Of a DNA stretch of 64,000 nt, positions 1-64,000 are shown in pieces. Position numbers and translations under genes: made by a program. Location: positions 129,270 through 193,269 of the forward strand of contig JBAXOX010000001.1 in assembly GCA_037133015.1 (NCBI GenBank). The letters are read 5' to 3'. Source of the stretch: Acidobacteriota bacterium. Its GTDB lineage: Bacteria; Acidobacteriota; Vicinamibacteria; Vicinamibacterales; JAKQTR01. The notes below the pieces were generated by a model. It saw only the letters and a program-made list of their open reading frames with translations. It searched no databases and was not told where the DNA came from. Each line of letters begins with the position of its first letter. Within the stretch, counting starts at the first letter, position 1.

Positions 1-49
1 GGCACGACCCGGTCGTCATGGCCGCGAAGGCGGGAATCACGGGCGGCGG

Positions 50-1129
50 CTACAGGTGCGTGCTCAGAAACCGCGCCAGGTAGAACCCGTCAAGGTATTT
101 GAACGGTGTGACGCCGGTCGTGTAGTGGCCGCACGGCAGCACGCGAACCTGCGTCGGATGGTTGTGCGTTCGGTACTCGCGCACGATGTCCCGGGACAGA
201 TGCAGCGGAAACGACAGATCGTAGAGCGCGTACACCAGTAACGACGGCCGGTTCCCGAGCCGATGCAAATACGACTGCGGGCTGATCGGTCCCCACAGCT
301 CGCGCAGTCGCGCCAAATCGACGCCGCCTTCCAGTCCGGCGCGCACGTGTGTCGTGGAGAGGCCCTCCCAGACGACGTCGGCGAACCAGGGCGACACGTG
401 ATTGAGCGCCATCGCCTTGACCAGCGGTTCGTGCGTAGCCGTCAGCATCGCGAGGCACGATCCGAGGCTGGTGCCGAGCAGTCCGATGCGTTCGTACCCT
501 TCCCGATCGAGCCACGCCACGGCGCGCCGCATGTCGAGCACGGCCTGGCGGCATACCTGCAGTGTCTGCGCGACGTTGCTCGACACGATGAAATCGGCGC
601 GTGCCAGCTCCGGCGGCCGACGCCGCTCGTGATAGGGCAGCGTCAGGCGAGCCGAGCTGATGCCGACGCGCTGCAGCAGCCGGCACAACCCGACGTGGCC
701 GCCCTGGTCGGCGTTCCACTGCGCGGTGACCACGACGGCGCGTCTGGGTCCAGGCGTGCCGTCGGCGCGCGGCTTCGGCGTTGCCGGAAAGTATCGGAGG
801 TACGCCGTATTGTTCTCGGCGTGCGGCGTCGTCGCCGCGCTGTCGAAGGTGACCATCCGCTCGCCAGGCGTGGCGTCGGCTGGCAGTTCCGCCGTGCCGT
901 AGTGCGCCGCCGGTTCGACCGCGAACCAGGCGTCCGAGTTCTGGAGGGCGCGATGGGCCCACGACCCGACGGCGAGAGCCGGTTCGCGGTAATCCAGGCC
1001 GTCGCGTTCGGCCTGCGGAATCCAGTCGGCGCCCCACTCGAACGGGCGGACGACGCGATTCTGATCGACCGAGGCGAGCGTCCGCTCCCACCGGTTGAAG
1101 ATGTAGCTGGCAGGTCCCACGACAGCCAT
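50..1129 (-). CDS. alpha/beta-fold hydrolase (family unassigned)
   Basis: ORF 50..1156. Nucleophile-elbow GxSxG motif 'GLLGTSLGS'. ATG at 1129 preferred over GTG at 1156, but the start is uncertain. Confidence 0.6.
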   Translation of the reverse strand: MAVVGPASYIFNRWERTLASVDQNRVVRPFEWGADWIPQAERDGLDYREPALAVGSWAHRALQNSDAWFAVEPAAHYGTAELPADATPGERMVTFDSAATTPHAENNTAYLRYFPATPKPRADGTPGPRRAVVVTAQWNADQGGHVGLCRLLQRVGISSARLTLPYHERRRPPELARADFIVSSNVAQTLQVCRQAVLDMRRAVAWLDREGYERIGLLGTSLGSCLAMLTATHEPLVKAMALNHVSPWFADVVWEGLSTTHVRAGLEGGVDLARLRELWGPISPQSYLHRLGNRPSLLVYALYDLSFPLHLSRDIVREYRTHNHPTQVRVLPCGHYTTGVTPFKYLDGFYLARFLSTHL

Positions 1130-1360
1130 TATCTCAAGATCGGCGCGTTGGCACACCGCGACGGGGTCGTCTCACCTGTTTCACCCCGGCACGTCGGCGT
1201 GCCGACCCTTCGTGCCGCCCTCGGCAGGCCGAGGCCCGACAGGCCCCCGCTGAACGCCCGAAGAGGGAGAATCCCTGTGATATCATGCGCGTTCCGCACG
1301 GACACGCAGCCCCGGCGAGACGCATTCGCCGGGCTCCGAAGCCTTGGAGATTTCGAGTCG

Positions 1361-2068
1361 ATGAAGCTGTCGGTGATCATGCCCGTCTACAACGAGCGTC
1401 AGACGATCGACGAGATCGTCCGGCGGGTGCTCGCCGTCAAGCTGCCGTCGCTCGACCGCGAATTACTGATCATCGACGATGGATCCACCGACGGCACCCG
1501 GGACATCATCGCGGGGATGGATGGACGGGACGGCATCCGCGTGGTGCTGCAAGCTCGAAACCTCGGCAAAGGGTCGGCGGTGGCCCGCGGCGTTCGCGAA
1601 GCCGTCGGCGACATCCTGATCATCCAGGATGCCGACCTCGAATACGACCCGGCCGAATTTCCGATCGTGTTGCGGCCAATTCTCGCGGGCGAAGCCGACG
1701 TGGTGTTCGGGTCGAGATTTCTCGGCACCCCGTCCGGCCACCGCGTGCTCTACTTCTGGCACTTCGTCGGCAATCGGGCCCTGACGCTGCTCTCGAACGC
1801 CTTCAGCGGATTGAACCTGACCGACATGGAGACCTGTTACAAGGCCATGACCAGGCAGGTCGCCGTGCGCCTCGACCTGCGGTCGCGGCACTTCGGCGTG
1901 GAGCCAGAAATCACGATCAAAGTGGCGCGGTTGAGGGCGCGCGTGTTCGAAGTGCCGATTTCGTACTACGGCCGGACGTACGAAGAGGGCAAGAAGATCG
2001 GGCTCAAGGATGCCTTCCAGGCCCTGTGGACGGTGCTGCGCTACGCGTGGTGGAAAGCGCCGAAGTAG
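1361..2068 (+). CDS. GT2 glycosyltransferase, DPM1/GtrB-like polyprenyl-phosphate sugar synthase type (235 aa)
   Basis: Internal ATG of ORF 263..2068. Motifs 'VIMPVYNE', 'IIDDGSTDGT', 'IIQDADLEYDP' (DxD). Size and layout fit soluble dolichyl/polyprenyl-P-hexose synthases. Confidence 0.85.
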   Translation: MKLSVIMPVYNERQTIDEIVRRVLAVKLPSLDRELLIIDDGSTDGTRDIIAGMDGRDGIRVVLQARNLGKGSAVARGVREAVGDILIIQDADLEYDPAEFPIVLRPILAGEADVVFGSRFLGTPSGHRVLYFWHFVGNRALTLLSNAFSGLNLTDMETCYKAMTRQVAVRLDLRSRHFGVEPEITIKVARLRARVFEVPISYYGRTYEEGKKIGLKDAFQALWTVLRYAWWKAPK

Positions 2069-3312
2069 ACGACCACCCTCACCAGGACGACGACGCCGTT
2101 GTCGCCGGCGAACTCCAGGTCGACAACTCCGGTAAATCCTGCAGCCGGTTGCCAGCAGAAAGTGCCAGCCTCGCCGTCGAAACGCGATCCGAACGGCAGC
2201 CCCATCCGCTCACCCGCACGCACTTGGTACCCGGCGTACCGCACGCGCCCGGCCTGCGGCAGTGTCACGTCAACGTCGTCTTCCGGGTCGATCTCGACGA
2301 GGCGGATTCCAGTCCGATCGGGCCACACCAACTGCCGCACGCCGCCGCGATGGAGGACGGCGACCGGATCGGCGGCGATGCCTTCGACCCTGGATGCGAG
2401 CGACGAGTCTGGTTCGACGCCATTGCCCGGAGCCCGCGGCGCGCAGGGTTCGTCGCGGGACGGCAGAATCGCCTGTGCCGTGCCCGTCATCGGATCAATC
2501 GAGCCCAACTCCACGCCCGCGGCCGCGCAAGCTGGCGGGATGCCACTCGCACTGGGTAACGCCGCGCGAACCGCTGGCGCGCCTTGCGCTCGACGCGGTG
2601 GTGCCAGAACCGTAGAGGAGTGTGCCGCTGTCGCCAGTCCGGCGACAGACCCGTTTCCAGGAACGTCGAGCGTGAACCGAGACGGTTGATCGGCAGTTCT
2701 GCCCATGTCTGCGGTCGGCTCGCCCACCGGGGAAGCCGTGGCGGCTTGCTGTTGGAGATCCTGCCCGCGAATGACGCCCGCCGCGACAGGCGCGATCGGC
2801 ACCGGCTCCAACTCCCGGCGCTGCCTGGTCTGATCAAGTTGCGCCACCTGATGGATCTGGTCGCCCAGGTAACGAACCGTGAACACCGCGTCGGGCATGG
2901 TGATCGTGCCCGTCATGACGCCGTTGACGCAGGCCAGTGTCACCGAACTTCCCTCAACGCCCTGCACGTGACCGACCCACGTGAGACCGCCCTCGGCCGG
3001 GTCGATGCGGTCGGCCACCGCGGCCACCGCCAGATCGTCGAACAGATTGATCAGCAGGGCCGGCGCGACGGCCGTGGAACGATCGTCGGGCCGCGCGGCC
3101 AGCAGTGCGGCCATGTCGATCGCAACCTCTCGCGATCGCATCACGTCGGGGCCTGGCGCGCCTGGATCGGTGGCGACGTGCGGCGCCGTGACGAACAGGA
3201 TTCCGGCAAGCGTCCGCGCGCGGAAGGCCGACAGCCCCGGCTCGCTCGCCAGACACGCGGCGAGCATCGCGACCGCCAACCTCGGGCGCCTTCCCGATAG
3301 CCTGCTTGCCAT
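2041..3312 (-). CDS. secreted hypothetical protein; N-terminal region paralogous to the pro-region of the metzincin at 5960..8977, but with no HExxH domain
   Basis: ORF 2041..3354. ATG at 3312 gives a signal-like N-terminus 'MASRLSGRRPRLAVAMLAACLA'. About 110 aa align by eye with the protease N-terminus ('LINLFDD..AVADRID..GGLTWVGHV..SSVTLA..VMTGTITMPDAVFTVRYLG..IHQVAQLDQ'). Its 3' end overlaps the convergent GT2 gene by 28 nt. Confidence 0.55.
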   Translation of the reverse strand: MASRLSGRRPRLAVAMLAACLASEPGLSAFRARTLAGILFVTAPHVATDPGAPGPDVMRSREVAIDMAALLAARPDDRSTAVAPALLINLFDDLAVAAVADRIDPAEGGLTWVGHVQGVEGSSVTLACVNGVMTGTITMPDAVFTVRYLGDQIHQVAQLDQTRQRRELEPVPIAPVAAGVIRGQDLQQQAATASPVGEPTADMGRTADQPSRFTLDVPGNGSVAGLATAAHSSTVLAPPRRAQGAPAVRAALPSASGIPPACAAAGVELGSIDPMTGTAQAILPSRDEPCAPRAPGNGVEPDSSLASRVEGIAADPVAVLHRGGVRQLVWPDRTGIRLVEIDPEDDVDVTLPQAGRVRYAGYQVRAGERMGLPFGSRFDGEAGTFCWQPAAGFTGVVDLEFAGDNGVVVLVRVVVYFGAFHHA

Positions 3313-3469
3313 GGCAGCTCCAACACACAATCCGGACGGGGGTGCCTCGACCAATGGGGCCTATTGTCACACGGCGTGCGGCCGCGGCGATGCTGGCGTT
3401 TCCGCGCGCCGTCGCCCAGGATCCAGATGGGGCCAGCGGCGTCGACCTTATGGTACCGTGGTGGGACTC

Positions 3470-5890
3470 ATGATCTGGCGCCCCACCAGCCGACCCGATT
3501 CACGCACCGCCGTCGCGACCGTGGTTTCGTCCTGCCTTCGTCGCGTCGGCTGGCCGGTGGCCGCCGCGCTGGTGCTCGGCGTCCCCCTCGTCATCACGCT
3601 TGCCGGGAGCGTGCCGAACACGATCGAAACCGACGTGGCTCCGCGGCTGCCGGCCTGGCCAATCGAGTCGGTCGCGCTGGGCACCAAGGTGCTTCCCGAC
3701 GGCACCACGCTGGCGGGTGGGCGCCTCGACATGGTCAGGCCCGAACCGATTGTGCGGCACGAAGAGCTTCTGTTGGCCATGGAGCTGTACGGATCGTCGC
3801 CGGCGCTCGTCGAAGCCGAAATCCAGATTCGTGGCACCGATTGCGTGTACCGGACCGAAGCCGGGGCCGCTCTTGCGGCGGGGCAGTACCTGTCGTTCCA
3901 TCGCGGACGCATGTGCGGCCACGTGCTTCACGGACCCGCCAACGGGCAACTGGCGTTGCGACTGGTGTACCGAGGCGGCAACCGCATCGGCGTCATGGCG
4001 TCGAGAGCGCCCGCGGGCTCGGCAGACCAGGGTTGGATTTCGGTTCCGATGGCCACCACGCAACAGGATGGGCGAGTGGCGGTGGCATGGGCACGGTACC
4101 GAGACAGCTATCTGGGCGGTGCCCGGAGCCGGGCCGAGTTGCTCGCCTATGTCTGGCAGCTGTCGAATTCGACGCGCTGGGTATGGCTGGCCGTTGCGTG
4201 TGCGCTGTTCTGCGTGTGCGCCGGCGGGATGCTGCTGTCGATTGGCGCGTCGGCCTCAGGGCCGTTGAACGTTTCGGGCATGTTCGGTGTGTCGTGCGGC
4301 GTGGCGGCCGTAAGCCTGGGACTTGCCGTGCTGTACGCATCGCTCGTCCCGCCTTTGCAGGCGCCTGACGAGCCGGATTTCTTCCTGGCGTTCGCCGAGG
4401 TCGCGAATCGGCCGGCGCTCGCCGTCCAGACCGCGGAGCTGGGGAGAACCGGCCATCTCGCCCGGATCATGTTCCACGACGACCAGCGAGTGCGCCCGTA
4501 CGACGTCGGGCGGCCCTTCGACCAACCCTGGTTGTCCAATGTGAATCCTCCGCCACCCGGGACCAACAGTGTGATCGCGGCATTCTGGTGGACCCGGCTG
4601 GCGGGGCTGGTGGCGTCAATGGAAGCGCCCGGGGCACTGCTCAGCGTGCGGCTTGCGAATGCGGCACTGTTCGCCGTGTGCCTCGGCGCGGCCACACTCA
4701 TGCTGCTGGTGGTATTGGCTGGCGAGGTCACGTCGCCCCAGTTGATCGCTCTGACGCTCTTGCTCGTGCCGACGCTACCGTTTTTTGCGATGTACGTGTC
4801 GGAGTTTGCGATCCAGGCATCGGTGTACGCCTTCCTGGCTGCCGTCGCGGCGGGTCTCTTTCTCGATACCAGGCGCGGGTACCTGCTCGGATTTCCCCTT
4901 GGGATCGGAAGTGCCCTGGCGCTGGCGTCCGGCAGAAATGCGCTGCCGTACATGGCGGTGGTCGGAGCCTTATGCGTGGGACGCGCGGTGCTCGGCACAC
5001 CAGACGATCGGGCGACCTGGTCAGATTGGCGAAGAACAGGATGGTTCTGGCTGGGGCTGGCTGGCGGCTTTGCGCTGTATCCCCTGACTTCGACCTCGGG
5101 ATTCGTTCAGGGATTATGGACGCCGGATGCGGTCGGCGTGTCCGATCGATTCAGAACGGCGGCCGAACTGCTGCGGCGACACCCCTGGCTGCTTGTCGGT
5201 GCCGTGCCGTTCGGGTTCGTCCTCGAGCGAGCCGCGGCTGTGGTTCGCCGGAAGCTCGGGCCGCCGCCGACGGCCGCATTGACGTTGGTTCGTGTGCTCG
5301 CCTACGGCGCCGCGACCTCTGTGGCCCTGAGTTTGGCCGTATCGGTGTTCGCCCGGTATCCCCAACTGTCGAACGTGGACCTGGCCCGACCATCGTCGGT
5401 CAGAGAATACGTCTCACGCGTGATGGGTGTCGCGGTGAGCGGGTTCCGCCTGACCAATCACGACCTGTACCTGTCGTCGTGGTTCTGGGGCGGGTTCGGA
5501 TGGGTGGACACGATGCCGGGCACCGGGTTCGTCTCGCTGCTGGTGCTGCTGGCCGCGGCGGGCGCGATCGGCACGCTCGCGTCTATTGCCCGAACGCGGC
5601 AGATTCGTCGGGCGCTGTGGCTCGGCGCACTGATGGCCGGGTGGGGCGTTGCGCTCGGCGGGTACGCGGCTTCGACCTACTACCTGCACCGGAACTTGCA
5701 CGGCCGCTACGTCGTCGCCCTGTACCTCGTCACGCTGGGCGTCTGCTGGAGCATCGTGGCGTGGCTTCCCCGAACGGGGCTGTCCGGGCGATTCCGGAGG
5801 TTTGCCGCCACGCGCGAGTGGGCGCTGCTGATCCTGATCGCGGCGGTTCATGCCTACGCGCTGCGATTCATCCTCGTGCGGTATTTCTAG
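3470..5890 (+). CDS. polytopic membrane protein, DUF2142-like / GT-C-like, with an extra N-terminal anchored extracytoplasmic domain (806 aa)
   Basis: Internal ATG of ORF 2981..5890, followed by a TM segment. More than 10 hydrophobic segments. 'APDEPDFFLAF' and 'WGGFGWVDTMP' resemble the motifs I associate with DUF2142 membrane proteins; this is from memory and needs an HMM check. Confidence 0.55.
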   Translation: MIWRPTSRPDSRTAVATVVSSCLRRVGWPVAAALVLGVPLVITLAGSVPNTIETDVAPRLPAWPIESVALGTKVLPDGTTLAGGRLDMVRPEPIVRHEELLLAMELYGSSPALVEAEIQIRGTDCVYRTEAGAALAAGQYLSFHRGRMCGHVLHGPANGQLALRLVYRGGNRIGVMASRAPAGSADQGWISVPMATTQQDGRVAVAWARYRDSYLGGARSRAELLAYVWQLSNSTRWVWLAVACALFCVCAGGMLLSIGASASGPLNVSGMFGVSCGVAAVSLGLAVLYASLVPPLQAPDEPDFFLAFAEVANRPALAVQTAELGRTGHLARIMFHDDQRVRPYDVGRPFDQPWLSNVNPPPPGTNSVIAAFWWTRLAGLVASMEAPGALLSVRLANAALFAVCLGAATLMLLVVLAGEVTSPQLIALTLLLVPTLPFFAMYVSEFAIQASVYAFLAAVAAGLFLDTRRGYLLGFPLGIGSALALASGRNALPYMAVVGALCVGRAVLGTPDDRATWSDWRRTGWFWLGLAGGFALYPLTSTSGFVQGLWTPDAVGVSDRFRTAAELLRRHPWLLVGAVPFGFVLERAAAVVRRKLGPPPTAALTLVRVLAYGAATSVALSLAVSVFARYPQLSNVDLARPSSVREYVSRVMGVAVSGFRLTNHDLYLSSWFWGGFGWVDTMPGTGFVSLLVLLAAAGAIGTLASIARTRQIRRALWLGALMAGWGVALGGYAASTYYLHRNLHGRYVVALYLVTLGVCWSIVAWLPRTGLSGRFRRFAATREWALLILIAAVHAYALRFILVRYF

Positions 5891-5959
5891 AAACCGGATT
5901 CACCCCGGTTCCACCCGCCTCCAGGATCGCGCGGAGCACTCGCCGATCGCGCCGCGCAC

Positions 5960-7345
5960 TCACCGATCGCTCGGCGTGCACCCGGGCGCCGGTCCGGCCG
6001 AAATCAAGATGCCGCTGTTCAGTGCGATGTACATGGTGCAGTCGGGGAACGTCACCTTGCCGTTGACGATCGTGTACGTCGCGCCGTTGTAGGTGAGCGT
6101 CGTGCCGCTCACCGACCCGGTAGCGGGCCCACCGTTGCCTGGGCCGACAAACGTGCTTCCGCCGCTGCTGCTCCCGCTCGAACTGCCGCCGCTACTGCCG
6201 CCGCTACTGCTGCCGCTGGAGCTCCCCGAACTGCTGCCTCCACTGGAACTCCCGCTGCTGCTGCTGGGCGTGCAGCCGGCTGCCGTTCCCGCCGAGATAA
6301 GAATGCCGCTGTTGAGCGCGATGTACATCGAGCAGTCGGGGAACGTCACCTTGCCGTTGACGATCGTGTACGTCGCGCCGTTGTAGGTGAGCGTCGCGCC
6401 GTTGACCGAACCGGTTGCCGGCCCACCGGTGCCCGGCCCGGCAAACGGCGTGGCGCCGCTGCTGCCGCTGGAACTTCCGGTGCTGCTCCCGCCACTGGAA
6501 CTCCCACTGCTGCTGGTCGAACTCCCGCTCCCGCTGCTTGAACTGCTTGAACTGCTCGTGCTGCCGCCGGTCGGAGTACAGCCCGCCGCGGGGCCAGCCG
6601 AAATCAGGAGGCCGCTGTTGAGCGCAATGTAGGTCGAGCAGTCGGGGAACGTCACCTTGCCGTTGACGATCGGGTACGTCCCGCCGTTGTAGGTGAGCGT
6701 GGTGCCACTGACCGAACCGGTCGCCGGTCCGCCGTTGCCCGGGCCAACAAACGGCGTGCTCCCGCCGCTGGTGCCGCTGGAACTTCCGGTACTGCTCCCG
6801 CCACTGGAACTCCCACTGCTGCTGGTCGAACTCCCGCTCCCACTGCTTGAACTGCTCGTGCTGCTGCCGCCACTCGAACTGCCGCCACTCGAACTGCCGC
6901 TACTGCTGCTGCCCCCACTCGGCGTACAACTCGCCGCAGGGCCAGCGAAGATGAGGACCCCGCTGTTGAGCGCAATGTAGGTCGAGCAGTCCGGAAACGT
7001 CACCCGTCCGTTGACCAGCGTGTAGGTCGCCCCGTTGTAGGTCAACGTCGTGCCGCTCACCGACCCGGTAGCCGGACCGCCACTGCCCGGGCCGACGAAT
7101 GCGGGCGTGCCACCGCTGCTGCTGCCGCTACTGCTGCTGCCCGTGGCTGGCGTGCACGTCGCGGCGCCCGAGGGAATCAGGATGCCGCTGCTGAGTGCGA
7201 TGTACGTGGAGCAGTCGGGGAATGTCACTCTGCCGTTGACGAGCGCGTAGGCCACCCCGTTGTAGGTCAAGGTCGTGCCGCTCACCGATCCGGTGGCCGG
7301 GCCGCCGGTGCCCGGGCCGACGAATCCGCTGCCAGACCCGCTGCA
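5960..7345 (-). repeat. coding tandem array: 5 copies of the ~57-60 aa 'GPxxGGP..TYNG..VTFPDC..GCTP' module plus poly-Ser/Gly linkers
   Basis: Read directly from the translation of 5960..8977. Antisense shadow ORFs in the track tile the array once per copy. Confidence 0.9.
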
Positions 7346-8977
7346 CGCGCAGGTCGACGAGCCGGTCACCACCAGGGCGACCGAAGCGGTCGCCGTCGAA
7401 TACGTCACGGCGTTGGTCGGCGTAAACGTCGTCGACAGGGTCTGCGTGCCCGCCGTCAGCACCGATCCCGCCGCCGGACTGTAGACGAACGTTCCCGCGA
7501 CGTTTGCCGTCGCGTTGAGTTGCGTGGCGCTCAACACGGTCCCCGCCGCGACCGAGGCCGGAGTGGTCCACGTGATCACCGGCGCGAGGCGAGCCGCCTG
7601 GCGGAAATTCGCAACCGTGTACGCCGTGTTGTTGAGCGCCCGGTGATCGTCGGCATCACACGAATCATTCGTCGTGCTGCCTTTCGCGCAATCCGATTTG
7701 GTGCCGCCGGCAATGCCCATCGGCGCGCTTCCGTACGCCCCCGGCGAGCTGACGGCGGGATTCGACCAATACAGCAACCGCGTGCAGTTCCTGCCCGAAC
7801 CGAGCACGGCGGGACACAGGTCGTTGTACGACATCACCGTGCGAAATCGGTTCGTCGGATCCACGTAGCCGTGCGCATACGTGTAGGGCGTCGTCTGGGA
7901 ATCCACGTACCAGTCGTGCCGTGCGCCCATGTTGTGGCCCAGTTCGTGCGCAAACGAGTAGTTCGGGCTGATGCACGACTGTTCCACCACGCTGAACCCA
8001 TAGGGCGCGAACCCGCTCGACACCGACGACATCAGCCACGCGATGCCGCACCCATTGGGGCTGGCGGGCGAGGTGACCAGCATCACCAAATCGGCACCGT
8101 ACGAGGTGCGCAGCGACGCGGCCGACGCGCCCACCGCGGTGGTCACGAACGAGGACCCATCGTAATTGCTGACGGCGTAGAGATCCGTCGCGAGATCGTT
8201 GTTCTCGCTATAGATGACCTGCTGGCTGTTCGCCAGGCGCAGGCGTTGGGTAATCCCGCTATTGAGATAGGACGTGTTGGCTTCGCTGATTCCCAGGTTG
8301 ATGCGGCTCGTGATGGCCGACGTGCCGCCAGCCGCGGTCGCAGCCGCCGGGGTATAGAGCACCAACACGTCGATGATCGTCCCATCGTCATTCATCGCGA
8401 GCGGGGCGGTCGCGTCCTGCATCGCGGTCTGCCCTGGGTCCATCGGAGCGACGGCGATGGGATCCAACTCCGGCAGGTATTTCGACTGATCGACTTGCGC
8501 CACCTCGTGGAGGCCGTTTCCGACGTATCGAATGGCGTAGACCGCATCGGGCATCACAATGCTGCCCGAGACGATGCCATCCACCGAGGCCAGCGTGACG
8601 TTGCTCAACGCAACGCCGGGAATGTGCCCAACCCAGGTGAAGCCGCTCTCCATCTGATCGATGCGGTCGCGCACCGCGGCAAACGACGTGTCGTCGAAGA
8701 CGTTCAACACGAGGGAAGGCCGCGCCGACATGAGAACATCGACCACACCAGGATCGGTGAGCGCCATCGCGTCGATGACGACGCGCCTCGACCGAATCAC
8801 GGCGGCCCGTCCGTTCGCGGCGGCGCGCAGCGTCGGTTCGGGCGTCTCGAGGAACAGCCCGCCCATGCCGTGCTGCGACTGGCCGCCCGACCACGTGGCA
8901 TGTCCGCGCAGACCGAAGGCCGAACCCGCAAGCATCAGGATGCCGACACCGACGATGGCCGACCTGCCGAAACGCAT
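5960..8977 (-). CDS. secreted reprolysin-like (M12B metzincin) zinc metalloprotease with one MBG-like domain and 5 C-terminal two-Cys modules (1005 aa)
   Basis: ATG at 8977 preceded by GGAGGAG. Signal peptide 'MRFGRSAIVGVGILMLAGSAFG'. Metzincin motif 'HELGHNMGARHD' (~7921-7956). C-terminal half is 5 module copies joined by Ser/Gly linkers. Confidence 0.85.
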   Translation of the reverse strand: MRFGRSAIVGVGILMLAGSAFGLRGHATWSGGQSQHGMGGLFLETPEPTLRAAANGRAAVIRSRRVVIDAMALTDPGVVDVLMSARPSLVLNVFDDTSFAAVRDRIDQMESGFTWVGHIPGVALSNVTLASVDGIVSGSIVMPDAVYAIRYVGNGLHEVAQVDQSKYLPELDPIAVAPMDPGQTAMQDATAPLAMNDDGTIIDVLVLYTPAAATAAGGTSAITSRINLGISEANTSYLNSGITQRLRLANSQQVIYSENNDLATDLYAVSNYDGSSFVTTAVGASAASLRTSYGADLVMLVTSPASPNGCGIAWLMSSVSSGFAPYGFSVVEQSCISPNYSFAHELGHNMGARHDWYVDSQTTPYTYAHGYVDPTNRFRTVMSYNDLCPAVLGSGRNCTRLLYWSNPAVSSPGAYGSAPMGIAGGTKSDCAKGSTTNDSCDADDHRALNNTAYTVANFRQAARLAPVITWTTPASVAAGTVLSATQLNATANVAGTFVYSPAAGSVLTAGTQTLSTTFTPTNAVTYSTATASVALVVTGSSTCACSGSGSGFVGPGTGGPATGSVSGTTLTYNGVAYALVNGRVTFPDCSTYIALSSGILIPSGAATCTPATGSSSSGSSSGGTPAFVGPGSGGPATGSVSGTTLTYNGATYTLVNGRVTFPDCSTYIALNSGVLIFAGPAASCTPSGGSSSSGSSSGGSSSGGSSTSSSSSGSGSSTSSSGSSSGGSSTGSSSGTSGGSTPFVGPGNGGPATGSVSGTTLTYNGGTYPIVNGKVTFPDCSTYIALNSGLLISAGPAAGCTPTGGSTSSSSSSSSGSGSSTSSSGSSSGGSSTGSSSGSSGATPFAGPGTGGPATGSVNGATLTYNGATYTIVNGKVTFPDCSMYIALNSGILISAGTAAGCTPSSSSGSSSGGSSSGSSSGSSSGGSSGGSSSGSSSGGSTFVGPGNGGPATGSVSGTTLTYNGATYTIVNGKVTFPDCTMYIALNSGILISAGPAPGCTPSDR

Positions 8978-9034
8978 ATCTCCTCCTGCCCCGATGTGTC
9001 TCGCCCGCAGGAACCGTAATAGGATCGATTCTAC

Positions 9035-9050
9035 GCTCGGCGCTCGCAAA
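9035..9050 (-). promoter_or_regulatory. candidate sigma-54 (-24/-12) promoter for the metzincin gene
   Basis: Minus-strand sequence CGGCAT-GCGTT-TTGCG has GG-N10-GC spacing. It matches the consensus TGGCAC-N5-TTGCW except at 3 flanking positions. The -12 element lies about 58 nt upstream of the ATG at 8977. Confidence 0.4.
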
Positions 9051-9119
9051 ACGCATGCCGAAGTGCATATTGGGCGTGCAAGGCGCAGAAGTACGAAATA
9101 CTTGGCCCGTCGCAAGACC

Positions 9120-10013
9120 ATGACACCCACATTGTCCGTCGTGATCGTCAACTACAACGCCGGAGCGTATCTGCAACGATGCCTCCAGTCGCTCGTCGCC
9201 CATCTCGGGTCGGTCGAGTGGGACGCGATCGTGCTCGACAACGGGTCGCGCGATGGCAGCGAGGCGGTGGCGGAGGCAATGGGGCCCCGGGTGCGGCTGG
9301 TGCGACACACCGAGAATCTTGGTTTTGGCCGGGCGGTCAATCAGGGCGTGTCTGCGACGTCGGGGCGCGTCGTGCTGCTGTTGAATCCCGACGGCTGTTT
9401 GCGGCCCGGCGCAGTCGAGCAGTTGTGCGAAGAGTTGGAGGCGCATCCCGATTGCGCCGTGGTCGGTCCGGCGGTGGTCGATGAGGACGGGGGGATTCAG
9501 GGCAGCGCCAGAGGTGACCCCGATATGCTGACGGGCTTTTTCGGCCGATCGACGTGGCTGACGCGACGGTTTCCCAATGCCGCGTGGGCCCGCAGAAACG
9601 TGATGACGACGCCAGCGCTGGCGATTGGCGAGTCGAGCGTCGACGTCGACTGGGTCAGCGGATCGTGCATGCTCGTGCGGCGCGATGCCTTCGTGCAGGC
9701 CGGGGGCTTCGACCAGCGCTACTTCATGTACTGGGAGGATGCGGACCTGTGTCGGCGGTTGCGTACCGCGGGATGGCGCATTCGCTATCGTCCCGATGCG
9801 CGCGTCGAGCACGCAGTGGGGCAGTCGAGTCGGCAGGCGAAGGCGCTGTCGATTCGGGCCTTTCATCGCAGCGCGTATCTCTACTACGCCACGCACGTTG
9901 CGCCGTCCCCGCTCAATCCCCGGCGGTGGTTGGCGTACGGCTTGTTGCGGGTGCGTTGCCTGTGGCGGCTGAGTCGCGGCCTCTCCCCCGCGGCCAAGCG
10001 GTCACGCGCGTGA
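9120..10013 (+). CDS. GT2 family glycosyltransferase (rhamnosyltransferase-like, 297 aa)
   Basis: Internal ATG of ORF 8661..10013. Motifs 'SVVIVNYNAGAYLQRCLQSL', 'VLDNGSRDGS', 'WVSGSCMLVRRDAF', 'FMYWEDADLCRRL'. Confidence 0.85.
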   Translation: MTPTLSVVIVNYNAGAYLQRCLQSLVAHLGSVEWDAIVLDNGSRDGSEAVAEAMGPRVRLVRHTENLGFGRAVNQGVSATSGRVVLLLNPDGCLRPGAVEQLCEELEAHPDCAVVGPAVVDEDGGIQGSARGDPDMLTGFFGRSTWLTRRFPNAAWARRNVMTTPALAIGESSVDVDWVSGSCMLVRRDAFVQAGGFDQRYFMYWEDADLCRRLRTAGWRIRYRPDARVEHAVGQSSRQAKALSIRAFHRSAYLYYATHVAPSPLNPRRWLAYGLLRVRCLWRLSRGLSPAAKRSRA

Positions 10014-10086
10014 ACCGAGACGAGGAGACTCGCGGCGATGCTGTGAGTCCCGACTCCACTCAACTCGTGGCGATCGTGGCGCTCGC

Positions 10087-11571
10087 GTGAAGATGAGCAA
10101 GAAATCGCTTTCGCCCGCCGGTTACGTCGTGATCGCCGCGATGGCCGCCGTCCTCTACGGCCCGGGGATCGCCGGGCCGTATTTCGCCGACGACTTTCAG
10201 TTGGTGTTCGAGCATCCGGCGGCGCAGGCCGCAGGCTGCCTGGCGCGCATCTATCTGCCCAATACGTTCTACCGGCCCATCCAGACGTGTTTTCTCCTGC
10301 ACGTGCAGTCGGCGGTCGGACTCGACACCCTTCCCATTCACGTCGTGCACATCCTGCTGCACGCACTGTGTTCGTGCTTGGTTGGCTGGGCGGTGCTCCG
10401 GTTGACGTCGAGACCGTGGTCCGCGCTGGTAGCAGGACTCGCCATGGCCGCAGGACAGGCCAACGTGCTGGCGGTCCAGAACAACGACACGCTGTCGCAA
10501 TTGGCGGGAACCGCATTCGGCGTGGCCGCGCTGGTCGCGATCGGCAGCCGCGACGTGGCCTCGATCGGATGGCGCTCGGCACGGAACTGGGGGCTGTCGC
10601 TTGCCGCCATCGTGCTGCTCGCGTTGAGCCTGCTGTCGAAAGAGAGCAGCATCTGCTTTCCCCTGATCGCCGTGGGCGTGGTGGCGCTGGACCCGGCGCG
10701 AGGGCTGCCGTGGTGGCGGCGGGCGATGCGCGTGGTCGCATTCGCCCTGCCCATCCTGCTGGTGACGCTTGGGTACCTGTCGGTTCGCGACCATCTGCAC
10801 GCGTGGCCCGCATCGTTTGGCGAGGGGATGTACAGCTTTCGGTTCGGCGGAAACCTGCCGCGCAATGTCGCGATCCTCTGGACCTCCGCGCTGCTCCCTG
10901 TTTCGAGCGTGGCGCTGTTCGACGCGTACTCGCTGCGCGAGTTCGGCCGCCTCGGCTGTTACGCGGCGGCTTCCGCTGTGTGGCTGGGGATGGTCGGGTG
11001 GGGCATCGTGCGCGGCCCGCATCGCCGGCTCGCGTTCTGGCTCGGTGCGGGTGCGACGATCGCCATGTTTCCCATGGCCGCAATGAACCACGTGAGTGAA
11101 CTTTATACATACAACGCCATGCCATTTGTCGCCGCGGTCCTGGGAATCGGGTTCGGTCCCTGGATGGACATCGGCAGGCTGCCGGGATCCCGTCGTCGAG
11201 TGGTCGTCGCGGTCGGAATGGCGATACTCCTGAGTCAGAGTTACGCAACCGTGACGAAAGTCAACATGATGAACGACAACGGCCGCCGCGCCTGGCAGTT
11301 GCTGCCGGCCATCGTCGATGTCGCGAAGACCGCGCCTTCCGGCGGCACGATCGCGCTGGTCAACCCTTCGGGAATCGGCCCGTCGTACTCGGCATTTCGG
11401 TTGTATGCGTTCGACGTGATATCGGATGCGGCCGGCTGGATTCGCGTAGCGGCTCGACGGCCCGATCTCGCGGTGACCGTGGTGGATTGGGAAAACTGTC
11501 CGCCGCCTGGCCCCGAGGTTCGGCGCCTCACGCTCTCGGGAGACCACGTCGTTGCGATGGCGGAGCGCTAG
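10087..11571 (+). CDS. GT-C-fold-like polytopic membrane glycosyltransferase (PMT_2/ArnT-like), 494 aa
   Basis: About 11 hydrophobic segments. Acidic first-loop motif 'YFADDFQLVF', as in lipid-P-sugar-dependent GT-C enzymes. Assigned by motif and topology only. Confidence 0.55.
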   Translation: MKMSKKSLSPAGYVVIAAMAAVLYGPGIAGPYFADDFQLVFEHPAAQAAGCLARIYLPNTFYRPIQTCFLLHVQSAVGLDTLPIHVVHILLHALCSCLVGWAVLRLTSRPWSALVAGLAMAAGQANVLAVQNNDTLSQLAGTAFGVAALVAIGSRDVASIGWRSARNWGLSLAAIVLLALSLLSKESSICFPLIAVGVVALDPARGLPWWRRAMRVVAFALPILLVTLGYLSVRDHLHAWPASFGEGMYSFRFGGNLPRNVAILWTSALLPVSSVALFDAYSLREFGRLGCYAAASAVWLGMVGWGIVRGPHRRLAFWLGAGATIAMFPMAAMNHVSELYTYNAMPFVAAVLGIGFGPWMDIGRLPGSRRRVVVAVGMAILLSQSYATVTKVNMMNDNGRRAWQLLPAIVDVAKTAPSGGTIALVNPSGIGPSYSAFRLYAFDVISDAAGWIRVAARRPDLAVTVVDWENCPPPGPEVRRLTLSGDHVVAMAER

Positions 11572-11862
11572 CCGATCGCGGTGCACGTCTGTCTGCCTTC
11601 GACCGGCGCGGCATTTCACTTCGCTGCGTTTCTCAACGCTCACATCTTCGAGAGATCATCGCGGACCGCGGACCGCAAAACGCGGATCGCGCCGTGCGAT
11701 CCGACGCATCGACGCTCTCGGTGCGACGACCGACTTCGACCGCGTGTTGCCGGGCGCGAGTTCCGGAAATCCGTCGCTTTTTCGTCCGAACCGCCAGAGC
11801 GTCGCGCCTCCACGCGCCCCAACACGACTCGTTCGGTCCTGGCTCGCAAACCCTCGAGTGTC

Positions 11863-11878
11863 TGGCACCGCAATTGCT
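11863..11878 (+). promoter_or_regulatory. sigma-54 (-24/-12) promoter, near-perfect consensus
   Basis: TGGCAC-CGCAA-TTGCTA against consensus TGGCAC-N5-TTGCW. It sits on the coding strand ~270 nt upstream of the ATG at 12146, in a 574-nt intergenic region. Confidence 0.6.
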
Positions 11879-12145
11879 AAACAAATAGCCGGAGTGGGTT
11901 CGCGGAAGGGAACCACCCCAATAACGTATCGAGTTCGCCAGAACTGTTGGCAGTCCCGCGCACGCGTTGGTGCGCAGGCATCCGGCGGCATCCGGCGTCG
12001 TGCTGTTTGTGTTCTGCCAGGCCCGTATGACGCAACGAGTGTCCTGGTGCCGAAGCCTTTCTTTTCTATGCGAGTTCCCGCGTTGGGCGTTTTTACTGAG
12101 AGCAGTCGTCGTCAGTCGATTGTCATCAGAGGGAAGCGACAGCTT

Positions 12146-15100
12146 ATGACCTACTACTCCACATCCTCGAATCGTCGCGTGCCGCACGCCATCATCGCGA
12201 TCCTGCTGCTGCTGGCATCGGTCAGCGGGGCAGGTGCGCAAACCGTCAACCAGAAAGACATTTTGTACATCCTGCCGTTCTCGGCTATCGGCGACGACAT
12301 CGCCGATCTGCGGACGCGGCTGGCGCCCAACGGCGAGGGCTCGTACGTGAGGGTGGGCTTTGCCCATTACGTCTTCCTCTCGATGGAAGACTGGACCGTC
12401 AATCCCACCGATACTGCGGCGGTGCGGGCGAAGATTGCCGGCAGCCTTGCCGACATCAACTCCATCGTGGCTGCCGCGCGTGCCGGCGGGTATCCGGTGT
12501 CGCTCGGGCTGCTCGACGCGGTCAAAGAAACCTACGACCCCGTCCAGACGGCCTCCGAGCAAGAGGACATTCGCAGCATGCAGTGGTACGCCGATAACAC
12601 GGTGGCACGCGGCTGGTGGTCCTATTCGCGCTACGCGCGGAAGAAGGCGGTGATCCAGCAGGCGTACATGAGGGAAGTTGCCAAGGAAGTGGCGAAGTTG
12701 ATGCGCGACTATCCCGACACCCTCGTTGCGGCTGCCGGAGACGGCGAAGTGGAATTGGCGCGGGCTCTCAAGAACCCGGCCAGCACAGAATCGTACGCGC
12801 AGATCTTTGCCGACTATTCGCCGTTTACGGTGGCCGAGTTCCGCGACTGGATTCGGCATGCGGGCGTTTATGCGACGGGCGCCGAACTGGCGGGGAAAGG
12901 GTACGCGCTCGGGGCGCGGTACGACGGCGACCTGACGCCCGCCGCCGACACCAACGGCGACGGCCACACATTCAATGGCGACTTCGGGACCAGCTTTACG
13001 ACGTGGAACTTGCTGCACTTCGATTGGAGCCTCACCGATCTGTTCCTGACGGCCGACCCGCGCGCCATCTCGCTGGCGACCTACTCGGCTGCCGGATTCA
13101 ATAAACTGCCGGCGGGCACTGCGGGCGGGTTCGATCCGCCCCGCACACCGAAGGTGATGGGCGCCAGCGCGTGGTGGGACTTGTGGGTCACCTTCAAACA
13201 GTCGATGGTGCAGCGCTACAACCTCGAGTTCGCCCGATGGATGACGACATCTCCGGCTCCTGACTCCGACGCGGCGGCCGACGGGTCGGCTGATCCGTCC
13301 GCCTCAGCCGACACCGGGTTCACCATTCCTGCCGAAAAATGGTACTCGTACCAAATTCCGGCAGACTACCTGTTCGGCGGATCGCCGACCAACCCGAACG
13401 ATCGCTGGTTCAGCTCGATGAGCCCGTGGTGGACTGCCGACATTTCGCCGTACGGGTCGGTGGGGATCACCGCGTTCAACGTCGATTGGATCAACGACTC
13501 GCCGTATTCTCGGACCATCGCCAGGACGATGGCCAATGTGGCGCCGAAGATCGCCGAACGCAATCTGCGATGGGGCGTCATCGAATGGCACCCGGGCGTC
13601 CTCAAGTTCGATTCCGGAGTCTCGAGCGATCTCGAACTCTTCCGTTCGGAAATGGCCGTGATTGAACGGTATCGACCGAACCTGCTCCAGCCGTTCATGT
13701 GGGGCAAGTCCGCCTCCGAAGTCAAAGGCAACGGTTTCGAGACCGCCCTTCGCGAGTTGATCGGACGCATCAAGGACGGTCGGACGCCGATCTTGAGCAT
13801 CGACTCACCCGCGGCCAGTGCGCGCCTCAGAGCGCCGCTCGCCATCACAGGCTGGGCGGCCGACTTCAACAAGAGCCCGGGCGGGGGCACGGGCATCGAT
13901 CAGGTTGACGTCTACGCGACGCCGTCCACCAGCGCGACGCCCGTGCTCCTGGGCACGGCGACCTACGGGGTCGCGAGTCCGAGCGTGGCGGCGAGCTACG
14001 GGGCTCAGTTTGCCAATGCGGGATTCTCGCTGACGGTCTCGACGCTGCCGGTCGGACGGTATTCGATCGAGGCGCGCGGCCACAGCACCGTGTCGCTGTC
14101 GTACAACGTGTCGGCCTCGAAGACCATCGATATCGTGTCGTTCATGGGGCCGTCGTCGGGCGGGCCGGCAATCGGCGCCGTGAACGGGGCGAACTACACC
14201 TACAACGGGGTGGACTATCCCATCACCGTCGGTCGGGTGTACTTCCCCGACTGCACCGACTACATGGTTGGGCCTGGCGGCATTTTGATGCTGCCCGCGA
14301 CCACGGCGAACTGCACCCCTGGCGGCAGCAGTTCCAGCAGTTCCAGCAGTTCGAGCAGCAGCGGCGGGAGCACGTCGAGTAGCGGAAGCAGCAGCGGCAG
14401 CTCCAGCAGTTCGAGCAGCGGCAGCAGTTCGGGTAGTTCAAGCAGCGGCAGCAGTTCGGGCAGTTCGAGCAGCGGAAGTACCTCCAGCAGCGGCACGTTC
14501 GCCGGTCCTGGCACCGGCGGCCCGGCCACCGGGTCGGTGAGCGGCGGCACGCTCACCTACAACGGCGCGACGTTTACCATTGTGAACGGGCGCGTCACAT
14601 TCCCGGACTGCACCTCGTACATCGCCCTCAGCATGGGCGTCCTGATTCCCGCGGGTCAGGCTCCAGGCTGCACGCCGGCTGGCAGCAGCAGTAGCGGCAG
14701 TTCCAGCGGCGGGAGCAGCAGTGGAAGCAGTTCGAGCGGCAGCAGTTCCAGCAGCGGGAGCAGCAGCGGCAGCTCCAGCTCGAGCAGTGGCAGCAGCAGC
14801 GGCGGCGGCGTCAGCTTCGCCGGCCCGGGTAACGGCGGCCCCGCAATGGGGTCGGTCAATGGCGGCACGCTCACCTACAACGGCGCGACGTATCCGATTG
14901 TCAACGGGCGCGTCACGTTCCCGGATTGCTCGTCGTACATCGCTCTCAGCATGGGCATCCTCATCCCCGCCGGCCAGGATGCGGCCTGCCTTGCGGGCGG
15001 GAGCAGCAGCGGAGGCAGCTCCAGCTCCGGCAGCGGCAGCTCGAGTTCCGGCAGCAGCAGTAGTTCTAGCAGCAGCGGCAGCAGTTCCAGCAGTTCCAGC

Positions 15101-16024
15101 GGCAGCAGCTCCAGCAGCTCCAGCAGCGGGAGCAGCAGCGGCAGCAGCAGTTCTGGCGGCCCGGTCAGCTTTACCGGACCCAACAACGGCGGCCCTGCGA
15201 TGGGAGCGGTCAGCGGCGGAACGCTCACCTACAACGGCGCGACCTATCCCATCGTGAATGGGAAGGTCACATTCCCGGACTGCTCGTCGTACATCGCCCT
15301 GAGCATGGGCATTCTGATCCCGGCCGGCCAGGACGGCGCGTGCATGGCTGGTGGTAGCAGCAGTTCGAGCGGGAGCAGCAGCGGCAGCTCCAGTTCCAGT
15401 TCCAGTGGGAGCAGCAGTGGCAGTTCGAGCAGCAGTTCGAGTGGCAGTTCGAGCGGCAGCAGCAGCGGGAGTTCCAGTGGGAGCTCCAGCGGCGTCAGCT
15501 TCGCGGGCCCCGGTAGCGGCGGACCGTCGTTCGGTGCGGTCAATGGCTCGACGCTCACCTACAACGGGTCCACGTATCAAATCGTGGACGGGAAGGTCAC
15601 GTTCCCCGACTGCTCATGGTTTATCGCGCTGGGCAACGGGATGCTGATTCCGGCCGGGCCCGCGCCTGGCTGCTCGACCGGTGGCGGCAGCAGCAGCGGG
15701 AGCAGTTCGAGTGGCAGCGGCAGTTCAAGCGGTGGCAGCAGCAGCGGCGGGAGCAGTAGCGGTAGCAGCAGTGGAAGCAGCAGTGGCAGCAGTAGCGGCG
15801 GCAGTAGCGGCGGCAGCTCGTTTGCCGGGCCCGGCACCGGTGGGCCGATGGCCGGCTCGGTGAACGGCACCACATTTACCTACAACGGCGCGGCGTACAC
15901 CATCAATGCGTTCGGGCGCGTCGTGTTCCCCGACTGCACAAGCTGGGTGGTCGGGCCGGGCGGTCTCTTGATTGGAGGCCAGACGATTTCGCCGTGCACG
16001 CCCAGCGATCGCCGCTGGCCCTGA
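12146..16024 (+). CDS. secreted giant protein: N-terminal TIM-barrel glycoside-hydrolase-like region, Ig-like domain, 6 C-terminal two-Cys modules (1292 aa)
   Basis: Internal ATG of ORF 11552..16024 gives signal peptide 'MTYYSTSSNRRVPHAIIAILLLLASVSGAGAQ'. The head has a GH42-like flavour ('ADYSPFTVAEFRDWIRH'), at low confidence. The C-terminal 630 aa are module and linker array. Confidence 0.8.
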   Translation: MTYYSTSSNRRVPHAIIAILLLLASVSGAGAQTVNQKDILYILPFSAIGDDIADLRTRLAPNGEGSYVRVGFAHYVFLSMEDWTVNPTDTAAVRAKIAGSLADINSIVAAARAGGYPVSLGLLDAVKETYDPVQTASEQEDIRSMQWYADNTVARGWWSYSRYARKKAVIQQAYMREVAKEVAKLMRDYPDTLVAAAGDGEVELARALKNPASTESYAQIFADYSPFTVAEFRDWIRHAGVYATGAELAGKGYALGARYDGDLTPAADTNGDGHTFNGDFGTSFTTWNLLHFDWSLTDLFLTADPRAISLATYSAAGFNKLPAGTAGGFDPPRTPKVMGASAWWDLWVTFKQSMVQRYNLEFARWMTTSPAPDSDAAADGSADPSASADTGFTIPAEKWYSYQIPADYLFGGSPTNPNDRWFSSMSPWWTADISPYGSVGITAFNVDWINDSPYSRTIARTMANVAPKIAERNLRWGVIEWHPGVLKFDSGVSSDLELFRSEMAVIERYRPNLLQPFMWGKSASEVKGNGFETALRELIGRIKDGRTPILSIDSPAASARLRAPLAITGWAADFNKSPGGGTGIDQVDVYATPSTSATPVLLGTATYGVASPSVAASYGAQFANAGFSLTVSTLPVGRYSIEARGHSTVSLSYNVSASKTIDIVSFMGPSSGGPAIGAVNGANYTYNGVDYPITVGRVYFPDCTDYMVGPGGILMLPATTANCTPGGSSSSSSSSSSSSGGSTSSSGSSSGSSSSSSSGSSSGSSSSGSSSGSSSSGSTSSSGTFAGPGTGGPATGSVSGGTLTYNGATFTIVNGRVTFPDCTSYIALSMGVLIPAGQAPGCTPAGSSSSGSSSGGSSSGSSSSGSSSSSGSSSGSSSSSSGSSSGGGVSFAGPGNGGPAMGSVNGGTLTYNGATYPIVNGRVTFPDCSSYIALSMGILIPAGQDAACLAGGSSSGGSSSSGSGSSSSGSSSSSSSSGSSSSSSSGSSSSSSSSGSSSGSSSSGGPVSFTGPNNGGPAMGAVSGGTLTYNGATYPIVNGKVTFPDCSSYIALSMGILIPAGQDGACMAGGSSSSSGSSSGSSSSSSSGSSSGSSSSSSSGSSSGSSSGSSSGSSSGVSFAGPGSGGPSFGAVNGSTLTYNGSTYQIVDGKVTFPDCSWFIALGNGMLIPAGPAPGCSTGGGSSSGSSSSGSGSSSGGSSSGGSSSGSSSGSSSGSSSGGSSGGSSFAGPGTGGPMAGSVNGTTFTYNGAAYTINAFGRVVFPDCTSWVVGPGGLLIGGQTISPCTPSDRRWP
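14141..16021 (+). repeat. coding tandem array: 6 copies of the two-Cys module plus poly-Ser/Gly linkers
   Basis: Copies start at 'FMGPSSGGPAIG', 'TFAGPGTGGPATG', 'VSFAGPGNGGPAMG', 'VSFTGPNNGGPAMG', 'VSFAGPGSGGPSFG' and 'SFAGPGTGGPMAG'. The first and last copies are the most divergent. Confidence 0.9.
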
Positions 16025-16092
16025 TCGGGCCCGACAGCCTCCGATAGCCGAGCTCGCGCGAGGCTGACGAGCGCCGGTCGGCTCACATGAAC

Positions 16093-16130
16093 AAGGCCCT
16101 GGTCGGAGCACGCGCTCCGGTCAGGGCCTT
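16093..16130. terminator. GC-rich hairpin between convergent genes (possible bidirectional terminator)
   Basis: AAGGCCCTG-gt-CGGAGC-acgc-GCTCCG-gt-CAGGGCCTT, followed by TCGTCT. The U-tract is weak. Confidence 0.45.
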
Positions 16131-16153
16131 TCGTCTGGCTCGACGCCAGCAGG

Positions 16154-17938
16154 CTACTCCGAGATCTCCAACCGGAATCGGCGAACGCGGATCTGGCGGC
16201 TCGCGCACGTCTCGCGCACCTGCGCTTCGCGGCCGGCGTCGATGGCCGCCGTGCTGAAGACGACCTCGCCGATCCGGTACCGTTCCAGCACCCACTCGAG
16301 CGTGTCGGCCCCGCCCCGCACGGGAACGCCCATCAGGCGCCGGCGAAGTTTCGCCTCGTCATCATCGAGAAACGCCACCGGCGTGAGGTTCCATTCCCGA
16401 TTAGCCCGCATCTCCCGCACCAGCAACTGGCCGGCCGACCCGGCCCCATAGATGAGCGCGCGGTTGGCCCGCGTGTTGCCCAGCGCCGCGGCTTCTCCCA
16501 TCACGCGAAACGACGCGCGCACACCGACGAGGGCCAGTGTCAGCAGCGCGGCGTCAATCAGAAACACGCCGCGCGAAAATCGTTCGAACCGGTAGAAGTA
16601 CGCCGCCGCGAAGATCGACGCCACCGATCCCAGCAGCACGCCTCGGACGATGGCGAACAGATCGTGGAGGCTGAACGACCACCACATCCGGTCGTACACG
16701 CCTGCCACGTGCAGCGCCAGCAGCTTGCAGCCCAGAATGACGGGCAGCGAAAGCGTGAACATGGGCAGGAAATTGTCGAGCGCCTCGCCCTCGAATCGGA
16801 GGCGGTACGAGCCGTAGAGCACCGTCGCGATCACCACCACGTCGAGCAGCATCTCGATGGCATGCCAGCGGAAGGTGATGTCTCGAAGAAACGGCGCGAA
16901 ACTCGCCTTCTGCAACGCCTGAAAGTCTTCTCCGTCGTACGCCGGCACCCGGGCCAGATACACGCCCCCCAGGACGATGGCCACCAGAAACAGCGCCGCG
17001 ACCGGCATGCGCGCCAGGCCATTGGCATGCATCAGCCAGGCCGTCGCGCTGCCTGCGACCGCCACGCCGTACAACGTCGCCACCGACGCGCGCTCGCTCA
17101 GCCCCAGCGATACCAGCCGGTGCGAGACGTGATCGGTGCCGCCGCGTGTCGCCGCCCGTCCCGCCAGCCGCCGCACCACCAGCACGAACGAGGTGTCCAG
17201 CAACGGCACCACCAGCACCAGCACCAGAATAAGGGCGTCGAACAACAGCGACCCGCCAGGGCGAACCAGCACGGCGAGCGACGTGCCCGCGACCACCGAT
17301 CCGAGAAACAGGCTTCCGCAGTCGCCCATGAACAGGCGCGCCGGCTTGACGTTCCAGACCAGAAAGCCCGCGATGGCCCCGGCCACAGCCATCAGCGCGA
17401 CGGCGAAATCCGGCCCGAGCACGCCGCCAAACAGGACCGACAGGCCCAGAACCGCCGCCAGCGCCACGCCTCCGGCCAACCCGTCCATGTTGTCGAGGAG
17501 ATTGAAGGCGTGGACCACGCCCGCATACCAGACCACCAGCACGATCGTCTGCCACCAGGGAACGATGGCGTGCGCCACCACGACGAGTCCAAACAGGACG
17601 AACGCGCCGACCACCAGCGTGGCCACCAGTTTGGTGAGCGGGGTGAGCCGCAGCCTGTCGTCGAAAAACCCGACGACGAAGAGGATGCCCGAGGCCGTCA
17701 GCACCATGCCCGCCTGGGGCCAGCCCCCGCTCGCGCCCCACACCGCCAGCGCGACCAGTGTCGCCGCGGTCGTGCTGACCGCCATAGCGACGCCGCCCAA
17801 CGTTGGCGTGGGCGCCTGGTGCCATCGATCGGGGCGAGGTGGGACGACAGCCCCGAGGCGGGTCGCCACGCGGCGAACCGCAAAAGAGAGGAGGACCGAC
17901 AGCGCGAAGCCGACGGCAAACACAACCGGGAGCGTCAT
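16154..17938 (-). CDS. WecA/MraY-family polyprenyl-phosphate HexNAc-1-P transferase fused to a C-terminal 4-TM + CoA_binding_3-like module (594 aa)
   Basis: ATG at 17938 (internal to ORF 16154..18112). PNPT motifs 'FNLLDNMDGLAGG' and 'FMGDCGSLFLGS'. The C-terminal half carries 'ALIYGAGSAGQLLVREM...VAFLDDDEAKL...GVPV', typical of the N-terminal part of WbaP- or PglF/CapD-type proteins, with no further catalytic domain. Confidence 0.8.
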   Translation of the reverse strand: MTLPVVFAVGFALSVLLSFAVRRVATRLGAVVPPRPDRWHQAPTPTLGGVAMAVSTTAATLVALAVWGASGGWPQAGMVLTASGILFVVGFFDDRLRLTPLTKLVATLVVGAFVLFGLVVVAHAIVPWWQTIVLVVWYAGVVHAFNLLDNMDGLAGGVALAAVLGLSVLFGGVLGPDFAVALMAVAGAIAGFLVWNVKPARLFMGDCGSLFLGSVVAGTSLAVLVRPGGSLLFDALILVLVLVVPLLDTSFVLVVRRLAGRAATRGGTDHVSHRLVSLGLSERASVATLYGVAVAGSATAWLMHANGLARMPVAALFLVAIVLGGVYLARVPAYDGEDFQALQKASFAPFLRDITFRWHAIEMLLDVVVIATVLYGSYRLRFEGEALDNFLPMFTLSLPVILGCKLLALHVAGVYDRMWWSFSLHDLFAIVRGVLLGSVASIFAAAYFYRFERFSRGVFLIDAALLTLALVGVRASFRVMGEAAALGNTRANRALIYGAGSAGQLLVREMRANREWNLTPVAFLDDDEAKLRRRLMGVPVRGGADTLEWVLERYRIGEVVFSTAAIDAGREAQVRETCASRQIRVRRFRLEISE

Positions 17939-18136
17939 GCGCGGTTCAGGGTACCACGTCCCGGAATCCCCGATGAACACTATCCATCGGGCCGACTTGA
18001 CGTGCAACCACCCACACGATCCATCGCGACGATCACCAGGGAGACATTGGCGCCGACGACCCGCCGCGCCTGGCGGACGCCGGATGCCCCCGGGCGCCGC
18101 CGGCCAGCGCACACACCTGGACGCCGCGCCGCGTGT

Positions 18137-19072
18137 CTACGCCAACGGACCCGTCACGCCGCGCAGGCCGTCCCACACGCCGCGCGCCATCATCCGGAGC
18201 CGGCGCAGTCGGTGCGGCGTAAAGATGGGATACACGATCGCCATGAACAGCAGGCGTTCCAGATCGTTGTAGACCCACCGCCATGTGGCATGCGGCATCC
18301 GGAACAGGACGAAACTGTTGCGAAACACGTAATAGTTGCGCTCCGGGCTGTGGATGGGCACGTGGCGCCAGCGTCCCAGCCAGAAGCGCAGCGTGCCGCC
18401 TCCCAGGCTGTGCTCCATCAGCGCGTTGCACACGCCGAACGATCGGTAGCCGCGAAACTTCGCTCTGAAGATCCACTCATCGTCGACGTGGTCGATAAAG
18501 AACGCTTCGTTCATGCCGCCGACCTCGGCCAGCACGTCCATCGGGATCAGAGCGCCCGATGTGATGAGCAGGTCGGTCTCCAGCGTATGATCCGGTTGCG
18601 CGGCATCGCAGAAGACCTGCTGGAGCTTGAGCCAGCCGAGTCTGACGAACCCCGACATCGACCCGCCGTAACTATCCACCCGGCGCGGCCCCACCGCAGA
18701 CACCTTGAGGTGGGCGGCCTGGAGGCGCGCAAGCGCAGTCGACAAGTGCCGCACCATGTCGGGCCGGGGAATGCTGTCGTGATCGAGCAGCAGCACGTGC
18801 GTAAAGCCGCGGTCGCGTGCCCACGCGATCCCGCGATTGTGTCCACCGCCGAGTCCGAGGTTCGACGCCAGCCGGAGACACGTAATTCTGGCGCGCTCGT
18901 CGTCGGAAAGGCTGGCCAGCAGGGCATCTGCCGACCAGCCGGATCCGTTGTCGATGATCAGGATGTGCTCGACCTGCTGGCACAGCGAGACGATCATCTT
19001 CCGGAGCGTTGCGTCGTCTGGCCCGAAGGCGAGCACCAGTGCCGCGATCCGGTCCGGCTCGGGCCGACTCAT
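18137..19072 (-). CDS. GT2 family glycosyltransferase (rhamnosyltransferase-like, 311 aa)
   Basis: ATG at 19072 overlaps the upstream stop (ATGA). Motifs 'ILIIDNGSG', 'LGLGGGHNRG', 'LLLDHDS', 'DDEWIFRAKFRGY'. Confidence 0.8.
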   Translation of the reverse strand: MSRPEPDRIAALVLAFGPDDATLRKMIVSLCQQVEHILIIDNGSGWSADALLASLSDDERARITCLRLASNLGLGGGHNRGIAWARDRGFTHVLLLDHDSIPRPDMVRHLSTALARLQAAHLKVSAVGPRRVDSYGGSMSGFVRLGWLKLQQVFCDAAQPDHTLETDLLITSGALIPMDVLAEVGGMNEAFFIDHVDDEWIFRAKFRGYRSFGVCNALMEHSLGGGTLRFWLGRWRHVPIHSPERNYYVFRNSFVLFRMPHATWRWVYNDLERLLFMAIVYPIFTPHRLRRLRMMARGVWDGLRGVTGPLA

Positions 19073-19839
19073 AGCCCGGGCTGGCGTCCGGGCTGTGCCG
19101 CCAGATCCTCGTAGCAAGCGAGCCCGTCCTCGACGGCCCCGTCGAACAGGATCCGCCCGCGATCGAGCACCAGGACGCGGTCGCAGATCTCGCGCACCGA
19201 CTTGGGCTCGTGCGAGACGAAGAGGATGGTCTTGCCGCGCCGCTTGAAGTCGGCGATCGTCTGCACGCACTGCTGCTGGAAATCGGCGTCACCCACCGCG
19301 AAAATCTCGTCGAGCAGCAGGATGTCCGGATCCAGGTTGGCAGAAATCGCAAAACCAATCCGCATGTGCATGCCCGACGAGTAGTTCTTGATGGGCACGT
19401 CCATAAAGTGTTCGAGCCCCGAGTACTTGACGATCGCCGGATAGATCGACGCAGTTTCGGCGCGCGACAGCCCGTGAATCGAGGCGCTCAGAAACACATT
19501 CTCGCGGCCGCTCAGTTCGTTCTCGAACCCGACCCCCAGCTCGATCATCGTGCCGATGCGTGCGTCGCGGGGCACGAACAGATGACCCGAGGTGGGGCGG
19601 TAGATGCCGGCGACCAGCTTCAGGAACGTGCTCTTGCCGGATCCGTTCCGGCCGACCAACCCCACCGTTTCGCCCCGGGCGATCGAGACCGACAGTTCGC
19701 GCACGGCCCAGAACTCCTCGATCGACTCGCGCTTGTTCTCGTGGAACAACGCCAGAAAGCGCACCTTGAGCTCGGCCGCCTCGTTGTGGCGCAGCAGGAA
19801 TCGTTTCGACAGGTCTTGAGCGACGATGCCGCCGTCCAT
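19069..19839 (-). CDS. ABC transporter ATP-binding protein, polysaccharide/teichoic-acid exporter type (Wzt/TagH-like, no C-terminal glycan-binding domain)
   Basis: Walker A 'GRNGSGKST', signature 'YSSGMHMRIGFA', Walker B 'ILLLDE', H-loop 'FVSHE'. The start overlaps the permease stop (TGATG). Confidence 0.9.
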   Translation of the reverse strand: MDGGIVAQDLSKRFLLRHNEAAELKVRFLALFHENKRESIEEFWAVRELSVSIARGETVGLVGRNGSGKSTFLKLVAGIYRPTSGHLFVPRDARIGTMIELGVGFENELSGRENVFLSASIHGLSRAETASIYPAIVKYSGLEHFMDVPIKNYSSGMHMRIGFAISANLDPDILLLDEIFAVGDADFQQQCVQTIADFKRRGKTILFVSHEPKSVREICDRVLVLDRGRILFDGAVEDGLACYEDLAAQPGRQPGL

Positions 19840-20657
19840 CAGAGTTGCTCCGAGAGCCGGTCTTGCATGGCCAAAAAGAACCGCATGCCGACCAGCATCG
19901 CGCCGAACCCGTAGGCCATCCCGACCAGCCAGACCTCTGCCGAGGGCCACTGGCGATAGTAGAAGATGTCCTGGTAGGCGACGATGAACGACGAGAGCGG
20001 GCTCAACAGGATGAACGGCCGCCACTGGCCAGGCACCTGCGCCAGCGGATACACGATCGGGGTCACCCAGAACAGGATGGGCAACGCCACTTCCAGCAGG
20101 TGCCGGACGTCGCGGAAAAACACCGTGCCTGCCGCCAGCACCATCGACACGCCGACCGTGAAGAGCACCTGGAGGCCGAGAAACACGGGATAGAGCAGCA
20201 TCGGCGCGCAGAGCGGTACGCCCTGCACCACCAGCATCAGCGGCAGAAACACCACGATCGTCAGGACGAACTGCGCGAGATTGAAGAGGACCGTCGCGAT
20301 GGGGAGCACCGCCGGCGGAAAGCGGACGCTCTTCATCAGGTTGTCGTTATCGGTAATCGACCGGGTCGCCATGTTGGCTGAGCCGACGAAGAAGCCCCAT
20401 GGGAGGATGCCGAGCAGCAGAAAAAAGACGAAGCCTTCGACTTTCGACCCGAGGATGTACTTGAAGGCGACCGTGTAGACGCCGATCATCACCAGGGGAT
20501 TGAGCAGCGACCAGAGAAACCCGAGCACCGAGCCGCGGTACTTGAGCTTCAAGTCCTTGAGGACGAGGTTGGTCAGCAGCTCCCGGTGGCGGGCGAGCCC
20601 GGTAATCGTGCTCCAGATTGTCGCGCGCTCGGCAGCGCGGTCCACCATGTCGGTCAT
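19839..20657 (-). CDS. ABC-2 type transport permease (Wzm/TagG-like)
   Basis: 'LKLKYRGSVLGFLWSLLNPL' N-terminal signature and 6 hydrophobic segments. Lies directly upstream of the ATPase. Confidence 0.9.
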   Translation of the reverse strand: MTDMVDRAAERATIWSTITGLARHRELLTNLVLKDLKLKYRGSVLGFLWSLLNPLVMIGVYTVAFKYILGSKVEGFVFFLLLGILPWGFFVGSANMATRSITDNDNLMKSVRFPPAVLPIATVLFNLAQFVLTIVVFLPLMLVVQGVPLCAPMLLYPVFLGLQVLFTVGVSMVLAAGTVFFRDVRHLLEVALPILFWVTPIVYPLAQVPGQWRPFILLSPLSSFIVAYQDIFYYRQWPSAEVWLVGMAYGFGAMLVGMRFFLAMQDRLSEQL

Positions 20658-20855
20658 GTCGAGTCCGACTGCCCTTCGACTCAGTTGGGTTGGGGAAAAC
20701 CCCGACCCCGCCCAATCGTCTGCCGCAATCGCCCAGGGGACCGCGGCCTGCCCAACACAGGTGAGCGCGGGGTTAGACTATCATGGGCTCGTTGCGGCGA
20801 GCATCATCGAGTCCGGCCCCGGGCCGGGAGGCTGTGCCGGCAGGAAGGTCGCGAC

Positions 20856-22796
20856 GTGTCCCTGGCGTGGTTGGTGGTGGCATTGGCGCTTTGCGCGGTG
20901 ACGCTTCTGCGTCCGCGGGTTGCGCTGCTCGCCCTGCTGGCCGCCTTTCCGTTCTTCCTCCACAAGTCCGCCAGCCCATGGGAACTGCGGCTGCTCCTGC
21001 TGGTCACCGCCTTCGAGGTGGCCTACCTGGCGCGCGTGCCTCGGCGGTGGTTTGCGTTTGTCGCCACCCTGAGGCGCGATCCCCTGATGTTCCTGGTGGC
21101 GCTCTACGTGGCGGCATCGGCCCTCAGCTTGTCGTCCCTGCCGCTGTACACGCTGGTGGCCCCGCACCTCCGGGTCTTCGCGATCGTGCCGTTCGATCAC
21201 TGGCCCTACGAGCTGACGCAGTTGCTGACGCTGGACGAACGCGCCGGCGAGTATTCGATCCTCTCCGTCCTGTTGACGGCCCAGGCGTTCGTCTTCGCGT
21301 TGATCGTGCGGCGGGAACTGCTTCGCGCGCCGCGGCTGTTCGTGCACGCTGCGTGGGCTCTGACCGCGGGCGTCGCTGTTGCCACGGTGGCGGGCCTCGT
21401 CGAGTTCTACGGTCTGACGTCGCTGGTCTGGCTGCGCGGACCTGGCGCGGCGAATTTTCTCCAGGACGTCCCCATGCGGCTCCAGTCGGTTACGGGCAAT
21501 CCCGGCTGGTACGCCGAGTACGTGGTGCTGACGCTGCCGTTTGCGGCATCCCTTCTCCTGCCGGGCAGAGCCTGGAGATGGCGGGCTGGCGTGCTCGCGT
21601 TCCATCTCGTCCTGGTCCAGGCTGCCATGTTCCTGTCGTTTCAGCGGGGCGGCTGGATCGCGTCGTGGGTGGTGCTGGCGTGCCTGTGGGTGGCCCTGGC
21701 ATGGCAGCCCTCCCGCGCCGCCGGTGGCCGTGTCCGCGCCCTGGTCGCCAGGTTCGTCCCCGCGGCGATGCCGGTGGCGCTCTGTCTTCTGGTCCTGGCC
21801 GGTCTGCTCTACGGATCGATGCGGCTGGGGCTGCACCCGGCGGGCACGGCCGCGGTCGGCATGTACACCGACCGGGTCGAAGGGATCGCGCGCTCGTCGG
21901 ATCGGGTGCCCTACATGCGGGCGGGATTTGGCATCGGCATCCTGCATCCCATTCTCGGCGCCGGCAGCGAGTCGTTCGCGCTGCGGTACATCGAGTACTA
22001 CCTCACGTCGAACGGCCCGTACGCCGTCGACCCGGTTCACGTGGTCACCCCGACCAGTGCCCACAATGTCTACGTGCAGACGTTTGCGGGCAAGGGGGCT
22101 GTGGGCCTCGTGCTGCTGCTCGCTGTGTGCGGGACGGGGCTGTGGTTGATTGCGCGGCGCAGCGCGGCGTCCGCCTCGGCCGGCCGGGAAACGGTCGTCG
22201 GCCTGGTGATGGCCGGGATCGCGCTGGTCGGGTTTCTCGTCTACGGCGTCGTGCAGGAAGTGTTCTACGTCCACGTGCTGCAGCTATTGGTGTTTTTCCT
22301 GCTGGGATCGATTGCGGCCATCACCGATGGCACGCTCCAGTGGCCGCCCGCGCTGCAGCGTCGGCTCGTCGCCGTCCTGGCGCTCTGCTTCGTGCTGCAC
22401 CTCGGCTATGAGCACGTCTACCCGGGGCCGTCGCGCTTGATCCGGGCGTTCGAGCCACAGGGGATCTTCGCGGGCGACGAGGGTCCGGCTGGCGATCAGT
22501 TCCGCTGGAGCGCCGACCGGGTCGTGTTTCCGATTCCGCCAGGCTCGTCGTCTTTCGATCTCAGTGTGCGGTCTGCCGCGCCAGCCGGCCAGACGGTCAC
22601 CGTCATCGTGTGCGGCGTCGAGGGCGGCGCCTACGCGGTTGACGATCGCGAATGGCATCGGCTGCGGTTTCTCCTGCCGCGGTCGGATCTGCAACAGCAA
22701 AAACCCACCGTGGAAATCGACGTCGCCCCGCCGATGCCGCCAGGCGCCGACGGGCGGGCGCGAGGCGTGATGGTGCGGCAGTGGGACTTCCGGTAG
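20856..22796 (+). CDS. O-antigen ligase-like (Wzy_C domain) membrane protein with a ~170-aa C-terminal soluble domain (646 aa)
   Basis: GTG at 20856 preceded by GGAAGG. At least 10 TM segments. 'SAHNVYVQTFAGKGAVGL' matches the conserved His-containing periplasmic loop of WaaL/PglL/Wzy_C proteins. The start is uncertain. Confidence 0.65.
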   Translation: MSLAWLVVALALCAVTLLRPRVALLALLAAFPFFLHKSASPWELRLLLLVTAFEVAYLARVPRRWFAFVATLRRDPLMFLVALYVAASALSLSSLPLYTLVAPHLRVFAIVPFDHWPYELTQLLTLDERAGEYSILSVLLTAQAFVFALIVRRELLRAPRLFVHAAWALTAGVAVATVAGLVEFYGLTSLVWLRGPGAANFLQDVPMRLQSVTGNPGWYAEYVVLTLPFAASLLLPGRAWRWRAGVLAFHLVLVQAAMFLSFQRGGWIASWVVLACLWVALAWQPSRAAGGRVRALVARFVPAAMPVALCLLVLAGLLYGSMRLGLHPAGTAAVGMYTDRVEGIARSSDRVPYMRAGFGIGILHPILGAGSESFALRYIEYYLTSNGPYAVDPVHVVTPTSAHNVYVQTFAGKGAVGLVLLLAVCGTGLWLIARRSAASASAGRETVVGLVMAGIALVGFLVYGVVQEVFYVHVLQLLVFFLLGSIAAITDGTLQWPPALQRRLVAVLALCFVLHLGYEHVYPGPSRLIRAFEPQGIFAGDEGPAGDQFRWSADRVVFPIPPGSSSFDLSVRSAAPAGQTVTVIVCGVEGGAYAVDDREWHRLRFLLPRSDLQQQKPTVEIDVAPPMPPGADGRARGVMVRQWDFR

Positions 22797-22800
22797 CCGG

Positions 22801-24165
22801 CTATCCCTGCGTGTGCGCCTCGCAGGCCGACGCGACGCCGAGCAGGGCCTCGGTCTGGTGACGACGGCCCACCAACTGCAGACCGCAGGGCAACCCGGAG
22901 ACGGCCGGTCCGATCGGCATCGAGATGGCGGGATGGCCGGTGAGGTTGAATAACTGCGTCAGCTTCAGCATGAGGGTGCGAACCGGTTCCATCCGGCCCG
23001 CGATGGCGACCGATCCCGCGCCGATGCGCGGCGCCAGAATCGGCAGCGTGGGCAGCGCGAGCGCGTCGCACCCGGCAAGCGCCGTGTCCACTTCGGCCCT
23101 CAGCACGTCGCGGCCTCGCCGGGCGCGCACGTAGTCTTCGGCCAGCAGGTACCGCCCCATTTCGATGCGGAGCCGGACGGTCGGCGTGTAGAGCTCCGGG
23201 TGCCGCTCGATCGTGTTCGCGTGGTACGCCGACGCTTCGGGCAACGAGGTGAGCGAATACACCGCGCCGATGGCGTGCGCGTGCGGGATCGCGACGTCAA
23301 CGGTGTCGGCTCCGGCTTGTCGCAACCAGGCGAGGACCTCGGCAAACCGTTGCCGCACCTGGTCGTCGACCGTGTCGAGAAAATACGAGCGGGGGATGCC
23401 GAACCGCATCCCGCGCACATCGGTTCGCGTCGGCAGCGGCCACTGCGCCGCGGCGCGTTCGCCGCGCATCACCAGATAGAGCAGCCACGCGTCGGTCACG
23501 CTCCTGGCCAGCGGCCCGACGTGATCGAGCGACTCGCTGAGCGGCACGACACCGTCGCACGGCACTTCGCCCCACGTCGGCTTCAGCCCGACCGTGCCGC
23601 ACGCGGCCGCCGGAATCCGAATCGATCCGCCGGTGTCGGTCCCAATCGAGGCGACCGACATGCCGGTGACAATCGACACCGCCGATCCGCCGCTCGATCC
23701 GCCCGGCGACCGCTGCGGATCGTGTGGATTGCGCACCGCGCCGTACGCCGAGTCCTCGCTGGTGGTCCCGAACGCAAACTCGTGCAGGTTGGTCTTGCCC
23801 AGCAGCACCGCGCCAGCCGCGCGCAGCCTGGCCGTCACCGGCGCGTCGGCCGACGCCACGTGGCCCTGCCGAACCCGTGACGCCGCGGTGGTGGGGACAC
23901 CGCGCACGTCGATCAGGTCTTTGATCGAGATGGGGATGCCGTGCAGCGGGCCGCGGAGATGTCCGGCGGCTGTTTCGGCATCCAGCGCGCGGGCCTGTTC
24001 GAGCGCCTCGTTGCCGGTGACGGTGATGAATGCCGCGAGCGGCTCGCTCTTGCCGGCAATTTCCGCCAGGCAGGCGGTGGTCAGCGATTCGGATGTGATC
24101 GCGCGGCTGGCCAGCATCGGCGCCAGCTCGGCGATTGATCGGAAGTGCAGCGCCTTCGCCGTCAT
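22801..24165 (-). CDS. amidase-signature family amidase (GatA/AtzE-like, 454 aa)
   Basis: Ser-cisSer-Lys elements 'GIPISIKDLIDV', 'GGSSGGSA', 'GTDTGGSIRIPAAACG'. The ATG overlaps the stop of the upstream small ORF (ATGA). Confidence 0.9.
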   Translation of the reverse strand: MTAKALHFRSIAELAPMLASRAITSESLTTACLAEIAGKSEPLAAFITVTGNEALEQARALDAETAAGHLRGPLHGIPISIKDLIDVRGVPTTAASRVRQGHVASADAPVTARLRAAGAVLLGKTNLHEFAFGTTSEDSAYGAVRNPHDPQRSPGGSSGGSAVSIVTGMSVASIGTDTGGSIRIPAAACGTVGLKPTWGEVPCDGVVPLSESLDHVGPLARSVTDAWLLYLVMRGERAAAQWPLPTRTDVRGMRFGIPRSYFLDTVDDQVRQRFAEVLAWLRQAGADTVDVAIPHAHAIGAVYSLTSLPEASAYHANTIERHPELYTPTVRLRIEMGRYLLAEDYVRARRGRDVLRAEVDTALAGCDALALPTLPILAPRIGAGSVAIAGRMEPVRTLMLKLTQLFNLTGHPAISMPIGPAVSGLPCGLQLVGRRHQTEALLGVASACEAHTQG

Positions 24166-24377
24166 CGCGCGCTCCCGTGCGGCGGCGGCGCCGAGGGAAC
24201 CGGCGTGTCCGGGCCGGCAGCCGGCCGGCCGGCCCCCGCCAGATCGTTCCAGTCGGCGTCCCGCAGCACGCGGGTGGCCTGAGCCAGTCCGGTCAGCAGC
24301 GGCTTGAGGTCCGGGAGTTCGCGCCGATCTGCATCGGCACACGCGCATGCAAGCCAATCGTCAAGAGTCATGGTCAT
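24162..24377 (-). CDS. small protein (71 aa), possible GatC/AtzG-like (DUF4089-type) amidase partner
   Basis: ATGA overlaps at both ends (with the methyltransferase stop and the amidase start). Coding-like GC3. Helical N-terminal half 'LDDWLACACADADRRELPDLKPLLTGLAQATRVLRDADW' followed by a Pro/Ala-rich tail. The family call is from memory only. Confidence 0.4.
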   Translation of the reverse strand: MTMTLDDWLACACADADRRELPDLKPLLTGLAQATRVLRDADWNDLAGAGRPAAGPDTPVPSAPPPHGSAR

Positions 24378-25072
24378 ACCTGTGGTGTGGCGGCCGCGGT
24401 GCACTTGACCGACAGTGCCACGCCGTCGCCGATGGGAAGGATGGTCGTCAGCAATCGGGGATGGACCGTCGGTCGATGCGGGTCGCCCGCGTCGACCCAG
24501 GCCGCTGCCGCCGTGCGCGATGTCTTTCCGCACGTGCTGTCGGAGTCTGGCGCGTCGGCGCGCGGGCGTGCGCTCACCAGCACGCCCCCGTCGCGCAGCA
24601 GCGCCACGAGGCGATTGAGAACGCCCTGGTTGTCGGGAAGGTTGGCGTCGTCGACGATGATGTCGAAGGGGCCGGCCACCTTGTGGACCAACCGCGCGGC
24701 GTCGCCGACCATCACATAGGCGCGGTCGGTGAGCCCAGCCAGCGCGAAGTGCTCGCGTGCGAGCGCGGCTCGGTCGGGATCCAGTTCGAAGGTGAACAAT
24801 CTGCCGCCGTCCGCGATCGCGCGCGCCAGAAGGATCCCCGAGTATCCGCATCCGGATCCGATTTCGAGAATCCGACCGGCGGCCATCGCGCGCACCAGGA
24901 TCACGATCAGGCCCGCCGTCGCGTCGTCGACCACCGCCACTCCGGCGGCCACCGACCTGCGTCGCACCTCGGCGAGCACGTCGTCGTGCGCCGCGTCGAG
25001 TCCTTCCGCCGGGGCGTCCAGTGCCAGCGTCTTGTGCGAGAGCACCTCGTCGACGACCTTGCGCGGCCCCAT
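24374..25072 (-). CDS. class I SAM-dependent O-methyltransferase (caffeoyl-CoA OMT-like, 232 aa)
   Basis: SAM motif I 'ILEIGSGCGYS' and 'IIVDDANL'. Length and order match the Methyltransf_3/24 type. Confidence 0.85.
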   Translation of the reverse strand: MGPRKVVDEVLSHKTLALDAPAEGLDAAHDDVLAEVRRRSVAAGVAVVDDATAGLIVILVRAMAAGRILEIGSGCGYSGILLARAIADGGRLFTFELDPDRAALAREHFALAGLTDRAYVMVGDAARLVHKVAGPFDIIVDDANLPDNQGVLNRLVALLRDGGVLVSARPRADAPDSDSTCGKTSRTAAAAWVDAGDPHRPTVHPRLLTTILPIGDGVALSVKCTAAATPQV

Positions 25073-25089
25073 ACGTCCGACCCCCTTGG

Positions 25090-26529
25090 CTATCGCTTTC
25101 CAGGTTTCGCCTGCTCACCGATCCACGTGGTGATCAGATCGAGGAATCCCGGCACGAATTCCTTCTTGAGTGTGGCATATTCGCCGACGCCGCCGGACTC
25201 CGAGTCCTGGTAAAGATGATTGGCGCGCGGGAACACGTCGATCCGGTAGTTCTTGAAGCCGCCGCGCGCGAACGCCTGCTCCATGGCCGCGCGGTTGGCG
25301 GCCACCGGCACCTGCACGTCGTGGCCGCCAAACAGGGCCAGCACCGGGCAGCGCACTTTGTCGAGCACGCTGGCCGGATCGAAATCCAGAAAGAACTTGA
25401 ACCACGGCGTCCGCACCGCGTCGATCTGGCCCTTGACCTGCGCGTCGACCAGCGTGTCGGTGTCGCCCAGCGCCTGTCGCCGCGCGTCAGGCAGCGCGTC
25501 AATCCCGGCCTTGACCTCGCGACGAATCATCGCCGCGCCTTCGTCCCAGCCTGTGCCGCTCCGGACCGCTGCGAACAGTGCGCGCTGGATCTCCTGATTG
25601 CGTTTCACCTGTTCATCGGTTCGGCCAGCCGCGCGCCCCACCAACTCGGATTGCGCAAGCATGATCTGTTCGCCCGGCAGCCCGGGTCCGGACATCAGGA
25701 TGATGAACGCGATGTCGGTGGATCGCGCCGCCAGCATCGGCGCGACGATGCCGCCCTCGCTGTGTCCCAGCAGGCCGATATGCGTCGGATCGATCTCCGC
25801 GCGCTTCTGCAGGTACTTCACGCCTGCCAGCGTGTCGTCGGCAAAATCCGCCGTCGTCGACTGCGGCACGCTGCCGGTCGAACCGCCCACGCCGCGATCA
25901 TCGCAACGCAGCACGGCGATGCCGTGCCGCGTCAGGTGATCGGCGATCACGCGAAAGATCTTGAAGCCGAACACCTCTTCGTCCCGGTTCTGTGCGCCAC
26001 TGCCCGTGATCAGGACGACCGCCGGGCTGGGCCCTTTGGTGTCGGGAAGCGTCAGCGTGCCGGCCAGCGTGATGGTGCCCGACTTGAACGACACCTCTTC
26101 GACCTTGTAGGGCGGAGGCGGTTCCGGTGCGGCGGCGGCCGCCGGCGTCGCGCCGGGGACTGGGCGCGTCAGCTCAAAGGTCCCCGCGATTCCCGCTTGT
26201 TCGAAGGTTCCCGAAATCGCGCCGTCTTTCAACGCGCCGTTGAACACCGCCAGACCGGGGCCAGCCGGGAGTTCGAAGTGAAGCGTGGTCGCCTCCACCC
26301 GGAGGTTGGTCAACGGCAGCGCCTTCGCATTCTGCTGCGGAATGTCGATCGTGCCCTTCACCCCGGTCGCGTCTTGCGTGAGACTGACCAGGATCGTCAG
26401 CTTCCCTCCAAGCACAGCGATGTGGCCTTCCCAGCGGCCGGCGATGCCTGGCTGGGCGGCGGCCACGCGGGCGGGGCCAACGGCAGCCAGACACAGGATG
26501 AGTGCGACGAGACAGATCGGACGGCGCAT
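25090..26529 (-). CDS. secreted alpha/beta hydrolase (479 aa)
   Basis: ATG at 26529 preceded by GAGGGAGG. Signal peptide 'MRRPICLVALILCLAAVGPARVAAAQ'. Nucleophile elbow 'GLLGHSEGG'. The stop lies 17 nt upstream of the methyltransferase start. Confidence 0.8.
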   Translation of the reverse strand: MRRPICLVALILCLAAVGPARVAAAQPGIAGRWEGHIAVLGGKLTILVSLTQDATGVKGTIDIPQQNAKALPLTNLRVEATTLHFELPAGPGLAVFNGALKDGAISGTFEQAGIAGTFELTRPVPGATPAAAAAPEPPPPYKVEEVSFKSGTITLAGTLTLPDTKGPSPAVVLITGSGAQNRDEEVFGFKIFRVIADHLTRHGIAVLRCDDRGVGGSTGSVPQSTTADFADDTLAGVKYLQKRAEIDPTHIGLLGHSEGGIVAPMLAARSTDIAFIILMSGPGLPGEQIMLAQSELVGRAAGRTDEQVKRNQEIQRALFAAVRSGTGWDEGAAMIRREVKAGIDALPDARRQALGDTDTLVDAQVKGQIDAVRTPWFKFFLDFDPASVLDKVRCPVLALFGGHDVQVPVAANRAAMEQAFARGGFKNYRIDVFPRANHLYQDSESGGVGEYATLKKEFVPGFLDLITTWIGEQAKPGKR

Positions 26530-26759
26530 GATGGCCTCCCTCTGCATAGCGGGAACGCGGTGACGCGTGGCCCGGCGCGACCGGCGCGCCGGCGAACGCC
26601 CGAAGGGCGACGGCGGCCTCGGCCCACATTTTCTCGCGAACCGCTCCCAATTGCTACCGGTGACAGGTGGATCCGATGTGCGACCTGATCGCCGGGGTCG
26701 GGCGGCGCGTCCGGCCCGGTGTGCGCTTGCGCGGCAGACGACCGAGGTGAGGGCGGTGT

Positions 26760-28361
26760 ATGCTGTCGGGACCGGGAGTGCCGCCGCGCTCCGCCGCAGG
26801 CCTCATGAACCAATCCGATCCGAGACCCGAAGCCGTCGCCGTCATCGATATTGGCGCCAGCGCCGTCAAGTTGGTGATTGCCGAAATCCGCCCCGGCGAG
26901 CGCCCGTTCTTGATTGAGGAAGCGTCGCGCGGCGTGCTGCTCGGCAAGGACACCTTCTCGACCGGGCGGATTGGCCCCCAGTCGATGGACGCGGCCCTCA
27001 AGGCGTTGGAGGGATTCCGCCGGCTGATGGATGGGTACGGCGTCGCGCGGTACCGTGCCGTGGCCACCAGCGCGGTCCGGGAAGCCGCCAATTCCGACAC
27101 GTTCCTCGACCGCGTGCAGCTGCGCACGGGGCTGGTGGTGGAGATCATCGACGGGTCGGAAGAGAGCCGGCTGACGTATCTGGCGGTTCGCGACCGCCTC
27201 AAGGGGCACCCGGCGTTGGATGCCCCGCACACGCTGCTGGTTGAGGTCGGCGGCGGGTCGGCCGATCTCACGCTGCTGCAGAATGCGCGTCCCAAGTACT
27301 CGGGCGTCTACGCGCTCGGATCGGTGCGCATGCGCCAGGGCCTGGCCGGCATGCAGCGTTCGCACGACCGCAGTGTCCGCGTGATGGGCCGCCACATCGC
27401 GAACATCGTCGGCGACATCTGCAACGAGATGCCGCTGCGTTCGGCCGGGCACGTGATCGCGCTCGGACAGGACGTGCGGTTCGTTGCTCAGGAACTGGTC
27501 GAGGCGCCGGAGGAACACGTTCGAGAAGTGCCGCGCGAGGCGTTTCTGGAGTTCTGTGCGCGCGTCGAAAAGCTGGACGAGGATGCGCTCGTGGATCGGT
27601 ACGGCCTGTCGCCGGTCGATGCCGAAACGCTCGTGCCCGCGTTGCTCGTGTACCGGGCGCTGCTGACCGAAACGGCCGCGGGCACCGTCGTCGTGCCGGA
27701 TGTCTCGTTGCGCGCGGGCCTGCTGACCGATTTGGTGGGGTCAGACGTCGAAGCAAACCTGACCGACTTCGGCACGCAGGTGCTCGCCAGCGCCGAGGCG
27801 CTGGGCGAGAAGTACCGGTACGACGCCGACCACGCCCGGGCGGTGGCGGTGCTGGCCACCCGGCTGTTTGATCAGTTCCAGGAGTCGCACGGCCTGTCGC
27901 GGCGCGACCGCCTGCTGCTCGAGGCGACGGCGCTGCTCCACGACATCGGTCTGTTCATCGGGTTGCGCGCCCATCACAAGCATTCGCAGTATCTGATTGC
28001 GGCCTCCGAAATTTTTGGCCTCACCTCGGACGACAAAGAGGTGATTGCCAGCGTGGCCAGGTATCACCGGGGGGCGCTCCCGCAGCGATCGCATCTGCCC
28101 TACATCGCCCTCGATCGGCAGGACCGCGTGCGGGTGAACAAACTGGCGGCGATGCTGCGCGTGGCCAACGCCCTGGACGCCGAGCACGCGCAGAAGATCC
28201 GGAGCTTCACGGCGCGGCGCGACGAGGATGCGTGGGTGCTCGACGTGGATGGGACCGGCGATCTGTCTCTCGAACGGATCGCGGCCGAGGCGAGGGCCGA
28301 TCTGTTTCTGGATGTGTTCGGCACGCGCCTGCTCGTGCGGGGCGCCGGAGTACAAACGTGA
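26760..28361 (+). CDS. ppx: exopolyphosphatase / Ppx-GppA family phosphatase with C-terminal HD domain
   Basis: 'AVIDIGASAVKLVIAE', 'AVATSAVREAAN', 'GSEESRLTYLAV', and HD region 'LLHDIGLFIGLRAHHKHS'. Confidence 0.9.
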   Translation: MLSGPGVPPRSAAGLMNQSDPRPEAVAVIDIGASAVKLVIAEIRPGERPFLIEEASRGVLLGKDTFSTGRIGPQSMDAALKALEGFRRLMDGYGVARYRAVATSAVREAANSDTFLDRVQLRTGLVVEIIDGSEESRLTYLAVRDRLKGHPALDAPHTLLVEVGGGSADLTLLQNARPKYSGVYALGSVRMRQGLAGMQRSHDRSVRVMGRHIANIVGDICNEMPLRSAGHVIALGQDVRFVAQELVEAPEEHVREVPREAFLEFCARVEKLDEDALVDRYGLSPVDAETLVPALLVYRALLTETAAGTVVVPDVSLRAGLLTDLVGSDVEANLTDFGTQVLASAEALGEKYRYDADHARAVAVLATRLFDQFQESHGLSRRDRLLLEATALLHDIGLFIGLRAHHKHSQYLIAASEIFGLTSDDKEVIASVARYHRGALPQRSHLPYIALDRQDRVRVNKLAAMLRVANALDAEHAQKIRSFTARRDEDAWVLDVDGTGDLSLERIAAEARADLFLDVFGTRLLVRGAGVQT

Positions 28362-30625
28362 GCGCAAAGCGGGCAGGCAAAGCGTCGAAGGCGCTCGGGA
28401 AGATCGAGCGCCAGCCGGGACAGTTCTTCAATCGGGAACTCTCGTGGCTGGCGTTCAACGAGCGCGTGCTGGAGGAAGCGGCCGACGCGGCGACGCCGCT
28501 GCTCGAACGCGTCAAGTTTGCGGCGATTACCGCGTCGAACCTCGACGAGTTCGTCATGGTGCGCATCGCCGGTCTTCGCCACTCGGTGCGCGATGGCGAC
28601 ACCACTGTGGACGCGTCGGGCCTCACCCCCCAGCGCCAGCTCGCCGACGTGTCGGCGCGCGCCCACCAACTGGTGGCGCGCCTCTATCGCCTCGTCGCCA
28701 GCGAACTGTTGCCGGCATTGGCGCGCGAAGGCATTCACCTGTCCGCGCTGGGCGATCTCGACGCGCCGCAGCGCGCCGCGGTGGCCGCCTATTTCAACGA
28801 CGAAGTGCTGCCGGTCCTGACGCCGCTGGCCATCGACGCCTCCCGGCCGTTTCCGATGTTGTCGTCGCTCAGTCTGAATCTCGCGCTGCGGCTGGCGCCA
28901 GGCCCAGACGAAAAGACCCCTCGCCTGGCGATTGTTCAGGTGCCGTCCCGCCTGCCGCGGCTGGTGCGGGTACTGGGGGGCGCCCGCAAAGCCGCAGGCG
29001 ACCTCTCGCGCCTCGGCGATGCGCCGCCGGCGGGAGCCGCCGATCCGGTGACCTTCGTGTGGCTCGAGGCCATCATCCTGGCGCACCTCGACGTGCTGTT
29101 TCCCGGGCAGACGGTGATCGAGTCGGCCGCCATTCGCCTGTCGCGCGACGCCGAACTCGAACTCGACGACGAAGGCGGCGGGTCGTACGTCGAGGCGCTG
29201 GAAGAGGAACTACGCCAGCGCCGCCGCAACGACGTGGTTCGCCTCGAAGTCGAGGAAGGCGTGAGCGACGGCCTGCTCGCCGAGGTGGCCGCGCAGGTCG
29301 AGGTCGGCGAGCAGGACATCTACCGCGTGGCCGGCCCGGTGGATGTGCGCGCCTTGATGCTGCTGCTCGACGTGCAGGGATTCGAACGCCTTCGTGATGC
29401 GCCGCAGAAACCGGTGGCGCTCCTCAGTGCGTTCGACGAAAGCCAGCTGTTCGACACCCTGGAGGCCCGGGACCTGCTGCTGCACCATCCGTACGACGCG
29501 TTCGATCCGGTCGTGGCGCTGGTCGATCAGGCGGCCGACGACCCCGACGTGCTCGCCATCAAGATGACGCTCTACCGTCCCGGCACCGATTCGCCCATCG
29601 TCCGCGCCCTCGAACGGGCCGCCGATCAAGGCAAACAGGTGACGGTGGTGGTCGAACTGATGGCGCGCTTCGACGAAGAGCGCAACATCAAGTGGGCTCG
29701 CGCCCTCGAGGAATCTGGCGCGCACGTCATCTACGGGATTCGCGGCCTCAAGGTCCACGCGAAAATCTGTCTGGTGGTCCGGCGCACCGCGCGGGGCATC
29801 CGACGCTACGTGCACCTGGGCACGGGCAACTACAACCACCGCACGGCCAGGCTGTACGTCGACATGGGCCTGATGACGGCCTCGGCCGGTGTCGGCGTCG
29901 ACGCCTCGGCGTTTTTCAACGCCCTCACGGGCTTCTCCGATCCGCCCCGGATGTCGCACCTGGTGATGGCGCCCACGCAACTGCGAGAGCGTGTGCTCAA
30001 ACTGATCGAACGCGAGACGCGCCGCGCGCAGGAAGGCCAGCCCGCGCTCATCCGGGCCAAGATGAACTCGCTGGTCGACGAGCGGGTCATCCAGGCGCTC
30101 TATCGGGCCTCGAATGCCGGCGTCACCGTCCAGCTGAACGTCCGCGGCATCTGCACGCTTCGCCCCGGCGTCGCGCGTCTGAGCGAGCGCATCTCGGTGG
30201 TCTCCATCGTGGGGCGGTTCCTCGAACACACCCGCGTGTTTCACTTCCACAACGGCGGGCAGGACGAAGTGTATCTGTCGAGCGCGGACTGGATGCCGCG
30301 CAACCTCGATCGGCGCATCGAACTGGCGTTTCCGGTCGACACACCCGACTGCCGCCGCAAAGTGCTCGACGCGCTGGACCTGCTGTTCAAAGACAGCGTG
30401 AAGGGCCGGCGGCTCGGCCAGGACGGCACGTGGAAAGTGCCGCCCCACCCGGTGTCGGAGTCGCCATTGTCGGCGCAGCAGACCCTCTACGATCTGGCCA
30501 GGCGCGCCTTCGACCGGCGCGAGGCCGCGTCGGTAGACGCGATCGAGCCGATTACCTCAACGCTGCCGGCGGGATCACCCCGCAGCTTCCCGCGCCAGAA
30601 CCGTCCGCCTCACGCCGGCGGCTAG
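28358..30625 (+). CDS. ppk: polyphosphate kinase 1
   Basis: GTG overlaps the ppx stop (GTGA). 'FFNRELSWLAFNERVLEEA', 'NLDEFVMVR', 'LKVHAKICLVVRR' (autophosphorylated His region), 'HLGTGNYN'. The exact start is uncertain. Confidence 0.9.
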   Translation: MSAKRAGKASKALGKIERQPGQFFNRELSWLAFNERVLEEAADAATPLLERVKFAAITASNLDEFVMVRIAGLRHSVRDGDTTVDASGLTPQRQLADVSARAHQLVARLYRLVASELLPALAREGIHLSALGDLDAPQRAAVAAYFNDEVLPVLTPLAIDASRPFPMLSSLSLNLALRLAPGPDEKTPRLAIVQVPSRLPRLVRVLGGARKAAGDLSRLGDAPPAGAADPVTFVWLEAIILAHLDVLFPGQTVIESAAIRLSRDAELELDDEGGGSYVEALEEELRQRRRNDVVRLEVEEGVSDGLLAEVAAQVEVGEQDIYRVAGPVDVRALMLLLDVQGFERLRDAPQKPVALLSAFDESQLFDTLEARDLLLHHPYDAFDPVVALVDQAADDPDVLAIKMTLYRPGTDSPIVRALERAADQGKQVTVVVELMARFDEERNIKWARALEESGAHVIYGIRGLKVHAKICLVVRRTARGIRRYVHLGTGNYNHRTARLYVDMGLMTASAGVGVDASAFFNALTGFSDPPRMSHLVMAPTQLRERVLKLIERETRRAQEGQPALIRAKMNSLVDERVIQALYRASNAGVTVQLNVRGICTLRPGVARLSERISVVSIVGRFLEHTRVFHFHNGGQDEVYLSSADWMPRNLDRRIELAFPVDTPDCRRKVLDALDLLFKDSVKGRRLGQDGTWKVPPHPVSESPLSAQQTLYDLARRAFDRREAASVDAIEPITSTLPAGSPRSFPRQNRPPHAGG

Positions 30626-30868
30626 GCGTTCATGCGAGCCCTCCCCAGGGCCGATTACCATCCCATCGGGGCTGCCTGTCTGCGGGCCCGCGACGATTGT
30701 GTGCAACCGCACCGATGCCGATCACGGCGGTGAGCTATGATCCGGCGTTGGCCCTGAGGCTCGGGGCAACAGGGAATCCCCGACAGCGGCCATCCGGAAC
30801 GGTAGACGACTCCGACAGCGTGGCCATGCCCCCGTAACGCGCGGGGCGAGTGCCGCAGTAATGGACGC

Positions 30869-33800
30869 GTGATGGCTTGGCTCCCCAGACCACGATTCGT
30901 CTCCCTGATCAGCGCGATCGCACTGGCGACCGGCCTGTGGGTCCCGGGGGCGCTCGCCCAGCCCCCCCGCCAGCCGGCCGATCAGACGTCTTCGTCCATC
31001 AGGCGAGTGGTATCCGGGCCGGACCGGCCGCTGGTCTCCCAATCGATCGACGTGCCCCGCGGCTCGATCAACGTGTCGAGCATCGGGCCCGACGGGCACC
31101 AGTTCGACGTGTCGGGTCCTTCCGTCGATGCGCAGCGCGTCATCATCGAGATGCGGGAGCGTCCCACGGCCGCGGTCGCTGGGGGCGGCAGGCCATCCGA
31201 GATGAGCTCCGAGCGCGAGCGTCTCATGCAGACGTTGCAGGGCCGCGGCGGCACCCGGATTCACCACGATTTCCGGCGCGTGTTCAATGGCGTGGTCGCC
31301 ACCGTGAATGGCGAGACCCGCGCAGCCCTCACCCGCCTGGCCTACGTCAAACGCGTCCGCGATGACGTGCGCGTGTACGCCTCGCTGACCGACAGCGTGC
31401 CGTTGATTCGCGCACCGGATGTGTGGACCACGTACGGCTCGACCGGCGCCGGCGTCAAGGTCGCCGTCATCGACACCGGCGTCGACTACACCCATCCGGA
31501 TCTTGGCGGCGCATTCGGACCCGGGCATAAAGTGGTCGGCGGCTACGACTTCGTCAACCTCGACGCCGATCCGATGGATGACTTCGGCCACGGCACACAC
31601 GTCGCGGGCATCATCGCCGCCAACGGCGTGATGAAGGGCGTCGCGCCTGATGCGCAAATCCTCGCCTACAAAGTCCTCAACGGCGAGGGCTGGGGCTATA
31701 CCTCCGACATCATCGCCGGCATCGAGCGCGCCGTCGCCGACGGCGCGAAGGTGGCGAACCTGAGCCTCGGCGGATCGGGCGCCCCCGACGACCCGGGCAG
31801 CCAGGCCATCGACAACGCCACCGCCGCCGGCATGTTGTGCGTGGTGGCCGCGGCTAACAGCGGGCCCGGCTATCAGACCATTGGATCGCCCGGTGTCGCC
31901 CGGACCGCACTCACCATCGGCGCCTCCACCAAAACCGACGGCATCGCCAGCTTCAGCTCGCGCGGGTACGTCGAGTTCGGCGGCCACTACCTGATGAAAC
32001 CCGACATGGTCGCGCCGGGTCAGGGCATCGTCAGCACCGTGCCTCTGGCCGGCCGCCTCAGCAGCGCCACCCGGTACATGGCGTTGAGCGGAACCAGCAT
32101 GGCCACGCCGCACGTGGCGGGAGCAGCCGCGCTGCTCGTGCAGTTGTTCCCCACGCGCACGCCGGCGCAGTTGCGTTCGATGCTCACCGGGTCGGCGCAC
32201 GATATCGGCTTCAACGCGTTGACGCAGGGCAGCGGACGGCTCGACGTGTTCGACGCGGTGGGCACGCAGGCGACCCTCGAACCCACCAACTTGTCGTTCG
32301 ACCTGTTCGCCAACGGGAGCGGCACGGTGACCAGAAGCGCGACGGTTCGCGTGAGCAACCCCACCGGATCGGCGCAGACCTATCAGCTGGGCACCGCAGG
32401 CACCCTGCCAGCCGGCAGCCGCCTGGATCTGGATCGGTCGGCCCTCACGCTTCAATCCGGCGCGTTCGCCGACATCGTCGTGTCGCTCACCGTCGATACA
32501 ACGGTGACCCCCGACGCGCCCGACGACAGCGCGTCCTATTCTGCGGCCGTCACGATCACCGGCAGCGCCTCGACCGCGCGGCTTCCGGTCGTCTTCCTCA
32601 AGAGTGCGACCATCGCCTTCACCTTCAGCAGCACGCCGCTGCTCGTCCAACTCTACGACCGTCAGTCCAGACGATCGCTGGCGTTTACGCCGCCGACCAA
32701 TCACACCGTCCGGCCCACCCCCACCGGCACCTACGACATCGTGACCGTCTTCGGTGATGGCGGGCTTCAGCTGGTCACGCGCGAGCAGGTTGCGGTGAGC
32801 GGCGCGGTGGCGCTGACCATCCTCGGGAGTGAAGCCACGCACGCCGTTACGGTGACGCCTCGCGACGAACATGGTGCGGTCATCGTCAGTCCGTTCGTGC
32901 GCACGATGGCCGTGTTCGGACGCATGAGCGCGGTTGCCGATCCGCCGGCCATCTTCATGTACACCTCCGGCCCCACGGTCTACCGTTTCTCGGCGCTGGC
33001 CAACGGCTGGGATGCGGCCATCATCGCGGGCGCGGGTTGCGACCCGGCTGTCAATGCCGCGGCGTGCGACGCGAAGTACTACAACTACACCTGGACGTCG
33101 GCCGCCGGCCGAACCGGAGACGAGGTGGTTCCGGCGGTCGGCGCGTCCTACCGACGATTGGTGCAAACGCATCGTCCGCCCACCAGCACCGGCACCGCCA
33201 TGTGGCGCAAGTGGATGACGCTGGCGTTCCGCGGCACCAATTGGTTCTCGTGGTGGATGTGGGATCTCTGGGCCGGTAATCATCCAGGAGGGTCCGACGC
33301 GGTGACGACGGCGTTTATCGAGGCCGGCGTGTCCGACCTCGGGGCCGTCCGGTTCGCCGTTCAGGACGACCTCCTCTGGTTCGGCGCGGGGGAGGCCCTC
33401 ACGCCGACGGCACAGACGCCCGGGATTACCTCGTCGTTCGCCCGGCTGCAGGCCGATGGGAGCTTCGGGCTGCAGGTCGATCCGCTCTACGATCTCGCCG
33501 ATTCGTCCCGAACACCCAGCTACACGATCCCCGCCACCACCGTGAACTTCCGCCTCGGTTCGGCGCCGCTGTCAGGTCCGCTGGAGTTCCGAAACAGCAC
33601 GTGGGGCCTGTCGGCGTTTGCCGATCCGGTTTGGTGGCCGGGCCTCATGACGATTCGGGCCCCGATCCTCACCGATGCCAGCTACGCGATCGATCGGCGC
33701 GGTCGCGCCACGTCGACGCCGTGGACGTTCGATCTCTATCGACAGGGTTCACTGGTCTCCTCTCCTTTGGCGTCCAGTTTCTTGACGGGGGTCCTGGCGT

Positions 33801-36800
33801 CATCCGACGCGTACCAACTCGTCGGGCGCAGTTCGGCCTTCACGACGGGCGGCGCATCTGCGCAACTGACGTCCACCATCGACCTCGACACGCGGTTGTC
33901 AGACCCCAACCCGCCCTACCTCGGGCCGCTCCAAGTCTGGGACGGCACGGGGCTGGTCGAACAGTTGACCGGTGCCGGCTCCCTCCGCTTCGAAGCGCGA
34001 GACGATGTCGGCCTCGCCAGCGTGACGGCAGAGTACAAGGTGGGATCCGACTGGTTGCCGCTCGCGGCGACAGCGTCGGGGACGTGGTACCAGGCCGTGA
34101 TGCCCCCGCTCGGCCCGAGCCTCCCCGTCAGTGTGCGCGTGGTTGCCACCGATCTGGTCGGGAACAGGTTCAGCCAGGTCTGGGCTCCCGCCTACGTGGC
34201 GTCCGCGCCGCAGACGATGCTCACCGTCGCCGTCTCTGGTAGCGGTGCAGGTCGCATCGTCAGCCAGCCTGCCGGGATCGACTGTGGAGCCACCTGCGCC
34301 GCCGTGTATGCGTCGGCGACCACCGTGACGCTCGTCGCGACGCCGAGCGGCGACGCGATCTTTGGAGGATGGTTGGGCGCCTGCACGGGAAGCAGTCCGA
34401 CATGCGTCACCACCGTCACAGGCGCGCAAAGCGCCGTCGCCGTCTTCCTCTCCAGCACGCTGCGCCTGGCGATCACGCTCGACGGCACGGGATCCGGAGT
34501 GGTCACGTCGAGTCCAACCGGGATCACGTGCGGCACGACGTGTTCGGCGACATTCGCGCGCGGCACCATCGTGGCTCTCCAGCCCGCGCCGTCGCCAGGG
34601 TCGGCGTTCCTCGGTTGGGGTGGCGATTGTTCGGGCACCGCGTCCTGCTCGGTCACCATCGATCAGGACCGTCGCGTGACGGCCGCGTTCGAGGCCGTGC
34701 CCACGCCACTGGTGACGGGGTTTTCCCCCGGCAGCGCCTCGGCGGGTTGGGCGGCGTTCCGGCTCACCATCTCCGGGCAGAATTTTCGGACCGGTGCGGT
34801 CGTGATGTGGAATGGCGTGCCGAAGGCCACGACGTTTGTGAACGCGACGACGTTGACCGTGGACGTGGCCGCCTCTGAGGTGGCCTCGCCAGGCTCCGTG
34901 AAGATCGGCGTCGTGCTTCCCGGCAACGGCGTCGTGTCGGCCGATCGGTACTATCTGGTCGACAACCTCGCGCCCGCGACGCGCTCGGTGGATCCAGCCT
35001 GCACCGACGCGAACCTCGACGGACGGTGCGACGACGGATCGGGATTCAAGACGCTGAAAGCCGCGATTGCCGCAGCCAACGTTGGTGATTACATCATCCT
35101 CGCCGCCGGCCAGCACACAGTTATTCCGCCGCTGCTCATCGACAAGAGCGTCGTCATCTACGGCGCCGGACCGTCGGCAACCGTGATCGTGCCGGGCGGC
35201 AACACCACGTCGTGCAGCGGCGATGGCCAGGCGTGGTTGATGGTGCCGGAAGGCGTGTCGGCGTCGCTCTCCAACCTGGGGTTCGACGGGCTGGGATTCG
35301 ACATCGCCCAGGCCCTGCGCGTCAAAGGCGCCTACTCGGCGTTTCGGTGGAGTTACTACAATCTCGCCATCAAGAACATCAGATCGGCGTGCGCATCGGG
35401 TGGCACCGGCGTCTTCGCGTCGGGCGTGCTGGGACTCGAGATCGGTCGCGCCGAGGTGAGCCAGATAGGCGGAACCGGATTCGACTTCAACGACGGCAGC
35501 CGGACCCGCATCTGGTACAGCAACATCAGCGGCACGACCCTCGGCGTCCATAGCGACACGACGACGCAGACATTTGTCAGCCTGAGCCGTCTTGCCGGGA
35601 ATCTCACGGCGGCCCGCACCGACGGCACCAGCGCCGGGCTCGGATGGAACTGGTGGGGATGCAACGCGGGCCCGGGCCAGACCGGCTGCGACGCGATCGT
35701 TGGCGCGGCACCCACCGACTGGATCCAACTCGGCGTGTCGGCCGTGCCGCACGGCGCCAGCGCGACGGTAACCGCCAGTCTCGTGTTCGCGTCCACCGGC
35801 CTCGACACGACACCGTGGGGCCAACTGCCCGATGGAATCCCGGTGCGGTTTACCGCGAGCCAGGGCGTGATTTCCAGTCCCGTGGCGACCATCAACGGAC
35901 GGTCGGTCACCACCTTCAACGCCGCGCGGGCGGGAACGGCCACCGTCTCGGCCACCGTGGACAACGAGACGGTATCGACCGGCTTCAGCGCGTCGACGCC
36001 GTCGCTTTCCGTGACCGGCGTCACACCCGCGGTCGGCCTCAGCGCGGGGGGAACCGCCGTGGTGATCGGTGGCACCGGATTCGCCACGGGCGCCTCCGTG
36101 ACGATCGGTGGCGTCGCGGCCACCAACGTCGTGGTGAACAATGCCGTCTCGATTTCGGCGCGCACCCCCGCGCACGCCGCGGGCATCGTCGACGTCGTGG
36201 TGACCAATCCTGGCAGTGCCGCAGCCACCGCCGCCGCCGCGTACACCTACGTCGTGACGCTTCCCGTGCTGACGTGGCCCACACCGAGCGCGATGATCTA
36301 CGGCACGCCCCTGTCCTCAACGCAACTGAATGCAACGGCCAGTGTCGCCGGCACGTTGGCGTATACGCCTTCTCTCGGGACCGTGCTCGGCGCGGGTGCG
36401 GGCCAGACGCTGTCGGTGGCCTTCACCCCGACCGACCTCGCGCACCAGCTGCCGGCTACCAAGACCGTCACCATCGACGTGTCGAAGGCGACGCCGCTCG
36501 TGACGTGGACCAGTCCTGCGGCCATCACGTACGGCACGGCTTTGTCTTCGACGCAATTGAATGCGACGGCGAATGTGCCCGGCACCCTCACCTACACTCC
36601 GTCGCTCGGAACGCTGGTGGACGCCGGCAACAGCCGCCCGCTGTCGGTGACGTTTACGCCGACCGATGCCGCCAACTACGCCAGTGTGACCAAGACCGTG
36701 ACGATCGACGTCGCCAAAGCGAACCCGGTTGTCACCTGGATCGCACCCGCCGGCATCGACTACGGAACCGTGCTGGGGCCGACACAGTTGAATGCGACGG

Positions 36801-39250
36801 CCACGGTGGCGGGCACGATGGTCTACACGCCGCCGGCCGGAACGGTGCTGACCGTGGGGACGCAAACGCTGTCGGTCACGTTCACGCCGAGCGATTCGGC
36901 GAACTACGCGGCGATCACCAAGACGGTGACGATCGAGGTGGCGAAGGCGACGCCGGTGATTACGTGGGCCAGCCCGGCCGGCATCGAATTCGGCACCGCG
37001 GTCGGGCCGACGCAGTTGAATGCGACCGCGGATACGCAAGGCGTGTTCGTATATGCGCCGCCGGCAGGAACCCTGCTCAACGCAGGGGCCGCCCAGACGC
37101 TGTCGGTCAATTTCACGCCGACGGATTCGGCCAATTACGCGCCTGCCACCAGGCGCGTCACGATCGATGTCGCCAAGCGCGTTCCGACCCTGACGTGGAG
37201 CAGCCCGGCGGGGATCGTCTACGGCACCGCGCTGAGTGCGGCGCAATTGAATGCGACGGCCGACGTCGCCGGCACGACGGTCTACTCGCCGGCCAGCGGC
37301 GCGATGCTCAACGCGGGCTCGGGGCAGACACTGTCGGCCACCTTCACGCCGTCCGACCTCTTCAACTACGCACAGGCCACCAAGACCACGACGATTGATG
37401 TCGCCAAGGCCATCCCCGTGGTGAGGTGGGCCAACCCGGCTCCAATCGTCTACGGCACCGCGCTGTCGGCGACTCAGTTGAATGCATCGGCGAGCATCCC
37501 CGGCGTCCTGGTCTACGCGCCGGCCGCTGGCGCGATCCCCGGCGCTGGCGCTCAGCCGTTGTCGGTGACGTTGACGCCGACCGACCGCACCAATTACGAG
37601 ATCGTCATCGCGTCGGCGACGATCGTCGTCTCGTTTAGCGGGCCGGCGCACGGCGGTCCCTCGACCGGGACCGTCAACGCGAGCCAGACGCAGCTGACCT
37701 ACAGCGGCGTGGCGTACGCGCTGGTCAACGGGCGTGTGACGTTTCCCGACTGCAGCGTTTACATCGCCCTGGGCAACGGGATGTTGATTTCGGCCGGCCC
37801 GGCGCCCGGCTGCACGCCGCCGTCCAGCAGCCCTGCCGGCAGTTCCAGCGGGAGCGGGTCCAGCAGTGGCGGGAGCTCCTCAAGCAGCAGCGGCGCCAGT
37901 TCTGGCGGGGGGAGCAGCAGTTCGGGCCGAAGCAGCGGCGGCGGCGCGCCCTTCGCGGGACCTGGCAGCGGTGGTCCCTCCACCGGTTCGGTCAGCGGCA
38001 ACACGCTCACGTACCTCGGCGCGACGTATGCGATCGTCAACGGCAAGGTCACGTTTCCGGACTGCACCTGGTATATCGCGCTGGGCAACGGGATGCTGAT
38101 CGCGGCGGGGCCCGCGCCCGGCTGCACGGTGAGCGGGTCGAGTTCGGGCGGCGGCACCGGAGGCAGCGGGAGTTCCAGCGGCGGGAGCAGCGGCGGGAGT
38201 TCGACGGGCAGCAGTTCCGGCAGCAGCGGCGGCTCGAGCAGTGGGAGCAGTACCGGCGGCGGCGGCAGCTCGTTCGCGGGGCCTGGCAGCGGTGGTCCCT
38301 CCACCGGTTCGGTCAGCGGTAACACGCTCAATTACAACGGCACCGCGTATGCGATCGTGGATGGCAAAGTGACGTTCCCGGATTGCTCGTGGTATATCGC
38401 GTTGGGCAACGGGATGTTGATTGCGGCCGGCCCCGCGCCCGGCTGCACGACGAGCGGGTCGAGTTCGGGCGGCGCAAGCAGCAGCGGAGGCAGCGGGAGT
38501 TCCAGCGGCGGGAGCAGCAGCGGGAGCTCGACGGGCAGCAGTTCCAGCAGCAGTGGCGGCTCGAGCAGCGGGAGCAGTACCGGCGGCGGCGGCAGCACCT
38601 TCGCGGGACCCGGCAACGGCGGCCCCTCCACCGGTTCGGTCAGCGGCAACACGCTCAATTACAACGGCACCGCGTATGCGATCGTGGACGGCAAAGTGAC
38701 GTTCCCGGATTGCTCGTGGTACATCGCGCTCAACAACGGGATGTTGATTGCGGCCGGCCCCGCGCCCGGCTGCACGACCAGCGGGTCGAGTTCGGGCGGC
38801 GGCACCGGCGGCAGCGGCAGTTCCAGCGGCGGCAACCTCGGTGGAGGCTCCAGCTCCGGCAGTAGCGGCAGCGGCAGTTCCAGCAGCGGGAGTGGCGGCG
38901 GCAGCAGCTTCGCCGGCCCGGGCACCGGCGGACCAGCGGTCGGCTCGGTCAACGGAACGACGCTCACTTACAACGGTGCCACCTATCCGATTGTCAACGG
39001 CAAGGTCACGTTCCCGGATTGCACCGTGTTCATCGCGCTTGATAGCGGCACCCTGATTCGGGCCGGCCTGGCGGCGAGTTGCGTCCCGGCGGATGTGTAT
39101 CGGCCGCCTCCGGGGGACCCCGCGACGGTGCTCTTAAACCTCGGGAATTCTCAGGCTTCGCGGTCCGCCCTTGAATCCGGAAAGTTGGATCTGGCGGTGG
39201 TCCGCTCGATCAGGTGGGTAGGGCTTGCTCCCCGACGCGATATGGCGTAA
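30869..39250 (+). CDS. giant secreted subtilisin-like (S8) serine protease with multi-domain stalk and 5 C-terminal two-Cys modules (2793 aa)
   Basis: Signal peptide 'MMAWLPRPRFVSLISAIALATGLWVPGALAQ' and an I9-like propeptide. S8 triad 'VIDTGVDYTHPDL', 'HGTHVAGII', 'GTSMATPHVAG'. Then come 3 InlB-B-repeat-like units (~34210-34700), IPT/TIG-like units, a beta-helix-like region (~34960-35700), 6 MBG-like units and 5 modules. Confidence 0.9.
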   Translation: MMAWLPRPRFVSLISAIALATGLWVPGALAQPPRQPADQTSSSIRRVVSGPDRPLVSQSIDVPRGSINVSSIGPDGHQFDVSGPSVDAQRVIIEMRERPTAAVAGGGRPSEMSSERERLMQTLQGRGGTRIHHDFRRVFNGVVATVNGETRAALTRLAYVKRVRDDVRVYASLTDSVPLIRAPDVWTTYGSTGAGVKVAVIDTGVDYTHPDLGGAFGPGHKVVGGYDFVNLDADPMDDFGHGTHVAGIIAANGVMKGVAPDAQILAYKVLNGEGWGYTSDIIAGIERAVADGAKVANLSLGGSGAPDDPGSQAIDNATAAGMLCVVAAANSGPGYQTIGSPGVARTALTIGASTKTDGIASFSSRGYVEFGGHYLMKPDMVAPGQGIVSTVPLAGRLSSATRYMALSGTSMATPHVAGAAALLVQLFPTRTPAQLRSMLTGSAHDIGFNALTQGSGRLDVFDAVGTQATLEPTNLSFDLFANGSGTVTRSATVRVSNPTGSAQTYQLGTAGTLPAGSRLDLDRSALTLQSGAFADIVVSLTVDTTVTPDAPDDSASYSAAVTITGSASTARLPVVFLKSATIAFTFSSTPLLVQLYDRQSRRSLAFTPPTNHTVRPTPTGTYDIVTVFGDGGLQLVTREQVAVSGAVALTILGSEATHAVTVTPRDEHGAVIVSPFVRTMAVFGRMSAVADPPAIFMYTSGPTVYRFSALANGWDAAIIAGAGCDPAVNAAACDAKYYNYTWTSAAGRTGDEVVPAVGASYRRLVQTHRPPTSTGTAMWRKWMTLAFRGTNWFSWWMWDLWAGNHPGGSDAVTTAFIEAGVSDLGAVRFAVQDDLLWFGAGEALTPTAQTPGITSSFARLQADGSFGLQVDPLYDLADSSRTPSYTIPATTVNFRLGSAPLSGPLEFRNSTWGLSAFADPVWWPGLMTIRAPILTDASYAIDRRGRATSTPWTFDLYRQGSLVSSPLASSFLTGVLASSDAYQLVGRSSAFTTGGASAQLTSTIDLDTRLSDPNPPYLGPLQVWDGTGLVEQLTGAGSLRFEARDDVGLASVTAEYKVGSDWLPLAATASGTWYQAVMPPLGPSLPVSVRVVATDLVGNRFSQVWAPAYVASAPQTMLTVAVSGSGAGRIVSQPAGIDCGATCAAVYASATTVTLVATPSGDAIFGGWLGACTGSSPTCVTTVTGAQSAVAVFLSSTLRLAITLDGTGSGVVTSSPTGITCGTTCSATFARGTIVALQPAPSPGSAFLGWGGDCSGTASCSVTIDQDRRVTAAFEAVPTPLVTGFSPGSASAGWAAFRLTISGQNFRTGAVVMWNGVPKATTFVNATTLTVDVAASEVASPGSVKIGVVLPGNGVVSADRYYLVDNLAPATRSVDPACTDANLDGRCDDGSGFKTLKAAIAAANVGDYIILAAGQHTVIPPLLIDKSVVIYGAGPSATVIVPGGNTTSCSGDGQAWLMVPEGVSASLSNLGFDGLGFDIAQALRVKGAYSAFRWSYYNLAIKNIRSACASGGTGVFASGVLGLEIGRAEVSQIGGTGFDFNDGSRTRIWYSNISGTTLGVHSDTTTQTFVSLSRLAGNLTAARTDGTSAGLGWNWWGCNAGPGQTGCDAIVGAAPTDWIQLGVSAVPHGASATVTASLVFASTGLDTTPWGQLPDGIPVRFTASQGVISSPVATINGRSVTTFNAARAGTATVSATVDNETVSTGFSASTPSLSVTGVTPAVGLSAGGTAVVIGGTGFATGASVTIGGVAATNVVVNNAVSISARTPAHAAGIVDVVVTNPGSAAATAAAAYTYVVTLPVLTWPTPSAMIYGTPLSSTQLNATASVAGTLAYTPSLGTVLGAGAGQTLSVAFTPTDLAHQLPATKTVTIDVSKATPLVTWTSPAAITYGTALSSTQLNATANVPGTLTYTPSLGTLVDAGNSRPLSVTFTPTDAANYASVTKTVTIDVAKANPVVTWIAPAGIDYGTVLGPTQLNATATVAGTMVYTPPAGTVLTVGTQTLSVTFTPSDSANYAAITKTVTIEVAKATPVITWASPAGIEFGTAVGPTQLNATADTQGVFVYAPPAGTLLNAGAAQTLSVNFTPTDSANYAPATRRVTIDVAKRVPTLTWSSPAGIVYGTALSAAQLNATADVAGTTVYSPASGAMLNAGSGQTLSATFTPSDLFNYAQATKTTTIDVAKAIPVVRWANPAPIVYGTALSATQLNASASIPGVLVYAPAAGAIPGAGAQPLSVTLTPTDRTNYEIVIASATIVVSFSGPAHGGPSTGTVNASQTQLTYSGVAYALVNGRVTFPDCSVYIALGNGMLISAGPAPGCTPPSSSPAGSSSGSGSSSGGSSSSSSGASSGGGSSSSGRSSGGGAPFAGPGSGGPSTGSVSGNTLTYLGATYAIVNGKVTFPDCTWYIALGNGMLIAAGPAPGCTVSGSSSGGGTGGSGSSSGGSSGGSSTGSSSGSSGGSSSGSSTGGGGSSFAGPGSGGPSTGSVSGNTLNYNGTAYAIVDGKVTFPDCSWYIALGNGMLIAAGPAPGCTTSGSSSGGASSSGGSGSSSGGSSSGSSTGSSSSSSGGSSSGSSTGGGGSTFAGPGNGGPSTGSVSGNTLNYNGTAYAIVDGKVTFPDCSWYIALNNGMLIAAGPAPGCTTSGSSSGGGTGGSGSSSGGNLGGGSSSGSSGSGSSSSGSGGGSSFAGPGTGGPAVGSVNGTTLTYNGATYPIVNGKVTFPDCTVFIALDSGTLIRAGLAASCVPADVYRPPPGDPATVLLNLGNSQASRSALESGKLDLAVVRSIRWVGLAPRRDMA
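36264..37627 (+). repeat. coding tandem array: 6 MBG-like (~76 aa, period ~228-231 nt) domains
   Basis: Each unit has the form 'xTWxxPAxIxYGTALxxxQLNATAxVxGTxxYxPxxGxxLxAGxxQxLSVxFTPxDxxNYxxxTKTVTIDVxKAxP'. Unit starts are near 36270, 36497, 36728, 36956, 37187 and 37418. Confidence 0.8.
37628..39090 (+). repeat. coding tandem array: 5 copies of the two-Cys module plus poly-Ser/Gly linkers
   Basis: Copies start at 'VSFSGPAHGGPSTG', 'APFAGPGSGGPSTG', 'SSFAGPGSGGPSTG', 'STFAGPGNGGPSTG' and 'SSFAGPGTGGPAVG'. Copies 3 and 4 are offset by 327 nt and are ~95 % identical at the DNA level. Confidence 0.9.
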
Positions 39251-39522
39251 TTTGTCGTCACAATGTCGCGCCTTGTCGTTTCTCAAAAGGGATCCTGTTG
39301 GCTTAAGATTATCGGCGTGATGCTTGATTCGGCTTTCGTCTCTGGCGCCGACGGCGAAGTCTCGGCGGCGGCGGCGCGGGCCGACGAAATAATCCCGGTG
39401 TGATTTCCGCCGGGTTTTCAGATATTATCGGCTGCGGGGGTGTGGGGACGCTTTCGTTCGGGGAGTAGTCGCGAGGGCCGAAGGCTGCCATTTGGCGGAT
39501 TCGAGTCTCCGTGGAGGGTGTG

Positions 39523-42450
39523 ATGATAAAACGATCATTGGCGACGGGCTTGTTCGTAGTGCTATTTTTGTTCGCGCACGGGCTTCAGTCCCAAGCGCTC
39601 GGTCAAACCATCACAGGGACGGTGACCAAATCCTCAAACAACGCGCCGGTGGCGGACGCCGTGATCTCCTTCTACACGAGCGCCGGGGCGCTGGTGCAGT
39701 CGGTCACCACCGACAGCTCCGGTGTGTATACCTCGCCGGCCTTGACGGCGGGATCCTACTTTGTGCAGGCGGCCCCGCCCGAATCGTCGGGCCTTATCGG
39801 CATGCTGTTCAGCGGGGTTACGTGTCCCGGTGGCGCGTGCACGATTACCAGCGGCACCGCTGTCGCCGTCACGGCCTCGGCGCCCAGAGCCAATATCAAC
39901 TTCGCGCTGCAGGCTGGTGCGACGATTTCGGGGACCGTGTCGGACTTCACGTTCTTGACCCTGGTGCCCAACGCCACTGTGAAGTTTTACAAGGAAGACG
40001 GCACCCTGTTCGGGACGGTGGAGACTAACGATTCGGGCGTCTACACATCGCCTGGTCTGCCGACCGGTTCCTATTACGTCGAAGCGGACCCGTCGAGTTC
40101 GAACCCGTGGTTGTTGGCCCAGCTCTACAACAGCAAGGAGTGCCTGGGCCTCACCTGCACCCCCACATCGGGGAACGCTGTGTCGGTGACGGCGCCAGCC
40201 GCGGCCTCCAACATCAACTTCCAGCTGGTGACCGGCGGGACCATGAGCGGCCAGGCCACCACGGCATCGTCGACGGCCGGACTGGCCGACGTGGTCGTGT
40301 CCTTCTACACGAGCGCCGGGGTGCTCATCGACTCGCGGACCACCGACGCGACGGGCAACTACACCTCGCCCGTGCTGCCTAAAGGTTCGTACCGCGTTCA
40401 GGCAGACCCGCCCGAGGTGGCCGGCCTGGTGAGCCAGCTCTACAAGAACGTCACCTGTCCGGTTCTTGGGTGCGTGGTGTCCGCGGGAACGCTGGTGAAC
40501 GTGATCGGCAAGGTGACCACGCCCAACATCAATTTTGCCTTTGCCACCGGCGGCACGGTCGCCGGCACCGTCACCAAGGCGACGGGGGGCGCGGCCGTGG
40601 CGAACGTCACCATGGATTTTTTCTCGAGCGCCGGGTCGTTGCTCGCCACGACGACGACCGGCGCGCTGGGCACGTATACCTCGCCGGGTCTGCCGACCGG
40701 GTCGTACTTTGCACGCGCGGTGCCGCCGGATGCGTCGGGCCTGGTCGGCCAGCTCTATAACAGCCTTCCCTGCCTTGGCAGTACCTGCTCGGTGACGGCC
40801 GGAACGGCCATCGCCGTGGTGTCGCCCGATGCCACATCGGGCGTCAATTTTTCGCTGAGCGGGGGCGGGACCATTACCGGAAAAGTGACCAACGCGGTCA
40901 ACGCAGCGGTGGTGTCAAACGCGACTGTCTCGGTTTATACGAGCACCGGGTCGCTGGTCAAATCGACGGCGACCGACGCGTTGGGAGTGTATACCTCCCC
41001 GCCTCTGTCTTCGGGATCGTATTTCGTCCTGGCGACGCCGGCCACCACCAATCTGATCGGCTTGCTGTACAGCGGCATCCCGTGCAAGAACGCGACGTGC
41101 CTGGTTACCTTCGGCACGCCGGTGCTTGTCACCGCGCCCAGCGCGACCTCGGGCATTAATTTCGCCCTGCCGGCGGCCGGAACAGAAAAGACCACGCCGT
41201 CGATGACGTGGGCCACGCCATCGGCGATTACCTACGGCACCGCGCTTGGGGCCACCCAGTTGAACGCGACGGCGAGCACCGAGGGCACCTTCGTCTACAC
41301 GCCCCCGTCCGGGACCGTGCTCAACGCCGGACTGGCGCAGACCTTGAGCGTGGCCTTCACACCGACCGACACGGCCGACTACACCACCACGTCCAAGAGC
41401 GTCACCATTGACGTGACCAAGGTTACGCCGACCATCACCTGGGCGACGCCAGCCAGCATCATCTACGGCGCGGCGCTCGGATCGACACAGCTGAACGCCA
41501 CCGCCAGCGTGGCCGGGACGTTTGCCTACAGCCCGGTCTCCGGGACGGTCCTGAGCGCGGGTGCCGGCCAGACGTTGACCGCCACGTTCACGCCGACCGA
41601 CTCGACCAACTACAACACCGCCACCGCCACGGTCTCGATCTCGGTCATTCAATTCTTGGGTCCCGCCAACGGCGGCCCCTCTTCCGGCACGGTCAGCGGC
41701 AACATCCTCACGTATGGCGGCGTCGCGTATACGCGGGTCAACGGGAAGGTCACCTTCCCCGATTGCACCGTCTACATCGTGACCGACGGCGGCCTGCTGA
41801 TTGCGGCCGGCACCTCGCCCGGGTGCTCGCCAGGCGGCAGCACGTCGAGTTCCAGTTCCAGCTCTAGCAGCTCCAGCAGCGGTGGCAGCAGCAGCAGCGG
41901 AAGCTCCAGCGGGAGCAGCTCCAGCAGCAGCAGCGGCTCCAGCAGCGGCGGCTCGTCGTTCGCCGGCCCGGGCTCGGGCGGGCCGTCCACCGGGACGGTC
42001 AACTCCACCGAGACGCAGCTCACCTACAACGGCACGGCGTATTCGCTCGTCAATGGCCGCGTGACGTTCCCCGACTGCACGGTGTACATCGCGCTCCGGA
42101 ACGGCTTGCTCATTCCGGCCGGCACGGCGTCAGGGTGCACGCCCACCGGCTCCAGCAGCTCCAGCAGTTCGAGTTCCAGCGGCGGCTCCAGCAGCTCCGG
42201 TTCGAGCAGCGGTGGCTCGTCGAGCAGCAGCGGCTCCTCGTTCGCCGGACCCAATAGCGGCGGGCCCTCGACCGGCACGGTGAACTCGGGCGAGACGCAG
42301 CTCACCTACAATGGCGTCGTCTACGCGATGGTCAATGGGCGGGTGACGTTCCCGGATTGCACCATCTACATCGCGCTCAGGAGCGGCATCCTGATTCCGG
42401 CCGGCACGGCGTCTTCGTGCACGCCGTCCGATCGTCGACCCATACGGTAG
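39523..42450 (+). CDS. secreted protein: 5 CarboxypepD_reg-like ~105-aa repeats, 2 MBG-like domains, 3 C-terminal two-Cys modules (975 aa)
   Basis: ATG at 39523 lies 4 nt after GGAGGG (the track ORF starts at GTG 39511). Signal peptide 'MIKRSLATGLFVVLFLFAHGLQSQALG'. Repeats are read from the translation. Confidence 0.85.
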   Translation: MIKRSLATGLFVVLFLFAHGLQSQALGQTITGTVTKSSNNAPVADAVISFYTSAGALVQSVTTDSSGVYTSPALTAGSYFVQAAPPESSGLIGMLFSGVTCPGGACTITSGTAVAVTASAPRANINFALQAGATISGTVSDFTFLTLVPNATVKFYKEDGTLFGTVETNDSGVYTSPGLPTGSYYVEADPSSSNPWLLAQLYNSKECLGLTCTPTSGNAVSVTAPAAASNINFQLVTGGTMSGQATTASSTAGLADVVVSFYTSAGVLIDSRTTDATGNYTSPVLPKGSYRVQADPPEVAGLVSQLYKNVTCPVLGCVVSAGTLVNVIGKVTTPNINFAFATGGTVAGTVTKATGGAAVANVTMDFFSSAGSLLATTTTGALGTYTSPGLPTGSYFARAVPPDASGLVGQLYNSLPCLGSTCSVTAGTAIAVVSPDATSGVNFSLSGGGTITGKVTNAVNAAVVSNATVSVYTSTGSLVKSTATDALGVYTSPPLSSGSYFVLATPATTNLIGLLYSGIPCKNATCLVTFGTPVLVTAPSATSGINFALPAAGTEKTTPSMTWATPSAITYGTALGATQLNATASTEGTFVYTPPSGTVLNAGLAQTLSVAFTPTDTADYTTTSKSVTIDVTKVTPTITWATPASIIYGAALGSTQLNATASVAGTFAYSPVSGTVLSAGAGQTLTATFTPTDSTNYNTATATVSISVIQFLGPANGGPSSGTVSGNILTYGGVAYTRVNGKVTFPDCTVYIVTDGGLLIAAGTSPGCSPGGSTSSSSSSSSSSSSGGSSSSGSSSGSSSSSSSGSSSGGSSFAGPGSGGPSTGTVNSTETQLTYNGTAYSLVNGRVTFPDCTVYIALRNGLLIPAGTASGCTPTGSSSSSSSSSSGGSSSSGSSSGGSSSSSGSSFAGPNSGGPSTGTVNSGETQLTYNGVVYAMVNGRVTFPDCTIYIALRSGILIPAGTASSCTPSDRRPIR
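39601..41180 (+). repeat. coding tandem array: 5 x ~105 aa (period ~315 nt) CarboxypepD_reg-like units, each ending with a CxxxxC pair
   Basis: Unit pattern 'GTVT..A.V.F(Y/F)(T/S)SAG.L....TD..G.YTSP.L..GSY.V.A.P......L..LY....C....C....G..V.V......INF.L'. The Cys pairs are CPGGAC, CLGLTC, CPVLGC, CLGSTC and CKNATC. Confidence 0.8.
41650..42447 (+). repeat. coding tandem array: 3 copies of the two-Cys module plus poly-Ser/Gly linkers
   Basis: Copies start at 'QFLGPANGGPSSG', 'SSFAGPGSGGPSTG' and 'SSFAGPNSGGPSTG'. The protein ends in '...SSCTPSDRRPIR'. Confidence 0.9.
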
Positions 42451-42480
42451 CGGTCGAGCGACCGCGCGAGCGCTTTCGAA

Positions 42481-42515
42481 CCGGACGTGTCCGCTTGGGC
42501 ACGTCCGGTTTTTTT
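42481..42515 (+). terminator. rho-independent terminator
   Basis: CCGGACGTG-tccgcttggg-CACGTCCGG followed by TTTTTTT, 30 nt after the stop at 42450. Confidence 0.75.
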
Positions 42516-42662
42516 GTGTGCGTCAGGCATGGCGCGCGGCGCCAACGGGGCGCCGGCAACCGAGAGCGAAAGCGAATCGGGAAGTGACGTGGAGGTGCGC
42601 GTCCTCTCACGACCTGATGGCGGTGAACGGTAGCAAACCGCAAGGGCGCGGGGAACGCGCGG

Positions 42663-44294
42663 TTAGAGATCGTTGCCCGAGTAGGACAGGTTGAACGACT
42701 TATTGCACAGCGGGAAGTCGGGCACGATGTTGTCGACCAGCGCCCGAGACAGCGCAGGCCAGTTGAGAAACGACGGATCCACGATCTTCACGCGGTGCAG
42801 TCGCCCGCCCTCGTCAGCCATCAGCCAGTGCACGATGCAGCCACGCCATCCCTCCACCAGGGCGAAGGCCGGCTCGTAGGGCGGCATCGGCGCGAGCGCG
42901 ACCGTCAACGGACCAGGCGGGAGCGATTCCACCAACAGGCCGATCACTCGGACGGATTCTCTCACTTCGGCCACACGAATCATCGCACGGGCGCGCACAT
43001 CGCCTCCCGTTTCGAGCGGCACGCGCAACGCCAACGCGTCGTACGGCGGCCGCCCGTGATCGCGCCGCGCATCCACGTCGAGACCCGAGGCCCGCGCCAC
43101 GTATCCGCGGACGCCGAGGTCGCGGGCAACCGCGGTGTCGAGCACGCCAGCCCGGTCCAGCCGATCGGCGACCAGCGAGTTGCTGAGGCAGATGTCCACA
43201 ATCTCGAGAAAGTCGCCGACGCTGGCGTCGATCTCGGTCTGCAATTGGGCGGCGGTCACACCGCGCACCGCCGAAGCCGACCACTGGGTCTGGACCTCCG
43301 CGGCCGCCAACACGTCGCAGCCCACCCCGCCCATCACGACGGCCCCGCGAAGCAGGCGGCTGCCGGTCAGTCGCTGGTTGAGCCGCAGCAGCCGCTCCCG
43401 AATCCGGTAGCACTGCGACTGCGCGACCGCGTAGCCGGTATCGCTGATGATCATCCCGAAGTCGGCCACGTGATTGTAGAGCCGCTCCATCTCGAGCAGC
43501 ACCGCGCGCAGATGCGCCGCCCGTGGCGGGATCGTGACGCCGGCGGCCGATTCGGCGGCCTGGCAAAACGCCAGCGCGTGTCCGACCGTCGTGTCTCCCG
43601 AGATCCGTTCGGCCAGGGCCACCGCCTCGGCAGGCAGGCGTCCCTCGAACAGTTTCTCAGTGCCCTTGTGCGTGAAGCAGAGCCGCTGCTTGAGATCGAT
43701 GATCGTCTCGCCGACCGCGCTGAAGCGGAAGTGCCCGGGCTCGATGACGCCGGCGTGCACGGGGCCGACCGGAATCTCGTACACCCCGGGACCCTGAACC
43801 TCGCCGAACGGAAAAGGACGACCCTCGTCAGCGAAGTCGGGCGGCGTGGCGTCCTTCCGCAACGGGTAATAGCTCTCAGGCCAGAACCCGTGGCGCGTCA
43901 ACGGGCGTGGATCGGGATGGTTGAGCGGGACGATGCCGAACAGGTCGCGGATTTCGCGTTCGAACCGGGAGGCGGGATAGCAACTCATCGCCGACGAGGG
44001 GATCTCGGGGCGTTCGCCATCCACCAGGGCGGAGACGTGGACAAACCAGTTCTCGCGGTGATGGGCGAACACGTAATGCACGCGAAAAGCGCCGTCAACG
44101 CCCCGCCGATCTTCAGCGGCCATCAGCATCAGTTCCGCACCCCACGTTGTCCGCAGCGCCGCAGTGAGCCCCGGCATGGACGAGGGCTCGGCCATCGCGT
44201 GGAGGTCTCGCGGGTGGACCATGCGCACCTCGCGCAGCGCGTCGAGCGACGCGACGCTCCGCAACCCGTCGTGCACCTGGCTCAGGTCTCTCAT
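42663..44294 (-). CDS. NuoC-NuoD / HycE-like fused large subunit of a group-4-hydrogenase-related (Ehr-like) complex; NiFe ligand cysteines mostly absent (543 aa)
   Basis: ATG at 44294 overlaps the upstream stop (ATGA). NuoC-like N-terminal part ('YPASRFEREIRDLFGI'). NuoD/HycE-like body ('IPVGPVHAGVIEPGHFRF'). The position of the RxCGxC motif reads 'ERISGDTTVGH', and the C-terminus reads 'DFPLCNKSFNLSYSGNDL' instead of DPCxxC. Confidence 0.85.
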   Translation of the reverse strand: MRDLSQVHDGLRSVASLDALREVRMVHPRDLHAMAEPSSMPGLTAALRTTWGAELMLMAAEDRRGVDGAFRVHYVFAHHRENWFVHVSALVDGERPEIPSSAMSCYPASRFEREIRDLFGIVPLNHPDPRPLTRHGFWPESYYPLRKDATPPDFADEGRPFPFGEVQGPGVYEIPVGPVHAGVIEPGHFRFSAVGETIIDLKQRLCFTHKGTEKLFEGRLPAEAVALAERISGDTTVGHALAFCQAAESAAGVTIPPRAAHLRAVLLEMERLYNHVADFGMIISDTGYAVAQSQCYRIRERLLRLNQRLTGSRLLRGAVVMGGVGCDVLAAAEVQTQWSASAVRGVTAAQLQTEIDASVGDFLEIVDICLSNSLVADRLDRAGVLDTAVARDLGVRGYVARASGLDVDARRDHGRPPYDALALRVPLETGGDVRARAMIRVAEVRESVRVIGLLVESLPPGPLTVALAPMPPYEPAFALVEGWRGCIVHWLMADEGGRLHRVKIVDPSFLNWPALSRALVDNIVPDFPLCNKSFNLSYSGNDL

Positions 44295-45757
44295 GCGGCC
44301 ATCCCCTCGACGATGCGCCCGATCAGCGACCCGACAAACTGAGGCAGCATCAGGCCGAGCGCGATCAGCGCCAATGCGCACGCCACAATCGGGGTCAGCG
44401 CCCAGCGACCGCGTTCGCCCACCTCCACCCCAGCCGGGCCCGCACCGCACAGCATCCCCATGGCGTGGGATGCCAGACCGACAAAGCCGATGCCCGCCAG
44501 CGCCAGCGCCGCAGCCGTCTCCCAGATGTGGCCCGAGAGGAAGCCTGCGCGGAACAGGAGAAATTCTGAGACGAACAGGCCGAACGGCGGCAGGCCCATC
44601 AACGCCAGCACGCCAACGGCGAACAGCGCGCCGGTCGCTGGCATGGTGCGCGCCAGGCCCGTCACCCCGCTGACGTCGGTGGTGCCGTAGCGGCTAAGGA
44701 TACGGCCCGACAGCAGGAAACTGGCCGACTTGGCGAGCGCGTGATTCATCATGTGGAGAACCGAGGCGAACACCCCGGCGGGCCCGAACGCGAGACCGAG
44801 GCAGACCAGGCCGCTGTGCTCGACCGACGAATAGGCCAGCAGGCGCTTGTAGCTTTGCTGGCGGACCAGACTCAGCGCACCCACCGCCACCGACAACAGG
44901 CCCACCGCAAGCAGCACCTGGCTGGTAAACGCCGCGCCGCCGGGCGACAGATCGACCACCGCTTTCCAGCGGAGAATCGCGTACTGCGCCACCGCCAGCA
45001 GCACGCCCGACATCATGGCCGACAGCGGGGCCGGCGCTTCCGAATGGGCGTCGGGCAGCCACGTGTGCATCGGCGCCAGGCCGGCCTTGGTGCCGTACCC
45101 CACCAGCAGGAACACGAAGGCGAGGCGCAGCAGGCCCGGGTCGAGCGTGGGGGCCGCGTGCATGAGCAGCGCCCAGGTCGCCGGCGCCTGCCGCTGACCG
45201 GTGATCGTCACGAGGTCGAAATACGCGAGAACGGTGCCCGCAAAGGCCAGCGCGATGCCGACCGATCCGATCAGCAGGTACTTCCACGACGCTTCGACCG
45301 AAGCTTTCGACCGGTGGAGGGGCACCAGCAGCGCCGAGGTGATGGTGGTGGCTTCGACCGCCACCCACATCAGCGCGACGTTGTTGACGGTGACGGCGAG
45401 CAGCATCGCGAGCACAAAGAGGTTGCCGTACGCCTGGAACGTGCGGCGCGCGGCCGGGCTGTCGCCCTCGGCCCACAGCCCGCCCGGACCAAGCGTCATC
45501 GACATCGCGCCCACCAGGGCCACGCATCCGGCGACCAGGGCCGAGAGGGCGTCGACGCGAAACAACCCGTTCGCGTCGGGCGCGGGCCATGCTCCGCCCA
45601 TCGCGCGCATCCAGAATCCCGCTGCCGCCGCGACCGCGATCGCACGCCCAACCGCGCCAATCCAGCCGACCACGCGATGGTCGCCGACCCCGGCTGCGGC
45701 CAGGGCGGCCGAGATCGCAAACGGTCCGGCCAGTGCCCAGAGCAGCAGGGTGTCCAT
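44291..45757 (-). CDS. NuoN/NuoM / HyfF-like proton-translocating antiporter-type membrane subunit (488 aa)
   Basis: About 14 TM segments. 'WVAVEATTITSALLV', 'KAGLAPMHTWLPDAHSEAP' (conserved antiporter-subunit motif), 'LAYSSVEHSG'. Confidence 0.85.
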   Translation of the reverse strand: MDTLLLWALAGPFAISAALAAAGVGDHRVVGWIGAVGRAIAVAAAAGFWMRAMGGAWPAPDANGLFRVDALSALVAGCVALVGAMSMTLGPGGLWAEGDSPAARRTFQAYGNLFVLAMLLAVTVNNVALMWVAVEATTITSALLVPLHRSKASVEASWKYLLIGSVGIALAFAGTVLAYFDLVTITGQRQAPATWALLMHAAPTLDPGLLRLAFVFLLVGYGTKAGLAPMHTWLPDAHSEAPAPLSAMMSGVLLAVAQYAILRWKAVVDLSPGGAAFTSQVLLAVGLLSVAVGALSLVRQQSYKRLLAYSSVEHSGLVCLGLAFGPAGVFASVLHMMNHALAKSASFLLSGRILSRYGTTDVSGVTGLARTMPATGALFAVGVLALMGLPPFGLFVSEFLLFRAGFLSGHIWETAAALALAGIGFVGLASHAMGMLCGAGPAGVEVGERGRWALTPIVACALALIALGLMLPQFVGSLIGRIVEGMAA

Positions 45758-45758
45758 A

Positions 45759-46415
45759 TCAGTGCTTCAGCCGGCTCAACGCGTCGACGTCGAGCGTGTT
45801 GAAAGTGTCGTGAATGTCGTAGAGCACGATCTGCATCACCAGGAATCCCATCAAGGCATCGAGAAACACGCCCAGTTCGACCACCAACGGCACGCCGTAG
45901 GTCGCGAGCACGGCCAGCAGGGCGATGGCGTTCTCGAGCATGAGAAACCCGATCACCTGCGAGATGGCCTTCTTGCTGCTGACGATGACGAACAGGCTGA
46001 CAAACATCAGGCCGATGGCCAGCGGAATGCCCCCGTGCGTGGGGGCCGCGGCCATCGCCTGCAGCGGCCGCGCCGCCGTGTACGCGAGCAGAATCAGCAA
46101 TCCGCAAATCACCAGCGACGCCGCCGTGCTCACCAGCGGCGAGCTTTCGCGGTGCTGGCCTACGCGTGCGGCCAGCCGCGTCAACAGCCGCGGGATCGCC
46201 ACGCCCTTGACCGCCACCATCAGAGCTGCGACCCAGTAGAGATCGCGATCGTCGCCGAAGTACGCCACCGCGGCCGTGAGCGCGGCCAGCACGTTCGACT
46301 GCCATTTGAACGCGGTGATATAGCCGTCGATGTGGTGCCGCCACACCAGCAGGATCGCGCACAGCAGAACGCCGCTCGCCCCCAGCACTGCGACTTCCGA
46401 AAACAGTTTGTCCAC
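45759..46415 (-). CDS. HyfE-like (NuoK-related) small membrane subunit (218 aa)
   Basis: GTG at 46415 preceded by GAGG, 5 nt after the upstream TAA. Seven hydrophobic segments. 'GFLMLENAIALLAV' is typical of HyfE/HycP-type subunits. Confidence 0.7.
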   Translation of the reverse strand: MDKLFSEVAVLGASGVLLCAILLVWRHHIDGYITAFKWQSNVLAALTAAVAYFGDDRDLYWVAALMVAVKGVAIPRLLTRLAARVGQHRESSPLVSTAASLVICGLLILLAYTAARPLQAMAAAPTHGGIPLAIGLMFVSLFVIVSSKKAISQVIGFLMLENAIALLAVLATYGVPLVVELGVFLDALMGFLVMQIVLYDIHDTFNTLDVDALSRLKH

Positions 46416-46420
46416 CGCCC

Positions 46421-47371
46421 TTACCTCAAGGAAAACGACGAGGTCACGGCCAGCAGGCCGAGCACGAACGAGACGGCCAGCAGTTCGGGCACGCGAAACA
46501 GCCGCAGCTTGGCGACGCGGGTTTCGAACACGGCAAGCCCGATCGCCAGCACGACAAGCTTGGCGACGGTGGCGGCCACCGCCATCGCGATCGCCCCTGC
46601 CGCCAGCGACGTAGCGAGCCCCCACGGCACGAACAGGTTGGCGGCCAGCGTGAGGAACACCGTCAGCTTGAGCCACGAGGCCCATTCCACCAGCGCCAGC
46701 GCCGGGCCCGAGTACTCGAGAACCATCGCCTCGTGGATCATCGTCAGCTCCAGATGCGTCGCTGGGTTGTCGACCGGGAGCCGGCCCGTCTCGGCCAGCA
46801 TCACGATGAAGAGCGCCGCGAAGGCGAGGATGTGGCCGGGGCTCAGCGCGTCGGTCGGATGGGCGATCGTGCGCGCGGCAATCTCGCCGAGGTTGGTCGA
46901 GCCCGCGCCGAGCGCGAGCGACAGCATGGCCAGTGCGATGGCCGGCTCGCTGAGCGAGGCAATCGTCATCTCGCGGCTGGCGCCCATGCCGCCAAACGCC
47001 GAGCCCGGGTCGAGCCCGCCCAGGGCGAGCGCGAAGGTCCCGAGCAGCAGCAGGTACACGAGCGCAAACAGATCGGCGACCTGGTTGAAGGGAAGCGGCG
47101 TGACGAACACCGGCACCAGCAGGGCCACCACCACCGTACTGCCGAAGACCACGAACGGCGCCGCGCGGAAGATCCACGAGGCGTTCGACGACACGATCGT
47201 GTCCTTGCCGAACAGCTTGCGCAGTTCGGCGTACGGCTGCCAGACGGGCGCGCCGCGGCGGTTCTGCAGCCGGGCCTTCACCCACCGAATCAGCCCGACT
47301 AGCAGCGGCGCCACCGCCAGCGCCAGCAGCGCCTGCGCGATTTCGACGACCACACCTAGCGTATTGAACAC
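46421..47371 (-). CDS. NuoH / HycD-like membrane subunit (316 aa)
   Basis: GTG at 47371 preceded by GGCGGAGG (the track's alternative is TTG at 47395). 'RKLFGKD', 'LAETGRLPVDNPATHLELTMIHEAMVLEYSG' is the NuoH/HycD quinone-loop-type motif. Confidence 0.85.
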   Translation of the reverse strand: MFNTLGVVVEIAQALLALAVAPLLVGLIRWVKARLQNRRGAPVWQPYAELRKLFGKDTIVSSNASWIFRAAPFVVFGSTVVVALLVPVFVTPLPFNQVADLFALVYLLLLGTFALALGGLDPGSAFGGMGASREMTIASLSEPAIALAMLSLALGAGSTNLGEIAARTIAHPTDALSPGHILAFAALFIVMLAETGRLPVDNPATHLELTMIHEAMVLEYSGPALALVEWASWLKLTVFLTLAANLFVPWGLATSLAAGAIAMAVAATVAKLVVLAIGLAVFETRVAKLRLFRVPELLAVSFVLGLLAVTSSFSLR

Positions 47372-47384
47372 GTCTGCCTCCGCC

Positions 47385-49433
47385 TCAGAACCCAATCACC
47401 CACGCCAGCAAGATCACCAGGACGAACACGATATAGCCCACGTACGCGTTGACCGATCCCGACTGCAGGGCCCGCGTCCACGTGGCCACTCGCTCGACGC
47501 CCTGCACCACCGGCTCGTACAGCACACGCTGGAACCAGGGGTGGATCGTCGTCTGGTAGGTCATCGATTCGATGTAATACGGCGATTCGGGCCGCACCAC
47601 GCCGACCGCGGTGTCGTCGACGGGCCGGTAGAGCTGATCGAACACGCGGCGCAGCGGTTCGGCGAACGCGGTGGAGGTGTATTCCATCCGCGGCGACTGG
47701 CCGATCCGGCCGCAGCCCCAGGTGTCTCCGACGTGGACCGGCCGCCGGGCGATCAGGCGCAGCACGATCCACGTGCCCGCCACCACCGCGACCAGCACCA
47801 TCGCGACGGCCACCGGCGACATCGTCGCCATGCCGGTTGGCGTGCGCAGGGTGACGCCGACATGGAGCGCCGGGGCGATCGACGGCAGTCCTGCGACACC
47901 GGCCAGTGCGCCGGTGATCGTCGTCAGCGTCGGAATGGTCGCCAGGGCGAGCAGCGGGCAGGCTGCCGCCAGCAGCGCCATGCCCGCCAGCATCGGGCCA
48001 GGGCTCTCGTGCGCGTGTGCGGCGCCGGGCGATCGGGGAATCGCGAGGCACGTCACGCCGAACGCCTTGACGAAGGTGGCCGCGGCCAGCCCGCCGGTGA
48101 GCGCGAGCGCGCCGACACCCAGCGTGAGCAGGCCGGCAATCGACGCCCGCGAACTGGCGACGCCCGGCAGAAACGACTGGAAGAGCAGCCATTCGCTGAC
48201 GAAGCCGTTGAGCGGCGGCAACGCGGCAATCGACATCGAGCCCGCCAGCAGCGTCGTCGCGGTCCACGGCATGCGCGTGATCAGGCCGCCCAGCAAGTTG
48301 ATGTCGCGGGTGCCGGTCGCGTGCACGATCGAGCCGGCGCTGAGGAAGAGCGCGCCCTTGAAGGCCGCGTGATTGATCAGGTGGAGCAGGGCGGCCGACA
48401 GGGCCAGCATCGCGGCTTCGGGCTGACCGAGGCTCAGAAACAGAAAGCCCGCGCCCACGCCCAACAGCACCAGCCCGACGTTCTCGACCGTCGAGTACGC
48501 CAGCAGTTCCTTGAGGTCGTCGGCGACCAGGGCATAAAGCACACCGGTAAGGGCCGACGCGGCGCCCAGGATGATGAGAAGTGTGCCCCACCAGGCCGGC
48601 CCGCCGCCCAGCAGATCGAGGCCGATGCGCAGGAGGCCGTAGATGCCCAACTTCACCATCACTGCCGACATCAGCGCCGACACGTGACTGGGCGCGGCCG
48701 GGTGGGCGCGCGGCAGCCACACGTGGAACGGCACCATCCCCGCCTTCGACCCGCAGCCCAGCAGGGCCAGCAGGAAAATCGCGGCGCGGGTCTCCGATGG
48801 CAGAAGTCCGGCGCTGCTGCGGAGGGCGGCGAACGTCGCCCCGCTTCCGTCGGCCGATCCCGATCCCAGAAGGAAGAACGCGGCCATCAGTGCGAGGAGG
48901 CCGGCGTGGGTCATGGCCAGATACCAGAGACCTGCATCGACCGACGCCTGGCGGTCGTGTTCGGTGACGACCAGAAAGAACGAACTCACCGCCATCAATT
49001 CCCAGCAGAGCAGGAAGGTCACGGCGTTGGCGGCGACGGTCACCAGGCTCATGCTCAGCAGGAAGGCGCCGAACGTGAAGGCCATCCACCGCGTGGAGTA
49101 GCGGCCCTCGTAGCTGCGCATGTAGGCGATGGCGTAGAGGCCAACCGGAATCGCGACACCGGAGACCAACGCGAGAAAGAGGGCGCCGAGCCGATCGAGG
49201 TGGACGAGCCAGCCGCCTGCCGCGGCCAGAACCGCAGGCGCCTCGATCGTCAGCGACGCGTCGGTCCACAGCACGAGGCAGGCCAGCGCAAGGCCGCCCG
49301 CGCCGCCGGCGACCGATCCGATGGCGACGGCCATGCGAACCAGGCGCCGGGTCGGCATCACCAGCCCGGCCGACGCGATGGCGTAACCGGCGACCATCAG
49401 CCAGAACAACGGCAGGGCGAACGCGGCGGTCAC
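47385..49433 (-). CDS. NuoL / HyfB-like antiporter-type membrane subunit (682 aa)
   Basis: GTG at 49433 overlaps the upstream stop (GTGA); the track ORF 47385..49844 extends spuriously upstream. 'FLLCWELMAVSSFFLV', 'GSKAGMVPFHVWLPRAHPAAPSHVSALMS', 'AYSTVENVG'. Confidence 0.85.
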   Translation of the reverse strand: MTAAFALPLFWLMVAGYAIASAGLVMPTRRLVRMAVAIGSVAGGAGGLALACLVLWTDASLTIEAPAVLAAAGGWLVHLDRLGALFLALVSGVAIPVGLYAIAYMRSYEGRYSTRWMAFTFGAFLLSMSLVTVAANAVTFLLCWELMAVSSFFLVVTEHDRQASVDAGLWYLAMTHAGLLALMAAFFLLGSGSADGSGATFAALRSSAGLLPSETRAAIFLLALLGCGSKAGMVPFHVWLPRAHPAAPSHVSALMSAVMVKLGIYGLLRIGLDLLGGGPAWWGTLLIILGAASALTGVLYALVADDLKELLAYSTVENVGLVLLGVGAGFLFLSLGQPEAAMLALSAALLHLINHAAFKGALFLSAGSIVHATGTRDINLLGGLITRMPWTATTLLAGSMSIAALPPLNGFVSEWLLFQSFLPGVASSRASIAGLLTLGVGALALTGGLAAATFVKAFGVTCLAIPRSPGAAHAHESPGPMLAGMALLAAACPLLALATIPTLTTITGALAGVAGLPSIAPALHVGVTLRTPTGMATMSPVAVAMVLVAVVAGTWIVLRLIARRPVHVGDTWGCGRIGQSPRMEYTSTAFAEPLRRVFDQLYRPVDDTAVGVVRPESPYYIESMTYQTTIHPWFQRVLYEPVVQGVERVATWTRALQSGSVNAYVGYIVFVLVILLAWVIGF

Positions 49434-49999
49434 AACGCGTCCGCCTGACCCGCGGGCGACACACCGGCTGGCGGGGCCGACGCGACGGGCAGGTCGAGCC
49501 GGCCGATCGCGACCAGGATGGCGCGCAGGATGTCGGCGGGCGAGGGCGGGCAGCCCGACACCACGACATCGACGGGCACCACCGAGGCCACGTTGCCCAC
49601 CACGGCGTAGCTGCCGGCGAACACCCCGCAGTCCCGTGCGCAGTCGCCGACGGCGACCACCAGTTTCGGATCGGGCGTGGCCTCGTAGGTTTTCCTGAGC
49701 GGGACCTCCATGTTGCGGGTCACCGGACCGGTCACCAGCAGGAGGTCGGCGTGGCGGGGCGATGCGACGAAGTGCAGGCCGAAACGTTCGAGGTCGTAGG
49801 TGGGGCCGGCCAGGCCCGAGATCTCGAGTTCGCAGCCATTGCACGAGCCGGCGTCCACCTGGCGGATGCCGACGGATCGGCCCAGGAGGCGGCGCGCCCT
49901 GGCGTCGATCGGGCGGACGATGGTGATGGCGTCGAGGCCGCCTTCTGGCAGCGGTTCGGTGACGATGCCGACGCGCCGGATCTTCTGGAACAGTTTCAT
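49430..49999 (-). CDS. NuoB / HycG-like small subunit with [4Fe-4S] ligands retained (189 aa)
   Basis: 'VDAGSCNGCELEI', 'VAVGDCARDCG' and 'VVSGCPPSP' supply the four canonical Cys of the N2-type cluster. Confidence 0.9.
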   Translation of the reverse strand: MKLFQKIRRVGIVTEPLPEGGLDAITIVRPIDARARRLLGRSVGIRQVDAGSCNGCELEISGLAGPTYDLERFGLHFVASPRHADLLLVTGPVTRNMEVPLRKTYEATPDPKLVVAVGDCARDCGVFAGSYAVVGNVASVVPVDVVVSGCPPSPADILRAILVAIGRLDLPVASAPPAGVSPAGQADAL

Positions 50000-50346
50000 T
50001 GGGCCCGTCGTCGTTCCCGGCGCAGTTCCTTGAGCATGGTCTGCGTTTCGGTGAGGTGGGTATTGAAGATGGCGCGGGCGGTGGCGAACAGGTCGTGGAT
50101 GAGGGGGTCGCGGACGGCGTAGCGGACCGAGGTGCCGGACTTGCTGGCGGTCACCAGGTTTTTGGCGCGCAGGATGGAGAGTTGCTGGGACACCGAAGGC
50201 TGGTCGAGGCCGAGGGCCTCCTGGAGTTCCTGGACGCTGCGGGTGCCGGTGCGGAGTTCCTCGATCAGGCGGATGCGGATCGGGTGTGCGAGGGCGCGGA
50301 AGAACTCGGCCTTGAAGACCTGCAGGTCGGTGTAGGGCACGCGCAT
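49996..50346 (-). CDS. ArsR/SmtB-family transcriptional regulator (116 aa), first gene of the Ehr-like operon
   Basis: 'FRALAHPIRIRLIEEL...SVQELQEALGLDQPSVSQQLSILRAKNLV' is a winged HTH. No ELCVCDL-type metal-site cysteines are present. The stop overlaps the NuoB-like start (ATGA). Confidence 0.9.
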   Translation of the reverse strand: MRVPYTDLQVFKAEFFRALAHPIRIRLIEELRTGTRSVQELQEALGLDQPSVSQQLSILRAKNLVTASKSGTSVRYAVRDPLIHDLFATARAIFNTHLTETQTMLKELRRERRRAQ

Positions 50347-50372
50347 ATCTAGATATTCATATATAACATATT
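50345..50372. promoter_or_regulatory. AT-rich island with a perfect 12-bp palindrome in the divergent arsR / ABC promoter region (candidate operator)
   Basis: ATATCTAGATAT (50345-50356) is self-complementary and overlaps the arsR ATG. The 28 nt from 50345 to 50372 contain only 4 G/C in a ~70 % GC genome. Confidence 0.4.
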
Positions 50373-50423
50373 CGCGGTGGCCGTCAACCCGCCCCGCCTC
50401 CGCGCGCCCGCCCCGGCGTTCCG

Positions 50424-51170
50424 TTGTACACTGCCCTCATCGTGATCGACGTCCAGCACCTCACCAAGACCTACGGCGCCTTCAAGGCCGTCGACGACCT
50501 CTCGTTCCTCGTCGGCCCCGGCGAGGTCGTCGGCCTGATCGGCCCCAACGGCGCCGGCAAGACCTCGACCCTCCGGTGCCTGGTCGGCATCCAGGCCCCC
50601 ACCTCGGGCTCCATCACCATCGCCCGCCACTCTATCGTCTCCGACCCGGTCGCCGCCAAGTCGGCGCTCGCCTTCATGGCCGACGAACCGCACCTGTTCG
50701 AGTACCTCACTGTGATGGAACACCTGCGGCTCACCGCCAGGATCTACCACGTGCCCGACGTCGACGCCCGCGCCCTCCGCCTGCTCGACGAACTCGAACT
50801 GACGGGCAAGGAGCATCTGCTCCCCGTCGAGTTGTCGCGCGGCATGAAGCAGAAAGTCGCCATCGCCTGCGGCCTGCTGCACGACCCCGCCGTCATGCTG
50901 TTCGACGAACCCCTCACCGGCCTCGACCCGCTCGGCATCCGGCGCATGAAGGAGACCATCGTCGCCCGCGGCCGCGCCGGCGCGGCCGTGATGGTGTCGT
51001 CCCACCTGCTCCATCTGGTCGAGGAGATCTGCACCCGGGTGATCATCATCGACCACGGACGCAAGATCGCCGACGGCACGCTCGACCAACTCAAGACCAC
51101 TCCCGAACTGGTCTCGGCCGGCGCCTCCCTCGAGCAGATCTTCCTCACCGCCACCGCGCGCGAGTCGTAG
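50424..51170 (+). CDS. ABC transporter ATP-binding protein
   Basis: Walker A 'GPNGAGKTS', signature 'LSRGMKQKVAIA', Walker B 'VMLFDEP'. Start is TTG at 50424 or GTG at 50442. Confidence 0.9.
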   Translation: MYTALIVIDVQHLTKTYGAFKAVDDLSFLVGPGEVVGLIGPNGAGKTSTLRCLVGIQAPTSGSITIARHSIVSDPVAAKSALAFMADEPHLFEYLTVMEHLRLTARIYHVPDVDARALRLLDELELTGKEHLLPVELSRGMKQKVAIACGLLHDPAVMLFDEPLTGLDPLGIRRMKETIVARGRAGAAVMVSSHLLHLVEEICTRVIIIDHGRKIADGTLDQLKTTPELVSAGASLEQIFLTATARES

Positions 51171-52889
51171 ATGCTCGGCACCTTCGCGTACCTCACGTGG
51201 TGCTCGTTCAAGAACCGGGTGCGCCGCCGCGTCCAGCGCCTGCGCGAGCCGCGGTACCTCGTCGGGCTGGTCGTCGGCGCGATCTATTTCTACTTCGCCC
51301 TGTTGCGGCCGCGTGCCGTGTCGCGCCGCGGCCGGGGCATCCCGGGTTTCGGCAGCGCGGCCGGCGCCGTGCAGTCGGTCGCCAGCGTCGTGCTCTTCGC
51401 CATCGCCGCGCTCGCCTGGGTCTGGCCCGGGGCCGGCAAACCCATCACCTTCTCGCGCGCCGAGGTGCAGTTTCTGTTCACTGCGCCGGTCACCCGCCGC
51501 CAACTGTTGCACTATCGCCTGATCCGATCGCAGCTGAGCATGCTGTTGAGTTCGGCGCTCATCACGATGGTGGCGCGCCCCTCGACCCTCGCCAACAGCT
51601 GGATGAGCGTGGCCGGACTCTGGCTGGTCTTCATGACCGTGCGCCTGCACCTGATTGGCGTGGCCCTCAGCCGGACCAGCCTGGCGCAGCACGGCCGAAG
51701 CGGCGTCTGGCGCCAGTGGCTGCCCCTGGCCGTCGTCTTCGGCGCGGTGGGCGTGCTGGTCGAAACCGCCATCCAGGGCTGGCCAGATCTGGTCTCGGCG
51801 CCCGATGTCCGCACCGCGTTCCTCGAACTGCAGCGCCTCTGCTCCACCGGCCCCGCCGGCGTCGTGCTCTGGCCGTTCCACACGCTGGCGGCGTTGCCGC
51901 TGGCGCAGTCGCCCGACCAGTTCGCCTCGGCGCTGCCCTGGGTGCTGCTGCTCATCGGGCTCAACTACGTGTGGGTGCTCCGCTCGGATGCCGCCTTCGA
52001 AGAGGCCTCCGCCGAACACGCCGAACGTCGCGGCCTCGAGACCGCGTCTGCCACAGCGGTGCCGCGCCGATCGGCCTCGGCGCCGTTCCGGCTCGGACTG
52101 ATCGGGCCGCCAGAGACCGCCATCCTCTGGAAAAATCTCATCCTGCTCGGCCGCTACGTCTCGGCCAGAACCCTGTTGCGTCTGCTGCCGCTGGTCGTGG
52201 CGCTGGGGCTCGCCTCGCAGGCGTCGGGACACGTTGGGCTGGCCGTGGCCGTCGGCGGAATGTGCATCTGGCTGGGCCTCATGCTCATGCTGATGGGGCC
52301 GCAGATGATGCGCAACGACCTGCGGCACGACCTCGCCAATCTTGCCTTGATCAAGACCTGGCCCGTGTCGGGCGCCGCCATCGTGCGCGGCGAAGTGCTC
52401 GCGCCCGCCATCGTCATGTCGAGCGTCATCTGGCTGCTCATCGTGCTGGGAGCCCTGCTGGGCCAGCCGCTGCTCGCGCGGATGGGGGAACCGCCCACCG
52501 CGCTCGAGGTGCTGGGGTACGCGCTGTCGGCCGCGATTCTGGCGCCGCCCGTGGTCCTGTCGCAAACCGTCGTCCTCAACGGAATCGCCGTCCTGTTTCC
52601 CGCCTGGTCGTCAGTGGGCACCTCGCGGGCTCGCGGGATCGACGCGATGGGCCAGCGCCTGTTGATGATGGCGGGCCTTCTGGTGACTCTCGCCATCTCG
52701 CTGGTCCCTGGGGCGGCGGTCGCCGCCGCCGCGATGTTTGCCGCCTATTGGATGACCGGCATGGTGATCCTTGTGGTTCCCGCCGTGCTGTTCGCGCTGG
52801 TCGTGCTCGCCGAGTGCTGGATGGCGACCGAACTACTGGGCCGGGTGCTCGACCGTACCGACGTCAACGCCATCGAACCGGTCGAGTAG
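51171..52889 (+). CDS. multi-pass membrane protein, putative ABC-exporter permease partner (572 aa)
   Basis: The ATG directly abuts the ATPase stop. About 10 hydrophobic segments. The N-terminus 'FAYLTWCSFKNRVRRRVQRLREPRY' resembles 'putative ABC exporter' family proteins (from memory). Confidence 0.6.
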   Translation: MLGTFAYLTWCSFKNRVRRRVQRLREPRYLVGLVVGAIYFYFALLRPRAVSRRGRGIPGFGSAAGAVQSVASVVLFAIAALAWVWPGAGKPITFSRAEVQFLFTAPVTRRQLLHYRLIRSQLSMLLSSALITMVARPSTLANSWMSVAGLWLVFMTVRLHLIGVALSRTSLAQHGRSGVWRQWLPLAVVFGAVGVLVETAIQGWPDLVSAPDVRTAFLELQRLCSTGPAGVVLWPFHTLAALPLAQSPDQFASALPWVLLLIGLNYVWVLRSDAAFEEASAEHAERRGLETASATAVPRRSASAPFRLGLIGPPETAILWKNLILLGRYVSARTLLRLLPLVVALGLASQASGHVGLAVAVGGMCIWLGLMLMLMGPQMMRNDLRHDLANLALIKTWPVSGAAIVRGEVLAPAIVMSSVIWLLIVLGALLGQPLLARMGEPPTALEVLGYALSAAILAPPVVLSQTVVLNGIAVLFPAWSSVGTSRARGIDAMGQRLLMMAGLLVTLAISLVPGAAVAAAAMFAAYWMTGMVILVVPAVLFALVVLAECWMATELLGRVLDRTDVNAIEPVE

Positions 52890-53144
52890 GGGAGTGTGCC
52901 GGCCGAGCCGCACGCCGGCGGGGTGAGTTCGGGAACGCCGGCTGGAGTTCGCGCATGCAGGCCGGGGCGCGGCGGTGTCCGGCTGGACGTCGAACAGTAT
53001 CGGGCGGCGGGCGCGAGTCGATACCTCGGTCCGGGATCGTGGGGCCTGCAAGGCGTACGACCTCTCGGTCGCGATCCGCACGTCGTCGGCAACCACACGA
53101 CCGGATTCGCGTCGGCGTGAATGACACAGACAGAGGACCGGGAC

Positions 53145-53969
53145 ATGAACAGCGAGAAGATCGCGATCATCGGCGGCGGCAACATGGGACTCGCCCTGGC
53201 CAAGGGCATCCTCAAGACCACGTGGGCCGATCCGGCGCACATCATGATCGCGGAACCGCTCACCGACAAGCTCGCGCAGGCGAAGGGGATCGCCAAGGGC
53301 ATCAACGGCACCGACTCGAACCTCGAGGCGGCGACATTCGGCACCGTGGTGGTGCTGTCGGTCAAACCCCAGATCATGGCGCTCGTGCTCGACGAGATCA
53401 AACCCGCCATGAGAGACACGAAGCTCGTGATCTCGGTCGCGGCGGGGGTCGCCACCGCCTTTATCGAGAAGCGGCTCAAGGGCAAGGTGCCGGTCATCAG
53501 GGCGATGCCGAACATCGCCGCGATCGTGCGCGCGGCCGCGACGGCCATCTGTCCAGGCAAGTTCGCCACACAGACGGATCTCGCCACCGCACGGCACGTC
53601 TTCGAGGCGGTCGGCCTGGTCGTCGACGTCGAGGAGGTGCTGATGGACGCGGTCACCGGCCTCAGCGGCACCGGCCCCATGTACGTCTTCCAGATACTCG
53701 AAGGGCTCTCGGACGCCGGCGTCAAGGTCGGCCTGTCCCGGGACGTCGCCAACACGCTCGCGGTGCAGACGCTGATAGGCTCGTCCAAGCTCATCCAGCA
53801 GACCAAGGAGCACCCGGCCAAGCTGAAAGATCTCGTCACCTCTCCGGGCGGCACCGCGATTAGCGCCCTGCACTCGCTGGAGAGGAACGGGCTGAAGGCG
53901 CTGTTGATCGACGCGGTCGAGATCGCGACACAGCGGTCGAGCGAACTCGGCACGCAGAAGAAGGCGTAG
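53145..53969 (+). CDS. proC: pyrroline-5-carboxylate reductase
   Basis: ATG at 53145 preceded by GAGGA. NAD(P) motif 'IAIIGGGNMG'. C-terminal signature 'SPGGTAISALHSLE'. Confidence 0.9.
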   Translation: MNSEKIAIIGGGNMGLALAKGILKTTWADPAHIMIAEPLTDKLAQAKGIAKGINGTDSNLEAATFGTVVVLSVKPQIMALVLDEIKPAMRDTKLVISVAAGVATAFIEKRLKGKVPVIRAMPNIAAIVRAAATAICPGKFATQTDLATARHVFEAVGLVVDVEEVLMDAVTGLSGTGPMYVFQILEGLSDAGVKVGLSRDVANTLAVQTLIGSSKLIQQTKEHPAKLKDLVTSPGGTAISALHSLERNGLKALLIDAVEIATQRSSELGTQKKA

Positions 53970-54326
53970 GCGGGGCCGGCGCCCACGGCACCGTCGCCCC
54001 GGGGGGGCCATAAGATGTCTGACCGGGACCACTGGTGTTTGAGGCTCTCCCGTATCACAATTGGGTTGGCGGGCAATCACCTTCAGATGAGCCGAACACG
54101 GCTGGCCGTGGCTCGTGCATCGGAACGGCGTTCGCGGATGGAGGCCGGGTTCTTGACTGTTCGTCAGGTGTCTTGATGGAGGCCGGACTCGCTTGAATGG
54201 AGGCCGGGGCTTCCCTGGCCTGAGCGGGTCGCCCCTCGACGCAGCCTGGGGGCGACGCTGCGTCTGGCGACGGGTCGAAGGCAGCCCAGGCACTCGGCCG
54301 ATCAACAGTGGTGGAGGAGTTCTGTG

Positions 54327-56369
54327 ATGAAGCACGCGATCGCTTGGGGAATGGCAGCCGTCCTGGCAGGAGCCGCAGCAATGACTACACTCGCCGCGCA
54401 ACAACCCGCTGCGCCCAAAACCGTCTCGGGCATCGACATCACCGCGTTCGACAAGTCGGTGCGCCCGCAGGACGACTTCTTCCGTTACGTCAACGGCGCG
54501 TGGCTCGACAAGACACCCATTCCCGCCGACAAGCCCTCCTACGGCAGCTTCCAGGTGCTCTACGACAAGGCGCAGGACGACCTGCGCGCCATCGTCGAGA
54601 CGGCCGGCAAATCCGAAGGCGCCCCCGGTTCCGAGGCGCGCAAGATCGGCGACTTCTACGCCAGTTTCATGGACGAAGCCAAGGCCGAGTCGCTCGGCAT
54701 CACGCCGCTCAAGGCCGAACTGGCGGCGATCGCGGCCATCAAGACCAAGGCAGACCTCGCCCGGGCGTTTGCGCACATGCTCCTGCTCGGCTGCGACGCC
54801 CCGCTCGCGGCATTTGTCGAGGGCGACTTCAAAGATCCAAAGACCAGCGCGGCCTTCGCGTTCCAGAGCGGCCTGGGCCTGCCCGACCGCGACTATTACG
54901 TCAAAGACGATGCGAAGATCGCGGAATACCGCACCAAGTATGTGAGCTTCCTCACCGCAATGTTCAAGCTGGCTGGTCGTCCGTTGCCCGAGGCGGCGGC
55001 CGCCGACATCATGGCGCTCGAAACCCATCTGGCCACAAACCAGTGGACCAACGTCGAAACGCGCGACCTCCAGAAGATGTACAACAAGATGGCGGTGGCC
55101 GATCTGGCCGCCCAGTTCCCGGGATTCGACTGGGTCGCGTGGACCGGCGAGCTGAAGATCGCATCGGCGCCGGCGCTGATCATCGGACAGCCCAGTTATG
55201 TGAAGGCGCTGGCGGCCGCCGTCAACGACTGGCCGGTTGATCGGTGGAAGCCCTATCTCGAATCGTCGCTGATTCGCGGCTACGCGCCCTATCTGACGAA
55301 GGCCCTGGTCGATGCCCGATTCGAATTCTACGGAAAGACGCTGAGCGGCACGCCCGAACAGCGCCCGCGCTGGAAGCGCGCAGTGGAGGCCATCGACGGC
55401 AACCTCGGCGAAATGCTCGGCAAGGTCTACGTCGAGAAGCACTTCCCCCCGCAGGCCAAGGCGCGCATGGAACAGTTGGTGGCCAACCTCCGTCTCGCCT
55501 ACAAGGACGGCATCGACCGTCTCGAGTGGATGAGCCCCGAGACTCGCGTGCAGGCGCAGCAGAAACTCGCCGCCTTCACGCCGAAGATCGGTTATCCGAA
55601 CAAGTGGCGCGACTATTCGAACCTACGCATCGTCCGTGACGATTTGGTGGGCAACATGATGCGCGCCCAGGCCGTCGAGTTGGCGTTCCAACTTGCGAAG
55701 GTGGGCAAGCCCATCGATCGCGACGAATGGGGGATGACGCCCCAGACGATCAACGCCTACTACAATCCCATTCGCAACGAAGTCGTGTTTCCGGCGGCGA
55801 TCCTCCAGCCGCCGTTTTTCAATCTGGCCGCTGACGATGCGGTCAACTACGGCGGGATTGGAGCGGTGATTGGGCACGAGATGGGACACGGCTTTGACGA
55901 CCAGGGCCGACGGTTCGACGGCACCGGGACGATGCGCGACTGGTGGACCGCGAAAGACAGCGCCGAATACCAGCAGCGCACCGCGCGTCTGGTGGCCCAG
56001 TTCGCCGCCTACGAGGTGCTGCCGGGCTTGAAGGTGAACGGCGAATTGACGCTGGGCGAGAACATCGGCGACCTCACCGGCCTGACCATTGGCTACCGCG
56101 CCTATCAGATGGCGCTCGGCGGCAAGCCCGCGCCCGTGATCGACGGGCTCACCGGCGACCAGCGCTTTTTTATGGGCTGGGCGCAAGTGTGGCGATCCAA
56201 GGAGCGCGACGATGCGTTGCGCCAGAAGGTGCTCACCGACGTCCATGCCCCGGCCAAGGTGCGGGGCTTTGCGCCGCTGGGCAACGTGCCCGAGTTCTAC
56301 CGCGCGTTCGACGTCAAGTCGGGCGACAAACTCTACATCGATCCGGCTCAGCGCGTGAAGATCTGGTAA
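54327..56369 (+). CDS. M13 family zinc metallopeptidase (PepO / endothelin-converting-enzyme-like), secreted or lipid-anchored
   Basis: GGAGGAG RBS and a signal-like N-terminus. 'HEMGHGFD' (HExxH) and 'GENIGDLTGL' (ENxADxGG-type). Confidence 0.9.
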   Translation: MKHAIAWGMAAVLAGAAAMTTLAAQQPAAPKTVSGIDITAFDKSVRPQDDFFRYVNGAWLDKTPIPADKPSYGSFQVLYDKAQDDLRAIVETAGKSEGAPGSEARKIGDFYASFMDEAKAESLGITPLKAELAAIAAIKTKADLARAFAHMLLLGCDAPLAAFVEGDFKDPKTSAAFAFQSGLGLPDRDYYVKDDAKIAEYRTKYVSFLTAMFKLAGRPLPEAAAADIMALETHLATNQWTNVETRDLQKMYNKMAVADLAAQFPGFDWVAWTGELKIASAPALIIGQPSYVKALAAAVNDWPVDRWKPYLESSLIRGYAPYLTKALVDARFEFYGKTLSGTPEQRPRWKRAVEAIDGNLGEMLGKVYVEKHFPPQAKARMEQLVANLRLAYKDGIDRLEWMSPETRVQAQQKLAAFTPKIGYPNKWRDYSNLRIVRDDLVGNMMRAQAVELAFQLAKVGKPIDRDEWGMTPQTINAYYNPIRNEVVFPAAILQPPFFNLAADDAVNYGGIGAVIGHEMGHGFDDQGRRFDGTGTMRDWWTAKDSAEYQQRTARLVAQFAAYEVLPGLKVNGELTLGENIGDLTGLTIGYRAYQMALGGKPAPVIDGLTGDQRFFMGWAQVWRSKERDDALRQKVLTDVHAPAKVRGFAPLGNVPEFYRAFDVKSGDKLYIDPAQRVKIW

Positions 56370-56409
56370 CGCCGTGCCTGGCGCGGTGTGCTGACAGGAG
56401 GCCTGGGAT

Positions 56410-59400
56410 ATGCGAACCGTTCGACACCTCTGGATGATTCTGCTGGCGGTCGTGCTGGCGTCGGCCGCAGTGGGCACCGAGACCAACACGCACGACACGC
56501 GGCTGCTGGCACAACCGGCGACCAACGGAACCCACGTGGCGTTCGTCTATGCCGACGACCTGTGGGTCGCCAGGATCGACGGCACCGATCTGCGGCGCCT
56601 GACCACCGACGAGGGCATCGAGACCAATCCGGCGTTTTCGCCGGATGGCAAGCTCGTCGCCTTCAATGCCCAGTACGACGGCAACGTCGACGTGTACGTG
56701 GTCGCGACCGAGGGCGGCGTCCCCAAGCGACTCACCTGGCATCCTGGCGCCGATATCGTCCAGGGCTTCACCCCGGACGGCAAGCGGGTGCTGTTCACCT
56801 CCGGGCGGGCCGCCTTTACCGGCGCCCACCAGCAGCTCTACACCGTGTCGATCGACGGCGGATTGGAAGAGCCGCTGCCAATTCCCAACGCCAACCAGGC
56901 GGCGTACTCGGCCGATGGCTCACGCATCGCCTACGTTCCGCTGCCACCGGCCTTTCCGCAGTGGAAACAGTACCGCGGCGGACGCGTGTCGCAGATTTGG
57001 ATCTACAACACGGCCGACCACTCGGTCGACAAGGTGACGCAGCCGGCGACCCGGGCCAACGACGTCGATCCGATGTGGATTGGCGACACGGTCTACCTGC
57101 GGTCCGATCGCGACGGCGAATTCAACCTGTTCGCCTTCAACACCAAGTCGAAGCAACTGCGCCGCGTCACCACCCACGAAGACTTTCCGGTGATGAAGGC
57201 GTCGGCTGGTGGCGGCAAGATCGTCTATGAGCAGGCCGGCTACCTCCACCTGTTCGACCCGGCCACGGGTAGTGCGAAGCGCATTCCCATTGGCGTGGCG
57301 GCCGACCTCCGCGAGCCGAGGCCCCGCTTCGTCAAGGGCGCCGACTACATTCGAAATGCGTCCATCTCGCCATCCGGCGCCAGAGCCGCGTTCGAGTTCA
57401 GGGGCGAGATTGTCACCGTTCCGGCCGAAAAGGGAGACGCGCGTAACATCACCGGCACCGTGGCGGCACATGAGCGATCGCCGCAATGGTCGCCCGACGG
57501 CACGCGCATCGCGTATCTGTCGGACGCATCCAGCGAGTACGAGTTGCATGTGGTGGTCCAGGACGGCAAGGGCGACGTCAAGAAGTTCAAGCTCGGGGGA
57601 GCCGGGTTCTACTCCGATCTGCGTTGGTCGCCCGACAGCCTGAAGATCGCGTTCGAGGACAATTCGCAGACCGCGTTCTACATCGACCTGGCGTCTGGCG
57701 CGGTCAAGCGCATCGGGCGCAACCGGGTCTTCAACCCGGCCGACCAGATCAGCTACGACTGGTCGCCCGATTCGAAATGGATCGCCTACGTCGTCGACAC
57801 CCAGCCGCTCGTCACGACGCTGTTCGTGTATTCCCTGGAGCAGGACAAATCGTTCGCCGTCACCGAAGGGTGGAGCGAGGTGACCGAGCCCACGTTCGAC
57901 AAGAGCGGGAAGTACCTCTATCTGTTCGGATCGACCGATGCGGGCCCGCTTCAGGACTGGTTCGCGCAGTCCAACGCCGACATGCGACGCACGCGCAACG
58001 TGTACGTGGTCGTGCTCAAGAAGGGCGTCGTGTCGCCGCTGGCCAAGGAGAGCGACGAAGAGAAGCCGAAGAAGAGCGACGCCGCCGCCGAGAAGAAGCC
58101 CGACGCGACGGCCGACAAGAAGACTGACGCGCAGGTCGACAAGAAGAATGACGCGGCCGCCGGGAAGAAGGCAGATGCGACGGCCGACAAGAAGCCCGCC
58201 GCGCCCGCCGACACGAAAGCCGACGGCTCCGAAAAGAAAGCCGATGGCGTAGAGAAGAAGGCGGAGGCCGAAAAGAAGGACGCCTTCGGGATTGATTTCG
58301 ACGGCATCGACAATCGGATCCTCGCGCTGCCGATGCCGGCTGGCGATCTGTCCGGATTGCAGGCCGGCGAGGCAAACCACCTCTACTACCTGCGCCGCGA
58401 GGGCCGCGAGGCGTCGCTTCATCATTTCGACCTGGCCAAGCGCAAGGACGAGACACCGCTTGCCGGGCTCGACCGCTACCTGTTGACGGCGGATGCCAAG
58501 AAGATCCTCTACGCGAAAGAGCGCGCGTATTTCATCACCGCGATGGGACCAAAGATTGCGCCCGGTGAGGGACGCCTCGCGACGGGCGACATCGAGGTGC
58601 GGATCGATCCGCGCGCCGAGTGGACGCAGATCTTCAACGAAGCATGGCGCATCAATCGCGATTTCTTCTACGCGCCCAACATGCATGGCGTCGACTGGGT
58701 GGCGATGAAGGCGAAGTACGGCGCCTTCCTGCCCGACCTCGCGACGCGCGGCGATCTCAATCGCGTCATCTCCTGGATGTGCAGTGAACTGGCGGTTGGC
58801 CACCACCGCGGCGGCGGCGGCGACCGTCTCGATCAGCCCAAACCGGTCCCCGGCGGATTGCTGGGCGCCGACTACGACGTGGCGAACGGACGCTACCGAT
58901 TCAAGAAAGTGTTCGGCGGTCTCAACTGGACCCCGGGCCTTCGCGCGCCGCTCACCGAACCCGGCGTGGACGTGAAAGCGGGCGAATACCTGCTGGAGGT
59001 CCGAGGTCGCGATGTGCGGCCGCCGGCCAATCTCTACAGCTTCTTCGAGAACACGGCGGAGAAGATTGTCGAGATCACCGTCGGATCCAATCCTGACGGA
59101 TCGAACTCGCGGGTGGTCCAGGTCGTGCCGATCGCCAGCGAGGGCGCGCTGCGCAATCGCGACTGGGTCGAAGGCAACATCAGGAAGGTGGACAAGGCGA
59201 CCGGCGGCCGGGTCGCCTACGTCTACGTGCCCAACACGGCAGAGCCTGGCCACACGTACTTCAAGCGCTACTTCTTCCCGCAAGCGCACAAAGACGCCGT
59301 CATCGTCGACGAGCGGTTCAATGGCGGCGGGTCGGTGGCCGACTACTACATCGACATCCTGCGGCGGCCGTTCATCAGCAACTGGGCCATGCGCTACGGC

Positions 59401-59835
59401 GACGATCTCAAGACGCCGACCGCATCGATCCAGGGGCCCAAGGTGATGATCATCGACGAGATGGCCGGATCGGGTGGCGATCTGCTGCCGTGGATGTTCC
59501 GCAAGTTCAAGGTCGGGACGCTGGTCGGCCAGCGCACATGGGGCGGCCTGGTGGGCGTGCTCGGTTTCCCGGTGCTGATGGACGGCGGCAACATCACCGC
59601 GCCAAACCTGGCCTTCTGGACGCCAGAGGACGGATGGGCCGTCGAGAACGAGGGCGTCGCGCCCGACGTGGCGGTGGAACAGACACCGGCAGACGTGATC
59701 GCGGGCCGCGATCCGCAACTCGAAAAGGCGATCGACGTGGCGATGGCGGAACTGAAGAAGAATCCGCCACCCGCCACGAAGAGACCGGCGTACCCGGTAC
59801 GAGGCAAGACGCAGCGAGGCACTATCAAGCAGTAG
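56410..59835 (+). CDS. tricorn-protease-like S41 peptidase with N-terminal beta-propellers (1141 aa)
   Basis: AGGAGG RBS and a signal peptide. 'THVAFVYADDLWV', repeated 'SPDG(K/T)' TolB-like blades, and a C-terminal S41 region 'RFNGGGSVADY' and 'EMAGSGGDLL'. Contains a Lys/Ala/Asp-rich insertion at ~58045-58281. Confidence 0.9.
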   Translation: MRTVRHLWMILLAVVLASAAVGTETNTHDTRLLAQPATNGTHVAFVYADDLWVARIDGTDLRRLTTDEGIETNPAFSPDGKLVAFNAQYDGNVDVYVVATEGGVPKRLTWHPGADIVQGFTPDGKRVLFTSGRAAFTGAHQQLYTVSIDGGLEEPLPIPNANQAAYSADGSRIAYVPLPPAFPQWKQYRGGRVSQIWIYNTADHSVDKVTQPATRANDVDPMWIGDTVYLRSDRDGEFNLFAFNTKSKQLRRVTTHEDFPVMKASAGGGKIVYEQAGYLHLFDPATGSAKRIPIGVAADLREPRPRFVKGADYIRNASISPSGARAAFEFRGEIVTVPAEKGDARNITGTVAAHERSPQWSPDGTRIAYLSDASSEYELHVVVQDGKGDVKKFKLGGAGFYSDLRWSPDSLKIAFEDNSQTAFYIDLASGAVKRIGRNRVFNPADQISYDWSPDSKWIAYVVDTQPLVTTLFVYSLEQDKSFAVTEGWSEVTEPTFDKSGKYLYLFGSTDAGPLQDWFAQSNADMRRTRNVYVVVLKKGVVSPLAKESDEEKPKKSDAAAEKKPDATADKKTDAQVDKKNDAAAGKKADATADKKPAAPADTKADGSEKKADGVEKKAEAEKKDAFGIDFDGIDNRILALPMPAGDLSGLQAGEANHLYYLRREGREASLHHFDLAKRKDETPLAGLDRYLLTADAKKILYAKERAYFITAMGPKIAPGEGRLATGDIEVRIDPRAEWTQIFNEAWRINRDFFYAPNMHGVDWVAMKAKYGAFLPDLATRGDLNRVISWMCSELAVGHHRGGGGDRLDQPKPVPGGLLGADYDVANGRYRFKKVFGGLNWTPGLRAPLTEPGVDVKAGEYLLEVRGRDVRPPANLYSFFENTAEKIVEITVGSNPDGSNSRVVQVVPIASEGALRNRDWVEGNIRKVDKATGGRVAYVYVPNTAEPGHTYFKRYFFPQAHKDAVIVDERFNGGGSVADYYIDILRRPFISNWAMRYGDDLKTPTASIQGPKVMIIDEMAGSGGDLLPWMFRKFKVGTLVGQRTWGGLVGVLGFPVLMDGGNITAPNLAFWTPEDGWAVENEGVAPDVAVEQTPADVIAGRDPQLEKAIDVAMAELKKNPPPATKRPAYPVRGKTQRGTIKQ

Positions 59836-59864
59836 GCATCAGCATCACACGCGGGAGCAGATCC

Positions 59865-62243
59865 ATGACTTCTCGCCGATCCGGTCGAGCCGCTCGGTCT
59901 TTGTTCGCCATCGCGTTCGCCGCGATCGTTGCCGCGACCTCGAATCCACACGCACAGGCGCCGCCATCTTCGCAATCTGCGCAGGTGCCGCAGGCATCTC
60001 CGGCTGCAGCGCTTGCGTCCGCGCCGGTGTCGGTGCCGGCGTCGGTTTCGGTGCCGGCGTCGGCGGAGAAGTGGGAGACCGCGCTTCGCGCCCTGCCGAA
60101 CCCCGCCAACATCCGGTCGTACGTCGAGCGCCTCAGCGCCAGACCGCACCACGTCGGCTCGCCCTACGACAAGGACAACGCCGAGTGGATGCTCGCGCGG
60201 TTCAAAGAGTGGGGCTGGGACGCGACGATCGAACGGTTCGACGTCCTGTTTCCCACGCCCAAGACGCGGCTGCTCGAGATGGTGAAGCCGACACGGTTCG
60301 TCGCGACACTCGAGGAGCCGACCCTGGCCGTCGATCCGACGTCGGGGCAGAAGACCGAACAGTTGCCCACCTACAACGCCTACTCGGCCGACGGCGACGT
60401 CACGGCGCCGCTGGTCTACGTCAATTACGGCAGGCCCGTTGACTACGAAGAACTCGATCGGCTCGGCGTCTCGGTAAAGGGCGCCATCGTCATCGCGCGC
60501 TACGGCGCGTCGTGGCGCGGCATCAAGCCCAAGGTGGCCGCCGAACACGGTGCGGTCGGATGCCTGATCTATTCCGACCCGCGAGACGACGGCTACTTCG
60601 GAGGCGACGTGTTTCCGGGTGGCCCGATGCGATCGCGCGACGGCGTGCAGCGGGGCAGCGTGATGGATATGCCCGTCTATCCGGGCGATCCGCTCACGCC
60701 GGGGGTCGGGTCCACTGCGGGGGCCAAGCGGCTGGCGATTGCTGATGCGACGACGATCACGAAGATTCCGGTGCTGCCGATTTCGTACGGCGACGCGCAG
60801 CCGCTGCTGGCGGCCCTGAGCGGCGCGCTGGCGCCAGAGGCCTGGCGCGGCGCGCTCCCGATCACCTATCGCGTGGGTCCGGGGCCCGCCACCGTCCATC
60901 TCAAGCTGGCGTTCAACTGGGACATCAAGCCGATCTACGACGTCATCGCGCGACTGGCGGGATCGACGTATCCCGACGAGTGGGTGGTGCGCGGCAATCA
61001 CCACGACGCGTGGGTCAACGGCGCCGGCGATCCGGTGAGCGGCGTGGCGGCGGAGTTGGAAGAGGCGCGCGCGCTTGGCGAATTGCGCAAGCAGGGCTGG
61101 CAGCCCAAGCGGACCATCGTCTACGCGGCCTGGGACGGCGAAGAGCCCTCGCTGCTTGGGTCGACCGAATGGGTCGAGACGCACGCCGCCGAACTCGAAG
61201 CGCACGCCGTGCTCTACATCAACACCGATGGCAACGGCCGCGGCTACCTCAGCATGGGAGGGTCGCACACGCTCGAACCCTTCATCAACGCGGTCGCCAG
61301 GTCGGTGGAAGATCCCGAAGCCAACGTCAGCGTGTGGAAGCGCCGGCAGGCCGCCACGATTGCCTTTGGCACCGCCGACGAGCGCCGCGACGCGCGCAGC
61401 CGTGGCGACCTGCGGATTGGCGCGCTCGGATCGGGATCAGACTTTACGCCGTTTCTTCAGCATAGCGGTGTCCCCACGCTCGATCTCGCCTACGGTGGCG
61501 AGGACGACAGCGGCATCTACCACTCGATCTACGACGACTTCTATCACTTCACGCATTTCGGGGATACCGACTTTGCCTACGGCCGGCTGGCCGCGCAGAC
61601 GGTCGGCACGGCCGTCGTCCGCATGGCTGATGCCGACGTGTTGCCATTCGACTTTGCGCGCCTCGCCGAGACCGTGAAAGGCTACGTCGATGACGTGCAG
61701 GCGCTGCTCAAGCGTCGGCAGGAGGAGGTGCGGGAACGCAACCAGCAGATCGACGAGGGTGTGTTCGCGTCCACGACGGACCCGCATCGGCCGCTGATTG
61801 CACCGCGCGTCGAGGTGGTGCCGCCGGCTTTGAATTTTGCGCTGATCGAAAATGCCTCGGCGGAGTTGACCGCGGCGGCTGGCCGGTACAAGAAGGCGCT
61901 GGCTGGCGCCACCGCGAAGCTCGCCGGGAACACGGCCGCCATCCGTGCGCTCAACGCGAAGCTGATGCAGAGCGAGCGGCAGTTGCTCGACCCGGCCGGC
62001 CTTCCGCACCGGGAGTGGTATCGCCACTTGTTGTACGCGCCAGGCTTCTACACCGGCTACGACGTCAAGACGCTGCCCGGCGTGCGCGAAGGCATCGAAC
62101 AGAAGCAGTACGACGTCGCCGAGGTCGAGATTGGCCGCGTGGCCAAAGCGATTGCGCGCGAGACGGCGCTGGTGGATGCGGCCACCGCTGGACTGGTAGC
62201 CCTTGCCGCGCGTGCGCCGAACTTACTCGCGGTTCCCAAGTGA
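59865..62243 (+). CDS. M28 family peptidase, glutamate-carboxypeptidase-II / transferrin-receptor-like (792 aa)
   Basis: Signal peptide. PA domain 'KGAIVIARYGASWRGIKPKVAAEHGAVGCLIYSDP'. Metal-ligand regions 'GNHHDAWVNGAGDPVSG', 'AAWDGEEPSLLGSTEW' and 'GSGSDFTPFL'. TfR-like dimerisation tail 'REWYRHLLYAPGFYTGY'. Confidence 0.9.
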   Translation: MTSRRSGRAARSLFAIAFAAIVAATSNPHAQAPPSSQSAQVPQASPAAALASAPVSVPASVSVPASAEKWETALRALPNPANIRSYVERLSARPHHVGSPYDKDNAEWMLARFKEWGWDATIERFDVLFPTPKTRLLEMVKPTRFVATLEEPTLAVDPTSGQKTEQLPTYNAYSADGDVTAPLVYVNYGRPVDYEELDRLGVSVKGAIVIARYGASWRGIKPKVAAEHGAVGCLIYSDPRDDGYFGGDVFPGGPMRSRDGVQRGSVMDMPVYPGDPLTPGVGSTAGAKRLAIADATTITKIPVLPISYGDAQPLLAALSGALAPEAWRGALPITYRVGPGPATVHLKLAFNWDIKPIYDVIARLAGSTYPDEWVVRGNHHDAWVNGAGDPVSGVAAELEEARALGELRKQGWQPKRTIVYAAWDGEEPSLLGSTEWVETHAAELEAHAVLYINTDGNGRGYLSMGGSHTLEPFINAVARSVEDPEANVSVWKRRQAATIAFGTADERRDARSRGDLRIGALGSGSDFTPFLQHSGVPTLDLAYGGEDDSGIYHSIYDDFYHFTHFGDTDFAYGRLAAQTVGTAVVRMADADVLPFDFARLAETVKGYVDDVQALLKRRQEEVRERNQQIDEGVFASTTDPHRPLIAPRVEVVPPALNFALIENASAELTAAAGRYKKALAGATAKLAGNTAAIRALNAKLMQSERQLLDPAGLPHREWYRHLLYAPGFYTGYDVKTLPGVREGIEQKQYDVAEVEIGRVAKAIARETALVDAATAGLVALAARAPNLLAVPK

Positions 62244-62390
62244 GACGCGGTTAGCGTTAGCGTCGGATCCTTCGTAGGACATCGCCCGCCTGCCAAACCG
62301 CGCGGCCGCCCGGCCGCGTGGCTGCCCGCCCGCCTGTCCGCCTGCCAGACCGCGCGGCCGCGTGGCTGCCCAGCCGCGTGTCACGAATAT

Positions 62391-62429
62391 GGACACCTGA
62401 TTCCGATCCGCGCGGAGGTGTCCCGTTTT
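62391..62429 (+). terminator. candidate rho-independent terminator
   Basis: GGACACC-tgat-TCCG-atccgcg-CGGA-GGTGTCC followed by CGTTTT, ~150 nt after the stop at 62243. Confidence 0.5.
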
Positions 62430-62728
62430 GAGTCTCCGCGGCCACGCCCGGAGCAGGGCCCTCATGGAACCGTTACCCGCCCCGCGCGGATGCAGGTCGC
62501 GCACCCACAATCTCCTCGCGCGCACCAGCCGCACACGGCGCCGGTGAGGGCACACCCAGACGCGTCGGGCCTTCTGTAATCCTGGATTGCGCGGGCCAGG
62601 CGGCTGCGCGTGGCAGTTTGCCCCAGCGTGGCAATTTTGCAGGCGCCCAGGCCAGGGGTGATTTCTAAACCGGACTCATTTTCTCCGCACACCAGCCGGT
62701 CTCTCGAAACGGGGCGTCTTCCCTGATT

Positions 62729-62744
62729 TGGCATCCCCGTTGCT
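62729..62744 (+). promoter_or_regulatory. sigma-54 (-24/-12) promoter candidate upstream of the multicopper oxidase gene
   Basis: TGGCAT-CCCCG-TTGCTC against consensus TGGCAC-N5-TTGCW. Correct strand, ~235 nt upstream of the ATG at 62979. Confidence 0.55.
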
Positions 62745-62978
62745 CTGTCTCGGTTATCGATTTTTCAGACATGCATTGGCGGAGAAATTGTGCGGGTCAT
62801 GTTCGGAAATGAGGCAGTTGCAGGGCGCCTGGTGAATCTCGAATTTCAATGGCGAGTGTGCAACTGCCGCGCACAGTCGGGCTCACGTGACCGGGCGAAT
62901 GGCATTGATCCACAGTCGGTTCGCAATCATCGGTTCGATGTTCGCCCGCGTCAACTCTCAACTCGGTGGAGGAAACGT

Positions 62979-64000
62979 ATGAGAAGCAAGCATTCAGATG
63001 GATCGCTCGTCGTCGCGGGTTTGGTGCTGGCCGCCGGCCTTCTGGCCTTGGGGAGCCCGGCGTTCGCGCAGGGCACGTTCACGCAGACGGTCTGCGCCAA
63101 CACGCCGTGCAGCCCGACGATGAACCAGTGGGTCGATCCGCTGCCGGTTCCGCCGGTGGCCGCGCAGACCAAGAAGCCGTTGGTCTCAGTGTTCGCCGAC
63201 TATTACGAGATCAACATGACCGCGCATCCTCACCGGTTCAACAGCGGCCTCCCGGGTGACGCGACGGTGTGGACCTACGGTCAGCCTGGTAAAGCGGCTG
63301 TCCTGCTGGGCCCGACCATTGTGGCCACCAGCGGCAGGCCCGTCATGGTGAAGTACATCAACAACCTCCCGACCGCCCTGGCAGATTTCCCGCTCAAGGA
63401 CGCAATCGATCAGACCATCATGGGCTGGGACGTCCCGACCGGCGCGGCGACGCCTCACCTGCACGGCGGCCACACCGCCGCTCGATACGACGGCACGCCC
63501 AGCCAGTGGTGGACGGCCGACGGCAAGCGAGGCATGGACTACGTCACCGACACGATGACGTACATGAACGACCAGCCGGCGTCGTTGATCTGGTACCACG
63601 ACCACACGATGGGGTCCACGCGCTTCAAGCCCTATCTTGGCCTGGCCGCCGGCTACGTCATTTTCGACAAGGTGGACACCGGGACGACGATCGTGGCCAA
63701 CGGGAAGGCGCAGAACGTGCCGTCCGGTTACGGCACGTACCACTTGCCCCTGGTCATTCAGGACAAGCAGTTCAACGCCGATGGCACGTTGTTCTATCCA
63801 TCCACTCCTGACCCCTCATTGATTCACCCGATCTGGGTTCCCGAGTTCTTCGGCGACACGCCGGTCATCAACGGCAAGGCGTATCCGAAACTCGACGCCG
63901 AGCCGCGGCGCTATCGCCTGCGTCTGTTGAATGGTTCCCAGGCTCGCTTCTACAATCTCGGGTTCAAGTCAGCGACCGGGCTCCTCACCTTTTACGTCAT
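62979..64000 (+). CDS. multicopper oxidase (CotA / bilirubin-oxidase-like), N-terminal part only; it runs off the window
   Basis: Not in the ORF track because it has no stop within the window. ATG at 62979 follows GGTGGAGGA. Signal peptide 'MRSKHSDGSLVVAGLVLAAGLLALGSPAFAQG'. Copper motifs 'HLHGGH' and 'WYHDH'. 'EPRRYRLRLLNGSQARFYNL' is typical of CotA-type MCOs. I translated it by hand to position 64000 without meeting a stop. Confidence 0.85.
   Translation, partial: MRSKHSDGSLVVAGLVLAAGLLALGSPAFAQGTFTQTVCANTPCSPTMNQWVDPLPVPPVAAQTKKPLVSVFADYYEINMTAHPHRFNSGLPGDATVWTYGQPGKAAVLLGPTIVATSGRPVMVKYINNLPTALADFPLKDAIDQTIMGWDVPTGAATPHLHGGHTAARYDGTPSQWWTADGKRGMDYVTDTMTYMNDQPASLIWYHDHTMGSTRFKPYLGLAAGYVIFDKVDTGTTIVANGKAQNVPSGYGTYHLPLVIQDKQFNADGTLFYPSTPDPSLIHPIWVPEFFGDTPVINGKAYPKLDAEPRRYRLRLLNGSQARFYNLGFKSATGLLTFYV

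Follow-up and report, generated by a model that had tools for sequence, protein, structure and literature searches.

A candidate ABC-transporter-dependent polysaccharide locus in an acidobacterium and the secreted proteins embedded in it

Introduction

In a diderm bacterium, an ABC-transporter-dependent O-polymer requires WaaL. The streptococcal rhamnose cell-wall polysaccharide loci carry DUF2142 proteins along with an ABC exporter, and in one genotype the DUF2142 protein is missing together with a GT2 glycosyltransferase (PMC9746298). The pgf cluster of Streptococcus mutans encodes GT-A and GT-C enzymes together with their own Ser/Thr-rich targets (PMC12041528), and PglL-type enzymes modify flexible low-complexity regions of targets that are often adjacent (PMC3643930).

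In the preliminary description of a 64,000-nucleotide stretch of Acidobacteriota DNA (the window), the glycan genes at bases 1361-22796 were proposed to form a dedicated O-glycosylation or surface-anchoring system for the Ser-rich secreted proteins encoded among them, with an ABC-dependent polymer pathway ending in a WaaL-type ligase as the default alternative. The default alternative was found to fit better. From gene families, predicted folds and synteny, we estimate at about an even chance that the region is a cell-envelope polysaccharide locus of an acidobacterium, itself probably Vicinamibacteria-like, with ABC-transporter-dependent export, periplasmic decoration by GT-C enzymes and a WaaL-like ligase.

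Glycan genes of the locus

The locus contains 13 genes in 21 kb, nine of which belong to the glycan pathway. They encode three glycosyltransferases of the GT2 family, two divergent membrane enzymes of the GT-C type, the WecA-type initiator, both components of a Wzm/Wzt exporter and a Wzy_C protein. Such a density is not due to chance, and each gene previously named was recovered where it had been placed or a few codons away. The absence from the window of sugar-nucleotide genes (e.g. rml) and of a GtrA-type flippase counts against the reading as a polysaccharide locus.

GT2a (1361..2068, forward strand) is a soluble GT2 of 235 residues (Pfam Glycos_transf_2, E=1.8e-31) similar to polyprenyl-phosphate-sugar synthases of the DPM1/GtrB/AglJ/ArnC/PpgS type. 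The earlier DPM1/GtrB-like label is in keeping with the best NCBIfam matches, which are all to such synthases (AglJ, ArnC, PpgS, PgfS and dolichyl-P-hexose transferase), every score lying below the curated cut-off. Orthologues with 79-88% identity adjoin the same hydrolase in the related loci L001, L030 and L042, and in L036 the identity is 68% across a longer six-frame ORF. To judge from sequence, GT2a is the only GT2 of the locus that looks like a polyprenyl-phosphate-sugar synthase. The Pfam and NCBIfam matches of GT2b (9120..10013, forward strand) are to chain-building enzymes of the rhamnosyltransferase/MftF/EpsD type, not to DPM1-type synthases. With the PMT_2-like GT-C gene it forms a second GT2/GT-C pair by adjacency only. 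In L001 and L042, GT2b lies directly 5' of the gene here called unkN, with no GT-C gene in between.

The WecA-type initiator, the further GT2, the Wzm/Wzt exporter and the Wzy_C protein were each confirmed by Pfam or NCBIfam matches. The initiator (16154..17938, reverse strand) is a WecA/MraY-type polyprenyl-phosphate sugar-phosphate transferase (Glycos_transf_4, 2.4e-27) with a C-terminal CoA_binding_3 domain (2.1e-10), a fusion that recurs in L001, L048 and L050. On the same strand, start-to-stop overlaps of the mapped starts link the genes for the Wzm-type ABC-2 permease (19839..20657; ABC2_membrane, 3.7e-14), the Wzt-type ATPase, which lacks a Wzt_C domain (19069..19839; ABC_tran, 1.1e-19), and a rhamnosyltransferase-family GT2 (18137..19072), whose start overlaps the Wzt stop and which scores 206 bits against NCBIfam TIGR01556 (cut-off, 200.55). 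The membrane protein encoded at 20856..22796 (forward strand) belongs to the WaaL/PglL superfamily, with Wzy_C (PF04932, 43.5 bits) as its sole Pfam match even at E<=10, and ends in an extracytoplasmic domain of approximately 130 residues that is also present in the L030 and L050 Wzy_C proteins. The HMM comparison of the PglL and WaaL types thus yielded the Wzy_C family but not the PglL_A signature (PF15864), which was unmatched even at E<=10, for a gene that adjoins Wzm/Wzt; we infer that the product is a WaaL-type ligase. That sequence does not separate WaaL from PglL functions counts against the polysaccharide-locus reading.

Two divergent putative GT-C enzymes

The DUF2142/GT-C label given to the protein encoded at 3470..5890 (forward strand) is sustained by its homologues and its predicted fold, but not by an HMM match of its own that reaches a curated threshold: the protein has no Pfam, NCBIfam or PDB sequence match, even at E<=10, and DUF2142 (PF09913) is matched by six of 28 homologues (best, 2.6e-11). 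An N-terminal transmembrane helix is followed by a periplasmic beta-sandwich (residues 46-215) and a membrane domain of several helices, in which the motif APDEPxH, invariant among homologues, stands right behind a transmembrane helix. The AF2 model (pLDDT 88.7) gave weak Foldseek matches to GT-C enzymes (EmbA/B, 3.9e-3; Pmt4, probability 1.0). Homologues with 33-42% identity are found next to glycosyltransferase, epimerase, PNPT, MBOAT and Wzy_C genes, and no Ser/Thr-rich protein was found near them.

The second GT-C is a rare PMT_2/ArnT-like membrane protein (10093..11571, forward strand; the start had been placed at 10087), with only 17 homologues among 5.8 billion proteins. The earlier PMT_2/GT-C-like label and 'ADD' loop agree with the motif YFADDF, which follows TM1 and lies in periplasmic loop 1, with the homologues (PMT_2 matched by 3/16 tested, PMT by 1/16) and with the AF2 model (pLDDT 86), for which Foldseek returned ArnT as the best match (5.6e-7), together with PglB, AglB, STT3, Pmt4 and DPY19; what is missing is a direct HMM match, curated thresholds not being reached. 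The gene is absent from L001 and L042, and L043 has an internally deleted remnant. Membership of the GT-Cs of the locus in the YfhO or GT39 families was rejected by Pfam searches with the proteins and their homologues.

The embedded secreted proteins

Two of the four window proteins with two-Cys modules and poly-Ser linkers lie among the glycan genes, as first described. One is a secreted reprolysin/Mep72-like metzincin (5960..8977, reverse strand; Reprolysin_4/5/3, and 113 bits against NCBIfam Mep72, under the cut-off), with one Ig-like repeat, five modules on Ser/Gly linkers and the C-terminus CTPSDR; orthologues are present in L001, L030, L036 and L042. The role of a metzincin in a glycan pathway is not obvious, and this counts against the polysaccharide-locus reading. 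The divergent secreted-protein gene reported between GT2a and the DUF2142-like gene was also confirmed (2041..3312, reverse strand). Its product, unmatched in Pfam, is a paralogue of the N-terminal/pro-region of the protease (phmmer 2e-35 against the 5960-9151 ORF); L030, L036 and L038 also have this gene, L042 lacks it, and L001 carries a small ORF in its place.

The other embedded protein, unkN (12146..16024, forward strand), has a signal peptide, an uncharacterized N-terminal domain of approximately 550 residues without Pfam or PDB match, a further region and six modules with poly-Ser linkers. Its family comprises 161 proteins, two of which are fused to a GT2, as in L052, where the N-domain is joined to the GT2 via transmembrane segments. 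In eight cases out of eight (the window, L001, L042, L043, L047, L050, L051 and L052) the N-domain lies inside a glycan locus, and this includes each examined homologue with only 42-55% identity (L047, L050, L051, L052), the locus being one for polysaccharide. These distant homologues lack the modules and the Ser/Thr-rich tract; the arrangement of the locus recurs in L050 (PNPT+CoA_binding_3, Wzm, unkN, an M10 metzincin and a 638-residue Wzy_C) with no module at all. The N-terminal domain of unkN is probably an enzyme acting on the exported glycan.

Modules, linkers and their distribution

The 58-residue two-Cys module occurs in 19 copies over the four window proteins, separated by Ser/Gly linkers of 18-61 residues with 51-73% Ser. 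Outside the cluster, the third protein (30869..39250, forward strand) has, from its translation, a subtilase-like N-terminus, many Ig-like repeats and five modules, and the fourth (39511..42450, forward strand) has repeated beta-domains, Ig-like repeats, three modules mapped on its translation and the C-terminus CTPSDRRPIR. In the orthologues of the embedded proteins the linkers are made of Ser, poly-Gly or Gly/Thr (GTGG)n. In a comparison of only about four lineages, hydroxyl-rich linkers accompany the DUF2142-like gene (window, L042 and the unkN of L001) and poly-Gly linkers its absence (L030, L036), a small correlation that speaks against the polysaccharide-locus reading. Linker Ser codons in the window are mostly AGC/AGT, a single transition away from Gly GGC/GGT; outside the linkers, three of the four module genes use TCG most often for Ser.

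The protease and unkN hold their position among glycan genes in the close relatives L001, L042 and L043, and in L030 the gene for the module-bearing protease still adjoins GT2a and a Wzy_C gene, but the DUF2142-like gene and the whole GT2b-to-Wzm block are missing. The predicted co-localization of module genes with GT-C/GT2 pairs failed at 33 further module-gene loci, whose heterogeneous neighbourhoods show no consistent pairing and never include the DUF2142-like gene (0/33). A GT-C gene adjoins a module gene in just two independent locus types among them; these two count against the polysaccharide-locus reading.

Proposed pathway and alternative explanations

We extrapolate the order of the steps and the sugar identities, as well as the roles of the ligase and of unkN, from the data above. 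The polyprenyl-phosphate carrier would be primed by the WecA-type transferase, the chain would be built by the cytoplasmic GT2s (the TIGR01556 rhamnosyltransferase-family enzyme and GT2b) and exported via Wzm/Wzt, to be extended or decorated in the periplasm by the DUF2142-like GT-C and, in this genome only, the rare PMT_2/ArnT-like one. The donor for the GT-Cs would be a polyprenyl-phosphate monosaccharide produced by GT2a, and ligation by the WaaL-type Wzy_C protein would complete the process.

Alternatively, one or both GT-Cs might transfer the sugar from the GT2a product to Ser/Thr residues of the module-protein linkers in the periplasm, some of the target genes being in the cluster, by analogy with actinobacterial Ppm1/Pmt and streptococcal PgfS/PgfM1 and GtrB/PgtC2. 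The synthase-like GT2 with two GT-Cs at one locus, the protein-modifying enzymes (PglB, STT3, Pmt4, DPY19) among the structures that the PMT_2-like model resembles, the Ser content of all four sets of linkers, the tracking of the DUF2142-like gene by Ser- or Thr-rich linkers and the published precedent of the pgf cluster (PMC12041528) would agree with this proposal. However, the correlation involves about four lineages, and the L001 protease has Gly-rich linkers despite the GT-C gene; the PMT_2-like gene is dispensable, the DUF2142-like gene is missing from the other module-gene loci, the distant DUF2142-like and unkN homologues are in glycan loci without a Ser/Thr-rich protein, the Ser codons resemble a drifting AGC/GGC simple sequence, the GT-Cs fall outside YfhO and GT39, and each embedded gene forms a transcription unit of its own (that of the protease converges with one flanking gene and diverges from the other, and a 575-bp gap precedes unkN). 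Linker glycosylation by the GT-Cs is quite unlikely, and the Gly linkers, the loss of the PMT_2-like gene, L030, the 33 loci and the module-free homologues weaken the notion that it is the purpose of the cluster. A PglL-type Wzy_C protein moving the undecaprenyl-diphosphate-linked glycan delivered through Wzm/Wzt en bloc to the linkers is highly improbable. Its family membership, the preference of PglL-type enzymes for low-complexity regions and neighbouring targets (PMC3643930), the Wzy_C gene of L030, which diverges from the protease gene at a distance of 180 bp, and those of L047 and L050, alongside unkN and metzincin genes, could be taken to indicate such a transfer, but PglL_A is unmatched, a position beside Wzm/Wzt in a polysaccharide locus is the typical WaaL context according to Schulz et al., the window has no other WaaL candidate and the poly-Gly linkers of L030 offer no acceptor.

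That the modules bind the polymer of the locus and display the enzymes on the cell surface, with the linkers as spacers, in a manner reminiscent of SLH domains and the secondary cell-wall polymer, is unlikely as well. The modules are C-terminal, in three to six repeats, and in the window they follow at least four N-terminal regions that are unrelated to one another (metzincin and subtilase-like included), their genes are spread over many loci as expected of a general anchor, and the two invariant Cys residues are compatible with an extracytoplasmic disulfide; three secreted proteins of the L050 glycan locus have another common set of C-terminal domains, which suggests that a common C-terminal function accompanies this type of locus. 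Against anchoring, the module has no recognized similarity to a known carbohydrate-binding module in sequence or structure (no Pfam match over the module region), it is extremely rare (52 in 1.84 billion representatives), and L030 retains the module-bearing protease although it lacks the exporter and most of the glycosyltransferases.

Concluding remarks

What stands of the proposed dedicated system is that the embedded proteins belong with the glycan genes: synteny and the genomic contexts of unkN support a functional tie, but not one through the linkers, the modules or the PMT_2-like gene. Under the polysaccharide-locus reading, and with the same roughly even confidence, the modules and Ser/Gly linkers would be lineage-specific C-terminal appendages, borne by many unrelated secreted proteins and without a specific tie to glycosyltransferases. 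Rather than their Ser-rich linkers, it is the predicted catalytic N-terminal parts that appear to tie the two secreted proteins to the cluster, and because of these enzyme domains both would belong to the locus.

Gene content of the glycan locus

Pfam and NCBIfam scans of the long open reading frames in bases 1-23000 of the window (G+C 64-70%), with their starts mapped, bore out the gene list of the preliminary description. An alpha/beta-hydrolase (50-1156, minus strand) is followed by GT2a (1361-2068, plus), a glycosyltransferase whose best NCBIfam matches are polyprenyl-phosphate-sugar synthases, a divergent secreted protein with no domain match (2041-3312, minus), an 806-residue DUF2142-like membrane protein (3470-5890, plus), a reprolysin/Mep72-like metzincin (5960-8977, minus), the glycosyltransferase GT2b (9120-10013, plus), a 492-residue PMT_2-like membrane protein (10093-11571, plus) and unkN, a large secreted protein (12146-16024, plus). 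Next come a WecA-type transferase fused to a CoA_binding_3 domain (16154-17938, minus; Glycos_transf_4, 2.4e-27, with a weak match to TIGR02380 wecA), a GT2 of the TIGR01556 rhamnosyltransferase family (18137-19072, minus), the overlapping genes of Wzt (19069-19839, minus; ABC_tran) and Wzm (19839-20657, minus; ABC2_membrane), and a Wzy_C protein (20856-22796, plus; PF04932). Downstream of the latter are found, in this order, an amidase, a methyltransferase, a hydrolase, Ppx and Ppk1. The initiator and the Wzm/Wzt pair of an ABC-transporter-dependent O-antigen-type pathway, which requires neither a Wzx flippase nor a separate Wzy polymerase, are thus both present.

Pfam yielded no Polysacc_synt/Wzx, YfhO or epimerase match among the open reading frames of the cluster, and no GtrA-type small flippase was found in bases 1-23000, as a reading frame or as a Pfam match, with all coding space accounted for. 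The window carries no rml or other sugar-nucleotide genes. Since a promoter and terminator scan performed no better than on shuffled sequence, operon structure was judged from gene orientation and gaps only.

The secreted protein encoded at 2041-3312 is a paralogue of the N-terminal (pro-)region of the metzincin, minus the catalytic domain, and its C-terminus (…TFCWQPAAGFTGVVDLEF…) resembles by eye those of secreted proteins in two other loci, L047 and L050. The fusion of a WecA/MraY-type Glycos_transf_4 domain to a C-terminal CoA_binding_3 domain is also present in L001 (19773-21557), L048 (312-2189) and L050 (1456-2949), and thus recurs in acidobacterial glycan loci; CoA_binding_3 normally belongs to WbaP-type Bac_transf enzymes. 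In the flanks (26760-30625 and 42663-49844) the polyphosphate genes ppx and ppk1 were confirmed by Pfam. Judging from the translations, a minus-strand block there resembles the membrane subunits of hydrogenase-4/formate hydrogenlyase, and several large open reading frames farther downstream resemble secreted peptidases of the M13, tricorn/S41 and M28 types.

The GT2 enzymes and the two GT-C-like membrane proteins

Each of the five top-ranking NCBIfam models for GT2a describes a polyprenyl-phosphate-sugar synthase (AglJ, ArnC, PpgS, PgfS and a Dol-P-hexose transferase), with scores of 56-121 bits that lie far below the equivalog cut-offs of these models. GT2b resembles instead the chain-building GT2s (MftF, EpsD, rhamnosyltransferase). 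Its family matches, and the fact that it stays beside unkN in the related loci L001 and L042, where the neighbouring GT-C gene is lacking, led us to reject GT2b as a Ppm1-like partner of the PMT_2-like protein.

Neither the DUF2142-like nor the PMT_2-like protein matches any Pfam or NCBIfam model or PDB sequence, even at E<=10, the failed models for the latter including PF13231 and PF02366 (PMT_2 and GT39). Members of the PMT_2-like family are few (17 in a set of 5.8 billion proteins); three of 16 homologues match PMT_2 and one matches PMT, weakly in all cases (best, 8.8e-6), and a search of the family profile against the PDB returned noise only. An invariant ADD is found in the motif 'YFADDF' just after the first transmembrane helix. 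In the AlphaFold model (pLDDT 86) the best Foldseek neighbour is ArnT (E 5.6e-7, TM 0.55), followed by PglB, AglB, STT3, Pmt4, DPY19 and AftA. The predicted structure is that of a GT-C fold, and its neighbours, which mix lipid-modifying (ArnT) and protein-modifying enzymes, make it compatible with a lipid, a glycan or a protein acceptor.

For the DUF2142-like protein 30 homologues were retrieved, the closest labelled Acidobacteria bacterium; six of 28 match PF09913 (best, 2.6e-11), and the motif 'APDEPxH' is invariant. The model (pLDDT 88.7) consists of an N-terminal helix, a periplasmic beta-sandwich and a multi-helix membrane domain, with weak but specific Foldseek matches to EmbA/B and Pmt4. 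Thus, both membrane proteins are polytopic, of GT-C fold as judged by Foldseek, and carry an invariant acidic motif (ADD or PDE) in an early periplasmic loop. The beta-sandwich of the DUF2142-like model (residues 46-215; 3608-4114) is an insertion that separates the GT-C membrane core from the first transmembrane helix, and gave weak Foldseek matches only, of jelly-roll and tail-spike-like type. Distant homologues of the DUF2142-like protein are encoded next to glycosyltransferase, PNPT, MBOAT and Wzy_C genes.

The locus in close relatives

The order hydrolase, GT2a, DUF2142-like protein, protease, GT2b, unkN, PNPT and GT2 is kept in L001, an acidobacterial metagenome-assembled genome locus with a 63% identical DUF2142-like protein, in which the PMT_2-like gene is absent; the linkers are Gly-rich in its protease and (GTGG)n in its unkN. 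L042 encodes GT2a, the DUF2142-like protein, the protease, GT2b and unkN, again with no PMT_2-like gene, and has poly-Ser linkers. In L043 an internally deleted PMT_2-like gene (1153-1842), with residues 2-68 joined to 339-491, is found between intact GT2b and unkN genes, and the linkers are poly-Gly with added Ig-like domains. L030 (with L036 and L038) combines the hydrolase, GT2a, the secreted paralogue, a protease with linkers that are 73-88% Gly, and a Wzy_C-family gene followed by the same amidase, methyltransferase and hydrolase as in the window; missing from it are the DUF2142-like gene and all genes from GT2b through Wzm. From these gene orders it is evident that the glycosyltransferase content of the locus varies while the position of the protease is constant.

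The linkers of orthologous proteins alternate among Ser, Gly and Gly/Thr, being Ser-rich in the window and L042, Gly- or Gly/Thr-rich in L001, L030, L036 and L043, and absent from L047 and L050. The Ser codons of the linkers in the four window genes concerned are mostly AGC/AGT; in three of these genes the Ser residues outside the linkers are encoded most often by TCG. AGC and AGT are one transition away from the Gly codons GGC and GGT, which fits the Ser-to-Gly switches between orthologous linkers.

The two-Cys module and its gene neighbourhoods

The linkers separate copies of a 58-residue two-Cys module (F-x-G-P-x2-G-G-P-x2-G-x-V ... G-[KR]-V-x-F-P-D-C ... C), which occurs 19 times in four window proteins; they are 18-61 residues long, with 51-73% Ser and 21-36% Gly. 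The module arrays are found at 6000-7300 in the metzincin, at 14100-16000 in unkN, at 37600-39100 in a 2793-residue protein (30869-39250), the N-terminal region of which looks subtilase-like in translation, and at 41650-42430 in a 979-residue protein (39511-42450). No Pfam model describes the module. Among 1.84 billion representative proteins only 52 contain it, and it was located on 38 metagenome contigs, the G+C of which is 62-70%. The scan of GTDB representative genomes gave one spurious archaeal match only, so that neighbourhood counts were taken from metagenome contigs, which are not assignable to genomes.

In many module proteins the chain finishes just past the last Cys, with T-P-[SG]-D-R (three of the four in the window, and those of L001, L030 and L036, with similar ends in L042 and L016), a possible C-terminal signal. 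Three of the four window proteins also contain an Ig-like repeat (7300-7600, 36000-37600 and 41100-41650) in which the motif 'T-Q-L-N-A-T-A', with its N-x-T sequon, is conserved; in relatives this repeat alternates with modules.

The proposal that module genes generally co-localize with GT-C/GT2 pairs did not survive a survey of 33 further module-gene loci (255 kb of flanks, 210 neighbouring open reading frames). The neighbours are heterogeneous (response regulators, ABC transporters, methyltransferases, a few epimerases); the DUF2142-like gene is found at none of the 33 loci, and Glycos_transf_2 in three of the 105 neighbouring open reading frames from one half of the set. A GT-C is encoded near a module gene in two independent locus types only. 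In one of them (L017, 2869-10854, with L021 and L029 similar) the module protein is encoded beside a PMT_2 protein and a relative of the PMT_2-like family, along with a Wzx-like protein, a radical SAM/SPASM enzyme and two methyltransferases; in the other (L024, 4235-6157) the module gene and that of a GT-C with TPR repeats are divergently oriented. Proximity to GT-C/GT2 pairs therefore does not characterize the module in general.

The unkN family

A family of 161 proteins, most of them from metagenomes of Acidobacteria/Vicinamibacterales, shares the N-terminal domain of unkN (approx. 550 residues; 12146-13810), which has no Pfam or PDB match (profile searches against the PDB returned noise only). 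The C-terminal domains of the family members vary (Big_7, fn3, BACON), and a GT2 is fused to two of them, in the one that was read (L052) through transmembrane segments. In each of the eight contexts read, the domain is encoded in a polysaccharide locus. L047 (unkN, 6210-9998) contains genes for a DUF2142-like protein, a GDSL lipase, a Wzy_C protein and an epimerase; L050 (10001-12628) for a GT2, a GT4, a PNPT with CoA_binding_3, Wzm, methyltransferases, a 1140-residue secreted protein, a 1018-residue Peptidase_M10 and a 638-residue Wzy_C protein; L051 (10001-11992) for epimerases, UDP-glucose dehydrogenase, DegT, a carbamoyltransferase, Wzm and Wzt; and L052 (10001-12739) for a Bac_transf enzyme, epimerases and the fusion protein (GT2, transmembrane segments, unkN), with a reprolysin gene at its edge.

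The proteins of these four loci contain no two-Cys module and no Ser/Thr-rich tract (at most 48% Ser plus Thr per 25-residue window), and the three secreted proteins of L050 have in common a C-terminal domain set that differs from the two-Cys modules. The conserved tie is thus between glycan genes and enzyme domains (unkN, metzincin) rather than modules or linkers. Of the initial view that the glycan cluster is dedicated to the Ser-rich proteins embedded in it, a functional link between these proteins and the glycan genes is retained, but not one made through the Ser-rich linkers, which the distant unkN homologues do without. The unkN N-terminal domain is probably a periplasmic glycan-processing enzyme, and its fusion to a GT2 through membrane segments suggests that it acts on the exported glycan.

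The Wzy_C protein

At E<=10 the Wzy_C protein matches PF04932 only, and not PglL_A (PF15864), the motif introduced by Schulz et al. for telling PglL from WaaL; pglL genes usually lie outside lipopolysaccharide loci and adjoin those of their targets (PMC3643930). The window gene is found instead within the polysaccharide locus, divergent from Wzm/Wzt and followed by the amidase gene. With PglL/PilO and WaaL the protein shares its polytopic character and the Wzy_C domain; unlike the PglL and WaaL references, it carries an extra extracytoplasmic C-terminal beta-domain, common to the Wzy_C proteins of the acidobacterial loci L030 and L050. The latter two are clearly related to each other, whereas their similarity to the window protein resides mainly in this C-terminal domain, making the window gene a candidate orthologue at most. 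By family membership the protein is a candidate WaaL-type ligase acting on lipid A-core, and a WaaL-type role appears to be a more economical reading than a PglL-type one.

A proposed pathway and its relation to known systems

Functionally, the locus resembles an O-antigen or rhamnan locus of the ABC-dependent kind to which a three-component system of periplasmic decoration has been added. In the proposed pathway the PNPT would prime the polyprenyl-phosphate carrier, GT2b and the rhamnosyltransferase-family GT2 would assemble the polymer, and Wzm/Wzt would export it; a polyprenyl-phosphate sugar from GT2a would then be added in the periplasm by one or both GT-C enzymes, the product would be ligated by Wzy_C, and unkN would act on the exported glycan. 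Gene families, folds and synteny are directly shown by the analysis, and we infer from them in which order the steps occur, which sugars are used and what unkN and the metzincin do; taken as a whole, it has in our estimate an even chance of being correct.

The WecA-type initiator, the rhamnosyltransferase-family GT2 and the Wzm/Wzt-like exporter are those of ABC-dependent O-antigen and rhamnan loci. DUF2142 proteins have been described in streptococcal rhamnose cell-wall polysaccharide loci that also carry an ABC exporter, and in one streptococcal genotype the DUF2142 protein and a GT2 are missing together (PMC9746298). As in streptococcal rgp/GAC loci (GT2 plus a DUF2142 or GT-C protein), a polyprenyl-phosphate-sugar-synthase-like GT2 is paired in the window with a DUF2142-like polytopic protein. 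Unlike both these loci and the GtrA/GtrB/GtrC ones, the window belongs to a diderm acidobacterium, contains a Wzy_C gene, lacks a GtrA-like flippase and rml genes, interleaves large secreted enzymes with the pathway genes, and encodes GT-Cs that fall under every curated HMM threshold.

The published system closest to the initial hypothesis of a dedicated O-glycosylation cluster is that of Streptococcus mutans Pgf (PgfS, PgfM1, PgfE and PgfM2, with Cnm/CnaB/CbpA) together with GtrB/PgtC2, in which Ser/Thr-rich disordered regions are glycosylated by a GT-A together with a GT-C of the YfhO type, and the cluster includes the genes of the target proteins (PMC12041528). In the window, too, genes of Ser/Thr-rich extracytoplasmic proteins lie inside the cluster, GT2a matches the PgfS model below threshold, and the pairing of a GT-A polyprenyl-phosphate-sugar synthase with periplasmic GT-Cs is predicted from the genes. 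By analogy, GT2a and the divergent GT-Cs (DUF2142-like and PMT_2/ArnT-like) might O-glycosylate the poly-Ser linkers, in which case linker chemistry (Ser/Thr versus Gly) would co-evolve with the presence of the transferases. Hydroxyl-rich linkers indeed accompany the DUF2142-like gene (window, L042, L001 unkN) and poly-Gly ones its absence (L030/L036), a pattern that covers about four lineages with the L001 protease as an exception. However, the embedded proteins are not consistently Ser-rich among orthologues, the GT-Cs belong to neither the YfhO nor the GT39 family, a PgfE-like epimerase is lacking, and the cluster includes, unlike Pgf, a complete polymer export pathway. We regard linker O-glycosylation as improbable.

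The actinobacterial Ppm1 and Pmt (GT39) enzymes share with the window the proposed chemistry, namely a polyprenyl-phosphate-monosaccharide donor and a GT-C with an acidic first-loop motif, but the window proteins miss PF02366 and PF13231, the nearest fold to that of the PMT_2-like protein is ArnT, and the adjacent GT2b is not Ppm1-like. ArnT is a lipid A-modifying enzyme. Transfer of the glycan en bloc to protein by a PglL-like Wzy_C seems very improbable: the family is shared with PglL/PilO, but PglL_A is missing and the gene adjoins those of the exporter rather than a co-oriented target. Anchoring of the modules to the polymer, the other function initially envisaged for the cluster, we consider rather unlikely. 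Both linker O-glycosylation and module anchoring are compatible with the main pathway.

Concluding remarks

To our knowledge, no Pgf- or PMT-like protein glycosylation system is known in this diderm phylum. Were linker glycosylation to take place, GT-A/GT-C O-glycosylation of Ser-rich disordered linkers would extend beyond Firmicutes and Actinobacteria to a diderm phylum, and the presence of Ser and Gly linkers among orthologues would offer a natural comparative test. If the O-antigen-type pathway is correct, the locus would encode an ordinary type of envelope-glycan pathway, yet it would define several uncharacterized pieces of the Acidobacteria, a major and little-studied phylum of soils and sediments: a 161-member family of secreted enzymes, which accompanies glycan loci and in some cases has a GT2 attached; two lineages of GT-C that present HMM libraries fail to recognize; an initiator of WecA type with a CoA_binding_3 fusion; and, at the C-terminus of secreted proteases, a two-Cys module that is very rare. 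The interest of the locus thus comes mainly from the unkN family, the two cryptic GT-C lineages, the rare module and the Ser/Gly linker polymorphism, which makes the comparative test a cheap one.
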